Counted from the stretch's first letter, positions 1 through 64,000 are shown. The stretch: 64,000 nucleotides of DNA from a virus (IMGVR_UViG_3300012827_000001:19980-83979); one strand, 5' to 3'. The notes: a model not told the origin generated them from the sequence alone. Numbers and translations: made by a program.

Positions 1-71
1 TCCGGCCCGGGGTGAGCGGGGACCGTGCGCGCGACCTACTGTCACGCGGCTTACCGTCCCGCCTCTCACCT

Positions 72-205
72 ACTAAAGCGGGCTCGCGCGAACCTTTCCG
101 GTCCGGCGCGGGTGAGTCTGCGGGGACGTGTGAGCGTCGTCCGTGCGTCGCTCTCTCTCGTCCCTGCCTCACACACTAAAGCGGGCCCGTGCCGACCATT
201 CCGGT
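72..205 (-). repeat. Two 31-bp direct repeats (72-102, 175-205), possible tandem leftward promoters
   Basis: actaaagcgggctcgcgcgaacctttccggt vs actaaagcgggcccgtgccgaccattccggt, 26/31 identical; on minus strand each runs into TAGTAG/TAGTGT (-10-like). Confidence 0.6.
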
Positions 206-244
206 GCCGCACGTGACCGCGTGCACGCCTGCCTGCGGGCACAG

Positions 245-276
245 AAAAGGCCCCACCTACCGGAGTAGGTGGGGCC
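245..276 (-). terminator. Intrinsic terminator after ORF 291-1658
   Basis: 12-bp stem ggccccacctac/gtaggtggggcc, 4-nt loop, followed by TTTT on minus strand. Confidence 0.8.
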
Positions 277-290
277 CGATCCGTGGGCCG

Positions 291-1658
291 CTAGGCGCCG
301 ATAGCGGCGTCTCGTGCGACGTCGGCTGCGAGTGCGGCCTCGCGTGCCGCGCGGTACGCGATCACCGCAGCGCGCTCGTCGGGCGTCGCGCGTCCGGCGG
401 GCGCCCGCCCGGCCGTGCGGGCTGCGCGTCCGGCCGCGCGGGCGTCGGCCAGGCGACCGTAGGCGTCGGCCTCGCGACGCCACGCGGCGAGCGCGTCACG
501 GATGGCGTCGCGGACGACGTACTCACGCTGCCCGCCGTCCGGACGGCCCACCGGCACGTCCGTAGGTCCGCCGATGAATCCGTCGTGCAACGGCCCGTGG
601 TCGCGCGTGACCGTGGGCATCGGCGCGGCACTCTCACCCGCCAGCCGCTCACGGTCACGGTAGACGCCGACACCACCACCGGCGCGGACACCGGCACCGG
701 GCGCGCCCGACATCGCGCCCGACCGCCCCTTGGCGCCCGTGTTGGCACGCGGCCCGCGCGGCGCCGACACCGTGCCCGCGACCCCCTTGACGTCGGTCCG
801 CATGATGCCCCGCATGTCCGCGCCCGACAATGCGCCCGTGACCGCGCGGATCATCTCGACCCGGTCGGCGTCGCCCTGCCACCCGTAGCGACGGATCGTC
901 GCGCCACCGTCAATGAGTACCGATGCCACACGCCGGTATGCCGTACGCCCGGACGGGTCCGAGACGATCCTCCCGGCGTCGTGAGCGCGGGACACGATGT
1001 CGTCCCGGCACGCCGCCCACATGTGCAGCGCGTCACGCACCCGCTGGCCGCGCGTGTCCCGATCCGTCGTGTCCGCGTGCGGCAGCAGGGTCCCCGTGGC
1101 AGGCATGCCGCCGCGCCCGATCGGGCAGTACGTCGCCCACACGGCCAGCCGGTACGCGGCCACGTCCCGCCGCGCGAGCGCCGCCCACGCCAGCGCGTCC
1201 ACGTCCGCGTAGTGCACGACGACATCCGTCGTGCCCGTGCCCACGATGCCGCCCGCGCTATCCGGCGCCGACGGCAGATCACCCGTCATCTGCGCACGCT
1301 CCACACCACGGGACCGCAGCGTCCTTCCCTCCCACATGACGGCCTGCCGTGCCGCCGACGTGTCCGCCGACATGTCCGCACCGCGCGCCAGCAGATTCAC
1401 GACGATGTCCTGCGACACATCGTCCGCCGTGAGCCCCGGCACGCCCGACGCCACCCGGTACGCCGTACGCCGCACGTACGTGTACAGGTCCGCCGACAGT
1501 CCCGCCGGTGCCACCGTGCACGTACCGTCGTCCGACCCCACCACTCGCGCCGACGCGTGCGCCCGGGCCATCGCCCGCCGCATGCCCGTCGTCCCGTTGT
1601 CCGCCTGCCGCGTCGCCTCGCGTGCCGCCGCGTCGGCGGTCACCACTGTTCCACGCAT
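291..1658 (-). CDS. Hypothetical protein with weak sigma-70 region-2-like N-terminal segment
   Basis: 455 aa, RBS GGGAAGGA before ATG, own terminator; LYTYVRRTAYRV...ADDVSQDIVVNLL resembles ECF sigma region 2. Confidence 0.55.
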   Translation of the reverse strand: MRGTVVTADAAAREATRQADNGTTGMRRAMARAHASARVVGSDDGTCTVAPAGLSADLYTYVRRTAYRVASGVPGLTADDVSQDIVVNLLARGADMSADTSAARQAVMWEGRTLRSRGVERAQMTGDLPSAPDSAGGIVGTGTTDVVVHYADVDALAWAALARRDVAAYRLAVWATYCPIGRGGMPATGTLLPHADTTDRDTRGQRVRDALHMWAACRDDIVSRAHDAGRIVSDPSGRTAYRRVASVLIDGGATIRRYGWQGDADRVEMIRAVTGALSGADMRGIMRTDVKGVAGTVSAPRGPRANTGAKGRSGAMSGAPGAGVRAGGGVGVYRDRERLAGESAAPMPTVTRDHGPLHDGFIGGPTDVPVGRPDGGQREYVVRDAIRDALAAWRREADAYGRLADARAAGRAARTAGRAPAGRATPDERAAVIAYRAAREAALAADVARDAAIGA

Positions 1659-1768
1659 GGTCCCGTTCCTTCCCTATGTCCGGATCACCTGTTGTGACCG
1701 AATCACGTGCACTAGTGGTCCGCGACGACCGTGAGCACCTACGTGCCGCTAGTGCTGACCGTCAGCCG

Positions 1769-1891
1769 TCACATTCCGACCCATCGGCCGACGACCCCTA
1801 GTGCCCACACGATGCCGAGCACCGTGACCGGCAGTGCTGCGACCGCGACGACGACGACGACCTGGCCGATCCTGCGAGCAATGGCGAACAT
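1769..1891 (-). CDS. Small membrane peptide (40 aa)
   Basis: AGAGGA RBS then MFAIARRIGQVVVVVAVAALPVTVLGIVWALGVVGRWVGM; one hydrophobic span; absent from ORF track. Confidence 0.6.
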   Translation of the reverse strand: MFAIARRIGQVVVVVAVAALPVTVLGIVWALGVVGRWVGM

Positions 1892-2336
1892 GGTTGGTTC
1901 CTCTCATCCGCGCACGCGTTGTGCGTGCACATACAGTGTCGGCCACATATAGCGACACCTAGAGCCCTAATCCGAGTTCGTTATACAACCGTGACCCAAC
2001 ATCACCCGTGACCGGTCCGCCCGAGCCGTCCCGAGCTGCGAGCTCTCACCCGCTACGACCGATACGTCGAGCCGGCCCCACCGTCATGTCCGAAACGCCC
2101 GACCAGCTCACATCCCCCCCGGTTAGTCGTGCAATGTCCGAAACAAGTGAAATTCCTAACGGCAGGTCTTCTCTCGCGATAGGACCGCCACGGATTTTCG
2201 ATAACGGGTTCTTGCGCCCGCTCTGAGGGTGGCTTGTGGTCGTCGATGCCGGAGGCATCGTTGCTGGTGGGGTCTGATCGCCCGTGTTCTGGCGACGCTT
2301 GATCAGACTCGGGTCAGACTCTGGTGCCGCTTCCGA

Positions 2337-2358
2337 GATTCCTGCGCTAGCAGTAATC
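2337..2358. promoter_or_regulatory. 22-bp palindromic operator-like site
   Basis: GATTCCTGC GCTA GCAGTAATC. Confidence 0.7.
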
Positions 2359-2615
2359 GTGGAGGGTTGCCCGTTCAGCCAGGGTTGACGGATGGTGGGT
2401 GGCGTTGGGTGCACGAGCGCCTCATGGCAGGCCAAGGAGTCAACGCCTCATCTCCGGCGAAGGCACATGCTAGGTCGGGCCCCTGGCCTGGCCGGAGGGT
2501 TCCTTTCCCCTCCTCAGGGAGTGACCTGCTCCGCGGCCAACGAGAGCCTCTCCGGGCTGTACGCCGGGGGGGCTTTCGTTTACCCTGGGGCCCTTCCCTC
2601 ACGAAAGGAGATGTC

Positions 2616-2969
2616 ATGGCGACGAGGGTCATCAAGCTGCTGACCGACGACCTCACTGGAGAGGAGGGTGCGACGACGTACCAGTTCTCTCTCGGGACCG
2701 CGAGCTACGAGATCGATCTGGCCGATGGTGGTGTAGAGCTGAGGAAGGCGCTGGAGCCGTTCATCGCTGCCGGCCGCCGGTCGTCGGCGGCGGCACGGTT
2801 CCGCCGGTCGGAGCCGGCGCCGGATCGCACGGAGTACCTCGCGAAGCTGCGGGCCTGGGCGAAGGATGCCGGGATCCACGTCAGTGCTCGGGGCCGTGTG
2901 CCGCGGGAGGTCGAGGAGAAGTACGAGGCTCACCTTCGCGAGCCGGTGAAGGCCGGCAAGCGCAAGTAG
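2616..2969 (+). CDS. lsr2: Lsr2 family nucleoid-associated protein/silencer
   Basis: AAAGGAG RBS; MATRVIKLLTDDLTG, YEIDL, C-terminal LRAWAKDAGIHVSARGRVP with RGR AT-hook. Confidence 0.93.
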   Translation: MATRVIKLLTDDLTGEEGATTYQFSLGTASYEIDLADGGVELRKALEPFIAAGRRSSAAARFRRSEPAPDRTEYLAKLRAWAKDAGIHVSARGRVPREVEEKYEAHLREPVKAGKRK

Positions 2970-3000
2970 TTCTTCTCGCCCCACCGGGACGAATCCACTC

Positions 3001-3050
3001 ACCCCGGGGCGCATGGTGTCAGCAATGAGACCGCGCGCCCTGGGGTGTTT
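3001..3050 (+). terminator. Hairpin after lsr2, probable terminator
   Basis: accccggggcgc/gcgccctggggt outer stem, inner stem with GCAA loop, followed by gtttt. Confidence 0.6.
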
Positions 3051-3063
3051 TCGTGTGCTCTGG

Positions 3064-3270
3064 CCTGGTCCCACGGTTCCCCCCCGTGTCAAGCCGCGTC
3101 GTTGCGGCGGGGTGAACGTACGTCCTCCGATCGGCACAGCGCTTCACCCTCAAGTTCTGGTGGCAACGTGCCGAGTAGGCGCTGGACGTTTGCCCAGGAC
3201 GTGTGGCCTGGCTGTGACCAGGAGGTCCACCCGTAGGAGTGAGCGCGGGTTGTGCAACGCGCGACACTCC
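3064..3270 (+). ncRNA. Candidate structured (pseudoknotted) non-coding RNA
   Basis: Intergenic; four perfect 7-bp helices cctggtc/gaccagg, gggtgaa/ttcaccc, tcggcac/gtgccga, acgtcct/aggacgt plus further hairpins; strand not established. Confidence 0.35.
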
Positions 3271-3284
3271 ATGCGTCTCGCCGC

Positions 3285-3306
3285 GATTCCTGCTAGCGCA
3301 CGAATC
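3285..3306. promoter_or_regulatory. 22-bp palindromic operator-like site
   Basis: GATTCCTGC TAGC GCACGAATC, extended by ccgc/gcgg; upstream of sigma operon. Confidence 0.75.
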
Positions 3307-3350
3307 GCGGAGTCGCGACTTCATGGCCTTCCACGCGGTGGACTTGGTGG

Positions 3351-3647
3351 ATGGGACGCCGCATGAAGGAGCCACGGTTCGAGCCGACGTGGGGTGAGCG
3401 ACTGTTCAGTCGGTTGCCGCGGAGCTTTGGCTGGATCCATTTCGCCACCCGTGAGGACTTTGAGCGCGGCGATGGGTCGACGTTCGTGCGCAAGGCGTAC
3501 GTGGTGCCGGTCTTCGAGAACGAGTCGTCGCTCATCATGTTCCCTGGCATGTACATCCCCGGAACGAAGACGTTCGTGGAGTACATGAATCTGGATGCCC
3601 TGACGGAGATCATCGAAGAGGAGTGGGATGTCGACGGAGAGGATTGA
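3351..3647 (+). CDS. Hypothetical protein
   Basis: 98 aa ORF overlapping sigma gene start. Confidence 0.65.
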   Translation: MGRRMKEPRFEPTWGERLFSRLPRSFGWIHFATREDFERGDGSTFVRKAYVVPVFENESSLIMFPGMYIPGTKTFVEYMNLDALTEIIEEEWDVDGED

Positions 3648-4389
3648 CCCGGATCGACCACTGCTCCCAGCCAAGTGGGCGGCGGCGAAGGCGGGCGACG
3701 ACAAGGCTGTGGCCTGGCTCGTGGAGAGGTACCACTGGCTGGCGTTGAAGGTGGCGCGGGCGAAGAACGTGCCACCCCACTTCGACCGCGAGGACGTGGT
3801 GTCGTGGGCGAACTGGGGGCTGTTCGACGCCGTCCGGAAGTTCAAGCCGGAGGCGAACACGGACGGCAAGCTCCACGAGCATTTCATCGGCTTCGGGACG
3901 TTGCGGATCCACGGCGCGATCCTGGATGGGATGAAGGCTCCGGGTCAGTCCTGGGCAACGCGCGAGGTGTGGCGCCAGATGCGTGAGATGAAGACGACGA
4001 CCGAGCTGCTGGAGCAGTCGCTGGGTCGGCCGGTGACTCGTCGGGACGTCGCGGAACAGCTTGGAGTGCCGGAGTCGTCCCTCCCGGTGTTCCAGCAGCA
4101 GATCCCGCTGACAGCGGTGGGTACGCCGAACGACGACGACATCATGGAGTACGACTTCTTCCATGACCCGGCGACCGCGGACGCTTCTGCGGAGGTCGCC
4201 GTGATGGTCCACCGGGTCGCAGCAGCCCTGGCGGCGCTGCCCGAGGAGAGTCAGGAGTTCCTGGCTGAGACGTATCTGGGTTCGGGTGTGGTGGACGCGC
4301 CTGCGGCTGTGCGCAAGCGCCGGCGCCAGGAATCACTCCTTGCGCTGCGTGACGTGCTGCAGCGGACTCAGGTCGATCCCACGAGGTAA
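3628..4389 (+). CDS. FliA/WhiG-like sigma-70 factor with degenerate region 4.2
   Basis: Region 2 LVERYHWLALKVA...DREDVVSWANWGLFDAVRKF...IHGAILDGM; region 3 LEQSLGRPVTRRDVAEQLGV; region 4.1 AAALAALPEESQEFLAETY. Confidence 0.85.
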   Translation: MSTERIDPDRPLLPAKWAAAKAGDDKAVAWLVERYHWLALKVARAKNVPPHFDREDVVSWANWGLFDAVRKFKPEANTDGKLHEHFIGFGTLRIHGAILDGMKAPGQSWATREVWRQMREMKTTTELLEQSLGRPVTRRDVAEQLGVPESSLPVFQQQIPLTAVGTPNDDDIMEYDFFHDPATADASAEVAVMVHRVAAALAALPEESQEFLAETYLGSGVVDAPAAVRKRRRQESLLALRDVLQRTQVDPTR

Positions 4390-4406
4390 CCGGAAGGAGA
4401 ACCGAG

Positions 4407-4625
4407 ATGGCTAGACGCAGGCCGCAGGTGGTGCCACTGGACCCGCCTGTCGTGGATGTCGAGCAGGCTGTGGTGCTCACGGGGGACTGTGACGAGCCCC
4501 TGCCTGAGCGCGAGGTCGGCACTCACGTCGAGGAGGCTGTTGTCCCGTTCGAGGTTCGTCCCGACGGGTCCATTGCGCACTTCGCCCATGAGGCGGGGCG
4601 GGCTCAGCGAGAGATGGGGAGCTGA
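4407..4625 (+). CDS. Hypothetical protein
   Basis: 72 aa, AAGGAG RBS, TGATG-coupled to next gene. Confidence 0.7.
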   Translation: MARRRPQVVPLDPPVVDVEQAVVLTGDCDEPLPEREVGTHVEEAVVPFEVRPDGSIAHFAHEAGRAQREMGS

Positions 4626-5026
4626 TGACGGACTATCCGTACAAGGACACGACGAAGCCGGAGGTGACCGTCGGCCGGACTTCGCATGTCGGCGCGGCGG
4701 TCCTCAATCCGGGCTTCGCCACGGACCAGCCGGCTGACGTGCCGGGCCGGTTCCGGACGTACAAGCCGACCCTGGAGATCAGTGGTGGGTCGACGGTGGG
4801 GGTCGAGGAAGAGCTGGAGCTGACTCTCACGGCCACCTATGTCGACGCTCACGGTGAGGATGTGGAGGTCGACGCCACCGCGCGGGCGACCTGGTATTCG
4901 TCGGATGTGACGAAGGCGACTGTCGAGGCCGGCGTGGTGACGGGTGTCGCCGCGGGCTCGACGACCATCACGGCAGTGTTCGACGGTGTGACGCAGACGC
5001 AGGAAGTCACGGTGACCGCCGACTGA
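4625..5026 (+). CDS. Ig-like (Big_2-type) domain protein
   Basis: TATY.D...ATWYSSDVTKATVEAGVVTGVAAGSTTITAVFDG. Confidence 0.8.
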   Translation: MTDYPYKDTTKPEVTVGRTSHVGAAVLNPGFATDQPADVPGRFRTYKPTLEISGGSTVGVEEELELTLTATYVDAHGEDVEVDATARATWYSSDVTKATVEAGVVTGVAAGSTTITAVFDGVTQTQEVTVTAD

Positions 5027-5049
5027 CCTGGGAGGTGATCCCCATCTGC

Positions 5050-5078
5050 CTTGAGCCCCCGCTCGACGGGGGCTCAAG
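5050..5078. terminator. Perfect hairpin
   Basis: cttgagcccccg/cgggggctcaag 12-bp stem. Confidence 0.6.
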
Positions 5079-5106
5079 TGCGTGAGGGGTAAGTCGCTTC
5101 ATGACG

Positions 5107-5133
5107 AGGCCCCGACTTCGGTCGGGGCCTTTG
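5107..5133 (+). terminator. Intrinsic terminator
   Basis: aggccccgac-TTCG-gtcggggcct followed by tt. Confidence 0.75.
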
Positions 5134-5137
5134 TCGC

Positions 5138-5145
5138 GTCGAGTG
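5138..5145 (+). promoter_or_regulatory. Candidate late promoter element GTCGAGTG
   Basis: Exact octamer just after terminator, upstream of lysis cassette. Confidence 0.55.
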
Positions 5146-5188
5146 CGATGAGCAGGATCGGCGAGGGGGACGCGATGGAGCTCACGGC

Positions 5189-5641
5189 ATGACTGAGCAG
5201 AAGATGTCGGCGCGAGCACGCGCCTATCTGGGCATCACGGCAGGGTTCCACCTGTCGCTAGGTAGTTTCTGCCTTCTGGCGCCTCATGCGTTCATGTCGC
5301 CTTCGTATGAGGGTCTGCGAAACGCGATGCCTGTGCCGTATTCGTTGGATCTGGCCGCGTGGGGGGCGGTGTTCGCCCTCGTCGGCATCGCGTGCGCGTT
5401 CGCGGCGGTCTTCGGGCGCGAATCCACAGCCAGGACGTCTCTGCTGCTTTCCGTCATTGTCACGGGAGCGGTAGCGGGGTCGTTCCTCGCCAGCTGGGTG
5501 TCAGGGACGCTTCAGGGGCCGACTGGTCCGCTCGTCTGGTTGACCTTGGCGTTCAAGGACATGACGATGCTGCGCAACCCGCTCCGCAATCCGTTCGAGC
5601 CTGTCGTACAGAGGGTGCTCGCCAACACCAACGAGGGGTGA
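5189..5641 (+). CDS. Multi-pass membrane protein (lysis cassette, holin-like)
   Basis: About four hydrophobic helices, upstream of endolysin. Confidence 0.65.
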   Translation: MTEQKMSARARAYLGITAGFHLSLGSFCLLAPHAFMSPSYEGLRNAMPVPYSLDLAAWGAVFALVGIACAFAAVFGRESTARTSLLLSVIVTGAVAGSFLASWVSGTLQGPTGPLVWLTLAFKDMTMLRNPLRNPFEPVVQRVLANTNEG

Positions 5642-5680
5642 TCCCTGGTGCACGTCGCCGTTGTGGGCCAGGAGATCGCA

Positions 5681-6181
5681 ATGCAGCCGGGAGATGTTGC
5701 CCCCATCCTCACTGCGGCCGGGGTGATTGTCCTCGGCGTGCTGGGTGTGTTTCAGAACCGCGCCGGCCGCCGAGAGACACGTGAGCAGCAGATCGCCGCG
5801 CGCAAGCTTGAGGAGCGCGAGCAGAAGTTCGAGGAGATCATCGCCGCGAAGGACACGTACAAGGAACTCACTGAGGAGCTCCGATCAGAGCTTGATGCTC
5901 TGCGTGTTCGCCGCGACAAGGAGATCGCTGACACCCAGTCGCGTCATGACACCCAGGTGGAGCGCCTCAAGGACCGCTTGGACATGAAGGATTCGGAGGT
6001 GCGTGCCGCGCGTGCTTCCGAGGAGGCCCAGCGCGTTGCGTGCGGGTTGGAGCGTCAGCGCATGGCTGAGGTGGTCGCGCTGTTGACGGGTGCTCTGCGC
6101 TCGGAGGTCCACACGGAAATGGTGCGGCTGTCACACGAGGCGGCGGATGTGCATGGGGACTCCACGGAGCCTCCTCACTGA
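5681..6181 (+). CDS. Membrane-anchored coiled-coil protein (lysis cassette)
   Basis: AGGAGA RBS; N-terminal TM then long heptad-rich helix. Confidence 0.7.
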   Translation: MQPGDVAPILTAAGVIVLGVLGVFQNRAGRRETREQQIAARKLEEREQKFEEIIAAKDTYKELTEELRSELDALRVRRDKEIADTQSRHDTQVERLKDRLDMKDSEVRAARASEEAQRVACGLERQRMAEVVALLTGALRSEVHTEMVRLSHEAADVHGDSTEPPH

Positions 6182-6187
6182 AGCCCG

Positions 6188-6195
6188 GTCGAGCG
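6188..6195 (+). promoter_or_regulatory. Candidate late promoter element (GTCGAGCG)
   Basis: 7/8 match, 6 nt after a stop codon, upstream of endolysin. Confidence 0.4.
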
Positions 6196-6229
6196 GTCCA
6201 GGTGAAACGGAGACTCACCTGGAGGCATC

Positions 6230-6334
6230 ATGTCTGGTCCCGAAGACCCCGAGTTCCCCATCATCCTCGATGAGGACCTGCCCGAGGGGTTCGACCCCGA
6301 CGCGCTGGATGCGGACGAGGCGGACCCCTCGTGA
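6230..6334 (+). CDS. Small acidic peptide (34 aa)
   Basis: GGAGG RBS, MSGPEDPEFPIILDEDLPEGFDPDALDADEADPS, GTGA overlap with endolysin; absent from ORF track. Confidence 0.6.
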   Translation: MSGPEDPEFPIILDEDLPEGFDPDALDADEADPS

Positions 6335-7344
6335 GCCGCATCATCCCCCGCAGCGAGTGGGGCGCGACCCAGCCGGACGGGTTCGGCGCTCGCCCTGTCG
6401 GCTCCCTGGACAAGTGGCTTCACCACTCGGTGACCCTGGACCTTCCCGCCCCAGCATCTGAGGAGCAGGAGAAGGCACAGATGCGCCACATCGAGAAGGT
6501 GCGTCCCGACCTCGGCAGCCGGTTCCCGTACACGTTTGCGATCTTCCGCTCTGGTCGCATCTACCAGGGGCACACGGTGGGTCGTATCGGTGCGCACACG
6601 GGTGGGCGCAACAGCACCTCGGTCGGCATCGTCCTGGTTGGCAACTACCAGACGGCTGGCCCGTCGGATGCGCAGCGTCAGGCGCTTGCGTGGCTTCTTC
6701 GTCACGGCACAGACAACGGCTGGTGGAAGGTGGCGGCACTCACGGGCGGCCACCGTGACACCAAGTCGACAGCATGCCCCGGCAATGCGGCGTACGCGGC
6801 CATCCCGGGAATCAACACGCTGGCGCTCGGCGGGAGTCCGGTTTCTACGCCCTCTCCCGCTCCGACCACCCCTTCCTCGGGACGTCGGGTCCTGACGTAT
6901 GGGTCGAAGGGTGAGGACGTCAGGTTCCTGCAGTCGTTCCTCGGCCTGGCGACCGATGGGTCCTTCGGTCCTGCGACGCTGGCTGGCGTCAAGAAGTACC
7001 AGGCTGCGGTGGGCCTCGTCGCGGACGGGTCGGTTGGCCCGCTGACCTGGGCGAAGATCGGCGCCGGTGTGCGGCCCGGCGCCCCCGCTCCGGCCCCCGC
7101 TCCGGCTCCGAGCCCGAGTTCCCCGGTGCTTCGTCGTGGTTCTACGGGCCAGGCGGTGCGCAACCTGCAGGCGGGCCTGAACCGGGCCTTCCCTGCTTAC
7201 TCGAAGCTCTCCGTGGATGGAAGCTTCGGCCCCGCCACCGAGAAGGTGGTCAAGGAGTTCCAGCGCCGAGTCAGCATCGCGCAGGACGGCTCGGTCGGCC
7301 CTGTGACGCGCGGCAAGCTCGCGGCGCACGGCGTCACGTTCTGA
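6331..7344 (+). CDS. Endolysin: N-acetylmuramoyl-L-alanine amidase (amidase_2/PGRP-like) plus two peptidoglycan-binding domains
   Basis: WLHHS, YTFAI, GAHTGGRN, GHRD..STACPG; two LxxGSxGxxV...DGxFGPAT repeats. Confidence 0.92.
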   Translation: MSRIIPRSEWGATQPDGFGARPVGSLDKWLHHSVTLDLPAPASEEQEKAQMRHIEKVRPDLGSRFPYTFAIFRSGRIYQGHTVGRIGAHTGGRNSTSVGIVLVGNYQTAGPSDAQRQALAWLLRHGTDNGWWKVAALTGGHRDTKSTACPGNAAYAAIPGINTLALGGSPVSTPSPAPTTPSSGRRVLTYGSKGEDVRFLQSFLGLATDGSFGPATLAGVKKYQAAVGLVADGSVGPLTWAKIGAGVRPGAPAPAPAPAPSPSSPVLRRGSTGQAVRNLQAGLNRAFPAYSKLSVDGSFGPATEKVVKEFQRRVSIAQDGSVGPVTRGKLAAHGVTF

Positions 7345-7348
7345 GGAG

Positions 7349-7597
7349 ATGATCTGCATGGTGTGGACCAAGAAGTTCTGGCAGGGTGCGGCGGAACGTG
7401 CCTTGAAGACGTTCCTGCAGACGGGCGTGGCTGTTCTTGTTGCCCAGGTGGGGGCGGAGACGATCGGGGTGACTGCGGGGCTGACGGATGTCAACGCGCT
7501 GTCTGCGCTGAACGTTGCCGGCCTGGCGGCGTTCCTGTCGCTGGCGACGTCGGTGGGCAATGCGGACTTCACGGCGGGCCCCGACAGCGAGTGGTGA
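7349..7597 (+). CDS. Holin (r1t-like)
   Basis: WTKKFWQGAAERALKTFLQT plus two TM segments directly after endolysin. Confidence 0.85.
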   Translation: MICMVWTKKFWQGAAERALKTFLQTGVAVLVAQVGAETIGVTAGLTDVNALSALNVAGLAAFLSLATSVGNADFTAGPDSEW

Positions 7598-7621
7598 TGT
7601 TTGCTCGCTAGGCAAGCCAGA

Positions 7622-7664
7622 TCGACCCCCTCATCCTGGGTAGGCGCCCGGGTGAGGGGGTCGA
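7622..7664. terminator. Long hairpin after holin
   Basis: tcgaccccctcatcctggg/cccgggtgagggggtcga. Confidence 0.65.
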
Positions 7665-7684
7665 TTGCTGCTAGCGCAGGAATC
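7663..7684. promoter_or_regulatory. 22-bp palindromic operator-like site
   Basis: GATTGCTGC TAGC GCAGGAATC; overlaps GTCGATTG at 7660. Confidence 0.75.
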
Positions 7685-7709
7685 TCGTGCCGGAGTGAGG
7701 AGTGACCAC

Positions 7710-8111
7710 GTGGCGCAGACCATCGGCCGCCGGGCCCTGATCGAGGATGTCACCTGGGTCATCAGCCAGGGCGCGACCAACACCTTCGCGATCCAGTGGA
7801 ACATCGGCCCCGCTGGTGAGCCCGAGCTCTACGACTTCTCCGACCACACGGCGCGGTGTCAGGCGCGACGCAAGCCTGGCATGGACCCGTGGTTCACCCT
7901 GACCGACGAGGCTGGACCTGACGGCCAGATCGAGCTGGATGGCGACACGCTCACGGTCACGCTTCTGCCGGAGGCGTCCTCCGAGTGGCGTCAGGCCAAC
8001 AAGTCTGGTCAGTGGGACCTCGAAGTCGTGGATCCCGCCGGTGAGGTCATCCGCATGGCGATGGGGCCGGTGGAGGTTTCGCTCGAAGTGACCGTGACTG
8101 AGGAGATCTGA
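7710..8111 (+). CDS. Putative virion structural protein
   Basis: GAGGAG RBS, GTG start; beta-rich, coupled to collagen-like gene. Confidence 0.6.
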   Translation: MAQTIGRRALIEDVTWVISQGATNTFAIQWNIGPAGEPELYDFSDHTARCQARRKPGMDPWFTLTDEAGPDGQIELDGDTLTVTLLPEASSEWRQANKSGQWDLEVVDPAGEVIRMAMGPVEVSLEVTVTEEI

Positions 8112-9715
8112 TGGGCATCGTCATCGATGGGGCCCATGGGGGCACCCTGCTCATCGAGCAGCCTGCCGAGGTCGAGGGCATTACCGTCTATGCCGGCCCC
8201 CGCGGTGCGCGTGGTGAGCCCGGCGCCGACGGATCTCCTGGTGCTGACGGTGCGCCTGGGGCGTCCGCTTACGAGGTGTGGCTCGCGGCTGGAAACACCG
8301 GCTCTGAGGTCGAGTTCCTGCAGTCCCTGCAGGGGGATCCGGGGGAACGGGGCGAGGCGGGGGATCAGGGACCAGCGGGAGATGACGGCCAGGACGGACT
8401 CAGTGCCTACGAGGTCGCTCTCCAGCACGGCTTCGATGGGACCGAGGAAGACTGGCTCGCGTCGCTGGTCGGTGCTGAAGGTGCGCCCGGCGAGCCTGGC
8501 CCCAAGGGAGACCAGGGAGACACCGGCCCCGCGGGCGAGCCTGGGCCGAAGGGCGATCCGGGGGAGCCTGCTGACGAGGCCGCGCTCCTCGCGCTGCGAG
8601 ACGACGTCGACTCGCAGGCCATCGCGATCTCCAACCTGGGGAGCGACGTGGGGTCGCTCGCCAGCCGGGTTGGTGACGCGGAGGGGCAGATCACCACCCT
8701 TGGATCCAACGCCGACTCCATGTTCACGCGTGTGGGCGAGGTTGAGGACGAGGTCGAGGGCCTGTCCGACAGGGTGACAGAAGTTGAGGAGGCTGACACC
8801 GGGCGAGTCCTGGGTGGGGCCGCCGAGACGTGGACGGGATCGGATGGAGCTGTTGCAGTCGGCCCTGGCTCCAAGGTGTCGGCGGGCAGCCAGCGGGGGT
8901 CCGCGGTGGGTGAGGACGCGCTGGTGACAGCGAGTCCTGACTCGCTCGCAGTGGGTCACGGGGCGCAGGCCACTGCTGGCGCCTCTACAACCGTGGTGGG
9001 CGCTGGGGCGCAGGCATCCCAGTCGGCGTCCAGCTCTGTCGTTGTCGGCCAGGGCGCCCAGGCCAACCAGGGCTCTACGGGCGCCACCGTTGTGGGTAAG
9101 GGGGCGCGTGCGCAGAGCGGCGCACAGGGAGCGGTCGCGCTGGGCCTCAACGCTGCCGCTGTCCACCCCGGCGCGATCGTGATCGGATCCGCCGAGAGCA
9201 CGGCTGCAGGCCAGGCCACCGTGGGCGCTGGCGCTCTACGCGTTGCACGCCCCGTTGGCCTTGGAGAGGGGCCAACCGTTCTTGAGTTGCAGGGGCCCGA
9301 CGGCGAGTTCGTCGAGGTTGGCATTGACGAGGACGGCCTGCTGTACCCCGTGCCGTCCGGCGGTGGCGGCGGTGTGCCGTCGGTGCAGGAGACGACCCTC
9401 GCGGAGGCCGACGGTGACGGGACGGTGGCGCTCGCAGCCGCGGCGACGGTCCTCGCGGTTGAGGTGCAGGACGCGGCCCGTGTTCGCCTGTACCGCACGG
9501 CGGCGGGCAGGGCTGCGGACGCGGCTCGCGGCCCGGGTGTGGCCTACGACCCGGCGACGGGGGCCGGGCTGCTGATCGCGACCGCAGGACCGGGTGTGGA
9601 CCTTGAGCGGCCGGTCGATGTCGCGTGGGCACCTGGCGAGACCACCTACTACTACCGGGTCGACGGCGGCCCGACGGACGTCACCCTGACCTGGGTGCAG
9701 ACGGGGAGCATCTGA
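8111..9715 (+). CDS. Tail fibre-like protein: collagen G-X-Y repeats, coiled coil, YadA-head-like repeats
   Basis: GPRGARGEPGADG.../GEPGPKGDQGDTG...; heptads; ca. 14-aa AVAVGxxA/VVGxGAQA repeats. Confidence 0.75.
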   Translation: MGIVIDGAHGGTLLIEQPAEVEGITVYAGPRGARGEPGADGSPGADGAPGASAYEVWLAAGNTGSEVEFLQSLQGDPGERGEAGDQGPAGDDGQDGLSAYEVALQHGFDGTEEDWLASLVGAEGAPGEPGPKGDQGDTGPAGEPGPKGDPGEPADEAALLALRDDVDSQAIAISNLGSDVGSLASRVGDAEGQITTLGSNADSMFTRVGEVEDEVEGLSDRVTEVEEADTGRVLGGAAETWTGSDGAVAVGPGSKVSAGSQRGSAVGEDALVTASPDSLAVGHGAQATAGASTTVVGAGAQASQSASSSVVVGQGAQANQGSTGATVVGKGARAQSGAQGAVALGLNAAAVHPGAIVIGSAESTAAGQATVGAGALRVARPVGLGEGPTVLELQGPDGEFVEVGIDEDGLLYPVPSGGGGGVPSVQETTLAEADGDGTVALAAAATVLAVEVQDAARVRLYRTAAGRAADAARGPGVAYDPATGAGLLIATAGPGVDLERPVDVAWAPGETTYYYRVDGGPTDVTLTWVQTGSI

Positions 9716-10671
9716 TGGGCAAGGCCACGTTCAGCAGCTCGTTCACCAACGCCTCCGACGCGACCTTCCGAGCATGGGTGGGGGCATTCCTTGGGGCGCT
9801 GGACGCAGCCGGTGCGGCAAGAGCGCCGGACACCGGTCAGATCGACCCGAGCACGATCACGGTGCCGGGCTCAGTGAATGGCGTTGCTGGATACGCCATG
9901 TACTTTCTCGACGACGCGCTCCACGCCACACACCCGGTGTACATCAGGCTGCAGTTCGGTCGCGGCGCAACGACGGCGTCTCGTCCAGCGATGTGGCTGA
10001 CGATCGGGAAGGCGACGGATGGAGCCGGGGGAATGAGCCAAATCCTCCTGCCGGAAACGAATGTGTCCGGGGTGGGGGTCTCTACTGAGTCAACCACCGT
10101 GTTTGACGGCATTGCCGTTGCTGGCGACGGTTATCTGGCGCTCATGCCTGGCATCAACGACTCGACGACGGATATTCGCACCAACTACGTGCTGGTGGAA
10201 CGGTCCCGCACGCATGATGGTGCACCCTATGGGGATGCGCTACTGGTGGCAGGGGGCGCGCCCACCAGTGCTCAGAGCCATGGGCACTTCGCGTATGTGC
10301 CACCCATCCGAGCGATCACCTACAGCGCGGGCGGCAGCATGGAGTGGACGGCGCCCGTGGTGCTCCCGGCTCGCGTGAACGGTAATGTGATCGGGTCCGG
10401 GTCGTCGCTTGCGGCGGGCGGGATCGGGCCGGTGTTTCCCTGGGTTCTCATGGCACCGTCCGTCGCGCCCTGGCAGTCTTGCGTGTTCGTGACCTATCCT
10501 CCGGGCGACTTCCCAGGCGGCGACTTCGAGACAACTCTGTGCGGCGGCACTGCGACCTTTCGGCCGGTCGCTTTGTCGGTTCGCTATGCGTTCGGGATCA
10601 CTGCCCAGCCGAATGCCCAGACGGCTACCTACAACAGGACGGGCGGCCTTGCTGTTCGGTGGGAGGACTGA
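9715..10671 (+). CDS. Putative minor tail protein
   Basis: TGATG coupling; 318 aa beta-rich, Gly/Ala/Thr-rich. Confidence 0.6.
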   Translation: MGKATFSSSFTNASDATFRAWVGAFLGALDAAGAARAPDTGQIDPSTITVPGSVNGVAGYAMYFLDDALHATHPVYIRLQFGRGATTASRPAMWLTIGKATDGAGGMSQILLPETNVSGVGVSTESTTVFDGIAVAGDGYLALMPGINDSTTDIRTNYVLVERSRTHDGAPYGDALLVAGGAPTSAQSHGHFAYVPPIRAITYSAGGSMEWTAPVVLPARVNGNVIGSGSSLAAGGIGPVFPWVLMAPSVAPWQSCVFVTYPPGDFPGGDFETTLCGGTATFRPVALSVRYAFGITAQPNAQTATYNRTGGLAVRWED

Positions 10672-10883
10672 TGGCTGACTCCTGGGCTCCCGCCTACGAG
10701 CTGAGCGGCGCGATCTCGACTGTGACCTCCGCCTATGTCGTCACCGGGCTCCTGGACAGGTGGTTCCTGCAGGGGGCGCTCCCGGTGTCCAACACGTCCG
10801 CGGGGCAGTGGCTCATGGACCAGGTCGGATACGCGCCCCCGCGTGACCGCCTCACCCCCGGACGCGAGTACCCCCGCACCTAA
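10671..10883 (+). CDS. Hypothetical protein
   Basis: 70 aa, TGATG coupling. Confidence 0.6.
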   Translation: MADSWAPAYELSGAISTVTSAYVVTGLLDRWFLQGALPVSNTSAGQWLMDQVGYAPPRDRLTPGREYPRT

Positions 10884-10955
10884 TGCCGAAGCCCAGGGGC
10901 CCCACACACCACCAAGTGTGCGGGGCCCCTCGCATACCCAGTCGATCCAAGAGGC

Positions 10956-11450
10956 ATGTCATACCACGTCCAGTCTTTCTCCTACGCGGAGTCAGTCTCT
11001 ATGCACCCCGCGCCCGATGGCGTGGTTGCCTTCACGGGGGGCGAGCCGCTCATCTGCCTGGATGGCGACTGGGCGCCGCTCCGCTGGCATGACGCCGGCG
11101 CGGTACTGGACGACTACTACGTGGCCACAGAGACCCCCGGACCTACGTGGTGGAACATCCTCCCAGACAGAAGCACTGTCTATCTGTTCCCGCTCGAAGA
11201 TGACATCACGATCAACTTCATGTCCGCCTCGGCCGAAGACACTGGCTGGAGGTCGCCCAGGGTGACGTTCGAGTTGATTCAGGATGCCACGGGGGGTCGT
11301 GCTGTCGCTCTCGCAGGTGATGTTCTCGTCCCCGGTGGGAGCTTGCCGACGGTGGACACGACTGCAGAGACGAGCACCGTGATGACGTTCCTGTTCGTCG
11401 GGCGATGCTGGGTCCTGGAGTCTTTCCAGACAGGCCTCGCGCCGGTCTAG
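10956..11450 (+). CDS. Hypothetical (tail-associated?) protein
   Basis: AAGAGG RBS; C-terminal ELIQDATGGRAVAL motif of the kind seen in tail proteins. Confidence 0.6.
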   Translation: MSYHVQSFSYAESVSMHPAPDGVVAFTGGEPLICLDGDWAPLRWHDAGAVLDDYYVATETPGPTWWNILPDRSTVYLFPLEDDITINFMSASAEDTGWRSPRVTFELIQDATGGRAVALAGDVLVPGGSLPTVDTTAETSTVMTFLFVGRCWVLESFQTGLAPV

Positions 11451-12271
11451 TCCACGCCCTTGGGGCGCTCCCGAGGCGAGTCGATGTCGTCCCACGCCGC
11501 GCCAGGCACCCACCCCTGCTTCCGCGCCCACTGCTGGTAGCGCTCGCGCCCCCACCTTCCCTTCCCGGAGGGGAGTAGGGGCGCTTGCTGCTTGCTGAGC
11601 TCCCGGTACAGGGCGTCGACCCGTCGGATGGTGTCCGCGTAGCCCTTCGTCCTGAAGCCGTGGAGTTCTCTTTCCAGGACGCGCCGATTGATCCCGAGAC
11701 GGTCGGCCAGGTAGGGGACGGACCAGCCCTCCGCCACGAGGGCCTGGAGGCGCCTCTGCATCCCCAGCGCGGGCAGGTAGCCGTTGTGCTTGGGGGGAGC
11801 CGGCCTGACGCCCAGGAGGGCCTCTGCGGTCGTCTGGGTGACGCTCTTGCGGTGCCCGTTGAGCACCTTGGAGATGGTCTCCAGGCAGACGCCGGACCGT
11901 GCCGCGATGTCCTGCCGAGTCATACTTGTGACTAGAGAATTCAGATGCTTCTCGACGGGCTGCACCGGGAGGTACCCCCCGGTGCCTTTCAGTCGCTTGT
12001 CCCTGTACCAGAGGTTCCGATCTACCCTGTAGGCGGCACTGCAGGCCGGGCAGTGGCAGTCGTCCCGGCGGTACATGGTCGCAGTGCCGTGTTCGTGGAT
12101 GCCGCCGTGCGCGCAGACCTTCGGTGTGGTGTCGATCCGTGCACGCCTGGCGGCGCCCCGTTCCCGACTTGCCGCCAGGGCAATCTGCGTCTCGCACTTG
12201 TGCTTGGCCATGCCGAGCTTGCTGCCCTCGTATGGGCACGTCGGGCATCTCAGGGTTGTAGTGGTCGGCAT
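11447..12271 (-). CDS. DNA-binding protein: Cys/His cluster plus two HTH domains (repressor candidate)
   Basis: HGTATMY...CHCPAC; MTRQDIAARSGVCLETISKVLNG; LQALVAEGWSVPYLADRLG. Confidence 0.8.
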   Translation of the reverse strand: MPTTTTLRCPTCPYEGSKLGMAKHKCETQIALAASRERGAARRARIDTTPKVCAHGGIHEHGTATMYRRDDCHCPACSAAYRVDRNLWYRDKRLKGTGGYLPVQPVEKHLNSLVTSMTRQDIAARSGVCLETISKVLNGHRKSVTQTTAEALLGVRPAPPKHNGYLPALGMQRRLQALVAEGWSVPYLADRLGINRRVLERELHGFRTKGYADTIRRVDALYRELSKQQAPLLPSGKGRWGRERYQQWARKQGWVPGAAWDDIDSPRERPKGVD

Positions 12272-12315
12272 CTGTCCATGATGGGAGGGGCCGCGCGTGG
12301 AGGTCCAGCCGACGC

Positions 12316-12337
12316 GATTCCTGCTAGCGCACAGATC
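12316..12337. promoter_or_regulatory. 22-bp palindromic operator-like site
   Basis: GATTCCTGC TAGC GCACAGATC, in divergent gap. Confidence 0.75.
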
Positions 12338-12446
12338 GCGTCGGTGCGCGCGCGGCGCCGGGGCCCGTGATCTCCACGTGATCGTCGGAGCTCACCCATG
12401 TCTCTCTAACTACTGCTGCACAAGAGTGAAGGGTAGGGGTGTACGA

Positions 12447-12468
12447 GATACCTGCTAGCGCAGGAATC
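12447..12468. promoter_or_regulatory. 22-bp palindromic operator-like site
   Basis: GATACCTGC TAGC GCAGGAATC, just upstream of a TTGACA hexamer. Confidence 0.75.
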
Positions 12469-12616
12469 GTAGTGTGTTGACAGAGTCTCTGATGGACAAC
12501 CACGATTTGAACTCCCCTGGTTCTCTTCCATCAAGCATGTCACCCCCGGGACTGAATCAGGGGATCCCTATCGACTTCAACTGTTAACGCGTGCGCGCGC
12601 GCGTGAGGAGACCGCC

Positions 12617-12865
12617 ATGCCCACAGCGACTGCGACCGATGGTCGAGCGGACCGTACGTACATCCGAGCCTGGACTCCCGCAGAGTGGCGCGAGGCATCG
12701 GCCCGGGGCGGCCGGCAGTCCGGAGTGACGCAGAGGGCCAAGTGGCAGCCTCAGCGGGAGGAAGCGTTGCGCCTGGTGGCCCACGGCACCCACCCGGAGG
12801 ATGCGGCGCGAGCAGTCGGAGTCTCGCGGCGCACTGTGTCACGCTGGATCAAGGCTGCTCACTGA
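12617..12865 (+). CDS. Small HTH protein
   Basis: REEALRLVAHGTHPEDAARAVGVSRRTVSRWIK. Confidence 0.8.
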   Translation: MPTATATDGRADRTYIRAWTPAEWREASARGGRQSGVTQRAKWQPQREEALRLVAHGTHPEDAARAVGVSRRTVSRWIKAAH

Positions 12866-13737
12866 TGGCAGCCCGCTTCCGTCACCCCACGGGGGCCCAG
12901 TTGCCGCCAAGCAGCACGCTGCGTGGCGCCCGAGCCCAGGTGCCGGTTGCTGCAGCGGCCCGGCCGGAGCGGCAGGTTGCTCCAGCGATCAAGGTGGCGC
13001 CGGTGAAGATGGATGCCTGGTTCGAGGGCGCGGTGGGTTACGCGGCCGACAAGCTGCTGTCGCCCCTGGCTCGTGACTGGATGAATCTGAGCCTGGCGAA
13101 TCAGGACATCGTGGTGGTGTTGTGGGAGCCGTTGGCGGATGCGCCGCAGGTGTGGTCGTCGTCGGAGTATCTGGATGCGCTGCGGCGGCGGGCGAATCCT
13201 CTGACGAGGATGCAGGGGCTTGTGCCTGGGGTTGCCTACACGTTCATCCTGGGCGACTTGGTAGTCCCGGAGGATGGCCCTGCGGTGACGACCCTGCAGT
13301 CGGGTGTGGAGTTCATCGACACCGTCCTGCGCAGCGAGGAGGGGGATCCGTCTGGTGGCATGACTCGCTGGGCGTCGCGACTCATCATCCCAGGCAGGGT
13401 CACTAGCCGGCCGCGGACGTTGGCCTACTACAGGGGCCTTGCGAAGGTGGTTGGCCGCGGCGGCCCTGAGCATGAGAAGACTTTCCTGCAGGTGATCTCT
13501 CGGTGGAGCGCAGCGATCGATGAGGTTGAGGCGGCTGCTGAGATGGCCGGCTTGTCCCACCCCGGCAGCAGCATCTCGCCGGAGATGGAGAAGCGCGCGC
13601 GGGGGTGGGTGCTTCAGGACGTGCTGACGACGGGGTCCATCCAGCAGCTGGCGGCGTATTCGCAGGCGGCGACCCGCGAGTTGGCAGCAGCGAAGGTCGC
13701 GCGAGACCAGGCGGTGGCGGCCTACCTCGGGGACTGA
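12865..13737 (+). CDS. Hypothetical protein
   Basis: TGATG-coupled 290 aa ORF. Confidence 0.65.
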   Translation: MAARFRHPTGAQLPPSSTLRGARAQVPVAAAARPERQVAPAIKVAPVKMDAWFEGAVGYAADKLLSPLARDWMNLSLANQDIVVVLWEPLADAPQVWSSSEYLDALRRRANPLTRMQGLVPGVAYTFILGDLVVPEDGPAVTTLQSGVEFIDTVLRSEEGDPSGGMTRWASRLIIPGRVTSRPRTLAYYRGLAKVVGRGGPEHEKTFLQVISRWSAAIDEVEAAAEMAGLSHPGSSISPEMEKRARGWVLQDVLTTGSIQQLAAYSQAATRELAAAKVARDQAVAAYLGD

Positions 13738-13740
13738 CGC

Positions 13741-13762
13741 GATTTGTGCTAGCGCAGGAATC
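13741..13762. promoter_or_regulatory. 22-bp palindromic operator-like site
   Basis: GATTTGTGC TAGC GCAGGAATC, intergenic before packaging genes. Confidence 0.75.
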
Positions 13763-13806
13763 GTGGCGGCGAGATTGTTTGCGGGCCCGGCAAGCATGGT
13801 GTAGGT

Positions 13807-14535
13807 ATGGGTGGACGGGGCAGCGGGCGTAGGCCGCACGCGGAGACGTTGCAGAATCGCATCGAGGCTGCGCGCGAGGATGCGCAGGGCGTTGAGGTCA
13901 AGGAGTTCTCCGAGCCGATCGAGGTGCCGCCGTGCATCGTGAAGCAGCCGACAGGGTCGGAGATCACGGTCCAGGGCGAGGCCGAGGAGAAGTTTTACGC
14001 CCAGCAGCGCGACAAGTACGTCAACGAGTTCAAGTTCGAGTCGTCGGCTGACCTTGCTGACCTTGACGCCCTTCTCATGCATGAGTTGTTGGACTACCGG
14101 TACACCACCCAGCTCGCGTCGGGCAAGGCGTACGACGGTCGCCTCCTGGTGTACGGGGAGGAGGACCAGCTCCGGCAGAACAAGCTCGCTGAGGCGAAGG
14201 TCATCGCTGACCTGAAGAAGCAGCTCGGCATCTCAAGAGCCTCTCGGGACGGCACACAGAGTGATGTCTACGCCTACATTCAGAATCTTCTGAAGCGAGG
14301 GCGCGAATTCGGGGCCTACCGGAACGATCAGATCTACCGCGCGATCGTCCTCGCCAATGAGTTGACTTCGATCGTAGGGACGTTCGACCGCTCGAACGAG
14401 AACGAGCGACGCATCGTCGGCTACGAGACAGAAGCCGACATCGTCAACTGGGTGCGCGAGAAGTTCATCCCGCAATTTCGTGAAGTCGACGAGGCCTTTC
14501 AGCAGGGCCAGAAGTCATGGGTGGGGCAGCTGTGA
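13807..14535 (+). CDS. Putative terminase small subunit
   Basis: MGGRGSGRRP N-terminus and helical body; position upstream of TerL. Confidence 0.45.
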   Translation: MGGRGSGRRPHAETLQNRIEAAREDAQGVEVKEFSEPIEVPPCIVKQPTGSEITVQGEAEEKFYAQQRDKYVNEFKFESSADLADLDALLMHELLDYRYTTQLASGKAYDGRLLVYGEEDQLRQNKLAEAKVIADLKKQLGISRASRDGTQSDVYAYIQNLLKRGREFGAYRNDQIYRAIVLANELTSIVGTFDRSNENERRIVGYETEADIVNWVREKFIPQFREVDEAFQQGQKSWVGQL

Positions 14536-15107
14536 GCGCGGTCGACTGGGCTGCCGAGTTCAGCAACTTTCCCCCAGCCTTCCACAGGCTTCTGGCCGAC
14601 CTTCTGGCGGAGATCGAGGCCGAGCGAGCCCGAGAGCAGGGCGTCAAGCTCGCGGGCGGCAGGAGGGCTCAGCAGCCGTCAGGGTCCATGCAGGACGTCG
14701 TGGACGTGGTCTACCCGCGGCGTTCGCAGAAGCCGTTCAGGGAGGCTCTGGCTGAGGCGACGGATCAGCCGCCGGCCACGGTCGCCGCCTTGGCTGGCAT
14801 GAATCCGGGGACCATGTTCAGGCTGCGCAATGGACGCCGCCCGCTGACCAAGGACACCCTTGAGCAGATCGCTAGGGCCATTCACGTTGATCCGGGCTAC
14901 TTCCATGAGTACCGGGTTCTGGTGGTTCATGAGGCGATCGATGCGCTGCTGACCCCGCTCCGCTCCCTGCAGGCGTACAGCTCGGTAGAGCGTGATCATC
15001 GTCGCAATCCGCGGCCCAAGACGCCGAACGCACCGAACGGCTTCAGCACCACTGCGCGGGGAGTGCTTGCATATCCGACAAAGCAGGGTCGAGAGGCTGC
15101 AGAGTGA
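14532..15107 (+). CDS. XRE-family HTH protein
   Basis: PPATVAALAGMNPGTMFRLRNGRRPLTKDTLEQIARAIHVDPGYF. Confidence 0.75.
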   Translation: MSAVDWAAEFSNFPPAFHRLLADLLAEIEAERAREQGVKLAGGRRAQQPSGSMQDVVDVVYPRRSQKPFREALAEATDQPPATVAALAGMNPGTMFRLRNGRRPLTKDTLEQIARAIHVDPGYFHEYRVLVVHEAIDALLTPLRSLQAYSSVERDHRRNPRPKTPNAPNGFSTTARGVLAYPTKQGREAAE

Positions 15108-16735
15108 CCGCTCTCGCCAACCTCAGCCAGGAAGAGCTCTACCTCTGGGGGATCCTGAACGACCCCACCGGCGTGGACATCTATGAGTTCATCGGCGTGA
15201 ACAATGAAGGCGACGGCCCTGAGCCAGCACGCCTGTGGGACTTCCAGTGGCCGTGGATGCATGCAGACGGCAAGTACCAGATCTCAGCAACCAGCCGGCA
15301 GCTGGGCAAGAGTTGGTCCGTGGCGTGGCGTGCGATGGCGTTCGCGTTTCAGGCCCCGCGTCAGGAGATGCTGTTCGTCGCGCCTCAGCAGGATCACCTT
15401 GATCTGTTGATGGCGAAGGTGGAGGAGGCATTCGACGCATACCGCCTGATGCGAGAGATGCGAGCTGCGGGGCCCACGGCAGGACTCAAGCGGGCCCCGC
15501 ACTGGCAGCTTTCGCTGAAGAACGGTGCCGTGATGATCACGCGCCTCGGGTCCAACCCGAACAGCGTCAAGGGACCGCACCCTGTGCGCATTGAGGTCGA
15601 CGAGGTCCAGGACATCCCTGTCGCGACCTACATGGAGATGGTGGAGACCATCAAGACCCACGCCCCGGGCATGAAGTGGTGGATGCACGGCGTGACAAAG
15701 GGCGTCGGGCAGGACCTTCATTATCGGCTGACGCAGAAGAAGAATCATGCCGAGGAGATCGAGGGCCCCGACTGGCGGGTTCACCACTACATCGCCGCGC
15801 ACCGTCCCACATGGAACGATGAAGAGCGCGAAACCAAGATCCGCCAGTACGGCAGTGACGAGAACCATCCTGACTATCAGCGCAACGTCCTTGGGCTGCC
15901 AGCCGATGCGGGCAACTCGCTGTTCGTCATGGCGCGACTCATGGCCTGCGTGCGTCAGCGAGAGTCCGAGTGGGCTCTGGAGTACAACGAGCAGGTCTAC
16001 ACCAGGATCAAGATCGCTGACAGTCTAGTTGCGCGCGTCAGTTCGATCGAGGCGCTGGTGGACATTCCTGTGTCGCACCTGCGTGATGAGTACATCTCTT
16101 ACTGGGGTGGGGCTGACATCGGCTTCACCAATGACCCCACCGAGATCCTCATCTTCGGCACTACGAAGGCTGGCGTGGACCGCCTACTGACGCGCGTCCA
16201 GCTCGTGCGCGTCTCAGCCAAGGATCAGGTGGCCGTTATCCGGCATCTGTTCTCTGTGTACGGAGCGAAGTTGCGTCGGTTCGGCATGGACCGCACGGGC
16301 GTGGGCCTCCCGCTGTTCCAGGAGTTGCAGGAGGTCAAGGAGATCGCCGAGCGAGTGGCGGGCTACAACTTCAGCGAGAACCGGGCCGTTGGGTTTGAGG
16401 ACAGGGAAATGAAGGCTGGGGAGAAGCAAGAAGACCTGGTCATCAAGCGAAACATCAAAGATTACGCCACGGACATTCTTCGCAAGTGGGTTGACCAGAA
16501 GAAGCTGGAGCTGCCACGAGACGAAGAGCTGCTGCAGGAGTGGGGCGGGGCGACTTCGTACATCGTCAAGACCGCACCAGACCAGGACGGCGTGAAGCGA
16601 AAGTACGGCTCTGGCGCCCTCCACACCCTTGACGGCGCGCGCATGTACGCGGCAGCCAAGGACCTCATGGCCATCGAGGAGATCCTCAACGCTACCCCGA
16701 AGCAGGCTCCGGTGCTTGATCGGTTCGTCTTCTGA
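15104..16735 (+). CDS. terL: Terminase large subunit
   Basis: Walker A SRQLGKS, Walker B IEVDEVQD, nuclease YWGGADIG, D in FGMDRTG, HTLDGARMY. Confidence 0.9.
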   Translation: MTALANLSQEELYLWGILNDPTGVDIYEFIGVNNEGDGPEPARLWDFQWPWMHADGKYQISATSRQLGKSWSVAWRAMAFAFQAPRQEMLFVAPQQDHLDLLMAKVEEAFDAYRLMREMRAAGPTAGLKRAPHWQLSLKNGAVMITRLGSNPNSVKGPHPVRIEVDEVQDIPVATYMEMVETIKTHAPGMKWWMHGVTKGVGQDLHYRLTQKKNHAEEIEGPDWRVHHYIAAHRPTWNDEERETKIRQYGSDENHPDYQRNVLGLPADAGNSLFVMARLMACVRQRESEWALEYNEQVYTRIKIADSLVARVSSIEALVDIPVSHLRDEYISYWGGADIGFTNDPTEILIFGTTKAGVDRLLTRVQLVRVSAKDQVAVIRHLFSVYGAKLRRFGMDRTGVGLPLFQELQEVKEIAERVAGYNFSENRAVGFEDREMKAGEKQEDLVIKRNIKDYATDILRKWVDQKKLELPRDEELLQEWGGATSYIVKTAPDQDGVKRKYGSGALHTLDGARMYAAAKDLMAIEEILNATPKQAPVLDRFVF

Positions 16736-16785
16736 CGTTCGTTTCGCTTCGTTCTGGCTTCGTCGGCACGTTCTGTGCGCTGAGG

Positions 16786-16793
16786 TTCGAGTG
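16786..16793 (+). promoter_or_regulatory. Candidate late promoter element (TTCGAGTG), leaderless
   Basis: 7/8 match, exactly 8 nt before ATG 16802, which lacks an RBS. Confidence 0.5.
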
Positions 16794-16801
16794 GTAGTTG
16801 C

Positions 16802-17227
16802 ATGCCGACCGCCACCGTCTCTGCGGGCAACCCGTTCCGGCGCGACGTCCCGGCCGCTGCGGCGGATCCGACTCCGCCCCCGGCCTTCACGCCGACTCAG
16901 GGCGCCACGGCCAACACTGGCCTGGCGGTTCTGAACTACGGCCTGGGCACCCGGAATCAGATCGAGGACGAACTCGATCGGATCGCAGAGGCCGTCCGCG
17001 GTTTCTTCATGCTGCAGCCGGACGAGGTCATGCGGTACTGCATGGCGTACACCGCCCGCCTCAGCGAACTGGCTGTGCTACTCCACCGCGCCGAGAGTTA
17101 CGACAAGCAGTTCTGGCGTATCCGGACGATGCAGGTGCAGGTGTACCTGGATGAACTTGACCGTCAGTTCAAGACGGCTAGCCGCATAGTTGAGGTGCTT
17201 CGGCAGGACTTGGAGATGTCGCGATGA
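16802..17227 (+). CDS. Hypothetical helical protein
   Basis: 141 aa between TerL and portal, ATGA coupling. Confidence 0.7.
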   Translation: MPTATVSAGNPFRRDVPAAAADPTPPPAFTPTQGATANTGLAVLNYGLGTRNQIEDELDRIAEAVRGFFMLQPDEVMRYCMAYTARLSELAVLLHRAESYDKQFWRIRTMQVQVYLDELDRQFKTASRIVEVLRQDLEMSR

Positions 17228-18894
17228 GTGTGCACAGCATTGACACGGGCTTCGTCGAGGTCGCCGCCGAGAACCTGTCCGGCCTGCCGAACCGCCTGGT
17301 GGCTTCCACCGTGCGCGAGCTCGCAGGCCAGCTCTCTCAGTGGACGCAGGAACAGCGCGCCCAGAAGGGCAAGCCGACACTCTTCAGCCGGACGAAGTAT
17401 GTCTCGTCGGAGAACCCGTACGACATGATGAAGACCGCGAAGCGCGCGGTGGTTGACGATGACGTGGTCTCTGCGACCGCTGACGTCACGGAAGGCCTGA
17501 TCTTCCAGGGGTCCGCGTGGGAGTCCTCGGATGAGATCGCCTCCGCGATCATGAACAAGGTTGCCGAGGACCTGGACCTGGACAACTACTTCCGCATGGC
17601 CCACCGTGAGCTGTTCACGTACAGCCAGGTCGTGACCGCCCTGTGGTGGGGGCGCAAGGAGATCCAGCCCAACGTCCGCCGGCCCTCAGGCAAGAAGAAC
17701 AAGGACGGCTCGCCGCGCACCTACCCGTCGCGGTCGTCGTTCACGCTGAACGTGCCCACGAAGATCGTCCTGCTGGATCCGACGAAGGTCGTGCCGGTCG
17801 GCAACCGGGTGTTTGGCGAGGACCGTCTCGCGTGGCACGCCACGGACGCGACGATCGAGGCGTGGGAGAAGGGCGAGGCGAACCCGTACGCTGCCCGCGA
17901 CGAGACGATTGCCCAGCTCTTCATTGGTCGCTACCAGCCGTCGAAGGACGAAGAGGCCTGGATGGGCAGCCTCGGCATTGATCCTCGCAAGCTCATGGAG
18001 TTCAACCCTCAGGCGGTGTGGCGTCACTCGTTGACTCGCTCCTCTTACGAGGGGTTCCCTGACCTGCGCATGAAGAGTGCCTTCCGTCACCTGGACCTCA
18101 AGGCGCAGCTCATGGACTCCGACCGGGTCATGCTCGTCGGTGCGGCGAACTATCTCCTGCTGGTGAAGAAGGGTTCCGACGACCATCCGGGCCTGCCTGA
18201 GGAGATTGACAACCTTCGGGACAACTTCCAGGTGCTGGCGAAGCTGCCGGTGATCGTCTCCGACCATCGGCTGAGCATTGAGATCGTCGCGCCGAAGCTC
18301 GACACGACGCTGGACCCGAAGAAGTACGACCTGCTGGACAGCCGCATCGCAGCGCGCCTACTGGGGATCCCGCAGGTCGACACCGGCGCCCGGGGTGACC
18401 AGACAGCCGGCACGACATCTCGGATGATCGCGCGCCGCCTGGAGTCCGAGCGTCACATGCTGCGCCGCGCGACCGAGAAGCATCTCGCGAAGGCGATCTG
18501 GGAGCGCAACGAGCAGGCGCTGAGCAAGTACACCAACGTGCCCAGCTTGGCCTTCATGCCGCGCAACGTCCAGCTCGACAGCGACACGGTGATCCTGTCG
18601 GCCATCATCCAGGCGCGGAACTCCCGTGACCTGTCGCGCGAGTCGTACCTGGAGTTCTTCGGGTTCGACCAGGCCGTCGAGGCGCAGCGCATGGAGCGCG
18701 AGGCCGAGATCTACGACGACATCTTCCAGACCGCCGTACCGTTCAGCGCTGCCGGAGGCGATGGCAGTGGGGGAGGGGCTACCCCTCAGGGTGGCCGGCC
18801 GCAGGGGGGCGGGTCACCGAAGCAGTCGGCTCAGGGTGCAGTCAAGCAGCGGACGTCCACGGGGGCGCCGTCCACGGGGGGTGCAGGTAAGTGA
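17224..18894 (+). CDS. Portal protein
   Basis: 556 aa, position after TerL, helical with G/S/Q-rich tail. Confidence 0.7.
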   Translation: MSVHSIDTGFVEVAAENLSGLPNRLVASTVRELAGQLSQWTQEQRAQKGKPTLFSRTKYVSSENPYDMMKTAKRAVVDDDVVSATADVTEGLIFQGSAWESSDEIASAIMNKVAEDLDLDNYFRMAHRELFTYSQVVTALWWGRKEIQPNVRRPSGKKNKDGSPRTYPSRSSFTLNVPTKIVLLDPTKVVPVGNRVFGEDRLAWHATDATIEAWEKGEANPYAARDETIAQLFIGRYQPSKDEEAWMGSLGIDPRKLMEFNPQAVWRHSLTRSSYEGFPDLRMKSAFRHLDLKAQLMDSDRVMLVGAANYLLLVKKGSDDHPGLPEEIDNLRDNFQVLAKLPVIVSDHRLSIEIVAPKLDTTLDPKKYDLLDSRIAARLLGIPQVDTGARGDQTAGTTSRMIARRLESERHMLRRATEKHLAKAIWERNEQALSKYTNVPSLAFMPRNVQLDSDTVILSAIIQARNSRDLSRESYLEFFGFDQAVEAQRMEREAEIYDDIFQTAVPFSAAGGDGSGGGATPQGGRPQGGGSPKQSAQGAVKQRTSTGAPSTGGAGK

Positions 18895-19712
18895 CAAGCT
18901 CGGTGGCGGATCTCCGGAACCAGTTCCGTGCGCAGTACGCCCGGCCGCGTGCAGTGCGTGCTGCCGCGATTCCTGCTGTAGCAGAAACCGCGCCGGAGGA
19001 TCTGGCGTTCGCGCTGGAGGCCGAGGGTCGCGTCATCGTGTCGACGCCGGTCGAGGCTGCCGTGGAGGCCGCGTCGAAGTGGACCCTGGACTTCCGGGGT
19101 CGCCTCGTCGAGGCGGAGTCGGCCAACCTGAACGGCGCGTTCTGGACGCAGAAGGACCTGGAGTTCGGTCTGCCGACCGTTGCGCACGGCCCGTTGAACT
19201 GGGGTCATGACGCGAAGGAGATCGTCGGCGCCCTGGTGGACCCGGTGATGGTGTCTGCCGAGCAGGCGGCGAACCAGAACGCGGGACCTCACATCCAGAC
19301 CGGTGCTCGCTTCTGGTCCTACCTCAACCCTGAGCGCGCGAACATGCTGCGCAAGTACATCGATGAGGGTCGTGCCTGGTTCTCGATGGAGTGCGTCGCG
19401 GAGAAGATCGAGTGCCGCGGGCCCAACGGGTGCGGTCAGGTCATGGAGTACGCGGACGCCGCGAATCGCACCGAGCGGGCCTGTGAGCACGTGCGTGAGC
19501 GTTCGTCGTACCGCCGGTTCGTCAACCCCGTGTTCCAGGGGGCCGCGGTCATCGTCCCCCCGCAGCGACCCGGGTGGTCGAACGCCAACATCACCGGCCT
19601 CGTCCAGAGTGCTGAGCGGCAGCTTGAGGCTGCCGACCTGAACGTGGACGGCCTGTCCGATGGGGACGCCGTCGCAATGGTCGCTGCGATCCTGCAGTGG
19701 GCCAAGCGCTGA
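18891..19712 (+). CDS. Putative capsid maturation protease
   Basis: After portal; NLNGAFW...PLNWGH...IVG, WFSMEC, FQGAAV motifs. Confidence 0.5.
   Translation: MTSSVADLRNQFRAQYARPRAVRAAAIPAVAETAPEDLAFALEAEGRVIVSTPVEAAVEAASKWTLDFRGRLVEAESANLNGAFWTQKDLEFGLPTVAHGPLNWGHDAKEIVGALVDPVMVSAEQAANQNAGPHIQTGARFWSYLNPERANMLRKYIDEGRAWFSMECVAEKIECRGPNGCGQVMEYADAANRTERACEHVRERSSYRRFVNPVFQGAAVIVPPQRPGWSNANITGLVQSAERQLEAADLNVDGLSDGDAVAMVAAILQWAKR
18968..18989. promoter_or_regulatory. 22-bp palindromic site (intragenic)
   Basis: GATTCCTGC TGTA GCAGAAACC. Confidence 0.55.
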
Positions 19713-19728
19713 GTTAGGGAGCAATATC

Positions 19729-19995
19729 GTGGGACTCATCGAAGCCGCAGAGGCGGGCGCCCGAGGGCATTACCAGCGCCGGCCGTGCACCCTTGGTCAG
19801 CTCATCCAGAAGATGCCCGAGCAGGATCAGCGTGATATCCAGGATCTCCTCGGCCGGGATCCCAAGATCTTCACCAACAAGGTCATCTCGCAGGCTCTTG
19901 CCCAGAATGGGTACCTCTCGCCGGGCGGGTCGCCGCTGAACCACCAGATCATCGGGCGGCACCGCCGGGGGGACTGCTGCAGTGGGGATCGCTGA
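19729..19995 (+). CDS. Hypothetical protein
   Basis: GGGAG RBS, GTG start, 88 aa; ends HRRGDCCS. Confidence 0.55.
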   Translation: MGLIEAAEAGARGHYQRRPCTLGQLIQKMPEQDQRDIQDLLGRDPKIFTNKVISQALAQNGYLSPGGSPLNHQIIGRHRRGDCCSGDR

Positions 19996-21229
19996 CGCCG
20001 CAGACGACATGGCGGCCGAGCGGACGGCGGCAGCGGAGCCAAGGCTCGTCGTGGACGCCTCGCCTCACGGTGGTGAGTTCACCGGCCTGGTGACGCAGAA
20101 GCCTGTCCGCCCTGACGAGTATGAGGGTGCGTTCGCGAAGATCTACGAGCTCGCCGGCCTGAACCCCCAGGACTACCGCATCGTCGAGGACACCGTTCGC
20201 TTCTCCGCCTGGCAGCAGTCCAAGCGCCTGGAGAACGGTGACCGGGACACGATCACCCTGTACTCGTACCGGGCCAGGTTCCAGCGGATCAGCGACCTGG
20301 AGGCCCGCACGGAGGAGGTCGTCGCAGCCCTGGCTGAGCAACTTCGCCAGCGCCGGCTCACACCCCGACGAACCCCGGGCACGGGCCTCGGTGAGCCAGC
20401 GACGTACTCGGCCCTCCTCGCCGACTGGCAGCTCGGGAAGGACACAATCCGCCCCTGCGACGCGGAGCACGGCCTGACGGGCGTTGAGCAGACTCAGTGG
20501 CGGGTGGAGCGTGCCGTTGAGCTGTCGCGCGCGCGGATCAAGAACCTGCGTCGGGTCGGTCGGAACATCAACGGTGTCGCCTTGGGCATGATGGGTGACA
20601 TCACGGAGAACATCGCTGACAGCTACGAGAACCAGGCGCACTCCGTGACTCTCAACCTCACGGACCAGATCCTGCGCGGCCTCGACCTGATGGTGTGGGT
20701 CTGCGAGGAACTTCTTCCGCTGGCGTCTGAGGCAGACGTCTTCGCGGTTCTCTGCAACCACGGTCAGCTCGCACGCCGGGGAACGAAGACGAACATCACG
20801 AACGACGCGGACAACGTGCAGAACCTGTTGATTCGCCTCCTGCGTGACAGGATTGTTGGTCCCAAGCTCCCGCACGTCCGCTGGCATGAGCCCGGTGAGA
20901 ACATGATCACGACGCTGGAGCTCTCAGGTGTTCCGACTGCCGCGGCCCACGGGCATAAGATCAAGGGCGGGGAGGACGCCTGGCTTCTGAAGCAGACCGC
21001 CAATCTCGCAGCCACGCGGGGGGTCGCCCCAAGGGTCTGGCTGACAGCGCACCGGCACTCGCAGAACGTGGTCGACCTTGGCGCGATCCACAGGATCCAG
21101 GCAGCCACCGCGGACGGCGGAAGCAAGTTCTTCACCGACCAGTCTGCGATCTACTCCACACCCGGAACAACGACGCTGCTCATTGGCAATCACGACGAAC
21201 GCGGGTTCTCTGACCTCGAACTTCTCTGA
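19982..21229 (+). CDS. Calcineurin-like metallophosphoesterase (Mre11-like)
   Basis: ADWQLG, MGDITEN, CNHG, AHGH, TAHRH metal-binding motifs. Confidence 0.8.
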   Translation: MGIADAADDMAAERTAAAEPRLVVDASPHGGEFTGLVTQKPVRPDEYEGAFAKIYELAGLNPQDYRIVEDTVRFSAWQQSKRLENGDRDTITLYSYRARFQRISDLEARTEEVVAALAEQLRQRRLTPRRTPGTGLGEPATYSALLADWQLGKDTIRPCDAEHGLTGVEQTQWRVERAVELSRARIKNLRRVGRNINGVALGMMGDITENIADSYENQAHSVTLNLTDQILRGLDLMVWVCEELLPLASEADVFAVLCNHGQLARRGTKTNITNDADNVQNLLIRLLRDRIVGPKLPHVRWHEPGENMITTLELSGVPTAAAHGHKIKGGEDAWLLKQTANLAATRGVAPRVWLTAHRHSQNVVDLGAIHRIQAATADGGSKFFTDQSAIYSTPGTTTLLIGNHDERGFSDLELL

Positions 21230-21234
21230 TCCTC

Positions 21235-21266
21235 ACGGGGGCTGTCGGCACAACGGCAGCCCCCGT
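21235..21266 (+). terminator. Hairpin terminator
   Basis: acgggggctgtcg/cggcagcccccgt. Confidence 0.65.
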
Positions 21267-21286
21267 TGTAGTTCTCCAGAACCCCC

Positions 21287-21294
21287 GTCGAGTG
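21287..21294 (+). promoter_or_regulatory. Candidate late promoter element GTCGAGTG
   Basis: Exact octamer after terminator; continues ACTCCTCGTGAAG, nearly identical to 30511 site. Confidence 0.6.
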
Positions 21295-21348
21295 ACTCCT
21301 CGTGAAGGCCCAGGGGCCTGAACTTCACGACACGAGGAGGAATGGCTC

Positions 21349-21912
21349 ATGGCAGTTCGTGAGCAGCTCATCCCGCGAGAGACGGCGGAAGCGGCGCCGG
21401 CGCGGGAGGTGGCCGAGGACCGCACCTTCACCGAGGCGGAGCACCTCGCGATCCTGGCGGACCGCGTGGCGACCGAGACCGCCTCCCGGGACGCGGAGAT
21501 CGCGAGCCTGAAGGCGAAGGTCACGGGCCTGGAGACCGAGAAGGCCGACCTGGAGACGCGACTGGATGTCGAGGTCGCCAAGGCTGAGAAGGCTGAGCAG
21601 GAGTTCGCCGACTACAAGACGGCGGAGACGGCCAAGGCCGAGGTGGCGGAGCGCCTCACGGCGCGTGCGGACAAGGTTCGCGAGGTCGCCACGCATGTCA
21701 AGGACGAGTTCTTCACCGACGAGCGCAAGCAGCGCTGGGCGGAGATGGCTCAGGCCGACTTCGACAACCTGGTCGCCGAGCTCGCGGCGGTCGCTGGCAA
21801 GCCGGCGACGCCCGCGGAGCAGGCGGCCGCGCAGACCTCGATGGACGGCGTCACGCCGCACAAGGTCGAGGGTTCCAAGTTCTTCGAGCTGACCCGTGGG
21901 GGTGCGCAGTGA
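21349..21912 (+). CDS. Capsid scaffolding protein
   Basis: Ala/Glu/Lys coiled coil preceding capsid genes; GAGGAGG RBS. Confidence 0.7.
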   Translation: MAVREQLIPRETAEAAPAREVAEDRTFTEAEHLAILADRVATETASRDAEIASLKAKVTGLETEKADLETRLDVEVAKAEKAEQEFADYKTAETAKAEVAERLTARADKVREVATHVKDEFFTDERKQRWAEMAQADFDNLVAELAAVAGKPATPAEQAAAQTSMDGVTPHKVEGSKFFELTRGGAQ

Positions 21913-22424
21913 GCGACTACGGCCTGAACTTCGGCTTCCGCCGGGACGAGCCGTCCGTCAAGGAGGGGCGCCAGAAGGTGCCCGCGGCAGGCGAGTTCTA
22001 CATCGGCGACCTCGTCACCCACGACACGGCGAACCCGGGCTTCCTGAAGAAGGCACCCGAGAACGCTCGGTTCGAGGGCGGCTACACGGGTCTGCTGATT
22101 CAGGAGGAGGGCTGGACGGAGTCGTACTTCAACGCTCCGATCGTCGACTCCTTCGGTCGCGGCCGGGCCCTCAACGGCAAGCCGACGGCGATCTACACCG
22201 GCCAGGGCCTGAAGGTGTGGCTCAAGAACACCACGGGCGGGACCCGCTCGGATGGCCGCGAGGTCACCGGTCGGACGGTCGTCGACCTCACGAGTGTCGT
22301 CGCTGGCGACCTCCTGAAGTGGACGGGTACCGCATGGACCCGCACCACCACTGACAGCCAGGGTGCCCTCCGCGTCACGATCGTGGACGCGGCCAAGGGG
22401 TACGTCGAGGCAGTCGTTCGCTGA
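21909..22424 (+). CDS. Putative capsid decoration protein
   Basis: 171 aa between scaffold and major capsid. Confidence 0.45.
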   Translation: MSDYGLNFGFRRDEPSVKEGRQKVPAAGEFYIGDLVTHDTANPGFLKKAPENARFEGGYTGLLIQEEGWTESYFNAPIVDSFGRGRALNGKPTAIYTGQGLKVWLKNTTGGTRSDGREVTGRTVVDLTSVVAGDLLKWTGTAWTRTTTDSQGALRVTIVDAAKGYVEAVVR

Positions 22425-22444
22425 TCCCGAGGAGGAGAAGACAG

Positions 22445-23410
22445 ATGAGTGTTCAGATCCTGTCGCGGGTGCTGCGAAACGCCCCCCGACGTGAGTTCGC
22501 CAGCGCTGACAAGGCGCGCGATTACAAGGCTGCGGCTGATGCGCTGAACGCGGAGGCCAAGGAGAACTGGGGCGACCCGAAGTGGCACCGGGAGCAGGCT
22601 GCTCTCATCGCCGAGCGGATCGACTGGGGTTTCAAGAACGAGAACATCGTCTCGTCCTACATGCCCACCCAGAACGTCGCCTCCGACGAGCGCATCGTCC
22701 TGGAGGAGACCCGCGGCATGAAGGTCTTCTGGACCGCCCGCAACGGTCAGATCGACCAGTCGCAGCTCCGGACTGAGCAGTGGGAGCTCCCCCGGGAGAC
22801 CCTCGGCTGGCACGTGTCGGAGTTCGAGGACAACTGGGAGAACGACTACGCGGCCACGGTCGAGAAGCTCGTCGCCTACGCGGGCCAGCGCGAGACGGCA
22901 GAGATCAACCGTCGTGTGTTCTCGGTGCTGCAGGAGGCCATCTCGGTCTCTTCGCCGTACTACGAGGACGCGTCGGCGACGGGCCTCACGCCGCAGGTGC
23001 TGAACCCGCTGCTGTCGGAGGTCGCTGACAACCCGCCGGCCAGCAACGCGGACTTCTCGCTGCCGCTGTCCATCGTGGGTCGCGCTGCGGCCATCGACCA
23101 GATCTCCGATTTCCCTGGGTTCGCACCCGAGGCGCTGGAGGAGATCCGCAAGCGGGGTCGTCTCGGCGTGTACCGCGCCGCGAACATCGTCCGCATCACG
23201 AACTACGTGGACGACGAGGGCCTGCCCTACATCCCCGAGGACGAGGTCTTCGTGCTCGGTGGTGACTTCGGTCGCTTCGTGAGCTACGGCAGCCCGAAGA
23301 TGCGTGCGTGGAGCGAGAACGAGACCGCGCACTTCCACCACCTGCAGCGCAGGGATGTCGGTGTCAGCGTCTACCGGCCTCAGTACGTCCGGCGGATCAA
23401 GGTCGCCTGA
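22445..23410 (+). CDS. Major capsid protein
   Basis: 321 aa, strong RBS, strong codon bias, followed by long terminator. Confidence 0.7.
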   Translation: MSVQILSRVLRNAPRREFASADKARDYKAAADALNAEAKENWGDPKWHREQAALIAERIDWGFKNENIVSSYMPTQNVASDERIVLEETRGMKVFWTARNGQIDQSQLRTEQWELPRETLGWHVSEFEDNWENDYAATVEKLVAYAGQRETAEINRRVFSVLQEAISVSSPYYEDASATGLTPQVLNPLLSEVADNPPASNADFSLPLSIVGRAAAIDQISDFPGFAPEALEEIRKRGRLGVYRAANIVRITNYVDDEGLPYIPEDEVFVLGGDFGRFVSYGSPKMRAWSENETAHFHHLQRRDVGVSVYRPQYVRRIKVA

Positions 23411-23424
23411 GTCGCGTCCTGAGC

Positions 23425-23468
23425 CACAACGGCGGCCCTGCCTCTTCGGAGGCGGGGCCGCCGTTGTG
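23425..23468 (+). terminator. 20-bp hairpin with TTCG loop
   Basis: cacaacggcggccctgcctc-TTCG-gaggcggggccgccgttgtg. Confidence 0.8.
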
Positions 23469-23501
23469 TGTCGATCTCTTTCCTTGACACAAGGAGGAAT
23501 C

Positions 23502-23945
23502 ATGGCGCTTGTCGTGGTTGGCACGGAGCCGGTCCTGCTGGGGCATGGGTCTCTGCTTCTGCAGAACCTGGGCGAGGCGGACATCTACGTCGGTGGCTCT
23601 GATGTCTCGGATGAGAACGGTGTCCTGATCGAGGGCGGCGGCCTGGTGTCGATCGGTCTCGCGTCCGGCCGCATCTACGCGGTGGCGGATGAGGAGACGG
23701 AGCTTCGTGTTCAGCCGGGTGGCAGCATGGCCACGGCTGAGACTGCGTACCGGGCTGAGACGGCGCAGGTGTTGGCGGAGTCGGCGCGTGATGTTGCGCT
23801 TGTTGCCCGGAATGGGGCTGAGGCGGCCCGCGATGAGGCGGTTGTTGCTGCGGATTCGATGGTGACGATCTGGAAGGGCACGCAGGCCGCGTACGACGCG
23901 CTGGGGTCGTATGACGACAACACCTTGTACTTGGTGATCCCGTGA
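23502..23945 (+). CDS. Virion-associated protein
   Basis: AAGGAGG RBS; ends WKGTQAAYDALGSYDDNTLYLV. Confidence 0.65.
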   Translation: MALVVVGTEPVLLGHGSLLLQNLGEADIYVGGSDVSDENGVLIEGGGLVSIGLASGRIYAVADEETELRVQPGGSMATAETAYRAETAQVLAESARDVALVARNGAEAARDEAVVAADSMVTIWKGTQAAYDALGSYDDNTLYLVIP

Positions 23946-24577
23946 CGACGTTGCTTGATGCTGCCCGTGTCTATGTTGATGGGCAGTGGGTGCAGGCGGC
24001 GTATCTCGGCCAGGACCGCCTTGCGCGCGTGCGGACGAATCTTCAGCCCACGCCGCGCCTGCAGGCCGCGTCGGGGTGGTTGTCGATCCTGTCGGCCCCA
24101 GCTTGGGGCACGTGGGAAGGCGGTTTCGGTGCCGTCCTGCGGAGAACGTCGACAGGGTCGGCGCGTTCAGGAATTCAGTCACAGAACGCTCTCGGTTCGG
24201 TGGGAGCATTTCCTACGGGTGTGCCCATGACGATAGGCGTGGATGCCGCTCGTGGCCCGCTCATGCTGGGGGGAGTGACGTTGCGCGTCATGCTTTTCGA
24301 TGGCGGGACTACTCAGCGCGCAGTGGCTTCCACTCCTGCGTTGCTTGCATCGCGTCAGCGGTACACGATCACACTTACGCCGAACGGAGTGTGGAATCGT
24401 CTCTACCTCGATTTCATGGATGCCGCCGGCAACGCCGATGACATCGCCGGATATCTCGACCGCCTCACCATCGAAGTCGGATCAAGTGGCGGTTCATATT
24501 TCGATGGCGACACTGACCGTGCTGAGTGGACGGGCACGCCGAGCGCCAGCCCGAGCACTCTCTGGTCGGCCGGCTGA
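23942..24577 (+). CDS. Virion protein with carbohydrate-binding-like beta sandwich
   Basis: RTNLQPTP...; YFDGDT...EWTGTP motif typical of actinophage minor virion proteins. Confidence 0.55.
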   Translation: MTTLLDAARVYVDGQWVQAAYLGQDRLARVRTNLQPTPRLQAASGWLSILSAPAWGTWEGGFGAVLRRTSTGSARSGIQSQNALGSVGAFPTGVPMTIGVDAARGPLMLGGVTLRVMLFDGGTTQRAVASTPALLASRQRYTITLTPNGVWNRLYLDFMDAAGNADDIAGYLDRLTIEVGSSGGSYFDGDTDRAEWTGTPSASPSTLWSAG

Positions 24578-24648
24578 TCCGGAGTCGATGTCTGTTCGTG
24601 TAGCACCGAGTGCGGTGCTGGGAACAGAGATCCACCCTGGAGGAGCAG

Positions 24649-25131
24649 ATGAGCGAGACCCTTTCCCCGGAGACCTGGGAGAAGACGATCCCGGGCGGCG
24701 TGTGGGTGCTGACCGTGGACCACGTCGGCAACGAGAAGCCGAAGCGACTCAAAGGCCCGTCGGGCTTCCGGTTCCGTGTCCACCCGCGTGAGCGCGAGGC
24801 GGTGAGCGCCAAGTACGCGTTCCCGGAGCAGGACCCGTTCCGCAATGGCATCCTCAAGCCGGTGAGCCTGACCCCGGATGAGGTCGACGAGCGCGTTCCG
24901 GATCATGACTCCGAGCAGGCTCTGAACAACGAGGACCTGGTCGCGCTGTTCGCGAAGAGCGGTATGGCGTTCCACTCCGCAGTGAAGAAGCTCAACGAGG
25001 TGAACGCCCGCCGGCTGCTGGATCTGGCCGGCGAGAACGCTGAGGCGGTGACGACCGCTCAGAAGGAGTTTCTGGAGAAGCACGTCGCGGAGAACTTCCT
25101 CAAGCAGACCACGGGCCACGGCGTCGACTGA
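24649..25131 (+). CDS. Hypothetical protein
   Basis: GGAGGAG RBS, 160 aa. Confidence 0.7.
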   Translation: MSETLSPETWEKTIPGGVWVLTVDHVGNEKPKRLKGPSGFRFRVHPREREAVSAKYAFPEQDPFRNGILKPVSLTPDEVDERVPDHDSEQALNNEDLVALFAKSGMAFHSAVKKLNEVNARRLLDLAGENAEAVTTAQKEFLEKHVAENFLKQTTGHGVD

Positions 25132-25137
25132 GGGGCT

Positions 25138-25182
25138 GAGGGCCCACCGGTCGTGCTGGGGGAATCCGGCCGGTGGGCCCTC
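25138..25182 (+). terminator. Hairpin terminator
   Basis: gagggcccaccggtcg/cggccggtgggccctc. Confidence 0.65.
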
Positions 25183-25189
25183 GCCGTAG

Positions 25190-25197
25190 GTCGAGTG
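25190..25197 (+). promoter_or_regulatory. Candidate late promoter element GTCGAGTG, leaderless
   Basis: Exact octamer 7 nt after hairpin and exactly 8 nt before ATG 25206. Confidence 0.6.
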
Positions 25198-25205
25198 GAG
25201 GGGAC

Positions 25206-25703
25206 ATGACAGACGTCAGCGACCTGGTGGGCGCCTACAAGCGCGAGGTGTCTGCCCTTGGTGATTTCGACGCGGCGTTCCCGAATGCCACCGATGCGGC
25301 GATCACCGGGCTCCTGATGGACGCGTTCGGTGAGGCTCAGCTCGACGGGTTCTTCCAGACGATGACGCTGGACGTGGACCTGGAAGCCGTCACTCCGGAT
25401 CTGTCGGCGGCGGGTGCGGCCCTTGTGGTTCTGTACGCCGGCATCAAGACCCTCCGCAACCAGATCCTCACCGCGGGCGCAGAGTCGCGCTACAAGGCTG
25501 GCCCGGTGGAGTACCTGACGAAGCAGAACTCGTACGCGCAGACCGAGCTGTTGAAGCAGCTTGAGCGTCGCCGTGACGGGCTCATCGAGCAGGCGCGGTA
25601 CGGCCGGGGGACCCCGGTGTACCAGATGGATGCGTACTCTGCGCGGGGCCTGGCCGCTATCGGCGGCTTCGCGTCCTATGAGACGGCCCTCGGGGGCTGG
25701 TGA
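25206..25703 (+). CDS. Putative head-tail adaptor
   Basis: Position; SRYKAGPVEY motif. Confidence 0.5.
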   Translation: MTDVSDLVGAYKREVSALGDFDAAFPNATDAAITGLLMDAFGEAQLDGFFQTMTLDVDLEAVTPDLSAAGAALVVLYAGIKTLRNQILTAGAESRYKAGPVEYLTKQNSYAQTELLKQLERRRDGLIEQARYGRGTPVYQMDAYSARGLAAIGGFASYETALGGW

Positions 25704-26161
25704 TGGCCACGGCGATTTCCGGCTTCGACGCCGCCGCCGTCCGCGAGGGGTTCCGCCTGCCGATGCGGATGGCGCTCCCGAATGACCCTGAGCGCCGCCC
25801 TGAGTTCGTGCGCGAGGAGATTCCTGCGGGCGCAGGAATCGACGACGACGGCATCCCGCTGGATCCTACCCAGGAGGTGGACCCGGTCGAGCCGATCCGG
25901 AGCCGGGTCCTGTGCGCCATCGAGTGGCTGCGCCCCGGCCAGGAGGAGCAGAACTTCACGACGACGAGCCCGGCCGCTCTGCGCATCACGCTTCTCGATG
26001 AGGAGTACGAGCAGGTCGAGGGTTTCGACTACGTGAACATCTGGGCCAGCGCCACGGATGACAAGCCGGTGCGGTTCTACTTCCGCAGGATCTTCCAGCA
26101 GGTCAACCTCGACACGGTCGGGGTTTGGACCATTGAGGTGTCTACGGAGGATGCACAGTGA
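25703..26161 (+). CDS. Putative head-tail connector/stopper
   Basis: Position, coupling. Confidence 0.45.
   Translation: MATAISGFDAAAVREGFRLPMRMALPNDPERRPEFVREEIPAGAGIDDDGIPLDPTQEVDPVEPIRSRVLCAIEWLRPGQEEQNFTTTSPAALRITLLDEEYEQVEGFDYVNIWASATDDKPVRFYFRRIFQQVNLDTVGVWTIEVSTEDAQ
25819..25840. promoter_or_regulatory. 22-bp palindromic site (intragenic, perfect arms)
   Basis: GATTCCTGC GGGC GCAGGAATC. Confidence 0.7.
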
Positions 26162-26304
26162 TGCTTCGTTGCTGCCCCGGCCCGCGCATGTTCGCGTGCT
26201 GGGTGGATGAGATCCTTCACGCGCTCGGCATTCATTGGTCCCTCGTGTGCGATTGGCATGACCGCATGATCTGGGGCGACTACTGGGATGAGGTCGACCA
26301 GTGA
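26161..26304 (+). CDS. Small Cys/Trp-rich hypothetical (47 aa)
   Basis: TGATG and GTGA coupling on both sides; absent from track. Confidence 0.5.
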   Translation: MLRCCPGPRMFACWVDEILHALGIHWSLVCDWHDRMIWGDYWDEVDQ

Positions 26305-26798
26305 TTCGTTTCGCACGTCGCTACATCCAGCAGTCGTTCCGTGATGAGTTGCGTACGTTCCTCGGCGAGTACGGCTGGCTGGATGGTTCGGCTGTTCCTG
26401 CGGCTGGTGCCTTCGAGATGAAGGAGCGTGCCCCGAAGCCGTCGGACATGGAGACGACTGGCGAGAACACGATCTACGTGTCGTTCGGCGACGAGCCGGA
26501 TGTTCGCCCTCTTCAGCTTGGCGGCGGGTTGCTGCGCACGGAGCGTGTGTTCTTCGTGGATGTCGTGGCCGAGCGTGAGTCTGTGGGCGACATGCTGGCG
26601 GGCGAGGTCAAGGATCGTCTGACGGGTCTGTTCGGCGGGACTCGTTATCTGCGCCCGGTGGATCCTCAGGGCGCAGCACTGCCGGGTTACCTGGTCGAGT
26701 TCACGGATGTCGCGATGCGTCAGGCCGAGGGTGAGCGGCGTACGTGGTTCGTGGTCGACGGGACGCTGCAGATCGACTTTCCAGGGAGCGACGACTGA
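26301..26798 (+). CDS. Putative tail terminator/neck protein
   Basis: 165 aa, position, FFVDVVAE segment. Confidence 0.45.
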   Translation: MIRFARRYIQQSFRDELRTFLGEYGWLDGSAVPAAGAFEMKERAPKPSDMETTGENTIYVSFGDEPDVRPLQLGGGLLRTERVFFVDVVAERESVGDMLAGEVKDRLTGLFGGTRYLRPVDPQGAALPGYLVEFTDVAMRQAEGERRTWFVVDGTLQIDFPGSDD

Positions 26799-26956
26799 TG
26801 GCTTCTGTGTTGGAGGAGATCGTCCGCCCGCTGGTAATTCTGCGCGCTCGGTGCTGTCGGGACTGGCCGACCCTGGCGATGACGCGCATGGGTCGCTGTG
26901 GTTACTGCGGCGAGCGGCCGGCCGTGGTGGGCATGTGGGATGAGGAGGCGTCGTGA
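26798..26956 (+). CDS. Small Cys-rich hypothetical (52 aa)
   Basis: TGATG coupling; RCCRD...CGYCG. Confidence 0.5.
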   Translation: MASVLEEIVRPLVILRARCCRDWPTLAMTRMGRCGYCGERPAVVGMWDEEAS

Positions 26957-27177
26957 GCGCACGAGCGAAGCGGGCCGCTGGCTGGCGGGTCGACGCGGAG
27001 CTGGCCGACTTGGAGGTCCACGTCCGCCCGGTGGGCGACGCGATCACGCATGACTTCCACCCGGACTGCCTGTGCGGCCCCATGCCCGAGCCGCACATCA
27101 ACTCGGTCGACGACGTCGTGTGGATCTACACACATCACTCCTTGGATGGGCGCGAGAAGCGGGAGCGTGCGCGATGA
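26953..27177 (+). CDS. Hypothetical protein
   Basis: 74 aa coupled; H..DCLCGP..HHSLDGRE. Confidence 0.6.
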   Translation: MSARAKRAAGWRVDAELADLEVHVRPVGDAITHDFHPDCLCGPMPEPHINSVDDVVWIYTHHSLDGREKRERAR

Positions 27178-27455
27178 CTGAGGACCCGATGGCTGCGGCG
27201 GTCGTCCGGCAGCGCAGGCGCGTCGTGGCAGCCATCCTTGGGCATGTGGAGCGCGAGATCGTCCCGCTCCTGCCGGCCGGCAGCCGTGATGCCGCCTACC
27301 AGGATCTGCGCCAGAAGGTGTTGACGTCGACTGCGGCGTACCAGGACTTCATGCTTGATGCGATACGTGGGGCCACGCAGGGCGTGTGGGTGTCCGATGA
27401 TGTGCTGGAGATGCTTGCGGACATCTCGTCCCAGCTCCGCAACCAGGAGACCTGA
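27174..27455 (+). CDS. Hypothetical protein
   Basis: ATGA coupling, 93 aa. Confidence 0.6.
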   Translation: MTEDPMAAAVVRQRRRVVAAILGHVEREIVPLLPAGSRDAAYQDLRQKVLTSTAAYQDFMLDAIRGATQGVWVSDDVLEMLADISSQLRNQET

Positions 27456-28216
27456 TGGCCACCCCGCCGCGGTTGATCCGGCGGATCCCGATCTCCGACA
27501 CGGGCTTGTTCCTGACGGTGTGGGTGCGATCCACCTCGAACAGCGGTGTGTTCGGCGCTTTGAACGAGCGGGCGTCAGCCGACCAGTGGCCGCGGATCTT
27601 GGCGTTCCTGTCGCGCTACTACGAGGCGATGGCGAACGAGATTAACGACCTTGCGGTGTCGGAGTTCGAGAAGACCCGCCGGCGGGGGTGGGTTGCGACG
27701 AACCGTCTGAAGGCAGCGCTGACGGATGAGCGGAACATGTTCATCCCGGGGTCGAAGGACGCGCTCTACGTGGGCGTGCCGGGGTTCCTTGACAACTCGC
27801 AGGCCAAGTACTGGCGCCAGATCGAGGAGGGCTCGCGGGTTCACGTCGGCCGTCTCATCCACGGCGTCTGGGGGTCGAAGCTGTCAGGCGGGTGGGCACA
27901 GGGACGCACGGGACGTTACGCCCTAGCGTCGTCCCCGTACTCGCCGCACGGCAAGGGGTCGGGGCAGAAGTTCCAACCCCTGTCGACGATGGAGGGCACG
28001 CTCTCCGAGGTCAGGCGCAAGCACCCGGGGATGTCGACCGAGGCGCGCATCGGCAGGGCCATCCCGAAGTCGGACTACTACACGAAGGCGTGGGAGCAGT
28101 TCCGGCGCACGAACCGGCCGCTGCAGCTGCTCCGTGCAGCGTTCACGCAGCAGTTCGGGCTGAAGGCTCCGACGTCATACGAGGGCCTCATGAACGGCAT
28201 CCTTGACAACACCTAG
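27455..28216 (+). CDS. Hypothetical (neck/tail completion?) protein
   Basis: TGATG coupling, basic 253 aa. Confidence 0.6.
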   Translation: MATPPRLIRRIPISDTGLFLTVWVRSTSNSGVFGALNERASADQWPRILAFLSRYYEAMANEINDLAVSEFEKTRRRGWVATNRLKAALTDERNMFIPGSKDALYVGVPGFLDNSQAKYWRQIEEGSRVHVGRLIHGVWGSKLSGGWAQGRTGRYALASSPYSPHGKGSGQKFQPLSTMEGTLSEVRRKHPGMSTEARIGRAIPKSDYYTKAWEQFRRTNRPLQLLRAAFTQQFGLKAPTSYEGLMNGILDNT

Positions 28217-28822
28217 CTCGATGGCCTTGGTGAGGTCGGCGCAGGACTGTGCGTAGGCGGCTCGATAGAGGGTGACCCACGCCTGGAGCTTCTTGCCCCG
28301 CAGTTGGTCCACTTGGGCGTGGGTCATGGTCTCCATCCTTGCGGTCCCTAGCTCGCCCTCTGGCAGGCTGGGGATGAACTTCAGGCCCTTCAGGACCTCC
28401 GCTGCCTCCCGGAGGATGGGGATCCATGTCCCGTCGATCAACCAGCCCATCCGCCAGGGCAGATCGACGGGGTCAAGGCCGCCCAGCCAGGGGTCGGCGC
28501 CTTTAGGCCCGGTGGCCATCAGATCCTTCAGTGCAAGTGGGGCGCGGCGGAGCAAGTTGATCATTTCGCGGTCGTGGCGCAGGTTGACGATGCGGGTCAC
28601 CACCTTCTGGCGAGCGACCCAGAGGGCTTGGTGCACATCCCGACCGTTCCAGGTCGGCTGAAGCGCCTCCGGGCAGGCGATGCCAGCCTCAACGCCCCAC
28701 CCGGTGCAGGTCCGGTAGTCCCAGGCGATCTGGTCGGGCTCGTGCAGCCAGTCCATCGCCCGGCCCATGCCCCAGGCGTACACCTCTTCCTGGGTGGCGT
28801 AGGGGTTGTCGATCGTCGGCAT
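28175..28822 (-). CDS. Hypothetical Trp-rich protein, antisense to structural operon
   Basis: Fills the 28217-28960 gap; start uncertain (track start 28894). Confidence 0.6.
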   Translation of the reverse strand: MPTIDNPYATQEEVYAWGMGRAMDWLHEPDQIAWDYRTCTGWGVEAGIACPEALQPTWNGRDVHQALWVARQKVVTRIVNLRHDREMINLLRRAPLALKDLMATGPKGADPWLGGLDPVDLPWRMGWLIDGTWIPILREAAEVLKGLKFIPSLPEGELGTARMETMTHAQVDQLRGKKLQAWVTLYRAAYAQSCADLTKAIELGVVKDAVHEALV

Positions 28823-28865
28823 GTGCTCATGGTGCCTCTGGCGGCGCACGAGGTCCAGGTCCAGC

Positions 28866-28887
28866 GATTCCTGCGCCCGCAGAGATG
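28866..28887. promoter_or_regulatory. 22-bp palindromic operator-like site
   Basis: GATTCCTGC GCCC GCAGAGATG. Confidence 0.55.
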
Positions 28888-28895
28888 TTGGCACT

Positions 28896-28903
28896 GTCGA
28901 GTG
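28896..28903 (+). promoter_or_regulatory. Candidate late promoter element GTCGAGTG
   Basis: Exact octamer upstream of major tail gene. Confidence 0.55.
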
Positions 28904-28963
28904 ATGCCTCTGATGGGGCCACTAGACGCTGCGCCCCTTGGACTCATCTAGGAGGGCGATCTA

Positions 28964-30466
28964 GTGGCGATCAAGGCCGGATCCATGATTACCGCCGGGA
29001 ACGGCCAGGCGCTCATCGAGCGTCTGCAGTCCGGCGGCCCTGGGACGCTGAACATCCCCAAGGAGAAGATCTACGAGCTCGGCAACTACGAGTCGGTTGC
29101 GACCGTCTACGACACGCCCGAGCTGACGTTCACACTGGAGTCGTTCGACGTCTCCACGGACACCGAGCAGATGCTCGTGGACGCGACCACGGCTGATGTG
29201 CTGACGAACGGCATCGACCTGGCTGCCGCCAAGTCGCTCAACATCGCGCAGAACTTCAAGCCGGGCAAGAAGCTCGCGAACCCGTACGTTGCGGCGAACG
29301 GTGTCGCGATCCCGGCGCTGATGATCGAGAGCGCTTCGTACCGTTTTGGTCTGCGCGAGAACGCGACCGAGACGTTCACACTGCGCGGCGACTCGATCTA
29401 CTACTGCCCCGGCGCGGTGTACGTCGACCAGTACACGGGTACGAACACGCCCGGCCAGACGGTCGTCACGACGCACCCGGGCTACCCGTACACGGACTCG
29501 AACGGCACGCGGCGCATTCTGGCCGTGACGGTTGGGACGAAGCGACTCACCGAGGGCCCTGACTTCACGGTGACCTACGGCACCATCACCGCTGACGCGG
29601 CCATCGCGACGGTGACGGTGACTGAGGCGGTCCCGGTGACCGACACGATTCGCGTGATGTACCACTCGCCGGACACGATCACGTACCCGCAGGAGATCCA
29701 CACTCCGGCGACGCTGAAGCCGGCGGCCGTCAAGGGCAAGGACATCGACATCTACGTCGGTGGCTATGACCCGGAGGACCCGGCGGCCTCGGCGGCGAAC
29801 AAGCTCACGGGTGTCCAGGATGTGACGCTGGAGTGGCGGGTGACGCAGGAGGAAGAGCGCGAGTTCGGCAACCCGAACGCAGTCTCGCGTGACTTCGACG
29901 TCCCGACGGTGAACGGCACGATCGGGATCCTTCCGCGTGACGTCCCGGACCTGTACTCGAAGCTCCGCAAGATCACGGGTGTCTCCTCGACGACGGCTGC
30001 GATCGGCCCGGACCTGGCGGCACTGCTTCCGCTGGACATCATCATCAAGGACGCGGAGTCCGGTGGGACCACGCTCAAGCGGTTCCACGTGCCGGACGTT
30101 CGGTTCTCTCTGCCTGGTTACGCCCCGCGAGTCGAGCAGAACGTCACGCTGTCGCTGGAGTGGGAGTCCGACACGGGCGCCCTGACCATCCACCGCGACC
30201 TGGGCGACCCGGTCGTGACGGGTCTTGACCCGGCGACCGACGACGAGGCCGGCGGTGCGGAGGTCGTCATCACGGGTGCGAACTTTGTCGGCGTGACGGC
30301 TGTGGCGTTCGGTGCGGTCCCGGCGACGTCGTACACGGTGGACAACCACCGCCAGATCACGGCCATCGCCCCGGCGGGCACGGGCACGGTCGACGTCACC
30401 GTGACGACCGCGGCCGGCACCTCGGTCGCGAGCGACGACTCGGAGTTCGTCTACACCGACGACTGA
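28964..30466 (+). CDS. Major tail protein with C-terminal IPT/TIG domain
   Basis: 500 aa before chaperone and tape measure; PVVTGLDP...VVITGANF...QITAIAPAGTGTVDVTVTT. Confidence 0.8.
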   Translation: MAIKAGSMITAGNGQALIERLQSGGPGTLNIPKEKIYELGNYESVATVYDTPELTFTLESFDVSTDTEQMLVDATTADVLTNGIDLAAAKSLNIAQNFKPGKKLANPYVAANGVAIPALMIESASYRFGLRENATETFTLRGDSIYYCPGAVYVDQYTGTNTPGQTVVTTHPGYPYTDSNGTRRILAVTVGTKRLTEGPDFTVTYGTITADAAIATVTVTEAVPVTDTIRVMYHSPDTITYPQEIHTPATLKPAAVKGKDIDIYVGGYDPEDPAASAANKLTGVQDVTLEWRVTQEEEREFGNPNAVSRDFDVPTVNGTIGILPRDVPDLYSKLRKITGVSSTTAAIGPDLAALLPLDIIIKDAESGGTTLKRFHVPDVRFSLPGYAPRVEQNVTLSLEWESDTGALTIHRDLGDPVVTGLDPATDDEAGGAEVVITGANFVGVTAVAFGAVPATSYTVDNHRQITAIAPAGTGTVDVTVTTAAGTSVASDDSEFVYTDD

Positions 30467-30510
30467 TCCGCTCGTCCCGCTTGTTCAGCGGGAGGGCCAC
30501 CCAGAGGCCG

Positions 30511-30518
30511 GTCGAGTG
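30511..30518 (+). promoter_or_regulatory. Candidate late promoter element GTCGAGTG
   Basis: Exact octamer after hairpin 30468-30497; continues CTCCTCGTGAAG. Confidence 0.6.
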
Positions 30519-30590
30519 CTCCTCGTGAAGAGGGGCCTCGACCGGCCTCTGTTCTTTGGACTGGGGCAGTACCGGGATTGGGAGGGCCTG

Positions 30591-31424
30591 ATGGCCAAGA
30601 CGTTGCAGCGCATCCAGAGGTTGTTCCAGCGGGGCGAGGTTCTGCGACTTGGCGACGACGTCGTCGTGTGGGTCGGCAAGCTGAACGCCTTCGAGAAGGA
30701 TGAGGCGCTGAAGGACGCCCGGCACGCGCGCGCGCTGCGGATGGTGGCGTTCGACCGGGACGAGGACCAGCAGGTGCAGGTCCAGGTGGTCCTGAACGAG
30801 TCGACGGATCGCGACCTGCAGGAGTCGCTGCTGCAGCGCAAGGCTGGCGAGCTTCTCGTCAGGGCGGACGACGAGGTCCGTGCGGACGAGAAGTGGAAGG
30901 AGCGCCTGGAGATCCTGGATCGCGCCCCTGTCGCAGATGACGGGCGGACGTCGGAGCAGGAGCAGAAGGTGCTGCTGGATCTCGTCGTGGAGTACGAGAA
31001 GGCCGTGAGCGTCCTGCACCAGCGGTTCATGCGAGACGAGCTCCAGGACCTGAAGAAGCAGTCCAGGGACGAGCTGGAGAAGGCGTACCTGGTTGCGTGG
31101 CGGGAGATGCTCGGCAACACCGCGTTCTACGAGGCGAAGCGTCAGAGCGAGCTGTGGTATTCGCTGCACGAGTGCACGGTGTCGTTTGACGAGGACGGCG
31201 ATCCGCTGATGGAGACGCTTGTCGTGGGTGAGCGCCTGTGTGAAGGGCGCGAGGAGGTGAACACCCTCCCGGACGAGGTTGTCGTGAAGGCGTTGCGCGT
31301 GCTGGACGGCGAGATGACACCGCGTGAAGCGGGAAACTCGGACGCTCCGTCGGCTTCCTCCGGGTCGTCGGAGCAGCGAAGCGCGGCGGAGGAATCAGTT
31401 CCCTCTACCCCGACGGGGATGTGA
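30591..31424 (+). CDS. Tail assembly chaperone (G)
   Basis: GGAGGG RBS; acidic helical; between major tail and tape measure; contains slippery site. Confidence 0.75.
   Translation: MAKTLQRIQRLFQRGEVLRLGDDVVVWVGKLNAFEKDEALKDARHARALRMVAFDRDEDQQVQVQVVLNESTDRDLQESLLQRKAGELLVRADDEVRADEKWKERLEILDRAPVADDGRTSEQEQKVLLDLVVEYEKAVSVLHQRFMRDELQDLKKQSRDELEKAYLVAWREMLGNTAFYEAKRQSELWYSLHECTVSFDEDGDPLMETLVVGERLCEGREEVNTLPDEVVVKALRVLDGEMTPREAGNSDAPSASSGSSEQRSAAEESVPSTPTGM
31331..31337 (+). other. Programmed -1 ribosomal frameshift site G GGA AAC
   Basis: X XXY YYZ in frame; -1 frame is open from 31331 into ORF 31421-31666. Confidence 0.8.
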
Positions 31425-31666
31425 CGAAGGCCGGCTGGGACCTTATCGAGGCGGTCACCGCGGCGATGGGGGTGCTTGGCTGGTTCGAGCTCCCTGAGGA
31501 CGAGTTGCCGCCGGAGAAGTACTGGCATTCCACCGAGTTGGTGGAGGAGTGGTTCGAGGCCGTAAAGCGTCGCAGGCAGGACCGCGCCAAGGGTATCGAG
31601 TCGATCGAGATGCCTGAGGGTGAGGACGACTACGTGGATGACGAGGTCGCTGCTCTGCGTGGCTGA
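31421..31666 (+). CDS. Tail assembly chaperone C-terminal part (T of G-T fusion)
   Basis: In -1 frame of slippery site; LPEDELPPEKYWH motif. Confidence 0.75.
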   Translation: MTKAGWDLIEAVTAAMGVLGWFELPEDELPPEKYWHSTELVEEWFEAVKRRRQDRAKGIESIEMPEGEDDYVDDEVAALRG

Positions 31667-31686
31667 CGGGGAACGGGGGTGGCATC

Positions 31687-34600
31687 TTGGCTGAGGCTGA
31701 AGACGTCTACAAGGTCGGAATCGAGTACCAGGGCGGCGCCGCCGTCAACAGTTTCGGCACCGACATGGACAAGGTCCAGCTCTCCGTTCAGGAGATGTTG
31801 GCCGGCCTCGGCAATTTGGGCGTCGACCAGAACCTTCTTCGGCGCAACGCCCAGCGTGCTGTCAACACTCTCAACACCGAGCTCAACCGGGCGATGGCGA
31901 GCGCCCAGAACCACGGCGGCGCCCAGCTTCCGGCGAACCTGGGTAGCCGGTTCGCGATGGCCGCAGGCATTCCGGAGCGCAACAACCGGCAGTTCGCCAC
32001 GATGGCGTCGGCGGCGGAGCGGTACGCCCAGTCCATCATCCGCGCCGCGACGACGACGACGAACGCTTTCGGGCAGCGAACCCAGATGGATCCGCTGCGG
32101 CCGTTCCGCGAGGGGATCGTCCAGGCCGACCTGCAGACTGGACGGCTGAGCCGTTCCATTTCCGAGCTTCAGGCGAAGCAGGTCGCTCTCTCCCGGGTGC
32201 GCACCCCGCTGGAGAAGGACGTCAACACCCTCTCGCGGGCGAACCTTCAGCCGGAGACGAAGCAGATCCTGGCGCGGTCGTGGTCGGCTTCTGTCGCACC
32301 CGAGATCGCACGCGTTACGCCTCCGCGCCCGGCGCCGCAGCTCGATTCGGATGCTTTCCGGCTGGATGTCGCTCGCGCCCTGGCGGCCCCGCGGTCAGAC
32401 GCAGAGCGCGCGATGGGTGCCACCTGGCCCCGTCAGCGGGCCCAGGATGTTGCGGGCTCCTTCGGGTTCGAGAACACGCAGCAGCTCAATGCGTTTGCCC
32501 GCGCGAACCAGGACGTCGTTGTCGCGGCTCGCGAGGAGGTGCGGGCCCGCCAGGCGGCCATCGCGGCACTTCATGCCGAGCAGCGCGCCAGGGCGACCGT
32601 GCAGCCGGGACGCTACTACCAGGGTGGCGGGCGGACCGGTGCGGCATGGGACTTTTCGCTTGACCCGTCGGCGGCCGACCGGCAGAACTTTGCATTCGGG
32701 TCGTACCAGGCGAACATGCCTGCTTCGCTGCGTGCGACGAGCCAGGCTATCCGTGAGGGTCAGCGTCTGGCGCTGGACGACTTCTCCAAGAGCCTTCCCC
32801 GCGGAGAGTCTGTTCGCCTCGGCTCCGCAAGCGCCGGCCGCATGCAGCAGGCATACGCCTTCGGGAGTTACCGGGAGAACATCGAGTACAGCCGACTCCT
32901 GCGTCAGGCTGGTGCTGACACCCCGGTCCTGAATGGTCTTGTTCGCTCGGGCGACTCTGTCCGCCTTGGCTCCACGCGTGCCGCACGCATGGAGCAGCAG
33001 TACAACTATGGCGGCTACCGGGAGAACATCGCGGCAGCCAGGGCCGCTCGGCGGGTTCCCTTCCGTGAGTCGTTCATGACCGGGTGGGGCTCGTCGGACG
33101 AGAAGCCGTTCGGGCAGATGGTGGGCCAGACGGCCCGCATCTCCCTGTTCTACGGTGTTGCGTATCGCGCACTCTCGACGCTGCAGCAGGTCCTCTCCGA
33201 GACTGTTACTGAGACCCTCGCCTACGAGGACGCACTCACCAACCTGAACCTGGTGACGAACCGGAGTCGGGAGTCGTCCGCTGCTCTGGCGTCGACGCTG
33301 ACCGACATTGCTGCTAGCGCAGGTTTCACGTCATCGCAGGGTGTCGAGCTCGGGGCTCGCGCCGTGGGCCTGTACGGTGTCGCGTCCGCCGACGCGGCGA
33401 CGCAGGAGCGCGCGATCGAGGTGTCGGCGCAGGTTGCAACCCGCATGGCCCGAGTCTCCGGCGGCGACCCGATCGCCACGCAGACCCAGCTCGCCGGCGC
33501 TCTGCGCTCGCTGGGCTGGGGGATCGAGCGACTCCCCGAGCTTGAGGACACGATCTCCTACCTGTCCCGCCAGACGGGCCAGTCGCCGGCGGAGCTCCTC
33601 GGGGCGTTCTCGAACGTCCAGACCTTGGCCTCGCAGGGCGGGTTCACCCCGCAGCAGACGGCTGCCATCCTCGCGCAGGTCGCGACGACGACGGGCCAGA
33701 ACCCTGAGGCCACGGCGGGCCAGTTCCGCCAGCTCTTCTCCCGTGGCGCTGACACGATCGCCCCTCGCGCGAGTGAGATCACCGGCGTCGACATGACGGG
33801 GATGGATCTCCAGCAGATCTTCGCCACGGTCTCCCAGCTCAACCTGTCTGCCAACCAGCTCAACCAGTTCGCGTCGCTCTTCGGCAAGGGCGGGTCTCAG
33901 CAGGTCGCCACCATCCTCACTCAGCAGTACGGGGCCGTCCAGGGCCTGGTGACGGGCGCAGAGGGCGCCCAGGGCTTCGGTCAGGACGCTTTCGACCGTG
34001 TGATGGAGTCCATCGGGAACCGTCTGCGCGTCCTCGGGTCGACGGCCGCTGAGTTCAGCGTCAACCTCGTCGAGACGGGCATCCTTGACTGGTTCGCCCT
34101 GGTGGTGGTGGCGGCGCAGAACCTCGTCGACATCGGCAACAACGTCCTGGAGCTCTTCAACTCGCTGCCTCGCCCGCTGCGGGCTGTGGCGCTGGCCCTG
34201 GGCGAGGTGTACGCGGCTGCGTTGATCGCACAGCGCATGGGTTGGACGACTGCAGGGGCTCACGCCGCCGAGGGCTTGGCCCGGCCCTGGACAAGGGCTG
34301 CGACTCGTGTCCTGGCGGCCCCTGGGCAGATCTGGCGGGGCCTGAACGAGCCGATGACACGCGCTGGCGCGGTCCAGTTGCGGGGGCAGATCGGTGAGGC
34401 CCTGCGTGGGGTGCTCGCTGCTGGGGGCCCCCTGAAGCTCCCTGCGGGTCAGGTGCAGTCCGGTGTGCTTGGGCGCGTGCCCGGCCTGGGCCGACTGACG
34501 GGTCTGGGCACCTTGGGCGCTGTCGGCCTTGCGGCGGCCGGGGTGTATGGGGTTGGTACCGCGATCGGCAACACGATGCGCGGCGACACCTTGGTGCAGG

Positions 34601-37116
34601 AGGCACGGAATGCCTCTCTCGCGGCAGACACCGCGGAGGGCATGCGCGAGGCCGCAGCCCAGGCGCGGAACGTCGCTTCCGAACTTCGCAACATGGGCAC
34701 CAGCGGGCTGCAGACTGGTGACGTCGCCGGGCTGCTGCCTGCACTCATCAATCAGTTCACCGAGCGGACGTCCATCGCTGAGGCCGACCGCCTTGCGGAC
34801 TTCAACTCGCGCCGCGCGGACGCGCTGGAGCAGGCTCAGGCATTGGCCACGGCTCCCGCCAGCCGGTTCTTCCAGGGCGACTTCTCGGCTGAGGGTCTGG
34901 CCTCTGGACTGGAGCGGATGACGGAGGCCGGGCTCTCTGCTCAGCAGCAGATCGATGCGCTCAGCGGAGTGTTCGAGGCGGTTGCCACGAACGCGTCTCT
35001 CGCTCGTGACGTTGTTGCTGTCATTGGCCCCGATCAGCGGGACTATTTCACGCAGCGAGTTGCTGTCGCGGCGTCGACAGGACTGGAGCAGGCGGGTCAG
35101 GCGACTGAAGACTGGCGCGCGGGTCAGGTATGGGCGGCGCGGACGGATCGCCTGGGAAATGTCAGCATTCCGGGCTACATCCAAGGCCTGTTTGAGGGCA
35201 AGGAGTTCGAGCGCTCGCGCAACGAGTTCAGCCTGACGACGGAGGATCAGGAGAGGCTCAATCAGTTCCTTACGGAGCGCGTTGGCGCCGACCTGCAGTC
35301 ATTCCTCGATGATGGCGTTGTCGACGACTACGAGTCGTCGCAGATTGTCTCGCGGGCGCTCGGGTCTGTGGGCGACGTTGCCGACATGTCCAAGGTTGAC
35401 CCGACGTCGAAGAAGGCGCTCGAAACCTTCATCGCGTCAAACATTCGGAACCTGCTGCGGGAGTTCTCGCCGGAGGTCATTGCGCAGGACGTCGGCGGCC
35501 TTCTGGAACTGTCGACGGGCCTCATCGATCAGGAGGCCGAGACGCGGGGGGCGCTCGGCGGATCCAAATCGGGCGTCGCCAACTATCGGCTTGGTGAGCT
35601 TCGCGCGCTGCGACAGCGGGCTGTTGCTGCTGCGAATGGGAAGGATGGCGGCCTCACTGAGCAGGATGTTGCTGAGATCCGAAAATTCGACGTTCTCATC
35701 GCCCAGGCGACTACCGCTGCTGTGGACGCTCGCCTGCAGGATGCGGAGCGTCTGGCGAACCTGCAGATTGCCCGACTCTCCCCGGGTGACGTCAGCAGCC
35801 GGCTGGCGATCCAGCGAGGGCTGGTGGAGCAGCAGCTGGCGGCGGCGGACCAGCAGATCGCGACGGCTACTCGTGCGGCAGCGGCGGAGGCTTCTTCTGG
35901 TGGCACGTGGACGCCGGTCGACACGTCTGCGCGCACGGAGGCGTTGACTGCACGCGCGAACCTGGAGCGCGAGGAGCAGGCGAACACCCTCGCGATCCGG
36001 CAGGGGCAGCGCACCACGAGTGTGGGCGCGAACAACGCCCTCGGGCAGTCGGCCGTGGCCATCGACAACGCCCGTGACGCGCTCTCGCAGGAGACAGTGG
36101 GGGAGGCGTCGTACTACTCGGCTCTCGCGTCGTATCGCCAGGCTCAGTTCTCGTACAGCCAGGCGCTGGTGCAGAACCAGAACGCTGCTGCGCTGTCTCG
36201 GGTGGACCCGCGTGACACGATCGCGCGCCTGCAGACACAGGTGGCGAACGCCCGGCGCGAGGCCCGCCTGGTGCCCGCGAACCAGCGCGGCGCCCTCATG
36301 GACCAGATCAACCAGCTCAACCAGCAGATCGCTGAGGCGGCGGTTTCGCAGGCGAACGCGGCCGATAGCGCGAACATCGCCGGCAACCGGTCCCAGCTGG
36401 CTCAGGCAGAGGTCGCGATCAGGAGCGCTCACCGAAACCTGGGGATCCAGCTTCCGGGCACGGAGGCCTACTACTCCGCGCTGGCGTCGCTGCGCTCGGC
36501 TCAGGCCGAGCTCGCCCAGGCTGAACTGACTCAGCAGGACCGGCTGCGGCGACTGGGCTCGGATCTGACGGATCCAGTGGCGCAGGCCCGCCTGGCCGTG
36601 CAGCAGGCGCGTGCTCAGCTCGCCGCCGACCAGGCGTCGGGGCAGGGCTCGGATGTCATCGCCCAGTCCCAGCTGGACCTGCGGAGCGCGCAGAACCAGG
36701 AGGAGGCTGCGGCGTTCAGCCAGCGCATCTCCGACCTGCAGACGGCGGAGGACTTGGGGCGCATCTCGCACTCGGCGTACATGTCGTATCTGCAGTCGGA
36801 GCACGATCGACTGACCGCGATTGGGGCCCGGACCCGCCAGCAGCAGGAGCAGCTGGATCAGGTCGACAAGCTGATGAAGTCCGCGGCGGAGCAGCTCCAG
36901 GGGCAGTTCAACATCGGCGACATCGATCTGCCGACCGTGTACGAGGTGCGGCGCGCCATCGGGTCGAACGCTGCGACCCAGGTGTCTGACTACTCGAACT
37001 CGAACAATGTCGTGAACGTGAACGGTGCGGATTTCGGGGCGGTCGTTCAGTGGCTCACCCAGTACCTGGGGACGGGCGCACAGGTTGTCACAGCGGCTAC
37101 CCCTAGGAGGGTGTGA
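31687..37116 (+). CDS. Tape measure protein
   Basis: 1809 aa Ala/Gln-rich helical, TTG start, follows chaperones. Confidence 0.9.
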   Translation: MAEAEDVYKVGIEYQGGAAVNSFGTDMDKVQLSVQEMLAGLGNLGVDQNLLRRNAQRAVNTLNTELNRAMASAQNHGGAQLPANLGSRFAMAAGIPERNNRQFATMASAAERYAQSIIRAATTTTNAFGQRTQMDPLRPFREGIVQADLQTGRLSRSISELQAKQVALSRVRTPLEKDVNTLSRANLQPETKQILARSWSASVAPEIARVTPPRPAPQLDSDAFRLDVARALAAPRSDAERAMGATWPRQRAQDVAGSFGFENTQQLNAFARANQDVVVAAREEVRARQAAIAALHAEQRARATVQPGRYYQGGGRTGAAWDFSLDPSAADRQNFAFGSYQANMPASLRATSQAIREGQRLALDDFSKSLPRGESVRLGSASAGRMQQAYAFGSYRENIEYSRLLRQAGADTPVLNGLVRSGDSVRLGSTRAARMEQQYNYGGYRENIAAARAARRVPFRESFMTGWGSSDEKPFGQMVGQTARISLFYGVAYRALSTLQQVLSETVTETLAYEDALTNLNLVTNRSRESSAALASTLTDIAASAGFTSSQGVELGARAVGLYGVASADAATQERAIEVSAQVATRMARVSGGDPIATQTQLAGALRSLGWGIERLPELEDTISYLSRQTGQSPAELLGAFSNVQTLASQGGFTPQQTAAILAQVATTTGQNPEATAGQFRQLFSRGADTIAPRASEITGVDMTGMDLQQIFATVSQLNLSANQLNQFASLFGKGGSQQVATILTQQYGAVQGLVTGAEGAQGFGQDAFDRVMESIGNRLRVLGSTAAEFSVNLVETGILDWFALVVVAAQNLVDIGNNVLELFNSLPRPLRAVALALGEVYAAALIAQRMGWTTAGAHAAEGLARPWTRAATRVLAAPGQIWRGLNEPMTRAGAVQLRGQIGEALRGVLAAGGPLKLPAGQVQSGVLGRVPGLGRLTGLGTLGAVGLAAAGVYGVGTAIGNTMRGDTLVQEARNASLAADTAEGMREAAAQARNVASELRNMGTSGLQTGDVAGLLPALINQFTERTSIAEADRLADFNSRRADALEQAQALATAPASRFFQGDFSAEGLASGLERMTEAGLSAQQQIDALSGVFEAVATNASLARDVVAVIGPDQRDYFTQRVAVAASTGLEQAGQATEDWRAGQVWAARTDRLGNVSIPGYIQGLFEGKEFERSRNEFSLTTEDQERLNQFLTERVGADLQSFLDDGVVDDYESSQIVSRALGSVGDVADMSKVDPTSKKALETFIASNIRNLLREFSPEVIAQDVGGLLELSTGLIDQEAETRGALGGSKSGVANYRLGELRALRQRAVAAANGKDGGLTEQDVAEIRKFDVLIAQATTAAVDARLQDAERLANLQIARLSPGDVSSRLAIQRGLVEQQLAAADQQIATATRAAAAEASSGGTWTPVDTSARTEALTARANLEREEQANTLAIRQGQRTTSVGANNALGQSAVAIDNARDALSQETVGEASYYSALASYRQAQFSYSQALVQNQNAAALSRVDPRDTIARLQTQVANARREARLVPANQRGALMDQINQLNQQIAEAAVSQANAADSANIAGNRSQLAQAEVAIRSAHRNLGIQLPGTEAYYSALASLRSAQAELAQAELTQQDRLRRLGSDLTDPVAQARLAVQQARAQLAADQASGQGSDVIAQSQLDLRSAQNQEEAAAFSQRISDLQTAEDLGRISHSAYMSYLQSEHDRLTAIGARTRQQQEQLDQVDKLMKSAAEQLQGQFNIGDIDLPTVYEVRRAIGSNAATQVSDYSNSNNVVNVNGADFGAVVQWLTQYLGTGAQVVTAATPRRV
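33306..33327. promoter_or_regulatory. Weak 22-bp palindromic site (intragenic)
   Basis: CATTGCTGC TAGC GCAGGTTTC. Confidence 0.35.
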
Positions 37117-37538
37117 TGGCGGTTCTTCGTTGGAGACTGCAGGACCCGGCCAACCCGGGGGACGAGTACACCTTCCCCATCAGCCCGAATCGTATGTCGT
37201 CTCCGTTCCCGCAGCGCCTCGTGACCACCAAGGGGACGACAGCAGTGGATGGTCAGGTTCTGTTGTGGGAGGGGGCCACAGAGCCGACGAACTGGGAGTT
37301 CGGTGGCGCCATCTTGAACGCTGCGCACTATGAGGCGTTGCGGTCTTGGGTGTACGACAAGCCTGGCCGGATGTTCTTGTGGGACCACTTCGGCCGGCGG
37401 TACGACCTGGTGTTCAAGGAGTTCAAGCCGGAGGCGGAGAGGATGAAGGTGGGCCGTTACTGGTACCACGGCTACACGATCACTGCCTTGGTGGTGTCCA
37501 TCTCTGCACCCACCATTGGCGATGGAGGCCCTGCCTGA
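37116..37538 (+). CDS. Distal tail (Dit-like) minor tail protein
   Basis: First gene after tape measure; YTFPISP, WEFGG, DHFGRRY. Confidence 0.6.
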   Translation: MAVLRWRLQDPANPGDEYTFPISPNRMSSPFPQRLVTTKGTTAVDGQVLLWEGATEPTNWEFGGAILNAAHYEALRSWVYDKPGRMFLWDHFGRRYDLVFKEFKPEAERMKVGRYWYHGYTITALVVSISAPTIGDGGPA

Positions 37539-39826
37539 TGCGTGATGACCTGCCTGACGGCATGGAGGCCATCTGGCGCTCCGGTAGCTACGTGGGCAAG
37601 AATCGCCGGGCGTTCGCGCGCGTGACCGTGCAGCACCCGCAGATGAGGTTGGAGACGTACGGGCTTCAGTCGACGTTCCGGCGCGTCCCGACCGTCTCCA
37701 CGGGCGCGGCTTCGTTCAATCCTTACCCGACGGGCATTGATCCCACCCGCGGGGAGTCGGTGACGAACCAGTACGCGGACTACTTGTTCACCTCTCCCGA
37801 GCCGCCGAAGGAGTTGCCGAACGTGGCGTCTGTCCAGTGGACAAGGTCCACGGACATCGACGCCGCAACGGCGACGATCACATTCTGGAACACGGCTCCG
37901 CTGCCGCTGGGTGAACTGCCCTTGGGCAAGGAGCTTGACCGCCCGGGTTGGTACACCGCGAACCGCGGCACCACATCGTTCTCGTCACGCTGGAACCACC
38001 TGCCGAACGAGTGGCAGAACATGCTCATGCCTGACAACATCCTTCGTACGTACGAGGGGTATGGCTATGACGAAGAGGTTCCCCCGGAGCAGGACCCCCA
38101 CCTGGTGCTGACGGGTGTCTGGATGATCGACGAGGTGCGACTGGATGCTTTTGGCCAGCTGATCTGCATCTGCCGCGACACGATGCGTCTCCTGCTGGAC
38201 CACCAGCACTTCATCCCGGTCGTTCCCGAGGACTTCTACCCGGCCACGTTCCGGGACTGGTCGCAGAAGGTGACGGTCCAGAGCAAGCGCAACATCGTCA
38301 TCGAGTCGAACAACGTGGAACGCCTCGGCGTCACCCCCACGGGTTCCGGCAACGACCGGTGGCCGGAGTCGGCGTACACGGGGGCCCGCGTGTACGGGCA
38401 CAGCCACATGCATGCTTTCGACGGCGATCCGGGGACGTACTGGCTGTCCGTGGGCAACGCGACGCCGACTTACCGCAGCTCGTACGAGTACATCGAGTTC
38501 AACGCGAACGGCGCTGCACTCAGCCAGGTGAGGCTGCAGACGGTCGGCGCGGGGTACAACGCCTACATCTGCGTGGAGGTGGATGGTGTCGGCTGGATGC
38601 CGGGCCCCATCCTCGGGTACCACCGCGACGGGCGTGGCCGCTACGACGAGGGCATGCCGTACATCCAGATGATCGGGATCGGCTCCGAGGGTGAGCATGC
38701 GTTCAACTTTGACAACCCGATCCGCGGGGTGCGTCGCGTTCGCATCTGGTTCAACAACGTCCAGCACTTCCGGCTGCCTGGCGCACCGTACCGCGCGGCC
38801 GTCCGGGAGCTGAGTGCATGGGGCCCGGTGCACCGTCGTGAGGTGCGTGAGGTCATCGACGTGAACCAGGTGAACCTCAAGGAGGGACCGGCGGGGTCCA
38901 ACCCGGGGATGTGCCAGGACTTCACGGACATCATCAAGCTGTTCTGCGCGTGGGCAGGCCTGTACTGGCCCATGTCCGCATACACGCGTCACAGCGACGG
39001 CTCGAAGGTGTTCGTCCCGCCCGGAGCGCCAGACTTTGCTGTGCTTGGCGAGGGTGTGATGGGCCGAGTGTGGGGGGACTTCCTTGCCACGGGGACGGCG
39101 CCTCCGAACGAGATCTTGGCCAGTGCATTCGACAAGAAGTCTCTGGCTGACGGCGTCCGGTATATCGCTGACATCGTCGGCTTCCTGGCGTACGTGGACG
39201 AGACGGGCGCTTTCCAGTGGCGTTTGCCGAACGTCTGGACGCTGGGTAACTGGATCGGGGGGATGTCCGCAAACCCGGGGCGCACCAATCGCATCCTGAC
39301 GATCGATGAGCGGCAGGTTCTCATGGGCCTTGACGCGACCGTGCAGTCGCGCAATGTTCGTGAGGGCGTCTTCGTTGGGAATGCTGCGGGTAAGTTGGCG
39401 GCTCTGGTTGGCGGGTACAACCCGAATCCGACGGGCTTGCGTCGCATCAGTGGCTTCACTGACCAGAACTTCTCTTCGGTCGCCGAGGCCAAGGTCATGG
39501 CAGACCTGATCGCCGTGCGCCAGCTCTTCCGTTATCGCGAAGATGTCGTGAAGATTCCCGCTTTCCCGGGCATTCAGGTCGACGATCAGGTGCGCATCTA
39601 TGAGCGAGTCACCTCTGAGGGATTTGTTCACTACGTCACCGGCATCTCGTCCAGCAACGATCTGACAACCGGGCAGTGGACGTACGATCTGCAGACGCAC
39701 TGGCTGGGTGATGACCCCAAGGGGAAGTGGGTTGTTGACAAGTCCACCCTGAACAGCACCACCATCTCCTACGTCGATGCCTTGGAGCGAGGAGCCGTCA
39801 CGGCTCGCGGAGTGACTGGGGTGTGA
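37538..39826 (+). CDS. Baseplate hub/Tal-like minor tail protein with inserted discoidin (F5/8-C)-like domain
   Basis: Position after Dit; AFDGDPGTYW motif. Confidence 0.65.
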   Translation: MRDDLPDGMEAIWRSGSYVGKNRRAFARVTVQHPQMRLETYGLQSTFRRVPTVSTGAASFNPYPTGIDPTRGESVTNQYADYLFTSPEPPKELPNVASVQWTRSTDIDAATATITFWNTAPLPLGELPLGKELDRPGWYTANRGTTSFSSRWNHLPNEWQNMLMPDNILRTYEGYGYDEEVPPEQDPHLVLTGVWMIDEVRLDAFGQLICICRDTMRLLLDHQHFIPVVPEDFYPATFRDWSQKVTVQSKRNIVIESNNVERLGVTPTGSGNDRWPESAYTGARVYGHSHMHAFDGDPGTYWLSVGNATPTYRSSYEYIEFNANGAALSQVRLQTVGAGYNAYICVEVDGVGWMPGPILGYHRDGRGRYDEGMPYIQMIGIGSEGEHAFNFDNPIRGVRRVRIWFNNVQHFRLPGAPYRAAVRELSAWGPVHRREVREVIDVNQVNLKEGPAGSNPGMCQDFTDIIKLFCAWAGLYWPMSAYTRHSDGSKVFVPPGAPDFAVLGEGVMGRVWGDFLATGTAPPNEILASAFDKKSLADGVRYIADIVGFLAYVDETGAFQWRLPNVWTLGNWIGGMSANPGRTNRILTIDERQVLMGLDATVQSRNVREGVFVGNAAGKLAALVGGYNPNPTGLRRISGFTDQNFSSVAEAKVMADLIAVRQLFRYREDVVKIPAFPGIQVDDQVRIYERVTSEGFVHYVTGISSSNDLTTGQWTYDLQTHWLGDDPKGKWVVDKSTLNSTTISYVDALERGAVTARGVTGV

Positions 39827-40281
39827 CTGGGATGGGTGGGTTCTTCGAAGTCGTGCGGGCGCAGGACGCGACCGCACAGGCGCGTGCCACCCAGGCTGAG
39901 AACTCGGCTCGTTGGGGGGTCTCCCAGCACGTCCTGGACACTCGCGGATCGACCTCTGTCAGGCGACAGCAGCCGATCATGTTCGAGACTCCGTTCTTGA
40001 GCCCGCCGTTCGTGTCGACCGGCGCCGTCATCAAGAAGGACTTCTCGCCCGAGGTGGCGTGGGTTCCGGAGACGAACGCCGGGGTGTGGCAGTGGCATCG
40101 CAACACTCGTGGCCACTACACGGGCGCGTACGTCTTCCTGATGGTCAAGACGCCGCAGGTGCAGGCTGAGATCGAGCATCACTTCACGTTCTCTGGTGTG
40201 GCCTACAAGGATCTGGGTGAGCAGGTCTCAACTGACGCCCAGCTCTTGCAGTCGCGCCCCGTCGGCTTTGGAGGCGCATGA
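39823..40281 (+). CDS. Minor tail protein
   Basis: Coupled, tail-tip region. Confidence 0.6.
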   Translation: MTGMGGFFEVVRAQDATAQARATQAENSARWGVSQHVLDTRGSTSVRRQQPIMFETPFLSPPFVSTGAVIKKDFSPEVAWVPETNAGVWQWHRNTRGHYTGAYVFLMVKTPQVQAEIEHHFTFSGVAYKDLGEQVSTDAQLLQSRPVGFGGA

Positions 40282-41474
40282 TGGCTGGCCGCACACCGAG
40301 GTTCCAGCTGAACTACTTCGACGCGGGAACGCCTGGCACACCAAACGACGATGGGCAGAAGTTCTTCGGCCTTGACCGGATGGTGCTGGATCGTCTTCTT
40401 GCCGCCGTGGAGTCCCACGATCACCGCTTCCGGCCGCCGGCGTTGGTCCCTGACGGGGCGCTGGTGCCGACGCTCAACGCCGGCGGGGGCGGCCTGCAGG
40501 GTGGCTACACGTACCACTACCGTTACGCGGTGGTGGACGCTCAGGGCAACGAGTCGATCGCCAGCCCCGAGACGGTTGTCGTGACGCCCGCCCTGCTTCC
40601 CAGGCCGCCTGCGCCGAGCGCCTACCACGACGAGGAGGCTGCGGCCGGCTCACTGTCCGCGGGCCTCTACTACTACGCGCTGACGGCCATCCGTGGCTCT
40701 GAGGAGACCCCGCTCGGCCCGACGGTGATGGTTCAGCTTGTCGGGGCAGAGGATTCCGTCACGCTGGATCTCCCGCCGTTCGGCGATGCGGATTCGGTCC
40801 GTGTGTGGCGCATGGGTTCGACTGAGCCGGGCTACACCAAGCTCGGCGTTGTCGCGAGCGACGTCGAGACGTTCTTCGACGACGGGAGCACTCCGGCCGA
40901 CCCGTGCTCGTGCGATCCGGGCAACATGCCGCCGTCCAGCAACACGGGGATCTCTGCATACTCGGTGGACCTGGAGCTCCCCGGCGGCGTCGACCTGTCG
41001 GACTCTCAGGGGTGGCGGCTGTACCGCAGCATGACACCGGGGGTGTACCCGTCTGCTTCGCTGGTCCACTTCGTCGTGGAGCGCGAGGAGGAGTGGGACG
41101 ACGACTCACCACTGCTGCGCACCTGGACTGACATCGGCGGGTCGCTCGCCTCCGGCAAGCCCCTGACCACGGACGTCAACATGCGGTTCCAGCCGCTTGC
41201 GTTCGACACGGTTGGGGAGCTCCCGGATCCGGCCCCGTACCCGAGCGGGTATCCGATTGTCGCGGACGGGACGATGTATGTCCGGGTAGATGGGCAGTGG
41301 GAGGCCCTGGCTGGCGGCGGCGGTGGTGGCGGCATGAGCAGCGTCTTCACCTCGCCCAGTGGGTACCGGTTCATCTTGTCTGTTGACGACATGGGTGCCT
41401 TGGTGACGACACCGACCGACTTCCCTGGGCCGCCTCCGCAGCCCACGTCCTTTGGCCTGGATGGAGGCGAGTGA
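40278..41474 (+). CDS. Minor tail protein with fibronectin-III-like segments
   Basis: YHYRYAVVDAQGNESIASP, LYYYALTA. Confidence 0.6.
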   Translation: MMAGRTPRFQLNYFDAGTPGTPNDDGQKFFGLDRMVLDRLLAAVESHDHRFRPPALVPDGALVPTLNAGGGGLQGGYTYHYRYAVVDAQGNESIASPETVVVTPALLPRPPAPSAYHDEEAAAGSLSAGLYYYALTAIRGSEETPLGPTVMVQLVGAEDSVTLDLPPFGDADSVRVWRMGSTEPGYTKLGVVASDVETFFDDGSTPADPCSCDPGNMPPSSNTGISAYSVDLELPGGVDLSDSQGWRLYRSMTPGVYPSASLVHFVVEREEEWDDDSPLLRTWTDIGGSLASGKPLTTDVNMRFQPLAFDTVGELPDPAPYPSGYPIVADGTMYVRVDGQWEALAGGGGGGGMSSVFTSPSGYRFILSVDDMGALVTTPTDFPGPPPQPTSFGLDGGE

Positions 41475-42460
41475 TGGCTGTCCTCTGGCGGATCTCATTT
41501 GAGGATGCGGTGACTGACGGGGGTCGCCTTGTCAGTGCCCCCATTGCGGAGTCCGGTGGCGCCGAGATGGTGGTAGAGCCGTTCGCCGATGAGGCACCGT
41601 GGAACACGACGTTCAATGTCGCACCGCTGATCTCTGAGCCCGCCCCGGGGGTGTTCGTCGCCTCCCTCAATCACGGCACCCGGTTCAGGAGCGATGTAGA
41701 CCTGAGCGTTCCCGACGTAGGTTCCATGACTGTCGTTGTCGGGTTCCCGGAGGGGTGGAACAGCGTCCCGTCAGAGTGGGACTACGATGTCCCGATCGTA
41801 GAGGTGGCCAATGCCTCGGTGAAGGCTATTAGTGACGGGGGGACGGACACTCTGGGGCTCATGACAGGCGTTCCCGACGGTTCAGGCAGGTATCACGACA
41901 CAGGTCTGCCGTACCCGGTTCCTGAGGACTCGTGGCATGTCATCACGGTCACGTGGGATGCATCGGTCAGTGAGCGCAGATGGTTCCTGGACGGTGTCGG
42001 GCTTGATCCTATGGATGATCCTTGGGAGGCCGGCTCGTACCTGAGCGAGGGCCTTGCTGAGATCTACTTCGGCTCGTACCTGAGCGAACACGAGACGTTG
42101 TCCGGGACGTCGTTCCCCGCGCTGCACTCCATCGAGATGCAGGATGTGGTTCTGTCGTCCCTGGAGGTGGAGGGCCTGCACTCCGCCATCTTGGGCGACC
42201 TCGACGACGTACCTGTTCCGACGGGGGAGAACGTTCCTGCGACGACGTTGACGTGGGAGCCTGACCTTGGTCACCACGGCCTGACCGGGTGGCGCCTGCG
42301 GCTGGCCGTGGACGGGGAGGTCGAGGAGCTGCGTCTCGCGCCGGAGGTGTCGAGCTTCGACCTGGCAGCCCACTTCGGCTCTGATGGCGTGCACGGGATC
42401 GCACACCTGTATGCGGTCAACGCCAACGGCTGGTCCACGCCAGCGGAGGCGACGTTCTGA
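41474..42460 (+). CDS. Minor tail protein, LamG/concanavalin-like plus FN3-like (receptor-binding candidate)
   Basis: WHVITVTWD...WFLDG; AVNANGWS; very acidic. Confidence 0.55.
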   Translation: MAVLWRISFEDAVTDGGRLVSAPIAESGGAEMVVEPFADEAPWNTTFNVAPLISEPAPGVFVASLNHGTRFRSDVDLSVPDVGSMTVVVGFPEGWNSVPSEWDYDVPIVEVANASVKAISDGGTDTLGLMTGVPDGSGRYHDTGLPYPVPEDSWHVITVTWDASVSERRWFLDGVGLDPMDDPWEAGSYLSEGLAEIYFGSYLSEHETLSGTSFPALHSIEMQDVVLSSLEVEGLHSAILGDLDDVPVPTGENVPATTLTWEPDLGHHGLTGWRLRLAVDGEVEELRLAPEVSSFDLAAHFGSDGVHGIAHLYAVNANGWSTPAEATF

Positions 42461-42687
42461 TGGCGGTGCACCGGCCGAAGATCATGCAGCAGGCGAACCT
42501 GCCGACGTCGTCAGACTTCGGACTGGCGTTCAAGGACGGCTTGATGTACTACCCGGATGAGTCGGAGCCGCTGCAGCCGATCACCGCATCCGCAAGTCAT
42601 TCGTTCACGCCCGGTATGTGGCAGTACGAGTTCACCGGGTCGCCGAACGCCGGCGTCGCCATCAGGGGGACTTATGGCATCTCGTGA
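42460..42687 (+). CDS. Hypothetical protein
   Basis: TGATG coupling, 75 aa. Confidence 0.55.
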   Translation: MAVHRPKIMQQANLPTSSDFGLAFKDGLMYYPDESEPLQPITASASHSFTPGMWQYEFTGSPNAGVAIRGTYGIS

Positions 42688-42704
42688 GAGGGAGTGCTGA
42701 TCTG

Positions 42705-43079
42705 ATGGCGATTCGCTTGTCGTTGCCTACGTACAACCCGTCGAAGCCGCTTCATGTGCGCGCTGAGTGCTCGGTTAGTTTCCACGGCATATACGGGGCG
42801 CCGATGTACTTCCGCGTCCAGCCTGACGAGTTCGTCGGACGCGTGCTGATTCCGTTCCATGAGAAGATGATCCCGCCGTTTGCGGTTGGCCCTGACCGGG
42901 TGTTTTTCACCGCCGAGCTGGACATTGAGGACCCGCGTACCTATGGAATGAATGGTGGCGAGGGCTGGTTCGCTCTCACGGGCAGCCATCCGTACTTCGT
43001 GTTCGTCCACGACGTGCAGGTGTACTACACCCCGAACGATCAGGATGGGCTTGGTCGCCAGGAGGGCTTCTACTCGTGA
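42705..43079 (+). CDS. Hypothetical protein
   Basis: GAGGGAG RBS, aromatic-rich 124 aa. Confidence 0.55.
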   Translation: MAIRLSLPTYNPSKPLHVRAECSVSFHGIYGAPMYFRVQPDEFVGRVLIPFHEKMIPPFAVGPDRVFFTAELDIEDPRTYGMNGGEGWFALTGSHPYFVFVHDVQVYYTPNDQDGLGRQEGFYS

Positions 43080-43735
43080 GGACTGTCCTGCTGGTTCCTC
43101 GTCGTGCCGATGGAGGCTGGCGGGACCGGGTGTGGGCACGCCTGCGTGAGGACTTCTGGCCACAGCTGGGGGTGGCCGTCGTCGAGGGGCATCACGACGA
43201 CGGCCCGTTCAACCGGGCTGCTGCGCTCAACGCCGCTGCCGGCCTAGCGGGTGAGTGGGATCTCGCGGTCGTGGCGGACGCTGACGTGGTCGTCGAGCCT
43301 GACTCAGTGCGGCGCGCGATCTCGGCGGCGGCCCAGACTGGTGGAGGCCTTGTCTTCGCTCACGACTGCTGGCTCAACCTGTCGCAGAGGGACGCCCAGG
43401 ACATCCTCGACGGTGATGATCTTCGCACCGTCCTCGCTCGTGGTGGCTTCACGAGCCGGACGCCGGTCGTCAGCGGGGTCTTCGTCGTCACCCGCGGGCT
43501 GTGGGACGCCGTCGGTGGGTTCGACGAAGCCTTTGTGGGGTACGGCGGGGAGGATCACGCGTTCTACCGGGCGTGCTCGTTGGTGCAGGCGGTCCGTCAC
43601 ATCCCTGGCGCACTGTGGCACGTCTGGCACCCGAGGCCCGATCAGGCAGGCCCGTGGGTGCCGCGCAACGTGGCGCGCATGGAGCAGTACGCGCGAGCGG
43701 AGACCTTGGTGGAGTTGTCATGGCTCCGGAGTTGA
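43076..43735 (+). CDS. Glycosyltransferase (GT-A fold, GT2/GT7-like)
   Basis: PFNRAAALN, VVADAD (DxD), GGFDEAFVGYGGED. Confidence 0.85.
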   Translation: MRTVLLVPRRADGGWRDRVWARLREDFWPQLGVAVVEGHHDDGPFNRAAALNAAAGLAGEWDLAVVADADVVVEPDSVRRAISAAAQTGGGLVFAHDCWLNLSQRDAQDILDGDDLRTVLARGGFTSRTPVVSGVFVVTRGLWDAVGGFDEAFVGYGGEDHAFYRACSLVQAVRHIPGALWHVWHPRPDQAGPWVPRNVARMEQYARAETLVELSWLRS

Positions 43736-43971
43736 CGCGACTCCCTGACGGGTGGCTGGTCAAGGTCGTTGACGGCTGGCAGCTCCAGGTGCGACGTCGC
43801 CGGTTGTACCGGCTTGTCGAGGTGCCGGAGGCGAACCTCATGGATCAGGGTCGCTTCTGGTGCTACACCTCGTTCGAGGCGGCTGTCCTTGCTGCCGCGG
43901 CGTGGGATGCATCCCCGGACACTGAGCCGGTCGGCTGGCTCAGGCGTGGAGGGGCGCGACTCTACTTGTAG
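43720..43971 (+). CDS. Hypothetical protein
   Basis: GGAG RBS, 83 aa. Confidence 0.55.
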   Translation: MAPELTRLPDGWLVKVVDGWQLQVRRRRLYRLVEVPEANLMDQGRFWCYTSFEAAVLAAAAWDASPDTEPVGWLRRGGARLYL

Positions 43972-44213
43972 GACGCGGAGGCGTACTCGATCTCCAGCGG
44001 AGCCCCTGTCTTGGCGGGGATGCGGATGGTCAGCGTCCCCGCGACGCCCTCTGTTTCGAGGGCCTGGAGTGCGATCCCCAGGTTGAACTGGCTTGCCGGC
44101 CGCACGAGTTCGGCAGCCTGAGAGTTTGCGAGCCGGGCAAAGAGCCCCTTGACGACGGCGCCTGCGCTCACGCGCTCGTTCGTCCGCTTGTCGCCACGGT
44201 TGACAGCGTCCAC
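43962..44213 (-). CDS. Hypothetical protein, divergent from early right arm
   Basis: 83 aa, GGGGG before GTG start. Confidence 0.5.
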   Translation of the reverse strand: MDAVNRGDKRTNERVSAGAVVKGLFARLANSQAAELVRPASQFNLGIALQALETEGVAGTLTIRIPAKTGAPLEIEYASASYK

Positions 44214-44342
44214 GTGTACCCCCCATCGGGTTACGGAGCCGGTCCCCCCCGGAACTCCTGTCTAGTCACCATGACGGTGCGAGTCACAAGAGTCCAGCAG
44301 CCTGTCCGGGTTCGCGATTGCTGCGCCCGCACGTGTCGCCGA

Positions 44343-44364
44343 GATTCCTGCGCTAGCAGATATC
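44343..44364. promoter_or_regulatory. 22-bp palindromic operator-like site
   Basis: GATTCCTGC GCTA GCAGATATC, just upstream of TTGCGC..TAGAGT (44373-44403) promoter-like sequence. Confidence 0.75.
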
Positions 44365-44454
44365 GCGCGATCTTGCGCTGACGTCGGAGGTGGCGCGTAG
44401 AGTCCTCGGCACAACGACATCACCGGTCCGGACAGCGGGCCAGGCATCCGCGGC

Positions 44455-45129
44455 ATGAGCCGGGAGCAAGCCACCAAAGCATCGGCTGAGGGCGGCACTG
44501 AACGTGAGGCACAACTTGTGCCCTGCGTTCGGTGCCGCCCTTTTCGTGTTCCAGGAGAGGGGGCCCGAGTGGGCCAGCACGAGAACGTGCCCGAATACGT
44601 GCAGGTCGGGGACAGGGCGATGGCAGTCGTCCTTGACGCCGCCGCACGGATGGTTGGCGTCGCCATGTACGACGACTACAAGCAGGCAGAGAACGCGCGT
44701 GAGCTGTGCCACGAGATGTGCCACCTTGCGATGGACCAGTACGGCTTTGTGCCTGCTGTCTTCTACGGTGCGCGTTCGGCAGCACAGGTCCTGGAGCAGG
44801 CGGGCGTCGAGATCAACTTCCAGGAAGGTCGGATCTTCCGGGACCCCGAGTCGGGCCTGTGGACCTGGAGCATGTCGAAGCCGGAGGCCCTCTCGAAGGA
44901 CCAGGGCATTGCCCTGCGCGCTGGCGCCCGCCTGATCGTGGGCGCGGTCGACCTCATCGGCATGAAGGGCCCGGAGGACGCGACACCCGAGGAGGCTGCG
45001 AACTACCGCGTATGGGTGGGTGACACCGCTGCAGAGGAGTACCCCTGCGCTGCACTTCAGGGCGTCATCGCCCTGTACGGCGTCATCTGCCTGACCGTGG
45101 GCCGGCATCTGCTGGGTGGTGGCCGGTGA
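44455..45129 (+). CDS. Hypothetical protein
   Basis: 224 aa first gene of right arm. Confidence 0.6.
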   Translation: MSREQATKASAEGGTEREAQLVPCVRCRPFRVPGEGARVGQHENVPEYVQVGDRAMAVVLDAAARMVGVAMYDDYKQAENARELCHEMCHLAMDQYGFVPAVFYGARSAAQVLEQAGVEINFQEGRIFRDPESGLWTWSMSKPEALSKDQGIALRAGARLIVGAVDLIGMKGPEDATPEEAANYRVWVGDTAAEEYPCAALQGVIALYGVICLTVGRHLLGGGR

Positions 45130-46472
45130 TGTTCTGGAAGAAGAAGCGTGACAAGAAGGCCGTGAACGCCGGCGATGGCTTCCTGGGCGAGGTGCTGCAG
45201 GAGGTTGCCAACGACGCTGTCCTCAGCCTTGCCGCGGAGGCGGAGAGCGACGGCGACATCGACCTGACCGACCTCCTTGAGGGCCTGAAGGGCCTGCCCG
45301 CAGAGGCGGTGTCAGAGCACCTGGGGCTCTTCAAGCTGCTGCGCAGCATCGCGTACAACTACGACGTCGTCGACCTGTTCTCTGGCATCGGCTGGGACGC
45401 CCAGCTTGACGAGCTGGACCTGCGTGCGTTCGGGATCGACTACGACAAGCACGTCGTGAAGCTCCGCAGCGACAACTCGATGCCCACCCTGCGCGCCGAC
45501 CTGTGGACCATGCGGCCCGCCGACCTCGGGTTGACGTTCCAGGGCCTCATCGCCAGCCCGTCGTGCAAGAAGTGGAGCGCCGCCGGGCTGAAGGAGGCGC
45601 ACTCCGAGCTCAACAAGATCCTGGCCGCGATCCCCGCCATCCGTGACGGCAAGGCCCTGAACGACGTGCTCTCGGATGTCGACCCCGAGGCGGCCCTGGT
45701 GCTCGCCCCGCTGGAGTGGGCTGTCTACCACCGGCCGGTGTGGATCGCGCTGGAGCAGGTCCGTCAGGTGCAGCCCGTCTGGGACGCCATCGCTGTGGCG
45801 CTGCGCGAGCTCGGCTACTCCGTGGACACGGGCATCCTGCACGCCGAGCAGTACGGGACTCCGCAGACACGCGACCGGGCCATTCTCGTGGCGAATCGTG
45901 ACGTCGAGGTCACTCTCCCGAAGCCGACGCATTCGCGCTACTACTCGCGCAACCCGCCGAAGCGCGACCCGGGCGTGCAGTCGTTCGTGACGATCGCGGA
46001 GGCCCTCGGTTGGGAGCGCGGCGGGGACAACACCGCAGTTCCCTACCCGAAGGCGATGCGCTCGAACTACGGCACAGGTGGGGACCCCAAGAACAGGGGC
46101 ATCCGCACCGTGGACGAGCCGGCCCCCACGGTCACGTCGAAGATCGGCCGCAACCAGTGGATGTACCACACGGGCAGCGACCAGGAGCCGCCGGAGTGGG
46201 TGTTCAACCGCCCGAGCACAACGGTCGTCGGGTCTTTCAAGCCTGAGGTCATCGCGGCACCGGGCTACCGCAAGGCAGGTGATGGCCCAAGGCAGAACGC
46301 GCACGGATCCGGGCGCGTCACCCCCGAGGAATCCGCTCGCCTTCAGGGCTTTCCGGAGTGGGTCAACTGGGCCGGGATCGGCAAGTCGGCCCGCGAGCAG
46401 ATCATCGGCAACGCCGTCCCGGGCCAACTTGCCCGCGCGGTCATTCAGGCAGCACGTGGAGGTGTGCAGTGA
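45126..46472 (+). CDS. DNA cytosine-5 methyltransferase
   Basis: Motif I VDLFSGIG, IV ASPSC, VI LEQV, VIII PQTRDR, IX RLQGFP, X QIIGNAVP. Confidence 0.88.
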   Translation: MMFWKKKRDKKAVNAGDGFLGEVLQEVANDAVLSLAAEAESDGDIDLTDLLEGLKGLPAEAVSEHLGLFKLLRSIAYNYDVVDLFSGIGWDAQLDELDLRAFGIDYDKHVVKLRSDNSMPTLRADLWTMRPADLGLTFQGLIASPSCKKWSAAGLKEAHSELNKILAAIPAIRDGKALNDVLSDVDPEAALVLAPLEWAVYHRPVWIALEQVRQVQPVWDAIAVALRELGYSVDTGILHAEQYGTPQTRDRAILVANRDVEVTLPKPTHSRYYSRNPPKRDPGVQSFVTIAEALGWERGGDNTAVPYPKAMRSNYGTGGDPKNRGIRTVDEPAPTVTSKIGRNQWMYHTGSDQEPPEWVFNRPSTTVVGSFKPEVIAAPGYRKAGDGPRQNAHGSGRVTPEESARLQGFPEWVNWAGIGKSAREQIIGNAVPGQLARAVIQAARGGVQ

Positions 46473-47635
46473 ACAAGGACTTTCTCGGCTTCGTAGGCCG
46501 AATCATCGTGGTCGTTCTTCTGGTGGTGCTGCTGTTCGCAGTGTTCGTGGGCCTCGGCGGTTCGATCGCCCGTGCCGACGGTGGCGTGTGCGTGCCCCAG
46601 GACGCGCAGGAGGCTGTCCCGCCCACCTACGAGACGAAGGTCGTCACCGAGGCCTGGACCGAACTCGTGGAGCACCCGGCAGTGACCGAGGTCGTCCACC
46701 ACGAGGCCGTGGCTCACAAGGAGTGGCGTTACAAGAAGGTGATCCCCGGCCAGGCCGAGGTGAAGCAGGACCAGTGGCGTTTCCGGACGCGCGTGTGGAT
46801 CGCCAACTTCAAGGAGGTCAAGGAGGTCCAGGGCTACAACTTCGTCTCCGGTGGCACTACTCGCGTCAACGGGCAGACGGTGGGTGGCCACTGGGTGCAG
46901 CAGTCGGGCTGGCACGCGATCCCTGACGTCATCATCAACGTCGTCTGGGGCACCTCCGGGCCGCCGGACAGCGTTCTCGGCACCGGTCGCGTGAACCTGA
47001 ACGTCTACGGCGGACCGAACGTCCAGGTGAACTACAACGCTCACAAGGTCGACTTCTCCGGCTGGTCCGACTGGGGCCCGTGGTCTGACTGGTCGACGAC
47101 AAACCCTGGTGCAGCGAATGACACCCGTCAGGTCGAGGGCCGGCAGGTCGTCACCCAGGAGGCCGTCCCGGATTCGTGGGAGTACACGGGCTGGCTGACG
47201 GAAACCCTTTCAGCCCCGTGGATCTTCGTGGAGAAGCGCCAGGTGGAGACCGAGGCCGCCCGGGACGAGGAGATCGTCCTGAAGGACGCGTGGGTCGAGG
47301 AGATCCACCACCCGGCGGTCACCGAGGAGGTCCTGGTCGACCCGGGGCGTGAAGCCGTGGACGAGGTGGTCTGCCCTGAGCCGACCCCTGAGCCCACCCC
47401 GACTGAGGAGCCGACATCAACGCCTGCACCCACCCCGAGCACAGCGCCCTCGCCGTCGCCGACCACTACCGCACCTGTCGCGCCTTCGCCGAGTCCGTCC
47501 GCACCACGCTCCGCTGGATCTACTACTCCTGAGCTGGCTGCGACTGGCATCGGCTGGCAGGGGCCCGTTCTCGCCGCGGCTGTTGCCATTCTTGCGGGCG
47601 CTGGCCTGACGTGGATCGGGCGTCGGCTGAAGTGA
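46469..47635 (+). CDS. Secreted, sortase-anchored (LAxTG) surface protein
   Basis: N-terminal signal/TM, Pro/Thr/Ser stalk, LAATG + hydrophobic helix + RRLK. Confidence 0.8.
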   Translation: MNKDFLGFVGRIIVVVLLVVLLFAVFVGLGGSIARADGGVCVPQDAQEAVPPTYETKVVTEAWTELVEHPAVTEVVHHEAVAHKEWRYKKVIPGQAEVKQDQWRFRTRVWIANFKEVKEVQGYNFVSGGTTRVNGQTVGGHWVQQSGWHAIPDVIINVVWGTSGPPDSVLGTGRVNLNVYGGPNVQVNYNAHKVDFSGWSDWGPWSDWSTTNPGAANDTRQVEGRQVVTQEAVPDSWEYTGWLTETLSAPWIFVEKRQVETEAARDEEIVLKDAWVEEIHHPAVTEEVLVDPGREAVDEVVCPEPTPEPTPTEEPTSTPAPTPSTAPSPSPTTTAPVAPSPSPSAPRSAGSTTPELAATGIGWQGPVLAAAVAILAGAGLTWIGRRLK

Positions 47636-48558
47636 CTGGACTCGTCATCCGCCAGTCGGATCTCGCTTCGTACCAGTGGTGTGCGCAGCAGGTCCACCTG
47701 AGGGAGAAGGCCAAGGCGGAGGGTTGGCATGAGCCGATCCTTTCCGCCACGGCCGGTGGGACGGTGTTCCACTACGCCGCGCAGGTGCTGCAGAAGCTCC
47801 ACCACGAGGGGCGTGAGGACGCGCTGGACGTGGCCCTGGCGACGTTCGCCCGCTACTGGGACCCGAACCACATCGGGGAGATCTCCGAGGGCCCGGTGGA
47901 CGTGTGGATCGCCCAGGACACGTGGGGCGGGATGCAGGCCCGCCACCAGGCGAATCTGCGAGCCATGTACGCCTGGCTGAAGAAGGAGCGTTCGGTGCTC
48001 CTTTCGTTGGAGCACACGTTCGACGTTCCGATCGTCATCGACGGTGAGGAGCACACGCTCCACGGGACCGTTGACCGTTTGGCGCTGCGAATGGTGAACG
48101 CCCGGCCGGTGTTGGCCATCGAGGACTTCAAGACTTACCGGAGGAAGCCGGAGGCCCTGGACTGGAACACCCAGATGACGCTGTACAGCTTCGCGTCGTT
48201 GGATCCCCAGTTCTGGACCCCGTTCTTCGAGAACGAGGTCGTCCTGGAGGGCTTCTCAGAGGTGCTCGATCGGCTGGATGCCCGGGGCCTGGCGCTGTGG
48301 GGCGACAGCGACAACGTCATCCCTCGCAGGGGTCGGATCCTGCGGGCCTGGGACGGCTTCAACGTTCATGAAGCGGGGTGGCGGACCGAGGCCCATTACG
48401 CCCGGCTGAAGGCACACCTGCGGGAGTACATCAAGGCCCGCCGGGCGGGGGTGTACCCGTTGACCGTGGACAGCCATCACTGCCGCTTCTGCCCGTTCAA
48501 CAACGGCATCTGCGGCGACGCCCCACTCCCGGAGAGGCAATTGGACATCGATGGATGA
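47632..48558 (+). CDS. PD-(D/E)xK exonuclease, RecB/Cas4-like
   Basis: SDLASYQWC, GTVFH, HGTVDR, EDFKT, Q..LY, CRFCPF...C. Confidence 0.85.
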   Translation: MTGLVIRQSDLASYQWCAQQVHLREKAKAEGWHEPILSATAGGTVFHYAAQVLQKLHHEGREDALDVALATFARYWDPNHIGEISEGPVDVWIAQDTWGGMQARHQANLRAMYAWLKKERSVLLSLEHTFDVPIVIDGEEHTLHGTVDRLALRMVNARPVLAIEDFKTYRRKPEALDWNTQMTLYSFASLDPQFWTPFFENEVVLEGFSEVLDRLDARGLALWGDSDNVIPRRGRILRAWDGFNVHEAGWRTEAHYARLKAHLREYIKARRAGVYPLTVDSHHCRFCPFNNGICGDAPLPERQLDIDG

Positions 48559-48745
48559 CGACGGCTACCTCAATGACGACCACTACTTCAGCGTGCTCTA
48601 CCCGCACAATGACGGGGACTGTCATGGGACCCGCTGCCCGCGGTGCGAGTGCTGCATCCACTCCAAGGAATGCAAGACCTGGCCTTACCCGTGCGCAGAC
48701 CCGAACTGCGGATGCTTCTACCAGGAGGACTTCAGAAATGACTAG
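48551..48745 (+). CDS. Small Cys-rich (Zn-binding) protein
   Basis: CHGTRCPRCECC...C...C...CGC. Confidence 0.55.
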   Translation: MDDDGYLNDDHYFSVLYPHNDGDCHGTRCPRCECCIHSKECKTWPYPCADPNCGCFYQEDFRND

Positions 48746-49028
48746 GACCGCAGACCAGACGGAAACCCTCCGCCAGGGCGTCAACGACGAGATGGCCGAC
48801 CTGTGGGTTGCCGCCGAGCGGCTGCTGACAGCCAACGACGCCATCCGCCACGCGTACGGCTGGGACGACCTCACCGCGTCGTTCCGGCGCCGGGCGGAGC
48901 GGCTGGCGAACCAGCTCCTGAACGACGACGACTTGGAGGACACCGTCCTCGACCTCGCAGCGACCCTCGTCGTTTACCGGGCGGCCCTGACCGGGGCGCC
49001 CGTTCCCTACAGCGTGAAGGAGGACTGA
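48738..49028 (+). CDS. Hypothetical protein
   Basis: GGAGG RBS, 96 aa helical. Confidence 0.6.
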   Translation: MTRTADQTETLRQGVNDEMADLWVAAERLLTANDAIRHAYGWDDLTASFRRRAERLANQLLNDDDLEDTVLDLAATLVVYRAALTGAPVPYSVKED

Positions 49029-49032
49029 CCCG

Positions 49033-50241
49033 GTGGCCATCCGAATTCAGACCGCTGGCCTCGACGACTATCTCGATGGTGACGGCGGCACGGCGAACAT
49101 CAAGGCCCTCATCCTCGGAAGAGCAGGCAGTGGGAAAACAAGGTCCTCCTCGTACTGGAAGAACCCCCTTCTGCTGGACTGCGAGGACGGCCGCGCCGTG
49201 CTCGCAGATCGCGGCACGCCGTACGTGGAGATCGAGTCCGAGCAGGACGTCAACGACATCATCGCCTACCTGAAGAAGGAGGCAGGGAAGCCGTCGCGGA
49301 CTTTCGACACGGTCATCCTCGACACCCTCGACGGCCTGCAGCAGAGGCTCATCCGCAACCACCTTGCGAAGGTGCGGCGGTCCCGGATGGAGGCGTTCGA
49401 AGGCGACTATGACGCCGTCAACAACCCCATCAAGAACCTCATCCACACGCTGCGGGATCTCCCCATCAACGTGGTCGTGCTCGTGCACCTCAAGGAGGCC
49501 GGGAAGGTCACCAAGAAGGACGAGGTCGCGGCGCATGCTGGCGAGGACACGCTGACGATGGCGCAGGGCTGGTCCATCGATCTCGTTGGCGACGTCCGCG
49601 AGAAGGCTGCCGGTTGGTTCGACCTCGTGGGCCTCATGCAGAACGAGTGGGCGTCCGAGAAGGTCGGCAAGGAGACCAAGCAGGTCATCAAGCGCAGCAT
49701 CCGCTGGCAGCCGATCCCTGAGGTTCCGTTCCTGAAGGACCGCCTCTACGCCTTCCCGCCGTCGACCCCGGTGAACTTCTCTGACGAGGACTACACGCGG
49801 CTCGTCAAGTACATCGAGAAGAAGGCCACCGGCCTGAAGCGTTCGGAGGTCGTGGGCGAGGTCGAGGGCGCGCTGGACAACGCCGCACCTGCGGACGTTG
49901 CGGGTGGGCCTGTCGCGCCGAACCCGTCCGGCGTCCTGTCGAAGCCGCGTCAGCGGGTAGAGACCCCGCCGGCCGAGTCCACCCCGGAGCCCGCAACCAC
50001 CGAGGCGGCAGAGGAGTCGGCGCCCGTTGAGGCTCCCGCCGAGCCCAGCGGTGTCGAGGTGGCCAAGGAGGTTCTTGGTGCAGAGGTCATCGCCGAGGAG
50101 TGCGACTGGGTCGCACTTGGTGAGGCCGCAACGACCGTCGAGGAGGTGCGTGCCATCTGGAAGCGGGCAGAGGCGGCCAACGAGCTCACCAGCACCGTCA
50201 AGGCTGCGCTGGCTGTGCACGGCCGGGCACTCAAGGCCTGA
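49033..50241 (+). CDS. Sak4/AAA_24-like ATPase (recombinase)
   Basis: LILGRAGSGKT, LLDCEDG, TVILDTLD, VVVLVH; low-complexity C-tail. Confidence 0.8.
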   Translation: MAIRIQTAGLDDYLDGDGGTANIKALILGRAGSGKTRSSSYWKNPLLLDCEDGRAVLADRGTPYVEIESEQDVNDIIAYLKKEAGKPSRTFDTVILDTLDGLQQRLIRNHLAKVRRSRMEAFEGDYDAVNNPIKNLIHTLRDLPINVVVLVHLKEAGKVTKKDEVAAHAGEDTLTMAQGWSIDLVGDVREKAAGWFDLVGLMQNEWASEKVGKETKQVIKRSIRWQPIPEVPFLKDRLYAFPPSTPVNFSDEDYTRLVKYIEKKATGLKRSEVVGEVEGALDNAAPADVAGGPVAPNPSGVLSKPRQRVETPPAESTPEPATTEAAEESAPVEAPAEPSGVEVAKEVLGAEVIAEECDWVALGEAATTVEEVRAIWKRAEAANELTSTVKAALAVHGRALKA

Positions 50242-50291
50242 CCAACCAATCCATCGCTGAACAGCAGTAGTTACAAGAGGGAGAAACAGGA

Positions 50292-50771
50292 ATGCCGAAG
50301 GCAACAGTCAAGCGGGGCCGTCTCTACTTCTACGAGGAGGGCGAGTTCACCGCGATCCTCCGCTCCGTGGAGGAGAACACCGTCGAGTACACGGCCAAGT
50401 CGCACCACCAGGCCGTCAAGAAGGGCGAGGCCCGGGTCGGGGACACCCTGTCCTTCGACCAGTGGATCTGGACGTGGGACCTCCTGTCGGGCGACCACGG
50501 CTCGACGGAGATCGAGTTCAAGACGAACCCGGGGATCGAGATCGCCCGGCGCACTCTCGGCCTGCAGGCCTGGGAGGCCCTCACGGGTGAGCCGCTGGAG
50601 CTCGGGCAGGACATTGACACGGACGTGATCGTCGGCGGCAAGGCCCGCCTGGTCATCGTCCACGAGGACCCGGAGACGGGCCGCGACGGGAACACCTACT
50701 ACCGCTCCCGCGTGGGCGAGGTGCTGCCGCTCGGCGACAGCGGCCCCGCTGAGGACGAGATCCCGTTCTGA
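50292..50771 (+). CDS. Single-stranded DNA-binding protein (putative)
   Basis: Follows Sak4-like gene; beta-rich; acidic EDEIPF C-terminus. Confidence 0.7.
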   Translation: MPKATVKRGRLYFYEEGEFTAILRSVEENTVEYTAKSHHQAVKKGEARVGDTLSFDQWIWTWDLLSGDHGSTEIEFKTNPGIEIARRTLGLQAWEALTGEPLELGQDIDTDVIVGGKARLVIVHEDPETGRDGNTYYRSRVGEVLPLGDSGPAEDEIPF

Positions 50772-50778
50772 GCACCAA

Positions 50779-50812
50779 CCCCGGCGTTTGCAGCGGCTTG
50801 TAAGCGCCGGGG
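50779..50812. terminator. Hairpin before tRNA
   Basis: ccccggcg/cgccgggg. Confidence 0.45.
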
Positions 50813-50815
50813 TAA

Positions 50816-50888
50816 CCCCGTCTAGCCCAACGGCAGAGGCACTGCGTTCAAAGCGTGGTCAGTCCGGGTTCGAATCCCGGGGCGGGGA
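50816..50888 (+). tRNA. tRNA-Leu(CAA), short variable arm, CCA not encoded
   Basis: Acceptor CCCCGTC/GGCGGGG, D arm GCCCAACGGCAGAGGC, anticodon arm CTGCG-TTCAAAG-CGTGG, T arm CCGGG-TTCGAAT-CCCGG, discriminator A. Confidence 0.8.
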
Positions 50889-50893
50889 CACAC

Positions 50894-50915
50894 GATTCCT
50901 GCTGTAGCACAAATC
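50894..50915. promoter_or_regulatory. 22-bp palindromic operator-like site
   Basis: GATTCCTGC TGTA GCACAAATC between tRNA and primase RBS. Confidence 0.7.
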
Positions 50916-50928
50916 GTAAGGAGACAGA

Positions 50929-52896
50929 ATGTCTGACGTGGACGTGCGGGGCTACCTCCGCTCCAAGGGCCTGGACGTGAAGATGTCCGGCAAGGAGTGC
51001 GTTGTGCCCTGCTTCTTCGTCTGCGGGGAGCACGCCGACTCCCGCAAGAAGAAGCTGTATGTCAACTCTGAGCACGGCGCCTGGGATTGCAAGGTGTGCG
51101 GCCAGCAGGGCGGATGGCGTGCGGTTCTAGAGCACTTCGGGGACAAGATCGAAGACACTCCTGCAGCCAAGCCGAGCCGCAAGTTCCAGATCAACGAGGA
51201 GTACCTGCACGCCACTCAGGACGCGCTCATGCAGAACAAGAAGGCCTTGGCTTACCTGTTCGAGCGCGGCTTGACCCTGGACACCATTGAGGCCGCACGG
51301 CTTGGGTACCACCCGAAGGGCGTCTCCCTGATGGAGTCGCTGCCGTCCTCTCTCAAGGAAGGCGGGTTCACCCGTGACGAGCTGCGTGATTCTGGTCTGC
51401 TGACGGCCGCCGGCAGGGACTTCCACAGCGGCCGGATCATCATCCCGTACCTGTCGTCAGGCCAAGTGCTGCAGGTCCGCGGCAGGGCCCTGGACCCGAA
51501 CGACAAGATCAAGTACGCGACCCCGCCGGGGGACCCCGTCCGGCTGTTCAACGAGGACGCCCTGCGCGGCGCCGAGCGCGTCATCCTCGTCGAAGGTGAG
51601 GTCGACGCTCTCAACGTCCAGCAGGTACTGCAGTCCTCTCCTGATGTCCGTGCACGCAATCTCGCAGTCGTGGCCATCGCCGGCGTTGGCTCCCTGCCGG
51701 GCGGCAAGGAGGGGTTCGCGGACTACTTCGAGGACATCAAGCGCGTCTACGTCGCGTTCGACAACGACAACCCGGGCAAGCAGGCGTCCATCAAGGTCAA
51801 GGACCTCCTGTCGGCAAAGGCTCGCATCGTCGAGCTGACCGGTGAGGTCAAGGACTGGTCGGACTTCATCGTTGATGGCCACCACGGGTGGCAGGACGTG
51901 ATGGGCCTCATCTCCGAGGCCGACATGCGCGGCAAGCGTGTGTTCTCGGTGGGGGAGTCGCTGCGTTCACTGCGCAAGTTGGAGTCCGCTGCCCCGGGGA
52001 TCAAGACCGGGTGGCGCACGCTGGACTCGCTGCTCTTCCCGGGCCTCATGCCGGGTCAGGTGACCATCCCGGTCGCCAACACCGGGAACGGCAAGTCCTT
52101 GTGGTTGGCAAACCTGGCCTGGCAGACACGGGACATCCCGACGCTCTACATCACGCTGGAGCTCACCAAGGAGGAGTCTGCCAACCGGCTTCTTCGGATT
52201 GCGCGCTTCTACGACCCGCTGATGGATGACGTCACACTCGACGCCCACTTTCCCCACCTGAGCATCGTTGACGAGAACCGGCTCTCTGCGGACGACTTCT
52301 CGGTCCTGATGGAGGAGTTCATCGAGGAGCGTGGGGACAAGCCGCGCATCGTGCACGTCGACTACCTCGGTTACTACGCCCGTGGGCAGCGCGCAAAGGA
52401 CCAGTACCAGAAGGTCACCGACGCGGTGATGCAGCTCAAGGAGCTCGCCAAGGAGTGGCAGACACACATCGTCGTCCCTTCCCAGGTGTCTCGAAATCAG
52501 AAGCAGGGCGAACTCATCCAGGCGTCGGCGCTGCGTGACTCGGGTGCCGTCGAGGAGACCGCGGACTTCCTCCTCGGGATCTCCCGGCCACACCTGCAGG
52601 AGGGCATCAACAAGGCAGCCAAGGAGGGGACCGTCGGGTCGGCCCTGAAGGTGAACCTTGCGAAGTCCCGACACGGGAACACCGGGCGGGTCGTCCCTCT
52701 GCACCTCGCGCCGCACTCCCTGGCGATCGTGGACGACACCGACCGGGTCGCGGTGCAGCGGGTGGAGCAGGAAGTGGAGTCCTACAACGGCGGTGAGAAG
52801 TACCAGGAGTTCCTGGGTCGCAAGCAGAGGACAGCTTGGCAGGCAAGGCAGGGATCGCTCGGACTGGACGCGAAGGAGAAGGCAAGTGGCGACTGA
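50929..52896 (+). CDS. DNA primase-helicase (Zn finger + TOPRIM + DnaB-like SF4 helicase)
   Basis: CFFVCG...CKVC; LVEGEVD, AFDND; ANTGNGKS, VHVDYLG, SQVSR, LRDSGAVEETAD, AKSRHG. Confidence 0.92.
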   Translation: MSDVDVRGYLRSKGLDVKMSGKECVVPCFFVCGEHADSRKKKLYVNSEHGAWDCKVCGQQGGWRAVLEHFGDKIEDTPAAKPSRKFQINEEYLHATQDALMQNKKALAYLFERGLTLDTIEAARLGYHPKGVSLMESLPSSLKEGGFTRDELRDSGLLTAAGRDFHSGRIIIPYLSSGQVLQVRGRALDPNDKIKYATPPGDPVRLFNEDALRGAERVILVEGEVDALNVQQVLQSSPDVRARNLAVVAIAGVGSLPGGKEGFADYFEDIKRVYVAFDNDNPGKQASIKVKDLLSAKARIVELTGEVKDWSDFIVDGHHGWQDVMGLISEADMRGKRVFSVGESLRSLRKLESAAPGIKTGWRTLDSLLFPGLMPGQVTIPVANTGNGKSLWLANLAWQTRDIPTLYITLELTKEESANRLLRIARFYDPLMDDVTLDAHFPHLSIVDENRLSADDFSVLMEEFIEERGDKPRIVHVDYLGYYARGQRAKDQYQKVTDAVMQLKELAKEWQTHIVVPSQVSRNQKQGELIQASALRDSGAVEETADFLLGISRPHLQEGINKAAKEGTVGSALKVNLAKSRHGNTGRVVPLHLAPHSLAIVDDTDRVAVQRVEQEVESYNGGEKYQEFLGRKQRTAWQARQGSLGLDAKEKASGD

Positions 52897-53125
52897 CAAC
52901 GAGATCTTGAGGCTGGATCTGGAGTTCAAGCCCGAAGAGCACATCTCCGGCGGCTCGGTGCAGGTGCGGGTGATCGGCGATGTCGACTTCCCGACCGCGC
53001 TGCGCGCACTGCGGGCTGCGGGTATGCAGGGAACCATCGAGAGCCTGCTCGCTTCTTACCTCGCCGGCGCTTTCGATGACGACCCGGAGATGGATCTGAC
53101 TGACGATCTGGCGGTGGAGCCGTGA
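52886..53125 (+). CDS. Hypothetical protein
   Basis: AAGGAG RBS, GTG start. Confidence 0.55.
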   Translation: MATDNEILRLDLEFKPEEHISGGSVQVRVIGDVDFPTALRALRAAGMQGTIESLLASYLAGAFDDDPEMDLTDDLAVEP

Positions 53126-53388
53126 CTCCGACCATCTACCGCCCGCGAACGCAGAACGCCGTCGAGGCGTGGTTGGTGCCGGACGACCTTGCAGACAATT
53201 CCGAGGAGCTGTCGCAGTGTGCCGCCTGGGCGGAGGGCGTGCCGCTGCGCGGCGTCGGGGTGCATATCCGCATCCACGGTCGCATGCGGATCGCGTTCCC
53301 CGGGTCGTGGCTTGTGCGAACCCAGCGCGGCATCGAGATCTACAAGGACGACGAGTTCCAGGCTGCTTTCGTGAAGGAGGGTGCGTGA
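53122..53388 (+). CDS. Hypothetical protein
   Basis: GTGA coupling; PGSWLVR...YKDDEF motif. Confidence 0.65.
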   Translation: MTPTIYRPRTQNAVEAWLVPDDLADNSEELSQCAAWAEGVPLRGVGVHIRIHGRMRIAFPGSWLVRTQRGIEIYKDDEFQAAFVKEGA

Positions 53389-53948
53389 TGAGTCTTCGTG
53401 ACCAGAACCTGCACATGGCACTGATGAAGGCCATCGCGGACGCCGTGTCCGGGTTCATGGGCGATCTGCGCGAGGAGCACCTGGACACACTTCTGCGCTA
53501 CTACGACGACACCGGCAGCAAGAGCCTGGCCGTGAACCTGCCGGACGGCACGAAGATCGCCACGATCACCCTGCCGGAGGGCAAGGAGTTTTTCGAGGTC
53601 CACGACGAGGTCGCGTTCTTGGAGTGGGTCAAGGCGAACCACCCGAACCTGCTGGAGGAGGTTGTCGTCCCGCCTCAGCCGGAGATGCGGTTCCAGCGGG
53701 TGGAGCCAGCGAAGGCGAAGAAGTTCCTCGCTGGGCTCGACCACGAAGGCGAGCTGCCGTTCGACCCGGCGACGGGTGAGGTTCCGGACGGCGTCACGTA
53801 CAAGCCGGTAGGCCGCCCTAAGTCGTTCCAGGTCCGTTACGAGTCGGAGGGCCGCGACCGTGTGATCGCGGCCTGGCAGCAGGGCGACCTGACCCAGCTC
53901 TTCGGTTCTGGCATGTTCCCGCAGATCGGGGTCGGCGATGGCAGCTGA
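53388..53948 (+). CDS. Hypothetical protein
   Basis: AAGGAGG RBS, 186 aa. Confidence 0.7.
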   Translation: MSLRDQNLHMALMKAIADAVSGFMGDLREEHLDTLLRYYDDTGSKSLAVNLPDGTKIATITLPEGKEFFEVHDEVAFLEWVKANHPNLLEEVVVPPQPEMRFQRVEPAKAKKFLAGLDHEGELPFDPATGEVPDGVTYKPVGRPKSFQVRYESEGRDRVIAAWQQGDLTQLFGSGMFPQIGVGDGS

Positions 53949-54237
53949 TCGTGACATCGAGAAGATCCGCAAGCGGCACGACAACATCCCCCAGGACGGG
54001 TTTCCGGAGATCGAGAAGGCGGTAGAGCACATGCGAGTCAGTCTGGTTGTGCGGGGGCAGGGGTCCACGGTGCTGGACGTTCTTGATGATGCCTACGCGA
54101 ACGCGAATCGCCTTGCGCCGGATGTCAAGAGGTGGCGAAACGTCGAGCAGATCTACCCCCTCAACGGAAGGGGTATGCCTGACACACTTCTCCTCGAAGG
54201 CGAGTTTGAGTTCACCTATGACGACGAAACTCACTGA
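53938..54237 (+). CDS. Hypothetical protein
   Basis: 99 aa, coupled. Confidence 0.55.
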   Translation: MAADRDIEKIRKRHDNIPQDGFPEIEKAVEHMRVSLVVRGQGSTVLDVLDDAYANANRLAPDVKRWRNVEQIYPLNGRGMPDTLLLEGEFEFTYDDETH

Positions 54238-54682
54238 CGCTGCGCTCTTTGACGAGCTCTACAAGTTGTTCGGGCTGGGGACGTTCACTGACGAGGGGTC
54301 CCGCGCCTGGGCGAAGTGGCGGACCACGCAGATCGTGCGCATCCGCTCCACCCGGGAGAAGCGCGGGGTGGACGTCTACGACCTGATGGTGACCGCCCGG
54401 TGGTGCAGGAGGCAGGGGATCCACATCAGGGAGCACTGGGAGCTCTACGTGCACATCAAGCCCGCGTTGCGTGAACACCGGGAGCAGAAGACCGAGGAGA
54501 AGGTCCGGGACCTTGACACGGCCATCGCGGAGGCAATGGCCGTCGAGGCTCAGATCCCAGACAGTGTGTGGTTCGACCGGCTCGTGCGGGCCAGCGGGAA
54601 AGCGCGGGGGGAGGTGTATGCGGAATGGGAGATGTCACACCGTTCCCGCGGCGTCGGGACTGCGGCGACTGCAGGGAACTGA
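54218..54682 (+). CDS. Hypothetical protein
   Basis: 154 aa helical. Confidence 0.6.
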   Translation: MTTKLTDAALFDELYKLFGLGTFTDEGSRAWAKWRTTQIVRIRSTREKRGVDVYDLMVTARWCRRQGIHIREHWELYVHIKPALREHREQKTEEKVRDLDTAIAEAMAVEAQIPDSVWFDRLVRASGKARGEVYAEWEMSHRSRGVGTAATAGN

Positions 54683-54715
54683 CAGACGACTGGTGCGAGG
54701 CGTGGGGAGAGTTCT

Positions 54716-55096
54716 GTGGTCCGGAAGTACAAGATCAAGCAGCAACCTGCCCGCACTACAACTACGCCGGCCGCGATCGTCAAGGCAGTGACAGGAGTCA
54801 GGCACCGGCACGGGTGTACGACCTGTTCCAGCACGTACGAGGACATGTGCCCGGCGGCGATGACGAACGCCTTGTGCGCGCGATGCAGAGGCATCCAGCA
54901 GGTTCCCGTCTGGGAGACCGACCTGCAGCCCCGACCGTGCTGCCAACTGAGGGTGACGCCGGCGACGGCTGACGAACGGGTCAAGTACCTCCTGGCTGGT
55001 GACACCGGATGGTGGCTGTGCAGGACGTGCTACCGGCCTCACATCTACAACACGTCCACGACGACAACTACAACCCAGATGAACAAGGAGCGGTGA
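54716..55096 (+). CDS. Putative zinc-finger protein
   Basis: CTTC, CARC, PCC, CRTC; TGATG-coupled to next gene. Confidence 0.6.
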   Translation: MVRKYKIKQQPARTTTTPAAIVKAVTGVRHRHGCTTCSSTYEDMCPAAMTNALCARCRGIQQVPVWETDLQPRPCCQLRVTPATADERVKYLLAGDTGWWLCRTCYRPHIYNTSTTTTTTQMNKER

Positions 55097-55470
55097 TGAA
55101 CGAGAACTACGACGAGGTTGAGATCCCTGACGTGGAGGACGACTTCGATGCTGCGGTGGCGGGCGACGTCGAGGAGGCCCCGGTCAACGTGAGCCGTCTG
55201 CGTGAGCCTGCGATGTTCGAGGGCAAGCCGGTCGACCGCATGGAGGTCAAGATCACCGGCGTCAAGGGCCTCTCCGAGGCCTACGACCAGGTGAAGGTCA
55301 ACATCCACGACCGGGTGCGCCTGGTGGTGGAGACCCGCGTGAAGGGCATCTCCCACTACCTGGACAAGGACAACCAGCTCGTTCGGCTGCAGGAAGTCGT
55401 CGCGACAGCTGTGGATCTCGTTCCCTGGGATCCCCAGAACCCCGACGATGACGGCGTCCTGCGGGCCTGA
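55096..55470 (+). CDS. Hypothetical acidic protein
   Basis: AAGGAG RBS, 124 aa. Confidence 0.7.
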   Translation: MNENYDEVEIPDVEDDFDAAVAGDVEEAPVNVSRLREPAMFEGKPVDRMEVKITGVKGLSEAYDQVKVNIHDRVRLVVETRVKGISHYLDKDNQLVRLQEVVATAVDLVPWDPQNPDDDGVLRA

Positions 55471-55481
55471 GGGGTATCGGC

Positions 55482-56027
55482 GTGAAGGTGCTGGGACTGG
55501 ACCCTTCGCTCACCTCCACCGGCCTCGCGCTGGTGGAGGGGGGCAAGGTTCTGGAGCTGAAGCGAATCAGGTCCAAGAAGAAGGGCCATGAGCGCGTCCA
55601 GGAGATTCTGAGCGAGGTGATCTACTACGCGGCGCAGGCCGACATGGTCGGCATCGAGGGTGTGGCGTACGGGGCAAAGGGCTCGTCGGTCGCGCAGATC
55701 TTCGGGCTCTGGGGTGTGCTGACTCACGCGCTGTGGGGACTGGGACCCCGCGGCGGGGGCGATAACTACTACGTCGTCCCGCCGACTGTGCGCGCCAAGT
55801 ACGGGAGCGGCAAGGGCAACGCTGGCAAGGACGAGGTCCTGGCGGCTGTCATCAGGCGCTACCTCGACGTGGATGTCACCGGGAACGACGTGGCAGACGC
55901 GCTCGTCATCGCGGCGATGGGGGCCCGGCAGTACGACGCCCCGCTGGAGGCCAACCTTCCTGCGGCGAACCTGAAGGCAATGGAGGGAGTGACGTGGCCG
56001 GAGCTGCAGCGCGCGCAGAGCAGATAG
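55482..56027 (+). CDS. ruvC: RuvC-like Holliday junction resolvase
   Basis: VLGLDPSLTSTG, VGIEG, GKGNAGK, NDVADAL. Confidence 0.9.
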   Translation: MKVLGLDPSLTSTGLALVEGGKVLELKRIRSKKKGHERVQEILSEVIYYAAQADMVGIEGVAYGAKGSSVAQIFGLWGVLTHALWGLGPRGGGDNYYVVPPTVRAKYGSGKGNAGKDEVLAAVIRRYLDVDVTGNDVADALVIAAMGARQYDAPLEANLPAANLKAMEGVTWPELQRAQSR

Positions 56028-56314
56028 AGCGCATCTGGAACCACCGCTTCGTCGTCCCGCCGGGGGGGCACCCTATCTGCGAGAACGACCCTGAGCTGTT
56101 CTTCTCGAAGAACCAGTACGACCAGAAGGCAGCAAAGGGCGCGTGCTCGAACTGCCCACTGATGGCGCAGTGCCGACTGGAGGGGCTCATCAACCCGGGC
56201 ACCAAGGGCGTGTGGGGTGGCCTGTCCACGAACGACCGTCAGAGCATGTCAGAGCAGGCCAAGCGCAGCGAGATCCGCAACCTGCAGGACGTGCTAGGGC
56301 TGGCGCGGTTCTAG
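55994..56314 (+). CDS. whiB: WhiB-family transcription factor
   Basis: C...DPELFF...AKGACSNCP...C...GVWGGLS. Confidence 0.9.
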   Translation: MAGAAARAEQIERIWNHRFVVPPGGHPICENDPELFFSKNQYDQKAAKGACSNCPLMAQCRLEGLINPGTKGVWGGLSTNDRQSMSEQAKRSEIRNLQDVLGLARF

Positions 56315-56328
56315 CGCTAGCAGGAATC
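56307..56328. promoter_or_regulatory. 22-bp palindromic operator-like site
   Basis: GGTTCTAGC GCTA GCAGGAATC spanning whiB stop. Confidence 0.6.
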
Positions 56329-56342
56329 GGAAAGGCTTCCCA

Positions 56343-56579
56343 GTGGACGAGCGATCCATCAATGTTGTCTCAGTCGCGGTGACGGACGAGGGACTGGAGT
56401 TCCTGGTTCACGACCCGGCGGACGAGCGGCGCGGCATCAACGTTGCGCACAGCTACTTCGTCGCGTTCGACACCGAGGAGTTCGGCCGGCAGGCCACCGA
56501 CCTGCTGGAGCAGATCAAGGACGTAGCCGAGTCCATCCACTACGGGTGGAGGCGGGCGCCGAAGGCGAAGAGGGAGTAA
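56343..56579 (+). CDS. Hypothetical protein
   Basis: GAAAGG RBS, 78 aa. Confidence 0.6.
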   Translation: MDERSINVVSVAVTDEGLEFLVHDPADERRGINVAHSYFVAFDTEEFGRQATDLLEQIKDVAESIHYGWRRAPKAKRE

Positions 56580-56582
56580 TGG

Positions 56583-57011
56583 ATGAAGACGTACTTGGCT
56601 GGCCCCATGAGGTCTATCGCCGAGTGGAATTTTCCCGCGTTCATCGACACCGGGAAGGTCCTGGTCGACCTGGGCCACGAGGTGTTCAACCCGGCGCAGC
56701 ATGACATCGACAACGGGTTCCCCTGGGAGGGTATGACCGGCACCGAGGACATCTCCGAGCTCGGGTTCTCGCTGCGTCAGATGCTCGCCGCTGACCTGGA
56801 GTGGATTGCCAACGAGGCTGAGGCGATCTGTGTCCTGCCCGGCTGGGCGTCGTCCCGCGGGGCTCGTGCCGAGGTTGCCCTCGCTGCAGCGCTGGGACTG
56901 CAGGTTGGCTACCTGGAGCAGTTCGAGGATGGGCGACTGCAGCCCGCCACGGAGTTCTGGGACCAGTTCTTCACGGACGCGGTCCTCATCGACGAGAGCG
57001 AGGCGCTGTGA
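56583..57011 (+). CDS. Nucleoside 2-deoxyribosyltransferase-like (DUF4406-type) protein
   Basis: YLAGPM...NFPAF...FNPA...LPGWASSRGARAEV. Confidence 0.75.
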   Translation: MKTYLAGPMRSIAEWNFPAFIDTGKVLVDLGHEVFNPAQHDIDNGFPWEGMTGTEDISELGFSLRQMLAADLEWIANEAEAICVLPGWASSRGARAEVALAAALGLQVGYLEQFEDGRLQPATEFWDQFFTDAVLIDESEAL

Positions 57012-57631
57012 GCATTCTCATCGGCATCTCCGGCCGGAAGAGGTCCGGCAAGGACACGATCGCCAACTACCTCGTGGAGCACTACGGCTTCCAGAAGGTG
57101 TCGTTCGCCGACCCCCTGAAGGCTGCGGTGTACGCACTGAACCCGATCGCGGCACTCAGTCCGGTCGACGACACCGCGTTCACCCCCAGGGTCCAGAGCG
57201 TCGTGGACGTTTACGGCTGGGAGTACGTCAAGGACACCTTCCCAGAGGTGCGGACGCTTCTGCAGCGCATGGGCACGGAGGTTGGCCGGGAGATTTTCGG
57301 CGAGGACTTCTGGATCCACCAGGCCATCAAGCAGATCAACGCGCTGGGCAACGCCAACGTCGTGGTTCCGGATGTTCGGTTCCCCAATGAGGCGAATGCC
57401 ATCTGGCATGGTGTCGGCCGGGTGATTCGAGTGGAGCGCCCACGGGTCTCCACCTCCGACGACCTGCACCCTTCGGAGCGAGCGCTGGAGGAGTTCGCTG
57501 CCAGCTTCGGGGAGGCGGAGGGTTTCCCTTACTTCGATCAGGTGCTGGAGAACGTGGGCACCGTTGAGGATCTTCACCGGCTGGTGGACGACTACATGAA
57601 GGAGGCGTTCGACCGTGAGCCGAATCGCTGA
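57008..57631 (+). CDS. Deoxynucleoside monophosphate kinase
   Basis: IGISGRKRSGKDT, SFADPLK, RTLLQRMGTE, VPDVRFPNE, HPSE. Confidence 0.88.
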   Translation: MSILIGISGRKRSGKDTIANYLVEHYGFQKVSFADPLKAAVYALNPIAALSPVDDTAFTPRVQSVVDVYGWEYVKDTFPEVRTLLQRMGTEVGREIFGEDFWIHQAIKQINALGNANVVVPDVRFPNEANAIWHGVGRVIRVERPRVSTSDDLHPSERALEEFAASFGEAEGFPYFDQVLENVGTVEDLHRLVDDYMKEAFDREPNR

Positions 57632-58037
57632 CCAGGTCCGTGAGTTCCACGAGGTGTACGGATGCGACATCGCCGACAGCCCCACGGTGGGCACGGAGTC
57701 ACTCCGGGCCCTGCGCCACGCGCTCATCCAGGAGGAGGTGGACGAGCTGTGGGATGCCCTGGGTGCTCCTCTGCTGTGTGAGGCAGGTGCTGTGCCGAGC
57801 ATCACCGGGATCGCTGACGCCCTGGGCGACATCGCCTATGTCGTCTTCGGCGCGGCGCTGGCGTTCGGTATTGACCTGGACGCTGTGGTGGATGAGATTC
57901 ACAGGTCAAATCTCAGCAAACTTGGCGCCGACGGGCGGCCCATCTACTCCGACGGCACAGACGGCAGGCCCGTCGGCAAGGTCCTCAAGGGCCCCAACTA
58001 CTCGCCCCCCGACCTGAGGAAGGTGGTGCTCGGATGA
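57615..58037 (+). CDS. MazG-like NTP pyrophosphohydrolase
   Basis: LIQEEVDEL...DALGDIAYV...EIHRSNLSK...GKVLKG. Confidence 0.85.
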   Translation: MSRIADQVREFHEVYGCDIADSPTVGTESLRALRHALIQEEVDELWDALGAPLLCEAGAVPSITGIADALGDIAYVVFGAALAFGIDLDAVVDEIHRSNLSKLGADGRPIYSDGTDGRPVGKVLKGPNYSPPDLRKVVLG

Positions 58038-58234
58038 GCCTGCACGCAGACGAAAGAGAGACGACGGTTACTTCCACTGACGCTGACGACGTGGTCCTGA
58101 TTTGGACCGCGCAGCGGCGTCACATCGGCAAGCTCCGCCGGCACCCGTCATTCAAGGAGGTCCGCTCGGGCTTCAGCGACGGGCTGCTGTTGCCGCTCGC
58201 TTCGCGAAGGCGAGGGCAGCCCGATGAGCTTTGA
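58034..58234 (+). CDS. Hypothetical protein
   Basis: ATGA coupling. Confidence 0.5.
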   Translation: MSLHADERETTVTSTDADDVVLIWTAQRRHIGKLRRHPSFKEVRSGFSDGLLLPLASRRRGQPDEL

Positions 58235-58538
58235 CGGCATCCACGAGTCCTTCCACCTTGAGAACTCGAAGGGCTTCTTCTATTGTGCTTGCGGCGAGGT
58301 GTGGAACCCGCGGAGAGATGAGCGGCATCCCATCCCCGAGAGGGTGGAAGTCTACCTGTTCAAGCCGTCTGGCAAGTTCTACACGGACGAAATGTGGCGC
58401 ATCCCTGTGGGTGCGATCGGGCCGCACGACATGAGTGACAGCCCGGACTTCCGTCGCATCGGTGGCGGTGCTGTTCTGGTTCCATCTCAGGAGCCGTGGG
58501 GGTTCCCTCACCTTTTCCCGGGAGAAGCAGATGAATGA
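58224..58538 (+). CDS. Hypothetical protein
   Basis: 104 aa, CACG. Confidence 0.55.
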   Translation: MSFDGIHESFHLENSKGFFYCACGEVWNPRRDERHPIPERVEVYLFKPSGKFYTDEMWRIPVGAIGPHDMSDSPDFRRIGGGAVLVPSQEPWGFPHLFPGEADE

Positions 58539-58887
58539 GGAGGCCGTTGAGCGAGCTGCGCGGCGGCTCGCTCAGATGAACCTTGACGGGCTGCCCGACT
58601 GGGACGCCGACTTGAGCGAGGAGACCCGCTACTACTGGCGGCACGAGGCGTACGAGGCGCTGGCTGCGGCCGGGTGTCTCGACACCACGACCGAGTGGGC
58701 TGTGCAGACGCAGATCCTCTTCGATGGCCCGTGGGACCGGATCTACCCGATGTCCGAGGCGGATGCCCGTGAGCAGATCCGGCGGGCGCACATCAACGCT
58801 GAACGCAGGGGCACCGACCCGTGGGAGCGGCTTGTCTCACGTCAGGTCACGACCACGAAATGGAAGGAGGTGGACGCTGATGGCTGA
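58531..58887 (+). CDS. Hypothetical protein
   Basis: GGAGA RBS; MNEEAVERAARRL. Confidence 0.6.
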   Translation: MNEEAVERAARRLAQMNLDGLPDWDADLSEETRYYWRHEAYEALAAAGCLDTTTEWAVQTQILFDGPWDRIYPMSEADAREQIRRAHINAERRGTDPWERLVSRQVTTTKWKEVDADG

Positions 58888-59122
58888 TAACTGCCCGGTG
58901 ACAGAGACCGAGTGGGCGCTGATCCTGAGTGACTGGAAGCGCAACTCGGCCCTGGTGACGATCCACCTGCGCGGCGGAGGGGTTCTGGGTCCCGGGAAGG
59001 TGAGCCTGCTCCCTGGTCTGGCGTTCGACTCGGCACAGATCGAGGCGTTCGACCCGCATCGCAAGTGGACGTTCGACCTGTCCGAGGTCGCGGCGATCGT
59101 GGCGGAGGCGCGTCATGGCTGA
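58880..59122 (+). CDS. Hypothetical protein
   Basis: AAGGAGG upstream, 80 aa. Confidence 0.55.
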   Translation: MADNCPVTETEWALILSDWKRNSALVTIHLRGGGVLGPGKVSLLPGLAFDSAQIEAFDPHRKWTFDLSEVAAIVAEARHG

Positions 59123-59176
59123 CGACCTGGGCCCCGCCGTCGATGCGCGGGCCGAGAGTAACGAGGGGGAGAGGTC

Positions 59177-59497
59177 ATGAGCCCCTGGCGTGTGGTCAAG
59201 CGCCAGCGCCCCGAGGGTGAGCCCGGTCGTGTCGTGATGCGCGTGTCCTCCGCCGAGGCGTCCACGCAGCGACTCACGGCCGAGTGGGTGGGTGAGGGCG
59301 AGCCTCCCGAGCGCAAGCCAGACGCCGTTCCCTTGTCCCTGCCCCGTCCTGGGAACGGGGACCTGGCCTGCGCCTGGGCGGACTACCGCGCGGACTACGA
59401 CGTGCCGTCCGGCGTGGACATCAAGGTCGCCCACGCCCTGTTCAGGGCGGGCTGGGAGGCCCATCGCGATGGCGATCAGAGAGGAGTGTTGCGATGA
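59177..59497 (+). CDS. Hypothetical protein
   Basis: GAGAGG RBS, 106 aa. Confidence 0.55.
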   Translation: MSPWRVVKRQRPEGEPGRVVMRVSSAEASTQRLTAEWVGEGEPPERKPDAVPLSLPRPGNGDLACAWADYRADYDVPSGVDIKVAHALFRAGWEAHRDGDQRGVLR

Positions 59498-60222
59498 CTG
59501 ACGACCAGGCTGCCGTGGAGCGTGCCGCCCGGGCCTTCACGGAGCACCTGGCGGGGCGCTCATTCAGTGACGAAGAGTGGACGGCAACCCGCTCGCAGGC
59601 CGAAGTGGAGGCCATGACCGCCGCCCTCGCCGCTGCCTGCGCTGGGGAGGTGGAGCGGACGTGCCGGTGCGCGGCAGGTCGCTACTCCCACCCGGGGTGC
59701 GACTGCGAGCCCGCTCAGCGCGGCGACGAGGCGGTGGACGACGGGTTGACGCGTGTAGAGGTCACTACACGCCACCCCGAGCGCTACGTGCTGCACAACT
59801 CTACGACCGGCTCGTGCTGGCGCATCCAGGACGGTCAATGGGTGCGAGGTGACGCCGACGAGATCGCGGTGGACCGTGGCTGGGAGGCGGTGGTCCGGGA
59901 GGAGCTGGTCGCGCGCTTGATGGACACCCTCGCCTACTACCACTGTCGCTCGGTCAACCCGAAGGCCGACGACCCGATCATGGGTTACCACGCCATGAGC
60001 GAGGACCAGCGCGAGTTCCTGCGGGAGCGTCAGCGTGAGGCTGCGGAAGAGGTCGCGCGCATGTGGCTCGCCGCCCGGGGTGACGCCCCGGTGCGGTCCG
60101 TGAGCGCGGACCAGGTGGAGGCCGCGGTGGGGGCGTACACCGGCGCTCCGTTCCCGTCAGCCCGTGCGCGACGGCAGATGATCCGCGCACTCGCCGCCCT
60201 GGGGATCGAGATGACCCCATGA
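59494..60222 (+). CDS. Hypothetical mosaic protein
   Basis: ATGA coupling; AVERAAR N-terminus; ends LAALGIEMTP. Confidence 0.6.
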   Translation: MTDDQAAVERAARAFTEHLAGRSFSDEEWTATRSQAEVEAMTAALAAACAGEVERTCRCAAGRYSHPGCDCEPAQRGDEAVDDGLTRVEVTTRHPERYVLHNSTTGSCWRIQDGQWVRGDADEIAVDRGWEAVVREELVARLMDTLAYYHCRSVNPKADDPIMGYHAMSEDQREFLRERQREAAEEVARMWLAARGDAPVRSVSADQVEAAVGAYTGAPFPSARARRQMIRALAALGIEMTP

Positions 60223-60488
60223 CCGGGCAGAGCGCGGAGGACGAGGCGCAGCGACTGTGGCCCGAGGTGCCCGTGGTGCTCGTCTCGGACATGTCCACCA
60301 ACGTCCGTCGCGCCGAGTGGCGCCGGGTGTTCGTCGCTGGCGCCGAGTGGCAGGTGTCCCAGCCGGTCACCGTGAGCGCGGATCGGGTGCGGGAGGCCGT
60401 ACTCGAAGCCGTCGGCGACGACGACTACGACACGGCGACGTTCGTCGCGGGCGTCCTCGCCGCCCTGGGATTCGAGGTAACCCCGTGA
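60219..60488 (+). CDS. Hypothetical protein
   Basis: ATGA coupling; ends LAALGFEVTP. Confidence 0.6.
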   Translation: MTGQSAEDEAQRLWPEVPVVLVSDMSTNVRRAEWRRVFVAGAEWQVSQPVTVSADRVREAVLEAVGDDDYDTATFVAGVLAALGFEVTP

Positions 60489-60841
60489 GCGCCCGAGAGC
60501 CGACTGTCGTCCATGTCCACCACCACGACATCGAGCACCATGCCGAGTCCTTCAACGAGGGCTTCGAGACGGCCGTGGCGCAGGGCCTGGCTGACGATCC
60601 GACCCTCGCTCAGGAGTGGCTAGCGGAGCGGCTGGCGCAGGAGCGGGCAGCAGCGCTGGGCGAGGCCGCGGACGAGGCGGAGGCGATCGACGCCGACGCA
60701 CAGCACGCTGCGGCCGTCGCCCCCGTGCCTGGCGAGCACGGGCGTCGCGAGGTCGTCGACAGGGCGGTCGACCTGCACGACGAGCCGTGGGCGTGGCTCC
60801 GCGCCCGCGCTGAGGCCGAGCGGACGGGAGGTGGGGCGTGA
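60485..60841 (+). CDS. Hypothetical protein
   Basis: GTGA coupling. Confidence 0.6.
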   Translation: MSAREPTVVHVHHHDIEHHAESFNEGFETAVAQGLADDPTLAQEWLAERLAQERAAALGEAADEAEAIDADAQHAAAVAPVPGEHGRREVVDRAVDLHDEPWAWLRARAEAERTGGGA

Positions 60842-60957
60842 GCGGGCGGACCTACGAGCGCCCATGCGGGCGAGAGTCCCGCCCTGATGTCAGCAGGTTC
60901 CACCAGCCTCACTGGTGGAACCACGGCAAATACTGGTGCCCGGGGGTGCAGCAATGA
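60838..60957 (+). CDS. Small His/Trp/Cys peptide (39 aa)
   Basis: GTGA/ATGA coupling both sides; HQPHWWNHGKYWCPG; absent from track. Confidence 0.5.
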   Translation: MSGRTYERPCGRESRPDVSRFHQPHWWNHGKYWCPGVQQ

Positions 60958-61202
60958 ACGAGGCGACCGCCGCTGCGGTTCTGGTGCAGCACATCCTGAA
61001 CGGGACCGCGAACTGCTGCTCCTGCGGAAAGTGGGGTCGGTGGGGCCAGCCCTACGACGAGCGAATCCAAGGGTTCGCAGATCACCTCGCCGACACGCTT
61101 GGTGCTGCTGGTCTTCTGTCGACCGTCCCGACCCGGGCGGAGGAGTGGCGCTTGCTCATGCAACTGGCGAATCTCATCGAGAGAGAGGGCGAAGAGCCAT
61201 GA
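60954..61202 (+). CDS. Hypothetical protein
   Basis: ATGA coupling; H...CCSCG...HLA. Confidence 0.55.
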   Translation: MNEATAAAVLVQHILNGTANCCSCGKWGRWGQPYDERIQGFADHLADTLGAAGLLSTVPTRAEEWRLLMQLANLIEREGEEP

Positions 61203-61224
61203 CCAAGGCGTACCGGGGGGCGCT

Positions 61225-61464
61225 GTGAAGCTCACCTTCAAGTCCCAGGGCAACCCTGACGGGGGCCGGCCGTCGGACTTCGAACTGGCCTCCACGATCA
61301 GGAACCACTTCGTCAGCAAGAACGCCCCGTTCGTGAAGTCGTGGGACATCAAGGGCGGCCAGGTGGCTGTTGCGATTCCTGCTGGCGCAGATATCACGGA
61401 TGTGGCTGATGCGGCGGAGTTGTACCTGATTCCGCATAGGATCCCGTACATCGTGGAACTCTGA
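61225..61464 (+). CDS. Hypothetical protein
   Basis: GTG start after GGGGGG. Confidence 0.55.
   Translation: MKLTFKSQGNPDGGRPSDFELASTIRNHFVSKNAPFVKSWDIKGGQVAVAIPAGADITDVADAAELYLIPHRIPYIVEL
61374..61395. promoter_or_regulatory. 22-bp palindromic site (intragenic)
   Basis: GATTCCTGC TGGC GCAGATATC. Confidence 0.65.
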
Positions 61465-61613
61465 TGGGGAAGCGCACAAGGTGGCGGGACAAGTTGCTCC
61501 TGGCCTTCTACCAGCAGCCGGTGCGGGTGGACCGCCCGAAGACACAGCCGAATCGTCTCCAGCGCAGGGAGGCGAACCAGGAGACCCGAGGGTGGAGGAG
61601 GACGTGGCGATGA
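61464..61613 (+). CDS. Small basic peptide (49 aa)
   Basis: TGATG and ATGA coupling; absent from track. Confidence 0.45.
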   Translation: MGKRTRWRDKLLLAFYQQPVRVDRPKTQPNRLQRREANQETRGWRRTWR

Positions 61614-62134
61614 GGTACATCGCGGGCCGTGTGCCGCTCGGCGTCGAGGAGCCCCTTGGTGGGCAGCTCCGTCGCGGCTTCAAGGACTTCGGCCGTGGCC
61701 GCGATGCTGAGATCGAGTATGACGGCACTGATGAAATCGAGGACGTGTCTTTGCCTGATGCGAACATCTACACGTCGCAGATCCGGTGGGACAGCAAGGA
61801 CCGGCACATGATTGCTTTGGATGTTGATGTCCCGGTGCAGGTGTTTCCTTCCCGCAAGCCTGGCCACTACCACCTCTACATCGAGAAGCCAGTGTCTTCG
61901 ACTTCCATGCTTCGCCTGGTTGGTCTCCTGGCGGAGATGGGCGTCGTCGAGGAGGGTTACGCGAACGCTTCCATTGATCGTGGGTTCACGGCTCTGCGGG
62001 CACCGTGGATGCCGAAGCGTCAGGTGATCCGCAAGCCGCGGAAGATCCGTGAGCGTGAGGCGGCGGCGAGGGCCGCGGAAGAGGCGGAGATGGATGCTAT
62101 GACTGACTTTGTGTTGGAGCTGGATCGTGTCTGA
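61610..62134 (+). CDS. Hypothetical protein
   Basis: GGAGGAGG RBS; HMIALDVD...SRKPGHYHLYI (HxH motif). Confidence 0.6.
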   Translation: MRYIAGRVPLGVEEPLGGQLRRGFKDFGRGRDAEIEYDGTDEIEDVSLPDANIYTSQIRWDSKDRHMIALDVDVPVQVFPSRKPGHYHLYIEKPVSSTSMLRLVGLLAEMGVVEEGYANASIDRGFTALRAPWMPKRQVIRKPRKIREREAAARAAEEAEMDAMTDFVLELDRV

Positions 62135-62444
62135 CGACTATGACATTACGTCCCTGAGCCTCGCCGGGGAGACTTACGGGATTCAGATGGGCTACGGAGT
62201 GCTGTGCACGCACGGCATTGCCCAGTGTCGTGGCGAATTTTGTTGCATCCACAATCCCAGCGATCACCCTTTGAAGGGCGCCCCTATGAACTGGCGTGGT
62301 GACCGGGGTTTGATGGAGCGGGTTTGTGAGCACGGGGTTGGACATCCTGACCCTGATGATTTGGCTTATAAGGTACGGACGATGAGTGCTGACGAGTTCC
62401 GGCGCGGTGCGTGGGCCATCCACGGCTGCTGTGGCTGTTGCTGA
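62127..62444 (+). CDS. Cys/His-rich hypothetical protein
   Basis: CTH...C..CCIH...CEHGVGHPDPD...HGCCGCC. Confidence 0.65.
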   Translation: MSDDYDITSLSLAGETYGIQMGYGVLCTHGIAQCRGEFCCIHNPSDHPLKGAPMNWRGDRGLMERVCEHGVGHPDPDDLAYKVRTMSADEFRRGAWAIHGCCGCC

Positions 62445-62453
62445 GGAGGGGCG

Positions 62454-62696
62454 ATGAACATCTACCAGATCTGGATCCACGAGGTTGACTTCTTCTGGCT
62501 CAGGGCCGCATGGGATGCAGAGAGCGCTGCTGCCAACCCTGATGTGTGGAGAGCGGCCGTGGAGGATGTTGTTGCCGAGTACGGGGCCGCGAGCGTCCGT
62601 GTGGTGAAGGCGACCATTGACTTCGAGGCCGTGAAGCGCACGTTTGACGTTCCGTCGGTGGGCGCTCTCACCGACGTTAAGGTGGTGGGGTCGTGA
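62454..62696 (+). CDS. Hypothetical protein
   Basis: GAGGAGG RBS. Confidence 0.65.
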   Translation: MNIYQIWIHEVDFFWLRAAWDAESAAANPDVWRAAVEDVVAEYGAASVRVVKATIDFEAVKRTFDVPSVGALTDVKVVGS

Positions 62697-62986
62697 GTGA
62701 GTCCTTGTGGGACAAGATCCATGCGGCCTTGCTGGAGAACTTGCGGGACGCGACTGGTGATTGCACGTGCGACGTGGCCTACATCGGTCGGGGCATGGAG
62801 GATCCGTACTGCGGGTGGCATCTCGGCCTGCCGACGACGGATAAGTTCAGTGTGCAGCGGGTCATGGACCTCGTCGAGGCGGAGGTGGTGCCGCTGCTAC
62901 GTGATCGGACTGTTCTCCGCGAGGCTTACATGGACAACGGGAGGGCGCGTGAGGCGCTTCGCGCTCGTTTGAAGGAGGAATCGTGA
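62693..62986 (+). CDS. Hypothetical protein
   Basis: GTGA coupling; CTCD...YCGWH. Confidence 0.6.
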   Translation: MSESLWDKIHAALLENLRDATGDCTCDVAYIGRGMEDPYCGWHLGLPTTDKFSVQRVMDLVEAEVVPLLRDRTVLREAYMDNGRAREALRARLKEES

Positions 62987-63240
62987 CTCGTCGTTCCACT
63001 CGTCAGCGTCAGGCTCTTTTCCGTGCGGGTGCTGATGCGAAGCGTGAGTTCGAGAAGCGCATGCGCATCCGTTGCCAGGAGTGCGACAAGGTCGCTGGTC
63101 GCACTCCTGAGGAGGCGGAGAGCTTGGCCCGGCAGGCGTATGCGATGTATGGCGGCAAGCCGGCCACGAGGGTTTACCAGTGTTACAGCGGGGGGCCGTG
63201 GCATTGGACTCGTTCTGGTTCACCGCGGGTTAAGCAGTGA
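62983..63240 (+). CDS. Hypothetical basic protein
   Basis: AAGGAGG RBS; CQEC...RVYQC...WHWT. Confidence 0.6.
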   Translation: MTRRSTRQRQALFRAGADAKREFEKRMRIRCQECDKVAGRTPEEAESLARQAYAMYGGKPATRVYQCYSGGPWHWTRSGSPRVKQ

Positions 63241-63551
63241 AGGCCACAGACATACCCAAGGCAAGCAGAAGCGCTGTTCATCTCAGGGATGGACAGCGCT
63301 GCCTGCTATGTGGGAAATGGTGTGAGCACCCGCAGCTTCATCACATTGTTTTCCGTTCTCAGGATCGGAACAACCACGACCCGAGCAATCTGGTCTCGCT
63401 AGATTTTGCTTGCCACCGCATTGCCCATTCGCACCCGAGCCTGGTGCGCCCCGCGTTGGAGGCGGTGCTGCAGCAGCCGTGGCTGACGGGCTTCCAGTGG
63501 CTGCGGCAGCAGGGTCACGACATCCGCGGGTTGCGGCGGGGCACCCTCTAG
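63237..63551 (+). CDS. HNH endonuclease
   Basis: VHLRDGQRCLLCG...LHHI...NLVSL...CHRIAH. Confidence 0.88.
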   Translation: MKATDIPKASRSAVHLRDGQRCLLCGKWCEHPQLHHIVFRSQDRNNHDPSNLVSLDFACHRIAHSHPSLVRPALEAVLQQPWLTGFQWLRQQGHDIRGLRRGTL

Positions 63552-63868
63552 GGCTTGTACCAGTCGGGGCAGAGGGTGGCGGGGGCGTGCGAGGCGGCGA
63601 GCGCGTATGTGTTCACGCCTGCTTCTTCGGTGTAGCTCTGGCTTGCCCAGACGAGGATCTGGCCCTCTTGGACTCGCCCGGCTGTCAGGTCTCTGCAGTA
63701 CAGGTAGCCCGCCTTGAGAAGTTCGTCGTCGCTGGCTTCCACGTCTGGGTACTCACTGAGCTCGACGAGGAACGCGGCCTCGCGCTCTTGTTCGACGTCG
63801 CCTGCACCGGCAGCGCAGCCGGTGAGCGTGAGCGTCAGGGCGACCAGGGAGATCCAGTGTCGGCTCAT
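63548..63868 (-). CDS. Small lipoprotein (DUF732-like)
   Basis: Lipobox LTGC after hydrophobic signal; EAAFLVEL...LLKAGYLYC...A...LCP. Confidence 0.75.
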   Translation of the reverse strand: MSRHWISLVALTLTLTGCAAGAGDVEQEREAAFLVELSEYPDVEASDDELLKAGYLYCRDLTAGRVQEGQILVWASQSYTEEAGVNTYALAASHAPATLCPDWYKP

Positions 63869-63910
63869 GCCCTGTTGGATCGGCATGGGCGGCCCTCCGC
63901 TTGAGGCCTG

Positions 63911-63950
63911 CAGCGGGGCTCGTGACACGGTTGTGACACGGGCCCCGCTG
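63911..63950. repeat. Direct repeats GTGACACGG x2 inside inverted repeat cagcggggc/gccccgctg (arm-type site or terminator)
   Basis: GTGACACGG at 63922-63930 and 63933-63941, 25-50 bp from tRNA 3' end. Confidence 0.55.
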
Positions 63951-63975
63951 CGACGCTCTGACCTGCATGTTTACG

Positions 63976-64000
63976 TGCGCCCGAAAGGATTCGAACCTTC
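63976..64000 (-). tRNA. 3' end of a tRNA (possibly Arg), truncated by window edge; probable att core
   Basis: Minus strand GAAGG-TTCGAAT-CCTTT-CGGGCGC-A = T arm + acceptor 3' strand + discriminator. Confidence 0.7.

Follow-up and report, generated by a model that had tools for sequence, protein, structure and literature searches.

Promoters of the sigma-28 group (FliA, SigD, WhiG) combine a TAAA -35 element, a spacer of about 15-16 nt and the -10 element GCCGATAA, which occupies positions -15 to -8 in the solved sigma-28 open complex. The -35 element is well conserved in cellular sigma-28/WhiG promoters and independence from it would therefore be unusual for this family. Sigmas of the group are held in check by anti-sigma partners of their own, FlgM or, together with c-di-GMP, RsiG. 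Among phages, the late sigma gp55 of T4 reads late promoters that consist of a -10 element only (TATAAATA); gp55 is a minimal region-2-like protein that acts together with gp33 and the sliding clamp. In Bacillus phage SPO1 the sigmas gp28 and gp33/34 form a temporal cascade, and their promoters are bipartite, with both -35 and -10. A switch to phage-encoded sigmas is also mentioned in PMC13401047.

The DNA described here belongs to an uncultured 84-kb soil actinophage. Positions are counted from the first letter of the window, the whole 64,000-nt stretch that was analysed. On its plus strand the window encodes a FliA/WhiG-like sigma (3628..4389, 253 aa) and carries copies of an eight-base box, GTCGA(G/T)NN, mostly GTCGAGTG. 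The best overall explanation, and one we consider likely from the comparative evidence, is that this box is a -10-type late-promoter element read by the phage sigma. No published description of such a phage sigma/box system was found in the literature.

Several traits point to the sigma-28 group. The box has the first-position G and the central CGA that form the conserved part of the WhiG-family -10, regions 2 and 3 of the phage sigma align best with WhiG and FliA, the arginine aligned with R91 of E. coli FliA is retained, and the box sits, with respect to the predicted start, no more than 1 nt away from where the -10 is found in the solved open complex. Over its whole length the box matches GCCGATAA at five of eight positions in the GTCGAT variants and at four of eight in GTCGAGTG. 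However, the 3' half of the phage box is GTG instead of TAA, the putative phage promoters show no -35 and the first helix is missing from the sigma's region 4.2 helix-turn-helix (HTH). In addition, the factor is phage-encoded and the box is placed before virion and lysis genes. The parallel with T4 is a phage-encoded sigma-family factor that turns the host core polymerase to late genes via a single -10-type element, and the late promoters here likewise appear to be of a -10-type-only kind. Yet the phage sigma has regions 3 and 4.1 as well as the last helix of 4.2, which is more than a minimal core, and whereas T4 relies on gp33 and the clamp, only a small conserved ORF precedes the sigma gene here. 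With SPO1 the system would share a temporal switch in which the host sigma is replaced by a phage sigma with its own promoter class, but it differs in having a single visible element and in that some transcripts would be leaderless.

Placement and conservation of the box

Genes were called heuristically from codon usage, which assigns about 9-10% of the genome to intergenic DNA. A scan over the entire 83,979-bp genome located GTCGAGTG on the plus strand at 5138, 21287, 25190, 28896 and 30511, the five positions given in a preliminary description of this DNA, and once on the minus strand, at 52235, within a gene; there were no further copies. The five plus-strand copies were all intergenic, in agreement with the earlier view that the boxes lie in gaps between genes. 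The weaker copies were also present where they had been reported, those with one mismatch at 6188, 7660 and 16786 and those with the GTCGA core at 23470 and 24584. In the source phage the core is mostly CGAG.

The total of GTCGAGTG is at chance level (6 observed versus 6.04 expected) and the motif was picked after inspection of the sequence, as would suit a pattern due to chance or to neutral conservation in intergenic DNA that diverged only recently. Strand and placement argue against this. When three complete relatives were pooled, 14 of 22 plus-strand copies of GTCGAGT[GA] were intergenic versus 8% expected (p = 7e-11), and none of the four minus-strand copies was. An unbiased ranking of 7-mers by intergenic enrichment put TCGAGTG at rank 12 of 13,229 words, and those above it were mostly operator-palindrome words. 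The 6-mer GTCGA[GT] is frequent within coding sequence (103 plus-strand copies), so specificity must come from the full 8-mer, from its context or from an unseen factor.

Comparison among phages leads in the same direction. The form GTCGA[G/T]NN is retained at seven orthologous late-gene junctions (G000, G001, G002 and L104, plus L106), in three to four related phages. At these junctions, where orthologous sites are statistically non-independent, pairwise identity was 0.89 for the box and 0.98 for its GTCGA core, whereas the flanks reached 0.37 and 0.38. The copies at 16786, 23470 and 24584 are supported by orthologous copies in other phages. G003 has a sigma with just 40% identity, and in this phage GTCGAT[CT]N occurs at nine late junctions. 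With flanks down to 37% identity beside a box at 89-98%, and with its recurrence in so divergent a phage, we regard a chance or neutral origin as scarcely credible. Box and FliA/WhiG-like sigma occurred together in all four phage records examined, and in each this sigma was the sole full-length sigma-70-family match.

Start-site geometry and absence of a -35 element

Two boxes end exactly 8 nt before an ATG, as had been reported and as we verified. The first, TTCGAGTG at 16786..16793, precedes the ATG at 16802 of the gene that follows the large terminase; in four of four phages the start codon (ATG or GTG) of this gene is exactly 8 nt past the box and the protein begins MP. The second, an exact box at 25190..25197, precedes the ATG at 25206, and the same spacing is found in five of five phages, with a protein that begins MTD or MTE each time. 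The N-termini are conserved in all nine cases of both families, and the 8-nt spacers of these box-adjacent genes contain no conserved Shine-Dalgarno sequence. This geometry fits leaderless transcripts, and the genes at 16802 and at 25206 are both probably leaderless.

Positions +8/+9 downstream of the box are a pyrimidine followed by a purine in 36 of 40 sites, compared with 21% of 360 coding GTCGA[GT] copies and 24% of intergenic dinucleotides. Information content above 0.5 bit is restricted to the box and to +8 to +10 downstream, and nothing upstream is that high. The preliminary description had seen no shared -35, and we likewise found no -35 word at a fixed distance from the box in five genomes and no sigma-70-type promoter in positions 1-32000. 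The CTAAAG words of the genome are part of an unrelated four-unit repeat array. Being strand-specific and conserved, with a fixed start-codon spacing and the pyrimidine/purine signature, the box behaves as a -10-type promoter element, a conclusion that the alignments support, and it is probably the only sequence-specific element of these late promoters.

The boxes placed 8 nt before start codons could also suggest an element that acts in the RNA of one long late transcript, in processing, as a ribosome stand-by site or as a Shine-Dalgarno-like sequence, the more so as GAGTG is loosely like part of GGAGGTG and nearby hairpins could mark processing or stability elements. We think this very unlikely: the majority of boxes are 24-73 nt from the start codon, near which a strong GGAGG is found separately, the 8-nt spacers are as described above, and it would have to be coincidental both that the box looks like the sigma-28 CGA core and that it occurs alongside the sigma. 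A DNA site for a late regulator (an activator, antiterminator loading or a roadblock) instead of a -10 would equally be short, strand-specific, intergenic and conserved, and at 30511 the box does belong to an invariant 12-bp stem. However, no host-type -10 or -35 accompanies the box, which lies anywhere between 2 and 22 nt from the upstream hairpins, and the fixed start-codon spacing and the signature at +8/+9 are predicted by a -10 and unexpected for a regulator; such a site is in our judgement quite unlikely.

The phage sigma and its relatives

The sigma had been described as keeping regions 2, 3 and 4.1, and domain searches and an AF2 model agree. It matched NCBIfam TIGR02479 (E = 2.7e-17, residues 32-164) and PRK06288 (WhiG, 1.5e-15); Pfam gave weak matches for regions 2 and 3 and no match for region 4 (PF04545). 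The family score was 63 bits against a curated cut-off of 189.6, and because all scores fell under the curated whole-protein cut-offs the protein counts as a divergent relative rather than an equivalog. A profile of the sigma family retrieved WhiG (6PFV; 1e-53) and FliA of E. coli (6PMI; 1e-49), and a fold search returned sigma factors, or models including one, at all listed ranks. Since the best relative in the PDB is S. venezuelae WhiG (6PFV), the earlier label of a WhiG-derived sigma is reasonable, although the scores are far below the family cut-offs. Residue R112 does not vary in the family alignment and is aligned to R91 in the FliA of E. coli (chain 6pmi_F). In P. aeruginosa, R97 reads the extended -10 (PMC12784957), and R112 would be its equivalent via E. 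coli R91.

Region 4.2 had been called eroded, which is accurate for its first HTH helix but not for the recognition helix. The alignment places a deletion of 7-8 residues at the first region 4.2 HTH helix of the relatives, and the AF2 model shows helices at 184-203, 206-217 and 226-247, the last two separated by a loop (218-225), so that an intact HTH able to read a -35 is not present; the recognition-helix-like segment AAVRKRRRQESLLALRDVL is retained. Against TIGR02937 this sigma is matched only up to model position 131 of 165, and those of G001 and G002, in which region 4 is detectable, up to 157 and 164. Most family members retain a conserved, arginine-rich recognition helix, which suggests that region 4.2 still has a role.

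The erosion had also been offered as the explanation of the -10-only design. The comparison does not support this, as G001 and G002, with region 4, use the same -35-less box; for this reason the decay of region 4.2 is probably a consequence of -35 independence and not its cause. A -35 contact that had become dispensable would explain the decay in the source phage and G003. The broader proposal of a WhiG-derived sigma repurposed as a -10-only late sigma thus keeps its comparative support and loses the causal link to region 4.2. We tentatively extend it, as a possibility that falls short of probable, to a sigma-28/WhiG-type sigma that makes no -35 contact, in which separate decay of region 4.2 (in the source phage and P0002, and in G003) represents intermediates toward a gp55-like state, together with a promoter set in the 5' arm of a terminator.

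The box might be a promoter element and yet be read by another factor, such as a host alternative sigma (for example host WhiG), the 455-aa sigma-like protein encoded at 291-1658, or host holoenzyme recruited by a phage activator. Many ECF -10 elements resemble the GTC of the box, and at two junctions several phages have palindromic operators 20-45 nt ahead of the box, where a bound protein could supply an upstream contact. On the other hand, ECF sigmas depend on a -35, which the box sites lack, and a TAAA-type -35 would be expected for host WhiG. G001 and G002 both use the box, yet neither has a homologue of the 455-aa protein (positive control included), and the repeat units beside the gene of this protein are a different motif. 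As the WhiG-like sigma was found in all four records, we consider another reader unlikely and retain the phage sigma as the factor that would recognise the box.

A small ORF of 94 aa (3363..3647, plus strand) overlaps the start of the sigma gene by 20 nt and is a possible candidate for a partner of the sigma. In all four phage records the sigma gene is immediately preceded by such an ORF, weakly conserved, with 27-30% identity to the source copy and nine invariant residues. Neither this ORF nor the neighbouring small ORFs had Pfam family matches.

Late junctions and proposed units

Conservation, placement, spacing, the missing -35 and the sigma's domain composition are seen directly in the sequences, and from them we infer the promoter role of the box, its reading by this sigma, the start positions and the timing. 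In the proposed scheme, the sigma would be made from an earlier operon under palindromic-operator control and would ride on the host core RNA polymerase. The resulting holoenzyme would recognise the box, the CGA core corresponding to the invariant CGA of sigma-28/WhiG -10 elements, and transcription would begin at the purine 9 nt 3' of the box. At 16802 and 25206 this purine would be the first base of the start codon, and the mRNA would consequently be leaderless. Strong hairpins would halt upstream transcription and the box would restart it, so that the lysis and virion genes would be split into separately dosed units.

If confirmed, a small sigma and an 8-bp box with a defined start site, leaderless in some units, would serve as a compact orthogonal module for transcription in high-GC Actinobacteria, and a sigma-28-family factor would be able to work without -35 recognition, a capacity that the natural variants with and without intact region 4.2 would allow to be tested directly. 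It would also explain the timing and dosing of lysis and virion genes in a large group of uncultured soil actinophages, in which repressor-controlled early operons would lead to the phage sigma and this to many short, hairpin-bounded late units.

The boxes had been said to follow terminator hairpins or stop codons in most cases. Strong hairpins (all in the top 0-3% of 60-nt windows) are indeed found directly upstream of 5138, 21287, 23470, 24584 and 25190, but none is found at 6188, 16786 or 28896. All the features that follow are on the plus strand. A terminator-like hairpin followed by TTTG (5106..5131) lies 6 nt before the exact box at 5138..5145, and the 60 nt upstream of this box fold at -33.1 kcal/mol (top 0.6% of windows). 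The box is 43 nt before the gene at 5189-5641, has C-A at +8/+9 and a predicted start at 5154. The gene at 19982-21229 is followed by a terminator-like hairpin (21235..21266; -30.9 kcal/mol, top 2%) and by the exact box at 21287..21294, which precedes presumed scaffold/capsid genes (21349 onward) and is kept in G001, G002 and L104. Immediately downstream, a conserved 5' leader hairpin (21296..21340) covers with its 3' arm the Shine-Dalgarno sequence of gene 21349; seven of its 17 pairs have compensatory changes (RNAalifold, five phages).

The strongest hairpin of the region (23425..23468; -46.2 kcal/mol, below all 1500 sampled windows) comes after a 321-aa gene at the capsid position. The box behind it, at 23470..23477, is the weaker variant GTCGATCT, 24 nt before gene 23502, and the orthologous place in G001 has GTCGATCG. 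At 24584..24591, GTCGATGT lies 57 nt before gene 24649, with GTCGATCT and GTCGAGGG as its orthologues in G001 and G002, respectively. The gene at 24649-25131 is followed by a terminator-like hairpin (25132..25187; -42.4 kcal/mol, top 0.1%) that leads to the box at 25190. The exact box at 28896..28903 is conserved in G001, G002 and L104 despite unrelated flanks; it lies 60 nt before a 500-aa gene with a C-terminal Ig-like (TIG) domain, presumed to encode the major tail protein.

After this 500-aa gene, a hairpin at 30502..30551 (-47.8 kcal/mol) holds the box (30511-30518) within its 5' arm, and its apical loop includes the predicted start at 30527. Its 12-bp stem is unchanged in four phages and its upper stem has compensatory changes. 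Transcripts reading through from upstream would fold the hairpin, whereas those started at the box would be without the 5' arm and hence would read on. One element might thus end the upstream unit and start the next, with a new transcript unable to fold the hairpin; this belongs to the tentative extension proposed above and offers a testable way to insulate neighbouring transcription units from each other. The additional CTCCTCGTGAAG reported as common to 21287 and 30511 is present at both, but the relatives do not have it at the 30511 site.

Two further copies are less clear. The box GTCGAGCG at 6188..6195, with T-G at +8/+9, precedes a small ORF and the endolysin gene (6331-7344) and is a candidate without orthologue support. 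The status of GTCGATTG at 7660..7667 is ambiguous because it shares bases with the left half of a palindromic operator, and it may be either a repressible promoter or an operator half-site only. In G001, GTCGATCC is found before a 125-aa gene at 4351, a candidate counterpart of gene 7710 by its similar position in the gene order.

Distribution and conservation of the late-gene box

The window covers bases 19980-83979 of an 83,979-bp IMG/VR virus record. This record has a GC content of 66% and terminal repeats, its first 48 bases being the same as its last 48. Our own codon-usage gene calls gave about 136 genes, placed the arm from 1 to 19.6 kb of the genome on the minus strand and the remainder on the plus strand, and left about 9-10% of the genome as intergenic. 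The recognisable genes encode an Lsr2 homologue (2616-2969; indicative of an actinobacterial host), an endolysin (6331-7344), the large terminase (15104-16735), the portal (17230-18894), a collagen-like tail fibre protein and a 500-aa protein with a C-terminal Ig-like domain (28964-30466). An ORF of 1809 aa (31687-37116) is taken to be the putative tape measure, judged by its size and position. Most late genes stayed without a name after PHROGs and Pfam annotation, a megablast search with 20 kb revealed no DNA-level relatives among cultured phages, and a search for a phage RNA polymerase with PF00940 gave no match, either here or in the control genomes.

The proposed -10-type element of the late promoters, GTCGA(G/T)NN (the box), occurs mostly as GTCGAGTG. 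The whole genome contains six copies of this word against 6.04 expected by chance, so frequency alone is uninformative; it is the placement that is intergenic. As the preliminary description had stated, the five plus-strand copies (5138, 21287, 25190, 28896 and 30511) all lie between genes; the single minus-strand copy lies within one. When three complete related genomes were pooled, 14 of the 22 plus-strand copies of GTCGAGT[GA] but none of the 4 minus-strand copies lay between genes, with 8% expected (p = 7e-11, a value that overstates independence because orthologous sites share kinship). An unbiased word search of three pooled genomes ranked TCGAGTG 12th for intergenic enrichment, below the words of an operator-like palindrome and a few others. 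Two further intergenic copies of GTCGATCC were found at 10941 and 24082, the former 7 nt ahead of an ATG at 10956, and could belong to this promoter class as weaker sites.

About 20 close relatives of the phage sigma factor were identified, metagenome-derived without exception. Three are encoded in IMG/VR records: G001 (81 kb, sigma 63-67% identical), G002 (an 87-kb provirus, 53-55%) and G003 (a 43-kb fragment, about 40%). The protein of gene 25206 gave no match when viral contigs were scanned with it as a single sequence, but an alignment-based scan of metagenomes with it added two further records, L104 and L106. GTCGA(G/T)NN was retained at seven orthologous junctions while the flanks diverged: after the terminase, ahead of the scaffold-position gene (21349 onward), after the capsid-position gene, ahead of a 160-aa gene, ahead of the gene at 25206 (the MTD gene, from its N-terminus), and on both sides of the 500-aa tail gene. 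Mean pairwise identity at orthologous junctions was 0.89 for the box and 0.98 for GTCGA, against 0.37 and 0.38 for the upstream and downstream flanks. Orthologous boxes at the same junctions support three of the imperfect copies: the weaker ones at 23470 and 24584 and that with one mismatch at 16786. In G003 the form GTCGAT(C/T)N was found at nine sites, at the same junctions, and is closer to the sigma-28 consensus than the box of the window. CTCCTCGTGAAG, common to 21287 and 30511, was considered as part of the motif and discarded because it is not retained at the orthologues of 30511.

At 7660 the copy shares bases with the left half of an operator and may serve as operator half-site and box at once. 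G001 has a GTCGAT-type box ahead of a 125-aa gene whose place in the gene order is similar.

Geometry of the predicted start sites and the upstream region

The exact 8-nt spacing between box and ATG, first noticed at 16802 and 25206, recurred in the relatives: the start codon lies exactly 8 nt past the box in 4/4 phages for the post-terminase gene and in 5/5 for the MTD gene. The proteins of both families have conserved N-termini, and no Shine-Dalgarno sequence is common to the spacers. Among 40 candidate sites from six records, base 8 past the box was a pyrimidine in 36 and base 9 a purine in 38, a bias absent from the positions beside them. Both occurred jointly at 36/40 sites, compared with 21% of 360 coding GTCGA[GT] and 24% of intergenic dinucleotides. 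Since bacterial RNA polymerase usually prefers a pyrimidine at -1 and a purine at +1, the predicted start is the ninth base past the box, which in the two probably leaderless families would coincide with the first base of the start codon, A or G. Numbered in this way, the window box would cover -16 to -9, off by one base from the solved open complex of P. aeruginosa sigma-28, where GCCGATAA covers -15 to -8 (PMC12784957). The box was also considered as a Shine-Dalgarno element and rejected, as distinct GGAGG sites are found near most start codons.

That the sites share no -35 element was borne out. Information content above 0.5 bit was found solely inside the box and at +8 to +10, and no 4- or 5-mer at a fixed distance (±1) between -42 and -12 rose above shuffled controls in five genomes. 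The only marginal pooled signal was GTTC, at 8 of 38 sites that were by eye mostly scaffold and post-terminase junctions. A scan of 1-32000 for sigma-70-type promoters gave 0 sites. Two candidate -35 words were rejected: CTTGC-N17/18, present at only 2 of 8 G001 sites, a level no higher than that of shuffled sequence, and ACTAAAG as a sigma-28 -35, which is part of a repeat array and has no -10-like partner at the right distance. This array (window -101 to 230, genome 19878-20210) consists of four tandem units spaced 78-103 bp apart, each formed by CTCTCACCTACTAAAGCG, about 10 bases and GAACCTTTCCGG; the CTAAAG of the units has no paired sigma-28-like -10.

The phage sigma factor and its region 4.2

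Phage-encoded sigma factors that switch on late genes are classical, as in T4 (gp55) and SPO1. A WhiG-like sigma (3628-4389, plus strand, in the window) was present in 4/4 phage records and was the only full-length sigma-family match in each. A 455-aa protein (291-1658) is encoded beside the repeat array, which lies in a 648-bp gap between the genome arms and whose units are a motif different from the box; this protein had no detectable homologue in G001 or G002, in a search whose positive control worked. Given the presence of the one in all four records and the absence of the other from two, the WhiG-like sigma is the best supported candidate for reading the box.

Regions 2-3 of this sigma matched FliA/WhiG in NCBIfam with E = 2.7e-17 (63 bits, the cut-off being 189.6). 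Pfam detected regions 2 and 3 weakly and region 4 not at all, and the family profile matched S. venezuelae WhiG (6PFV) at 1e-53 and E. coli FliA at 1e-49. The AF2 model had a mean pLDDT of 83.6, and each match listed in a fold search with it was a sigma factor or a sigma-containing model. R112 aligns with R91 of E. coli FliA and is invariant in the family alignment. An arginine of P. aeruginosa sigma-28 reads the extended -10 (PMC12784957), and we infer that R112/R91 is the equivalent residue. With tblastn no close homologue of the sigma was found in cultured phages, the only matches being two of 30% in gut phage fragments, and searches of cellular genome contigs returned only FliA/SigD at 37% identity or less. 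A 494-kb contig carries a sigma identical to that of the window.

The preliminary description had viewed region 4.2 as eroded, which alignment and model support in part. The window sigma and its nearest relative sequence, P0002, lack 7-8 residues at the first helix of the region 4.2 helix-turn-helix in alignment A1; however, both retain the arginine-rich last helix. The AF2 model places helices at 206-217 and 226-247 with a loop at 218-225 between them. The further proposal that this erosion explains the -10-only promoters did not hold. The sigma-70-family model (165 positions) covers region 4 to 157 in G001 and 164 in G002, whereas the match ends at 131 in the window sigma and 134 in G003, yet all four phages use the box without a -35; erosion is therefore not the cause. 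Mean identity within the phage sigma family was 74% for region 2 and 42% for region 4.2, the values for three cellular FliA proteins, a small sample, being 42% and 42%. This is most simply explained if the -35 contact had become dispensable beforehand, the constraint on region 4.2 was relaxed and two separate truncations occurred. The G003 sigma (L022:12247-12987, minus strand) stops short in region 4.2 by about 16 residues; its truncation is unlike that of the window and looks to have arisen independently, or the early end may be an assembly error.

In the literature searched we found no papers on FliA/WhiG-like actinophage sigmas with -35-less, partly leaderless promoters. The locus contributes a CGAG variant of the box, a partial deletion of region 4.2 alongside relatives that retain the region, a pyrimidine/purine start-site signature and a box built into a hairpin.

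The last 20 nt of a 94-aa ORF (3363-3647) without family match run over the start codon of the sigma gene. An ORF with weak similarity (27-30% identity) immediately precedes this gene in 4/4 phage records. The 94-aa product could be a partner of the sigma, a co-activator or an anti-sigma.

Hairpins and other intergenic elements

Because T-run terminator scans are insensitive in GC-rich DNA, hairpins were assessed by folding energies. Very stable hairpins, in the top 0-3% of 60-nt windows, end 2-22 nt ahead of the boxes at 5138, 21287, 23470, 24584 and 25190, but none was found at 6188, 16786 or 28896. The terminator-then-promoter cassettes proposed for the virion operon thus fit about half of the sites. 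At 30511 the box itself lies within a hairpin of -47.8 kcal/mol, in the 5' arm. Four phages share an invariant lower stem of 12 bp in this hairpin, and the upper stem varies with compensation. As the predicted start (30527) is in the apical loop, RNA initiated at this position would be without the 5' arm, and the hairpin could not fold. For the gene that follows, the in-frame ATG at 30591, preceded by GGGAGGG, is a likelier start than 30516.

The strongest intergenic-enriched word signal in the genome, according to the unbiased search, was a palindromic operator-like site formed by GATTCCTGC, four bases and GCAGGAATC, often flanked by CGC/GCG. It has about eleven copies, among them those at 2346, 3292, 7670, 12323, 12454, 13748, 44352 and 56316 and, before the window, at -18265 and -973; GCTAGC was intergenic in 12 of 15 copies. 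Operator copies are found on either side of the sigma operon and of the divergent region beside an HTH protein (11447-12211, minus strand), a candidate repressor; two of the late junctions also have one, 20-45 nt upstream of the box. The related phages have operator variants of their own.

A 239-aa gene without family match (28175-28894, minus strand) opposes the late-gene direction directly ahead of the tail gene, and G001 and G002 have a minus-strand gene at the corresponding place. A degenerate operator and the 28896 box both lie in the short divergent gap near 28894. Another recurrent intergenic element opens with GTCGATG and runs on as a short inverted repeat, CGATGCC...GGCATCG. It was found at 2242 and 59139 in the window, at 79 and 2778 in G001 and at 25419 and 35902 in G002, and lies upstream of the Lsr2/sigma region in the window phage and G001. 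Downstream of the 21287 box, a conserved 5' leader hairpin (21296-21340) covers with its 3' arm the Shine-Dalgarno sequence of the scaffold-position gene. Seven of its 17 pairs show compensatory changes across 5 phages, and it could be a 5'-terminal stabiliser or exert translational control of the head genes.
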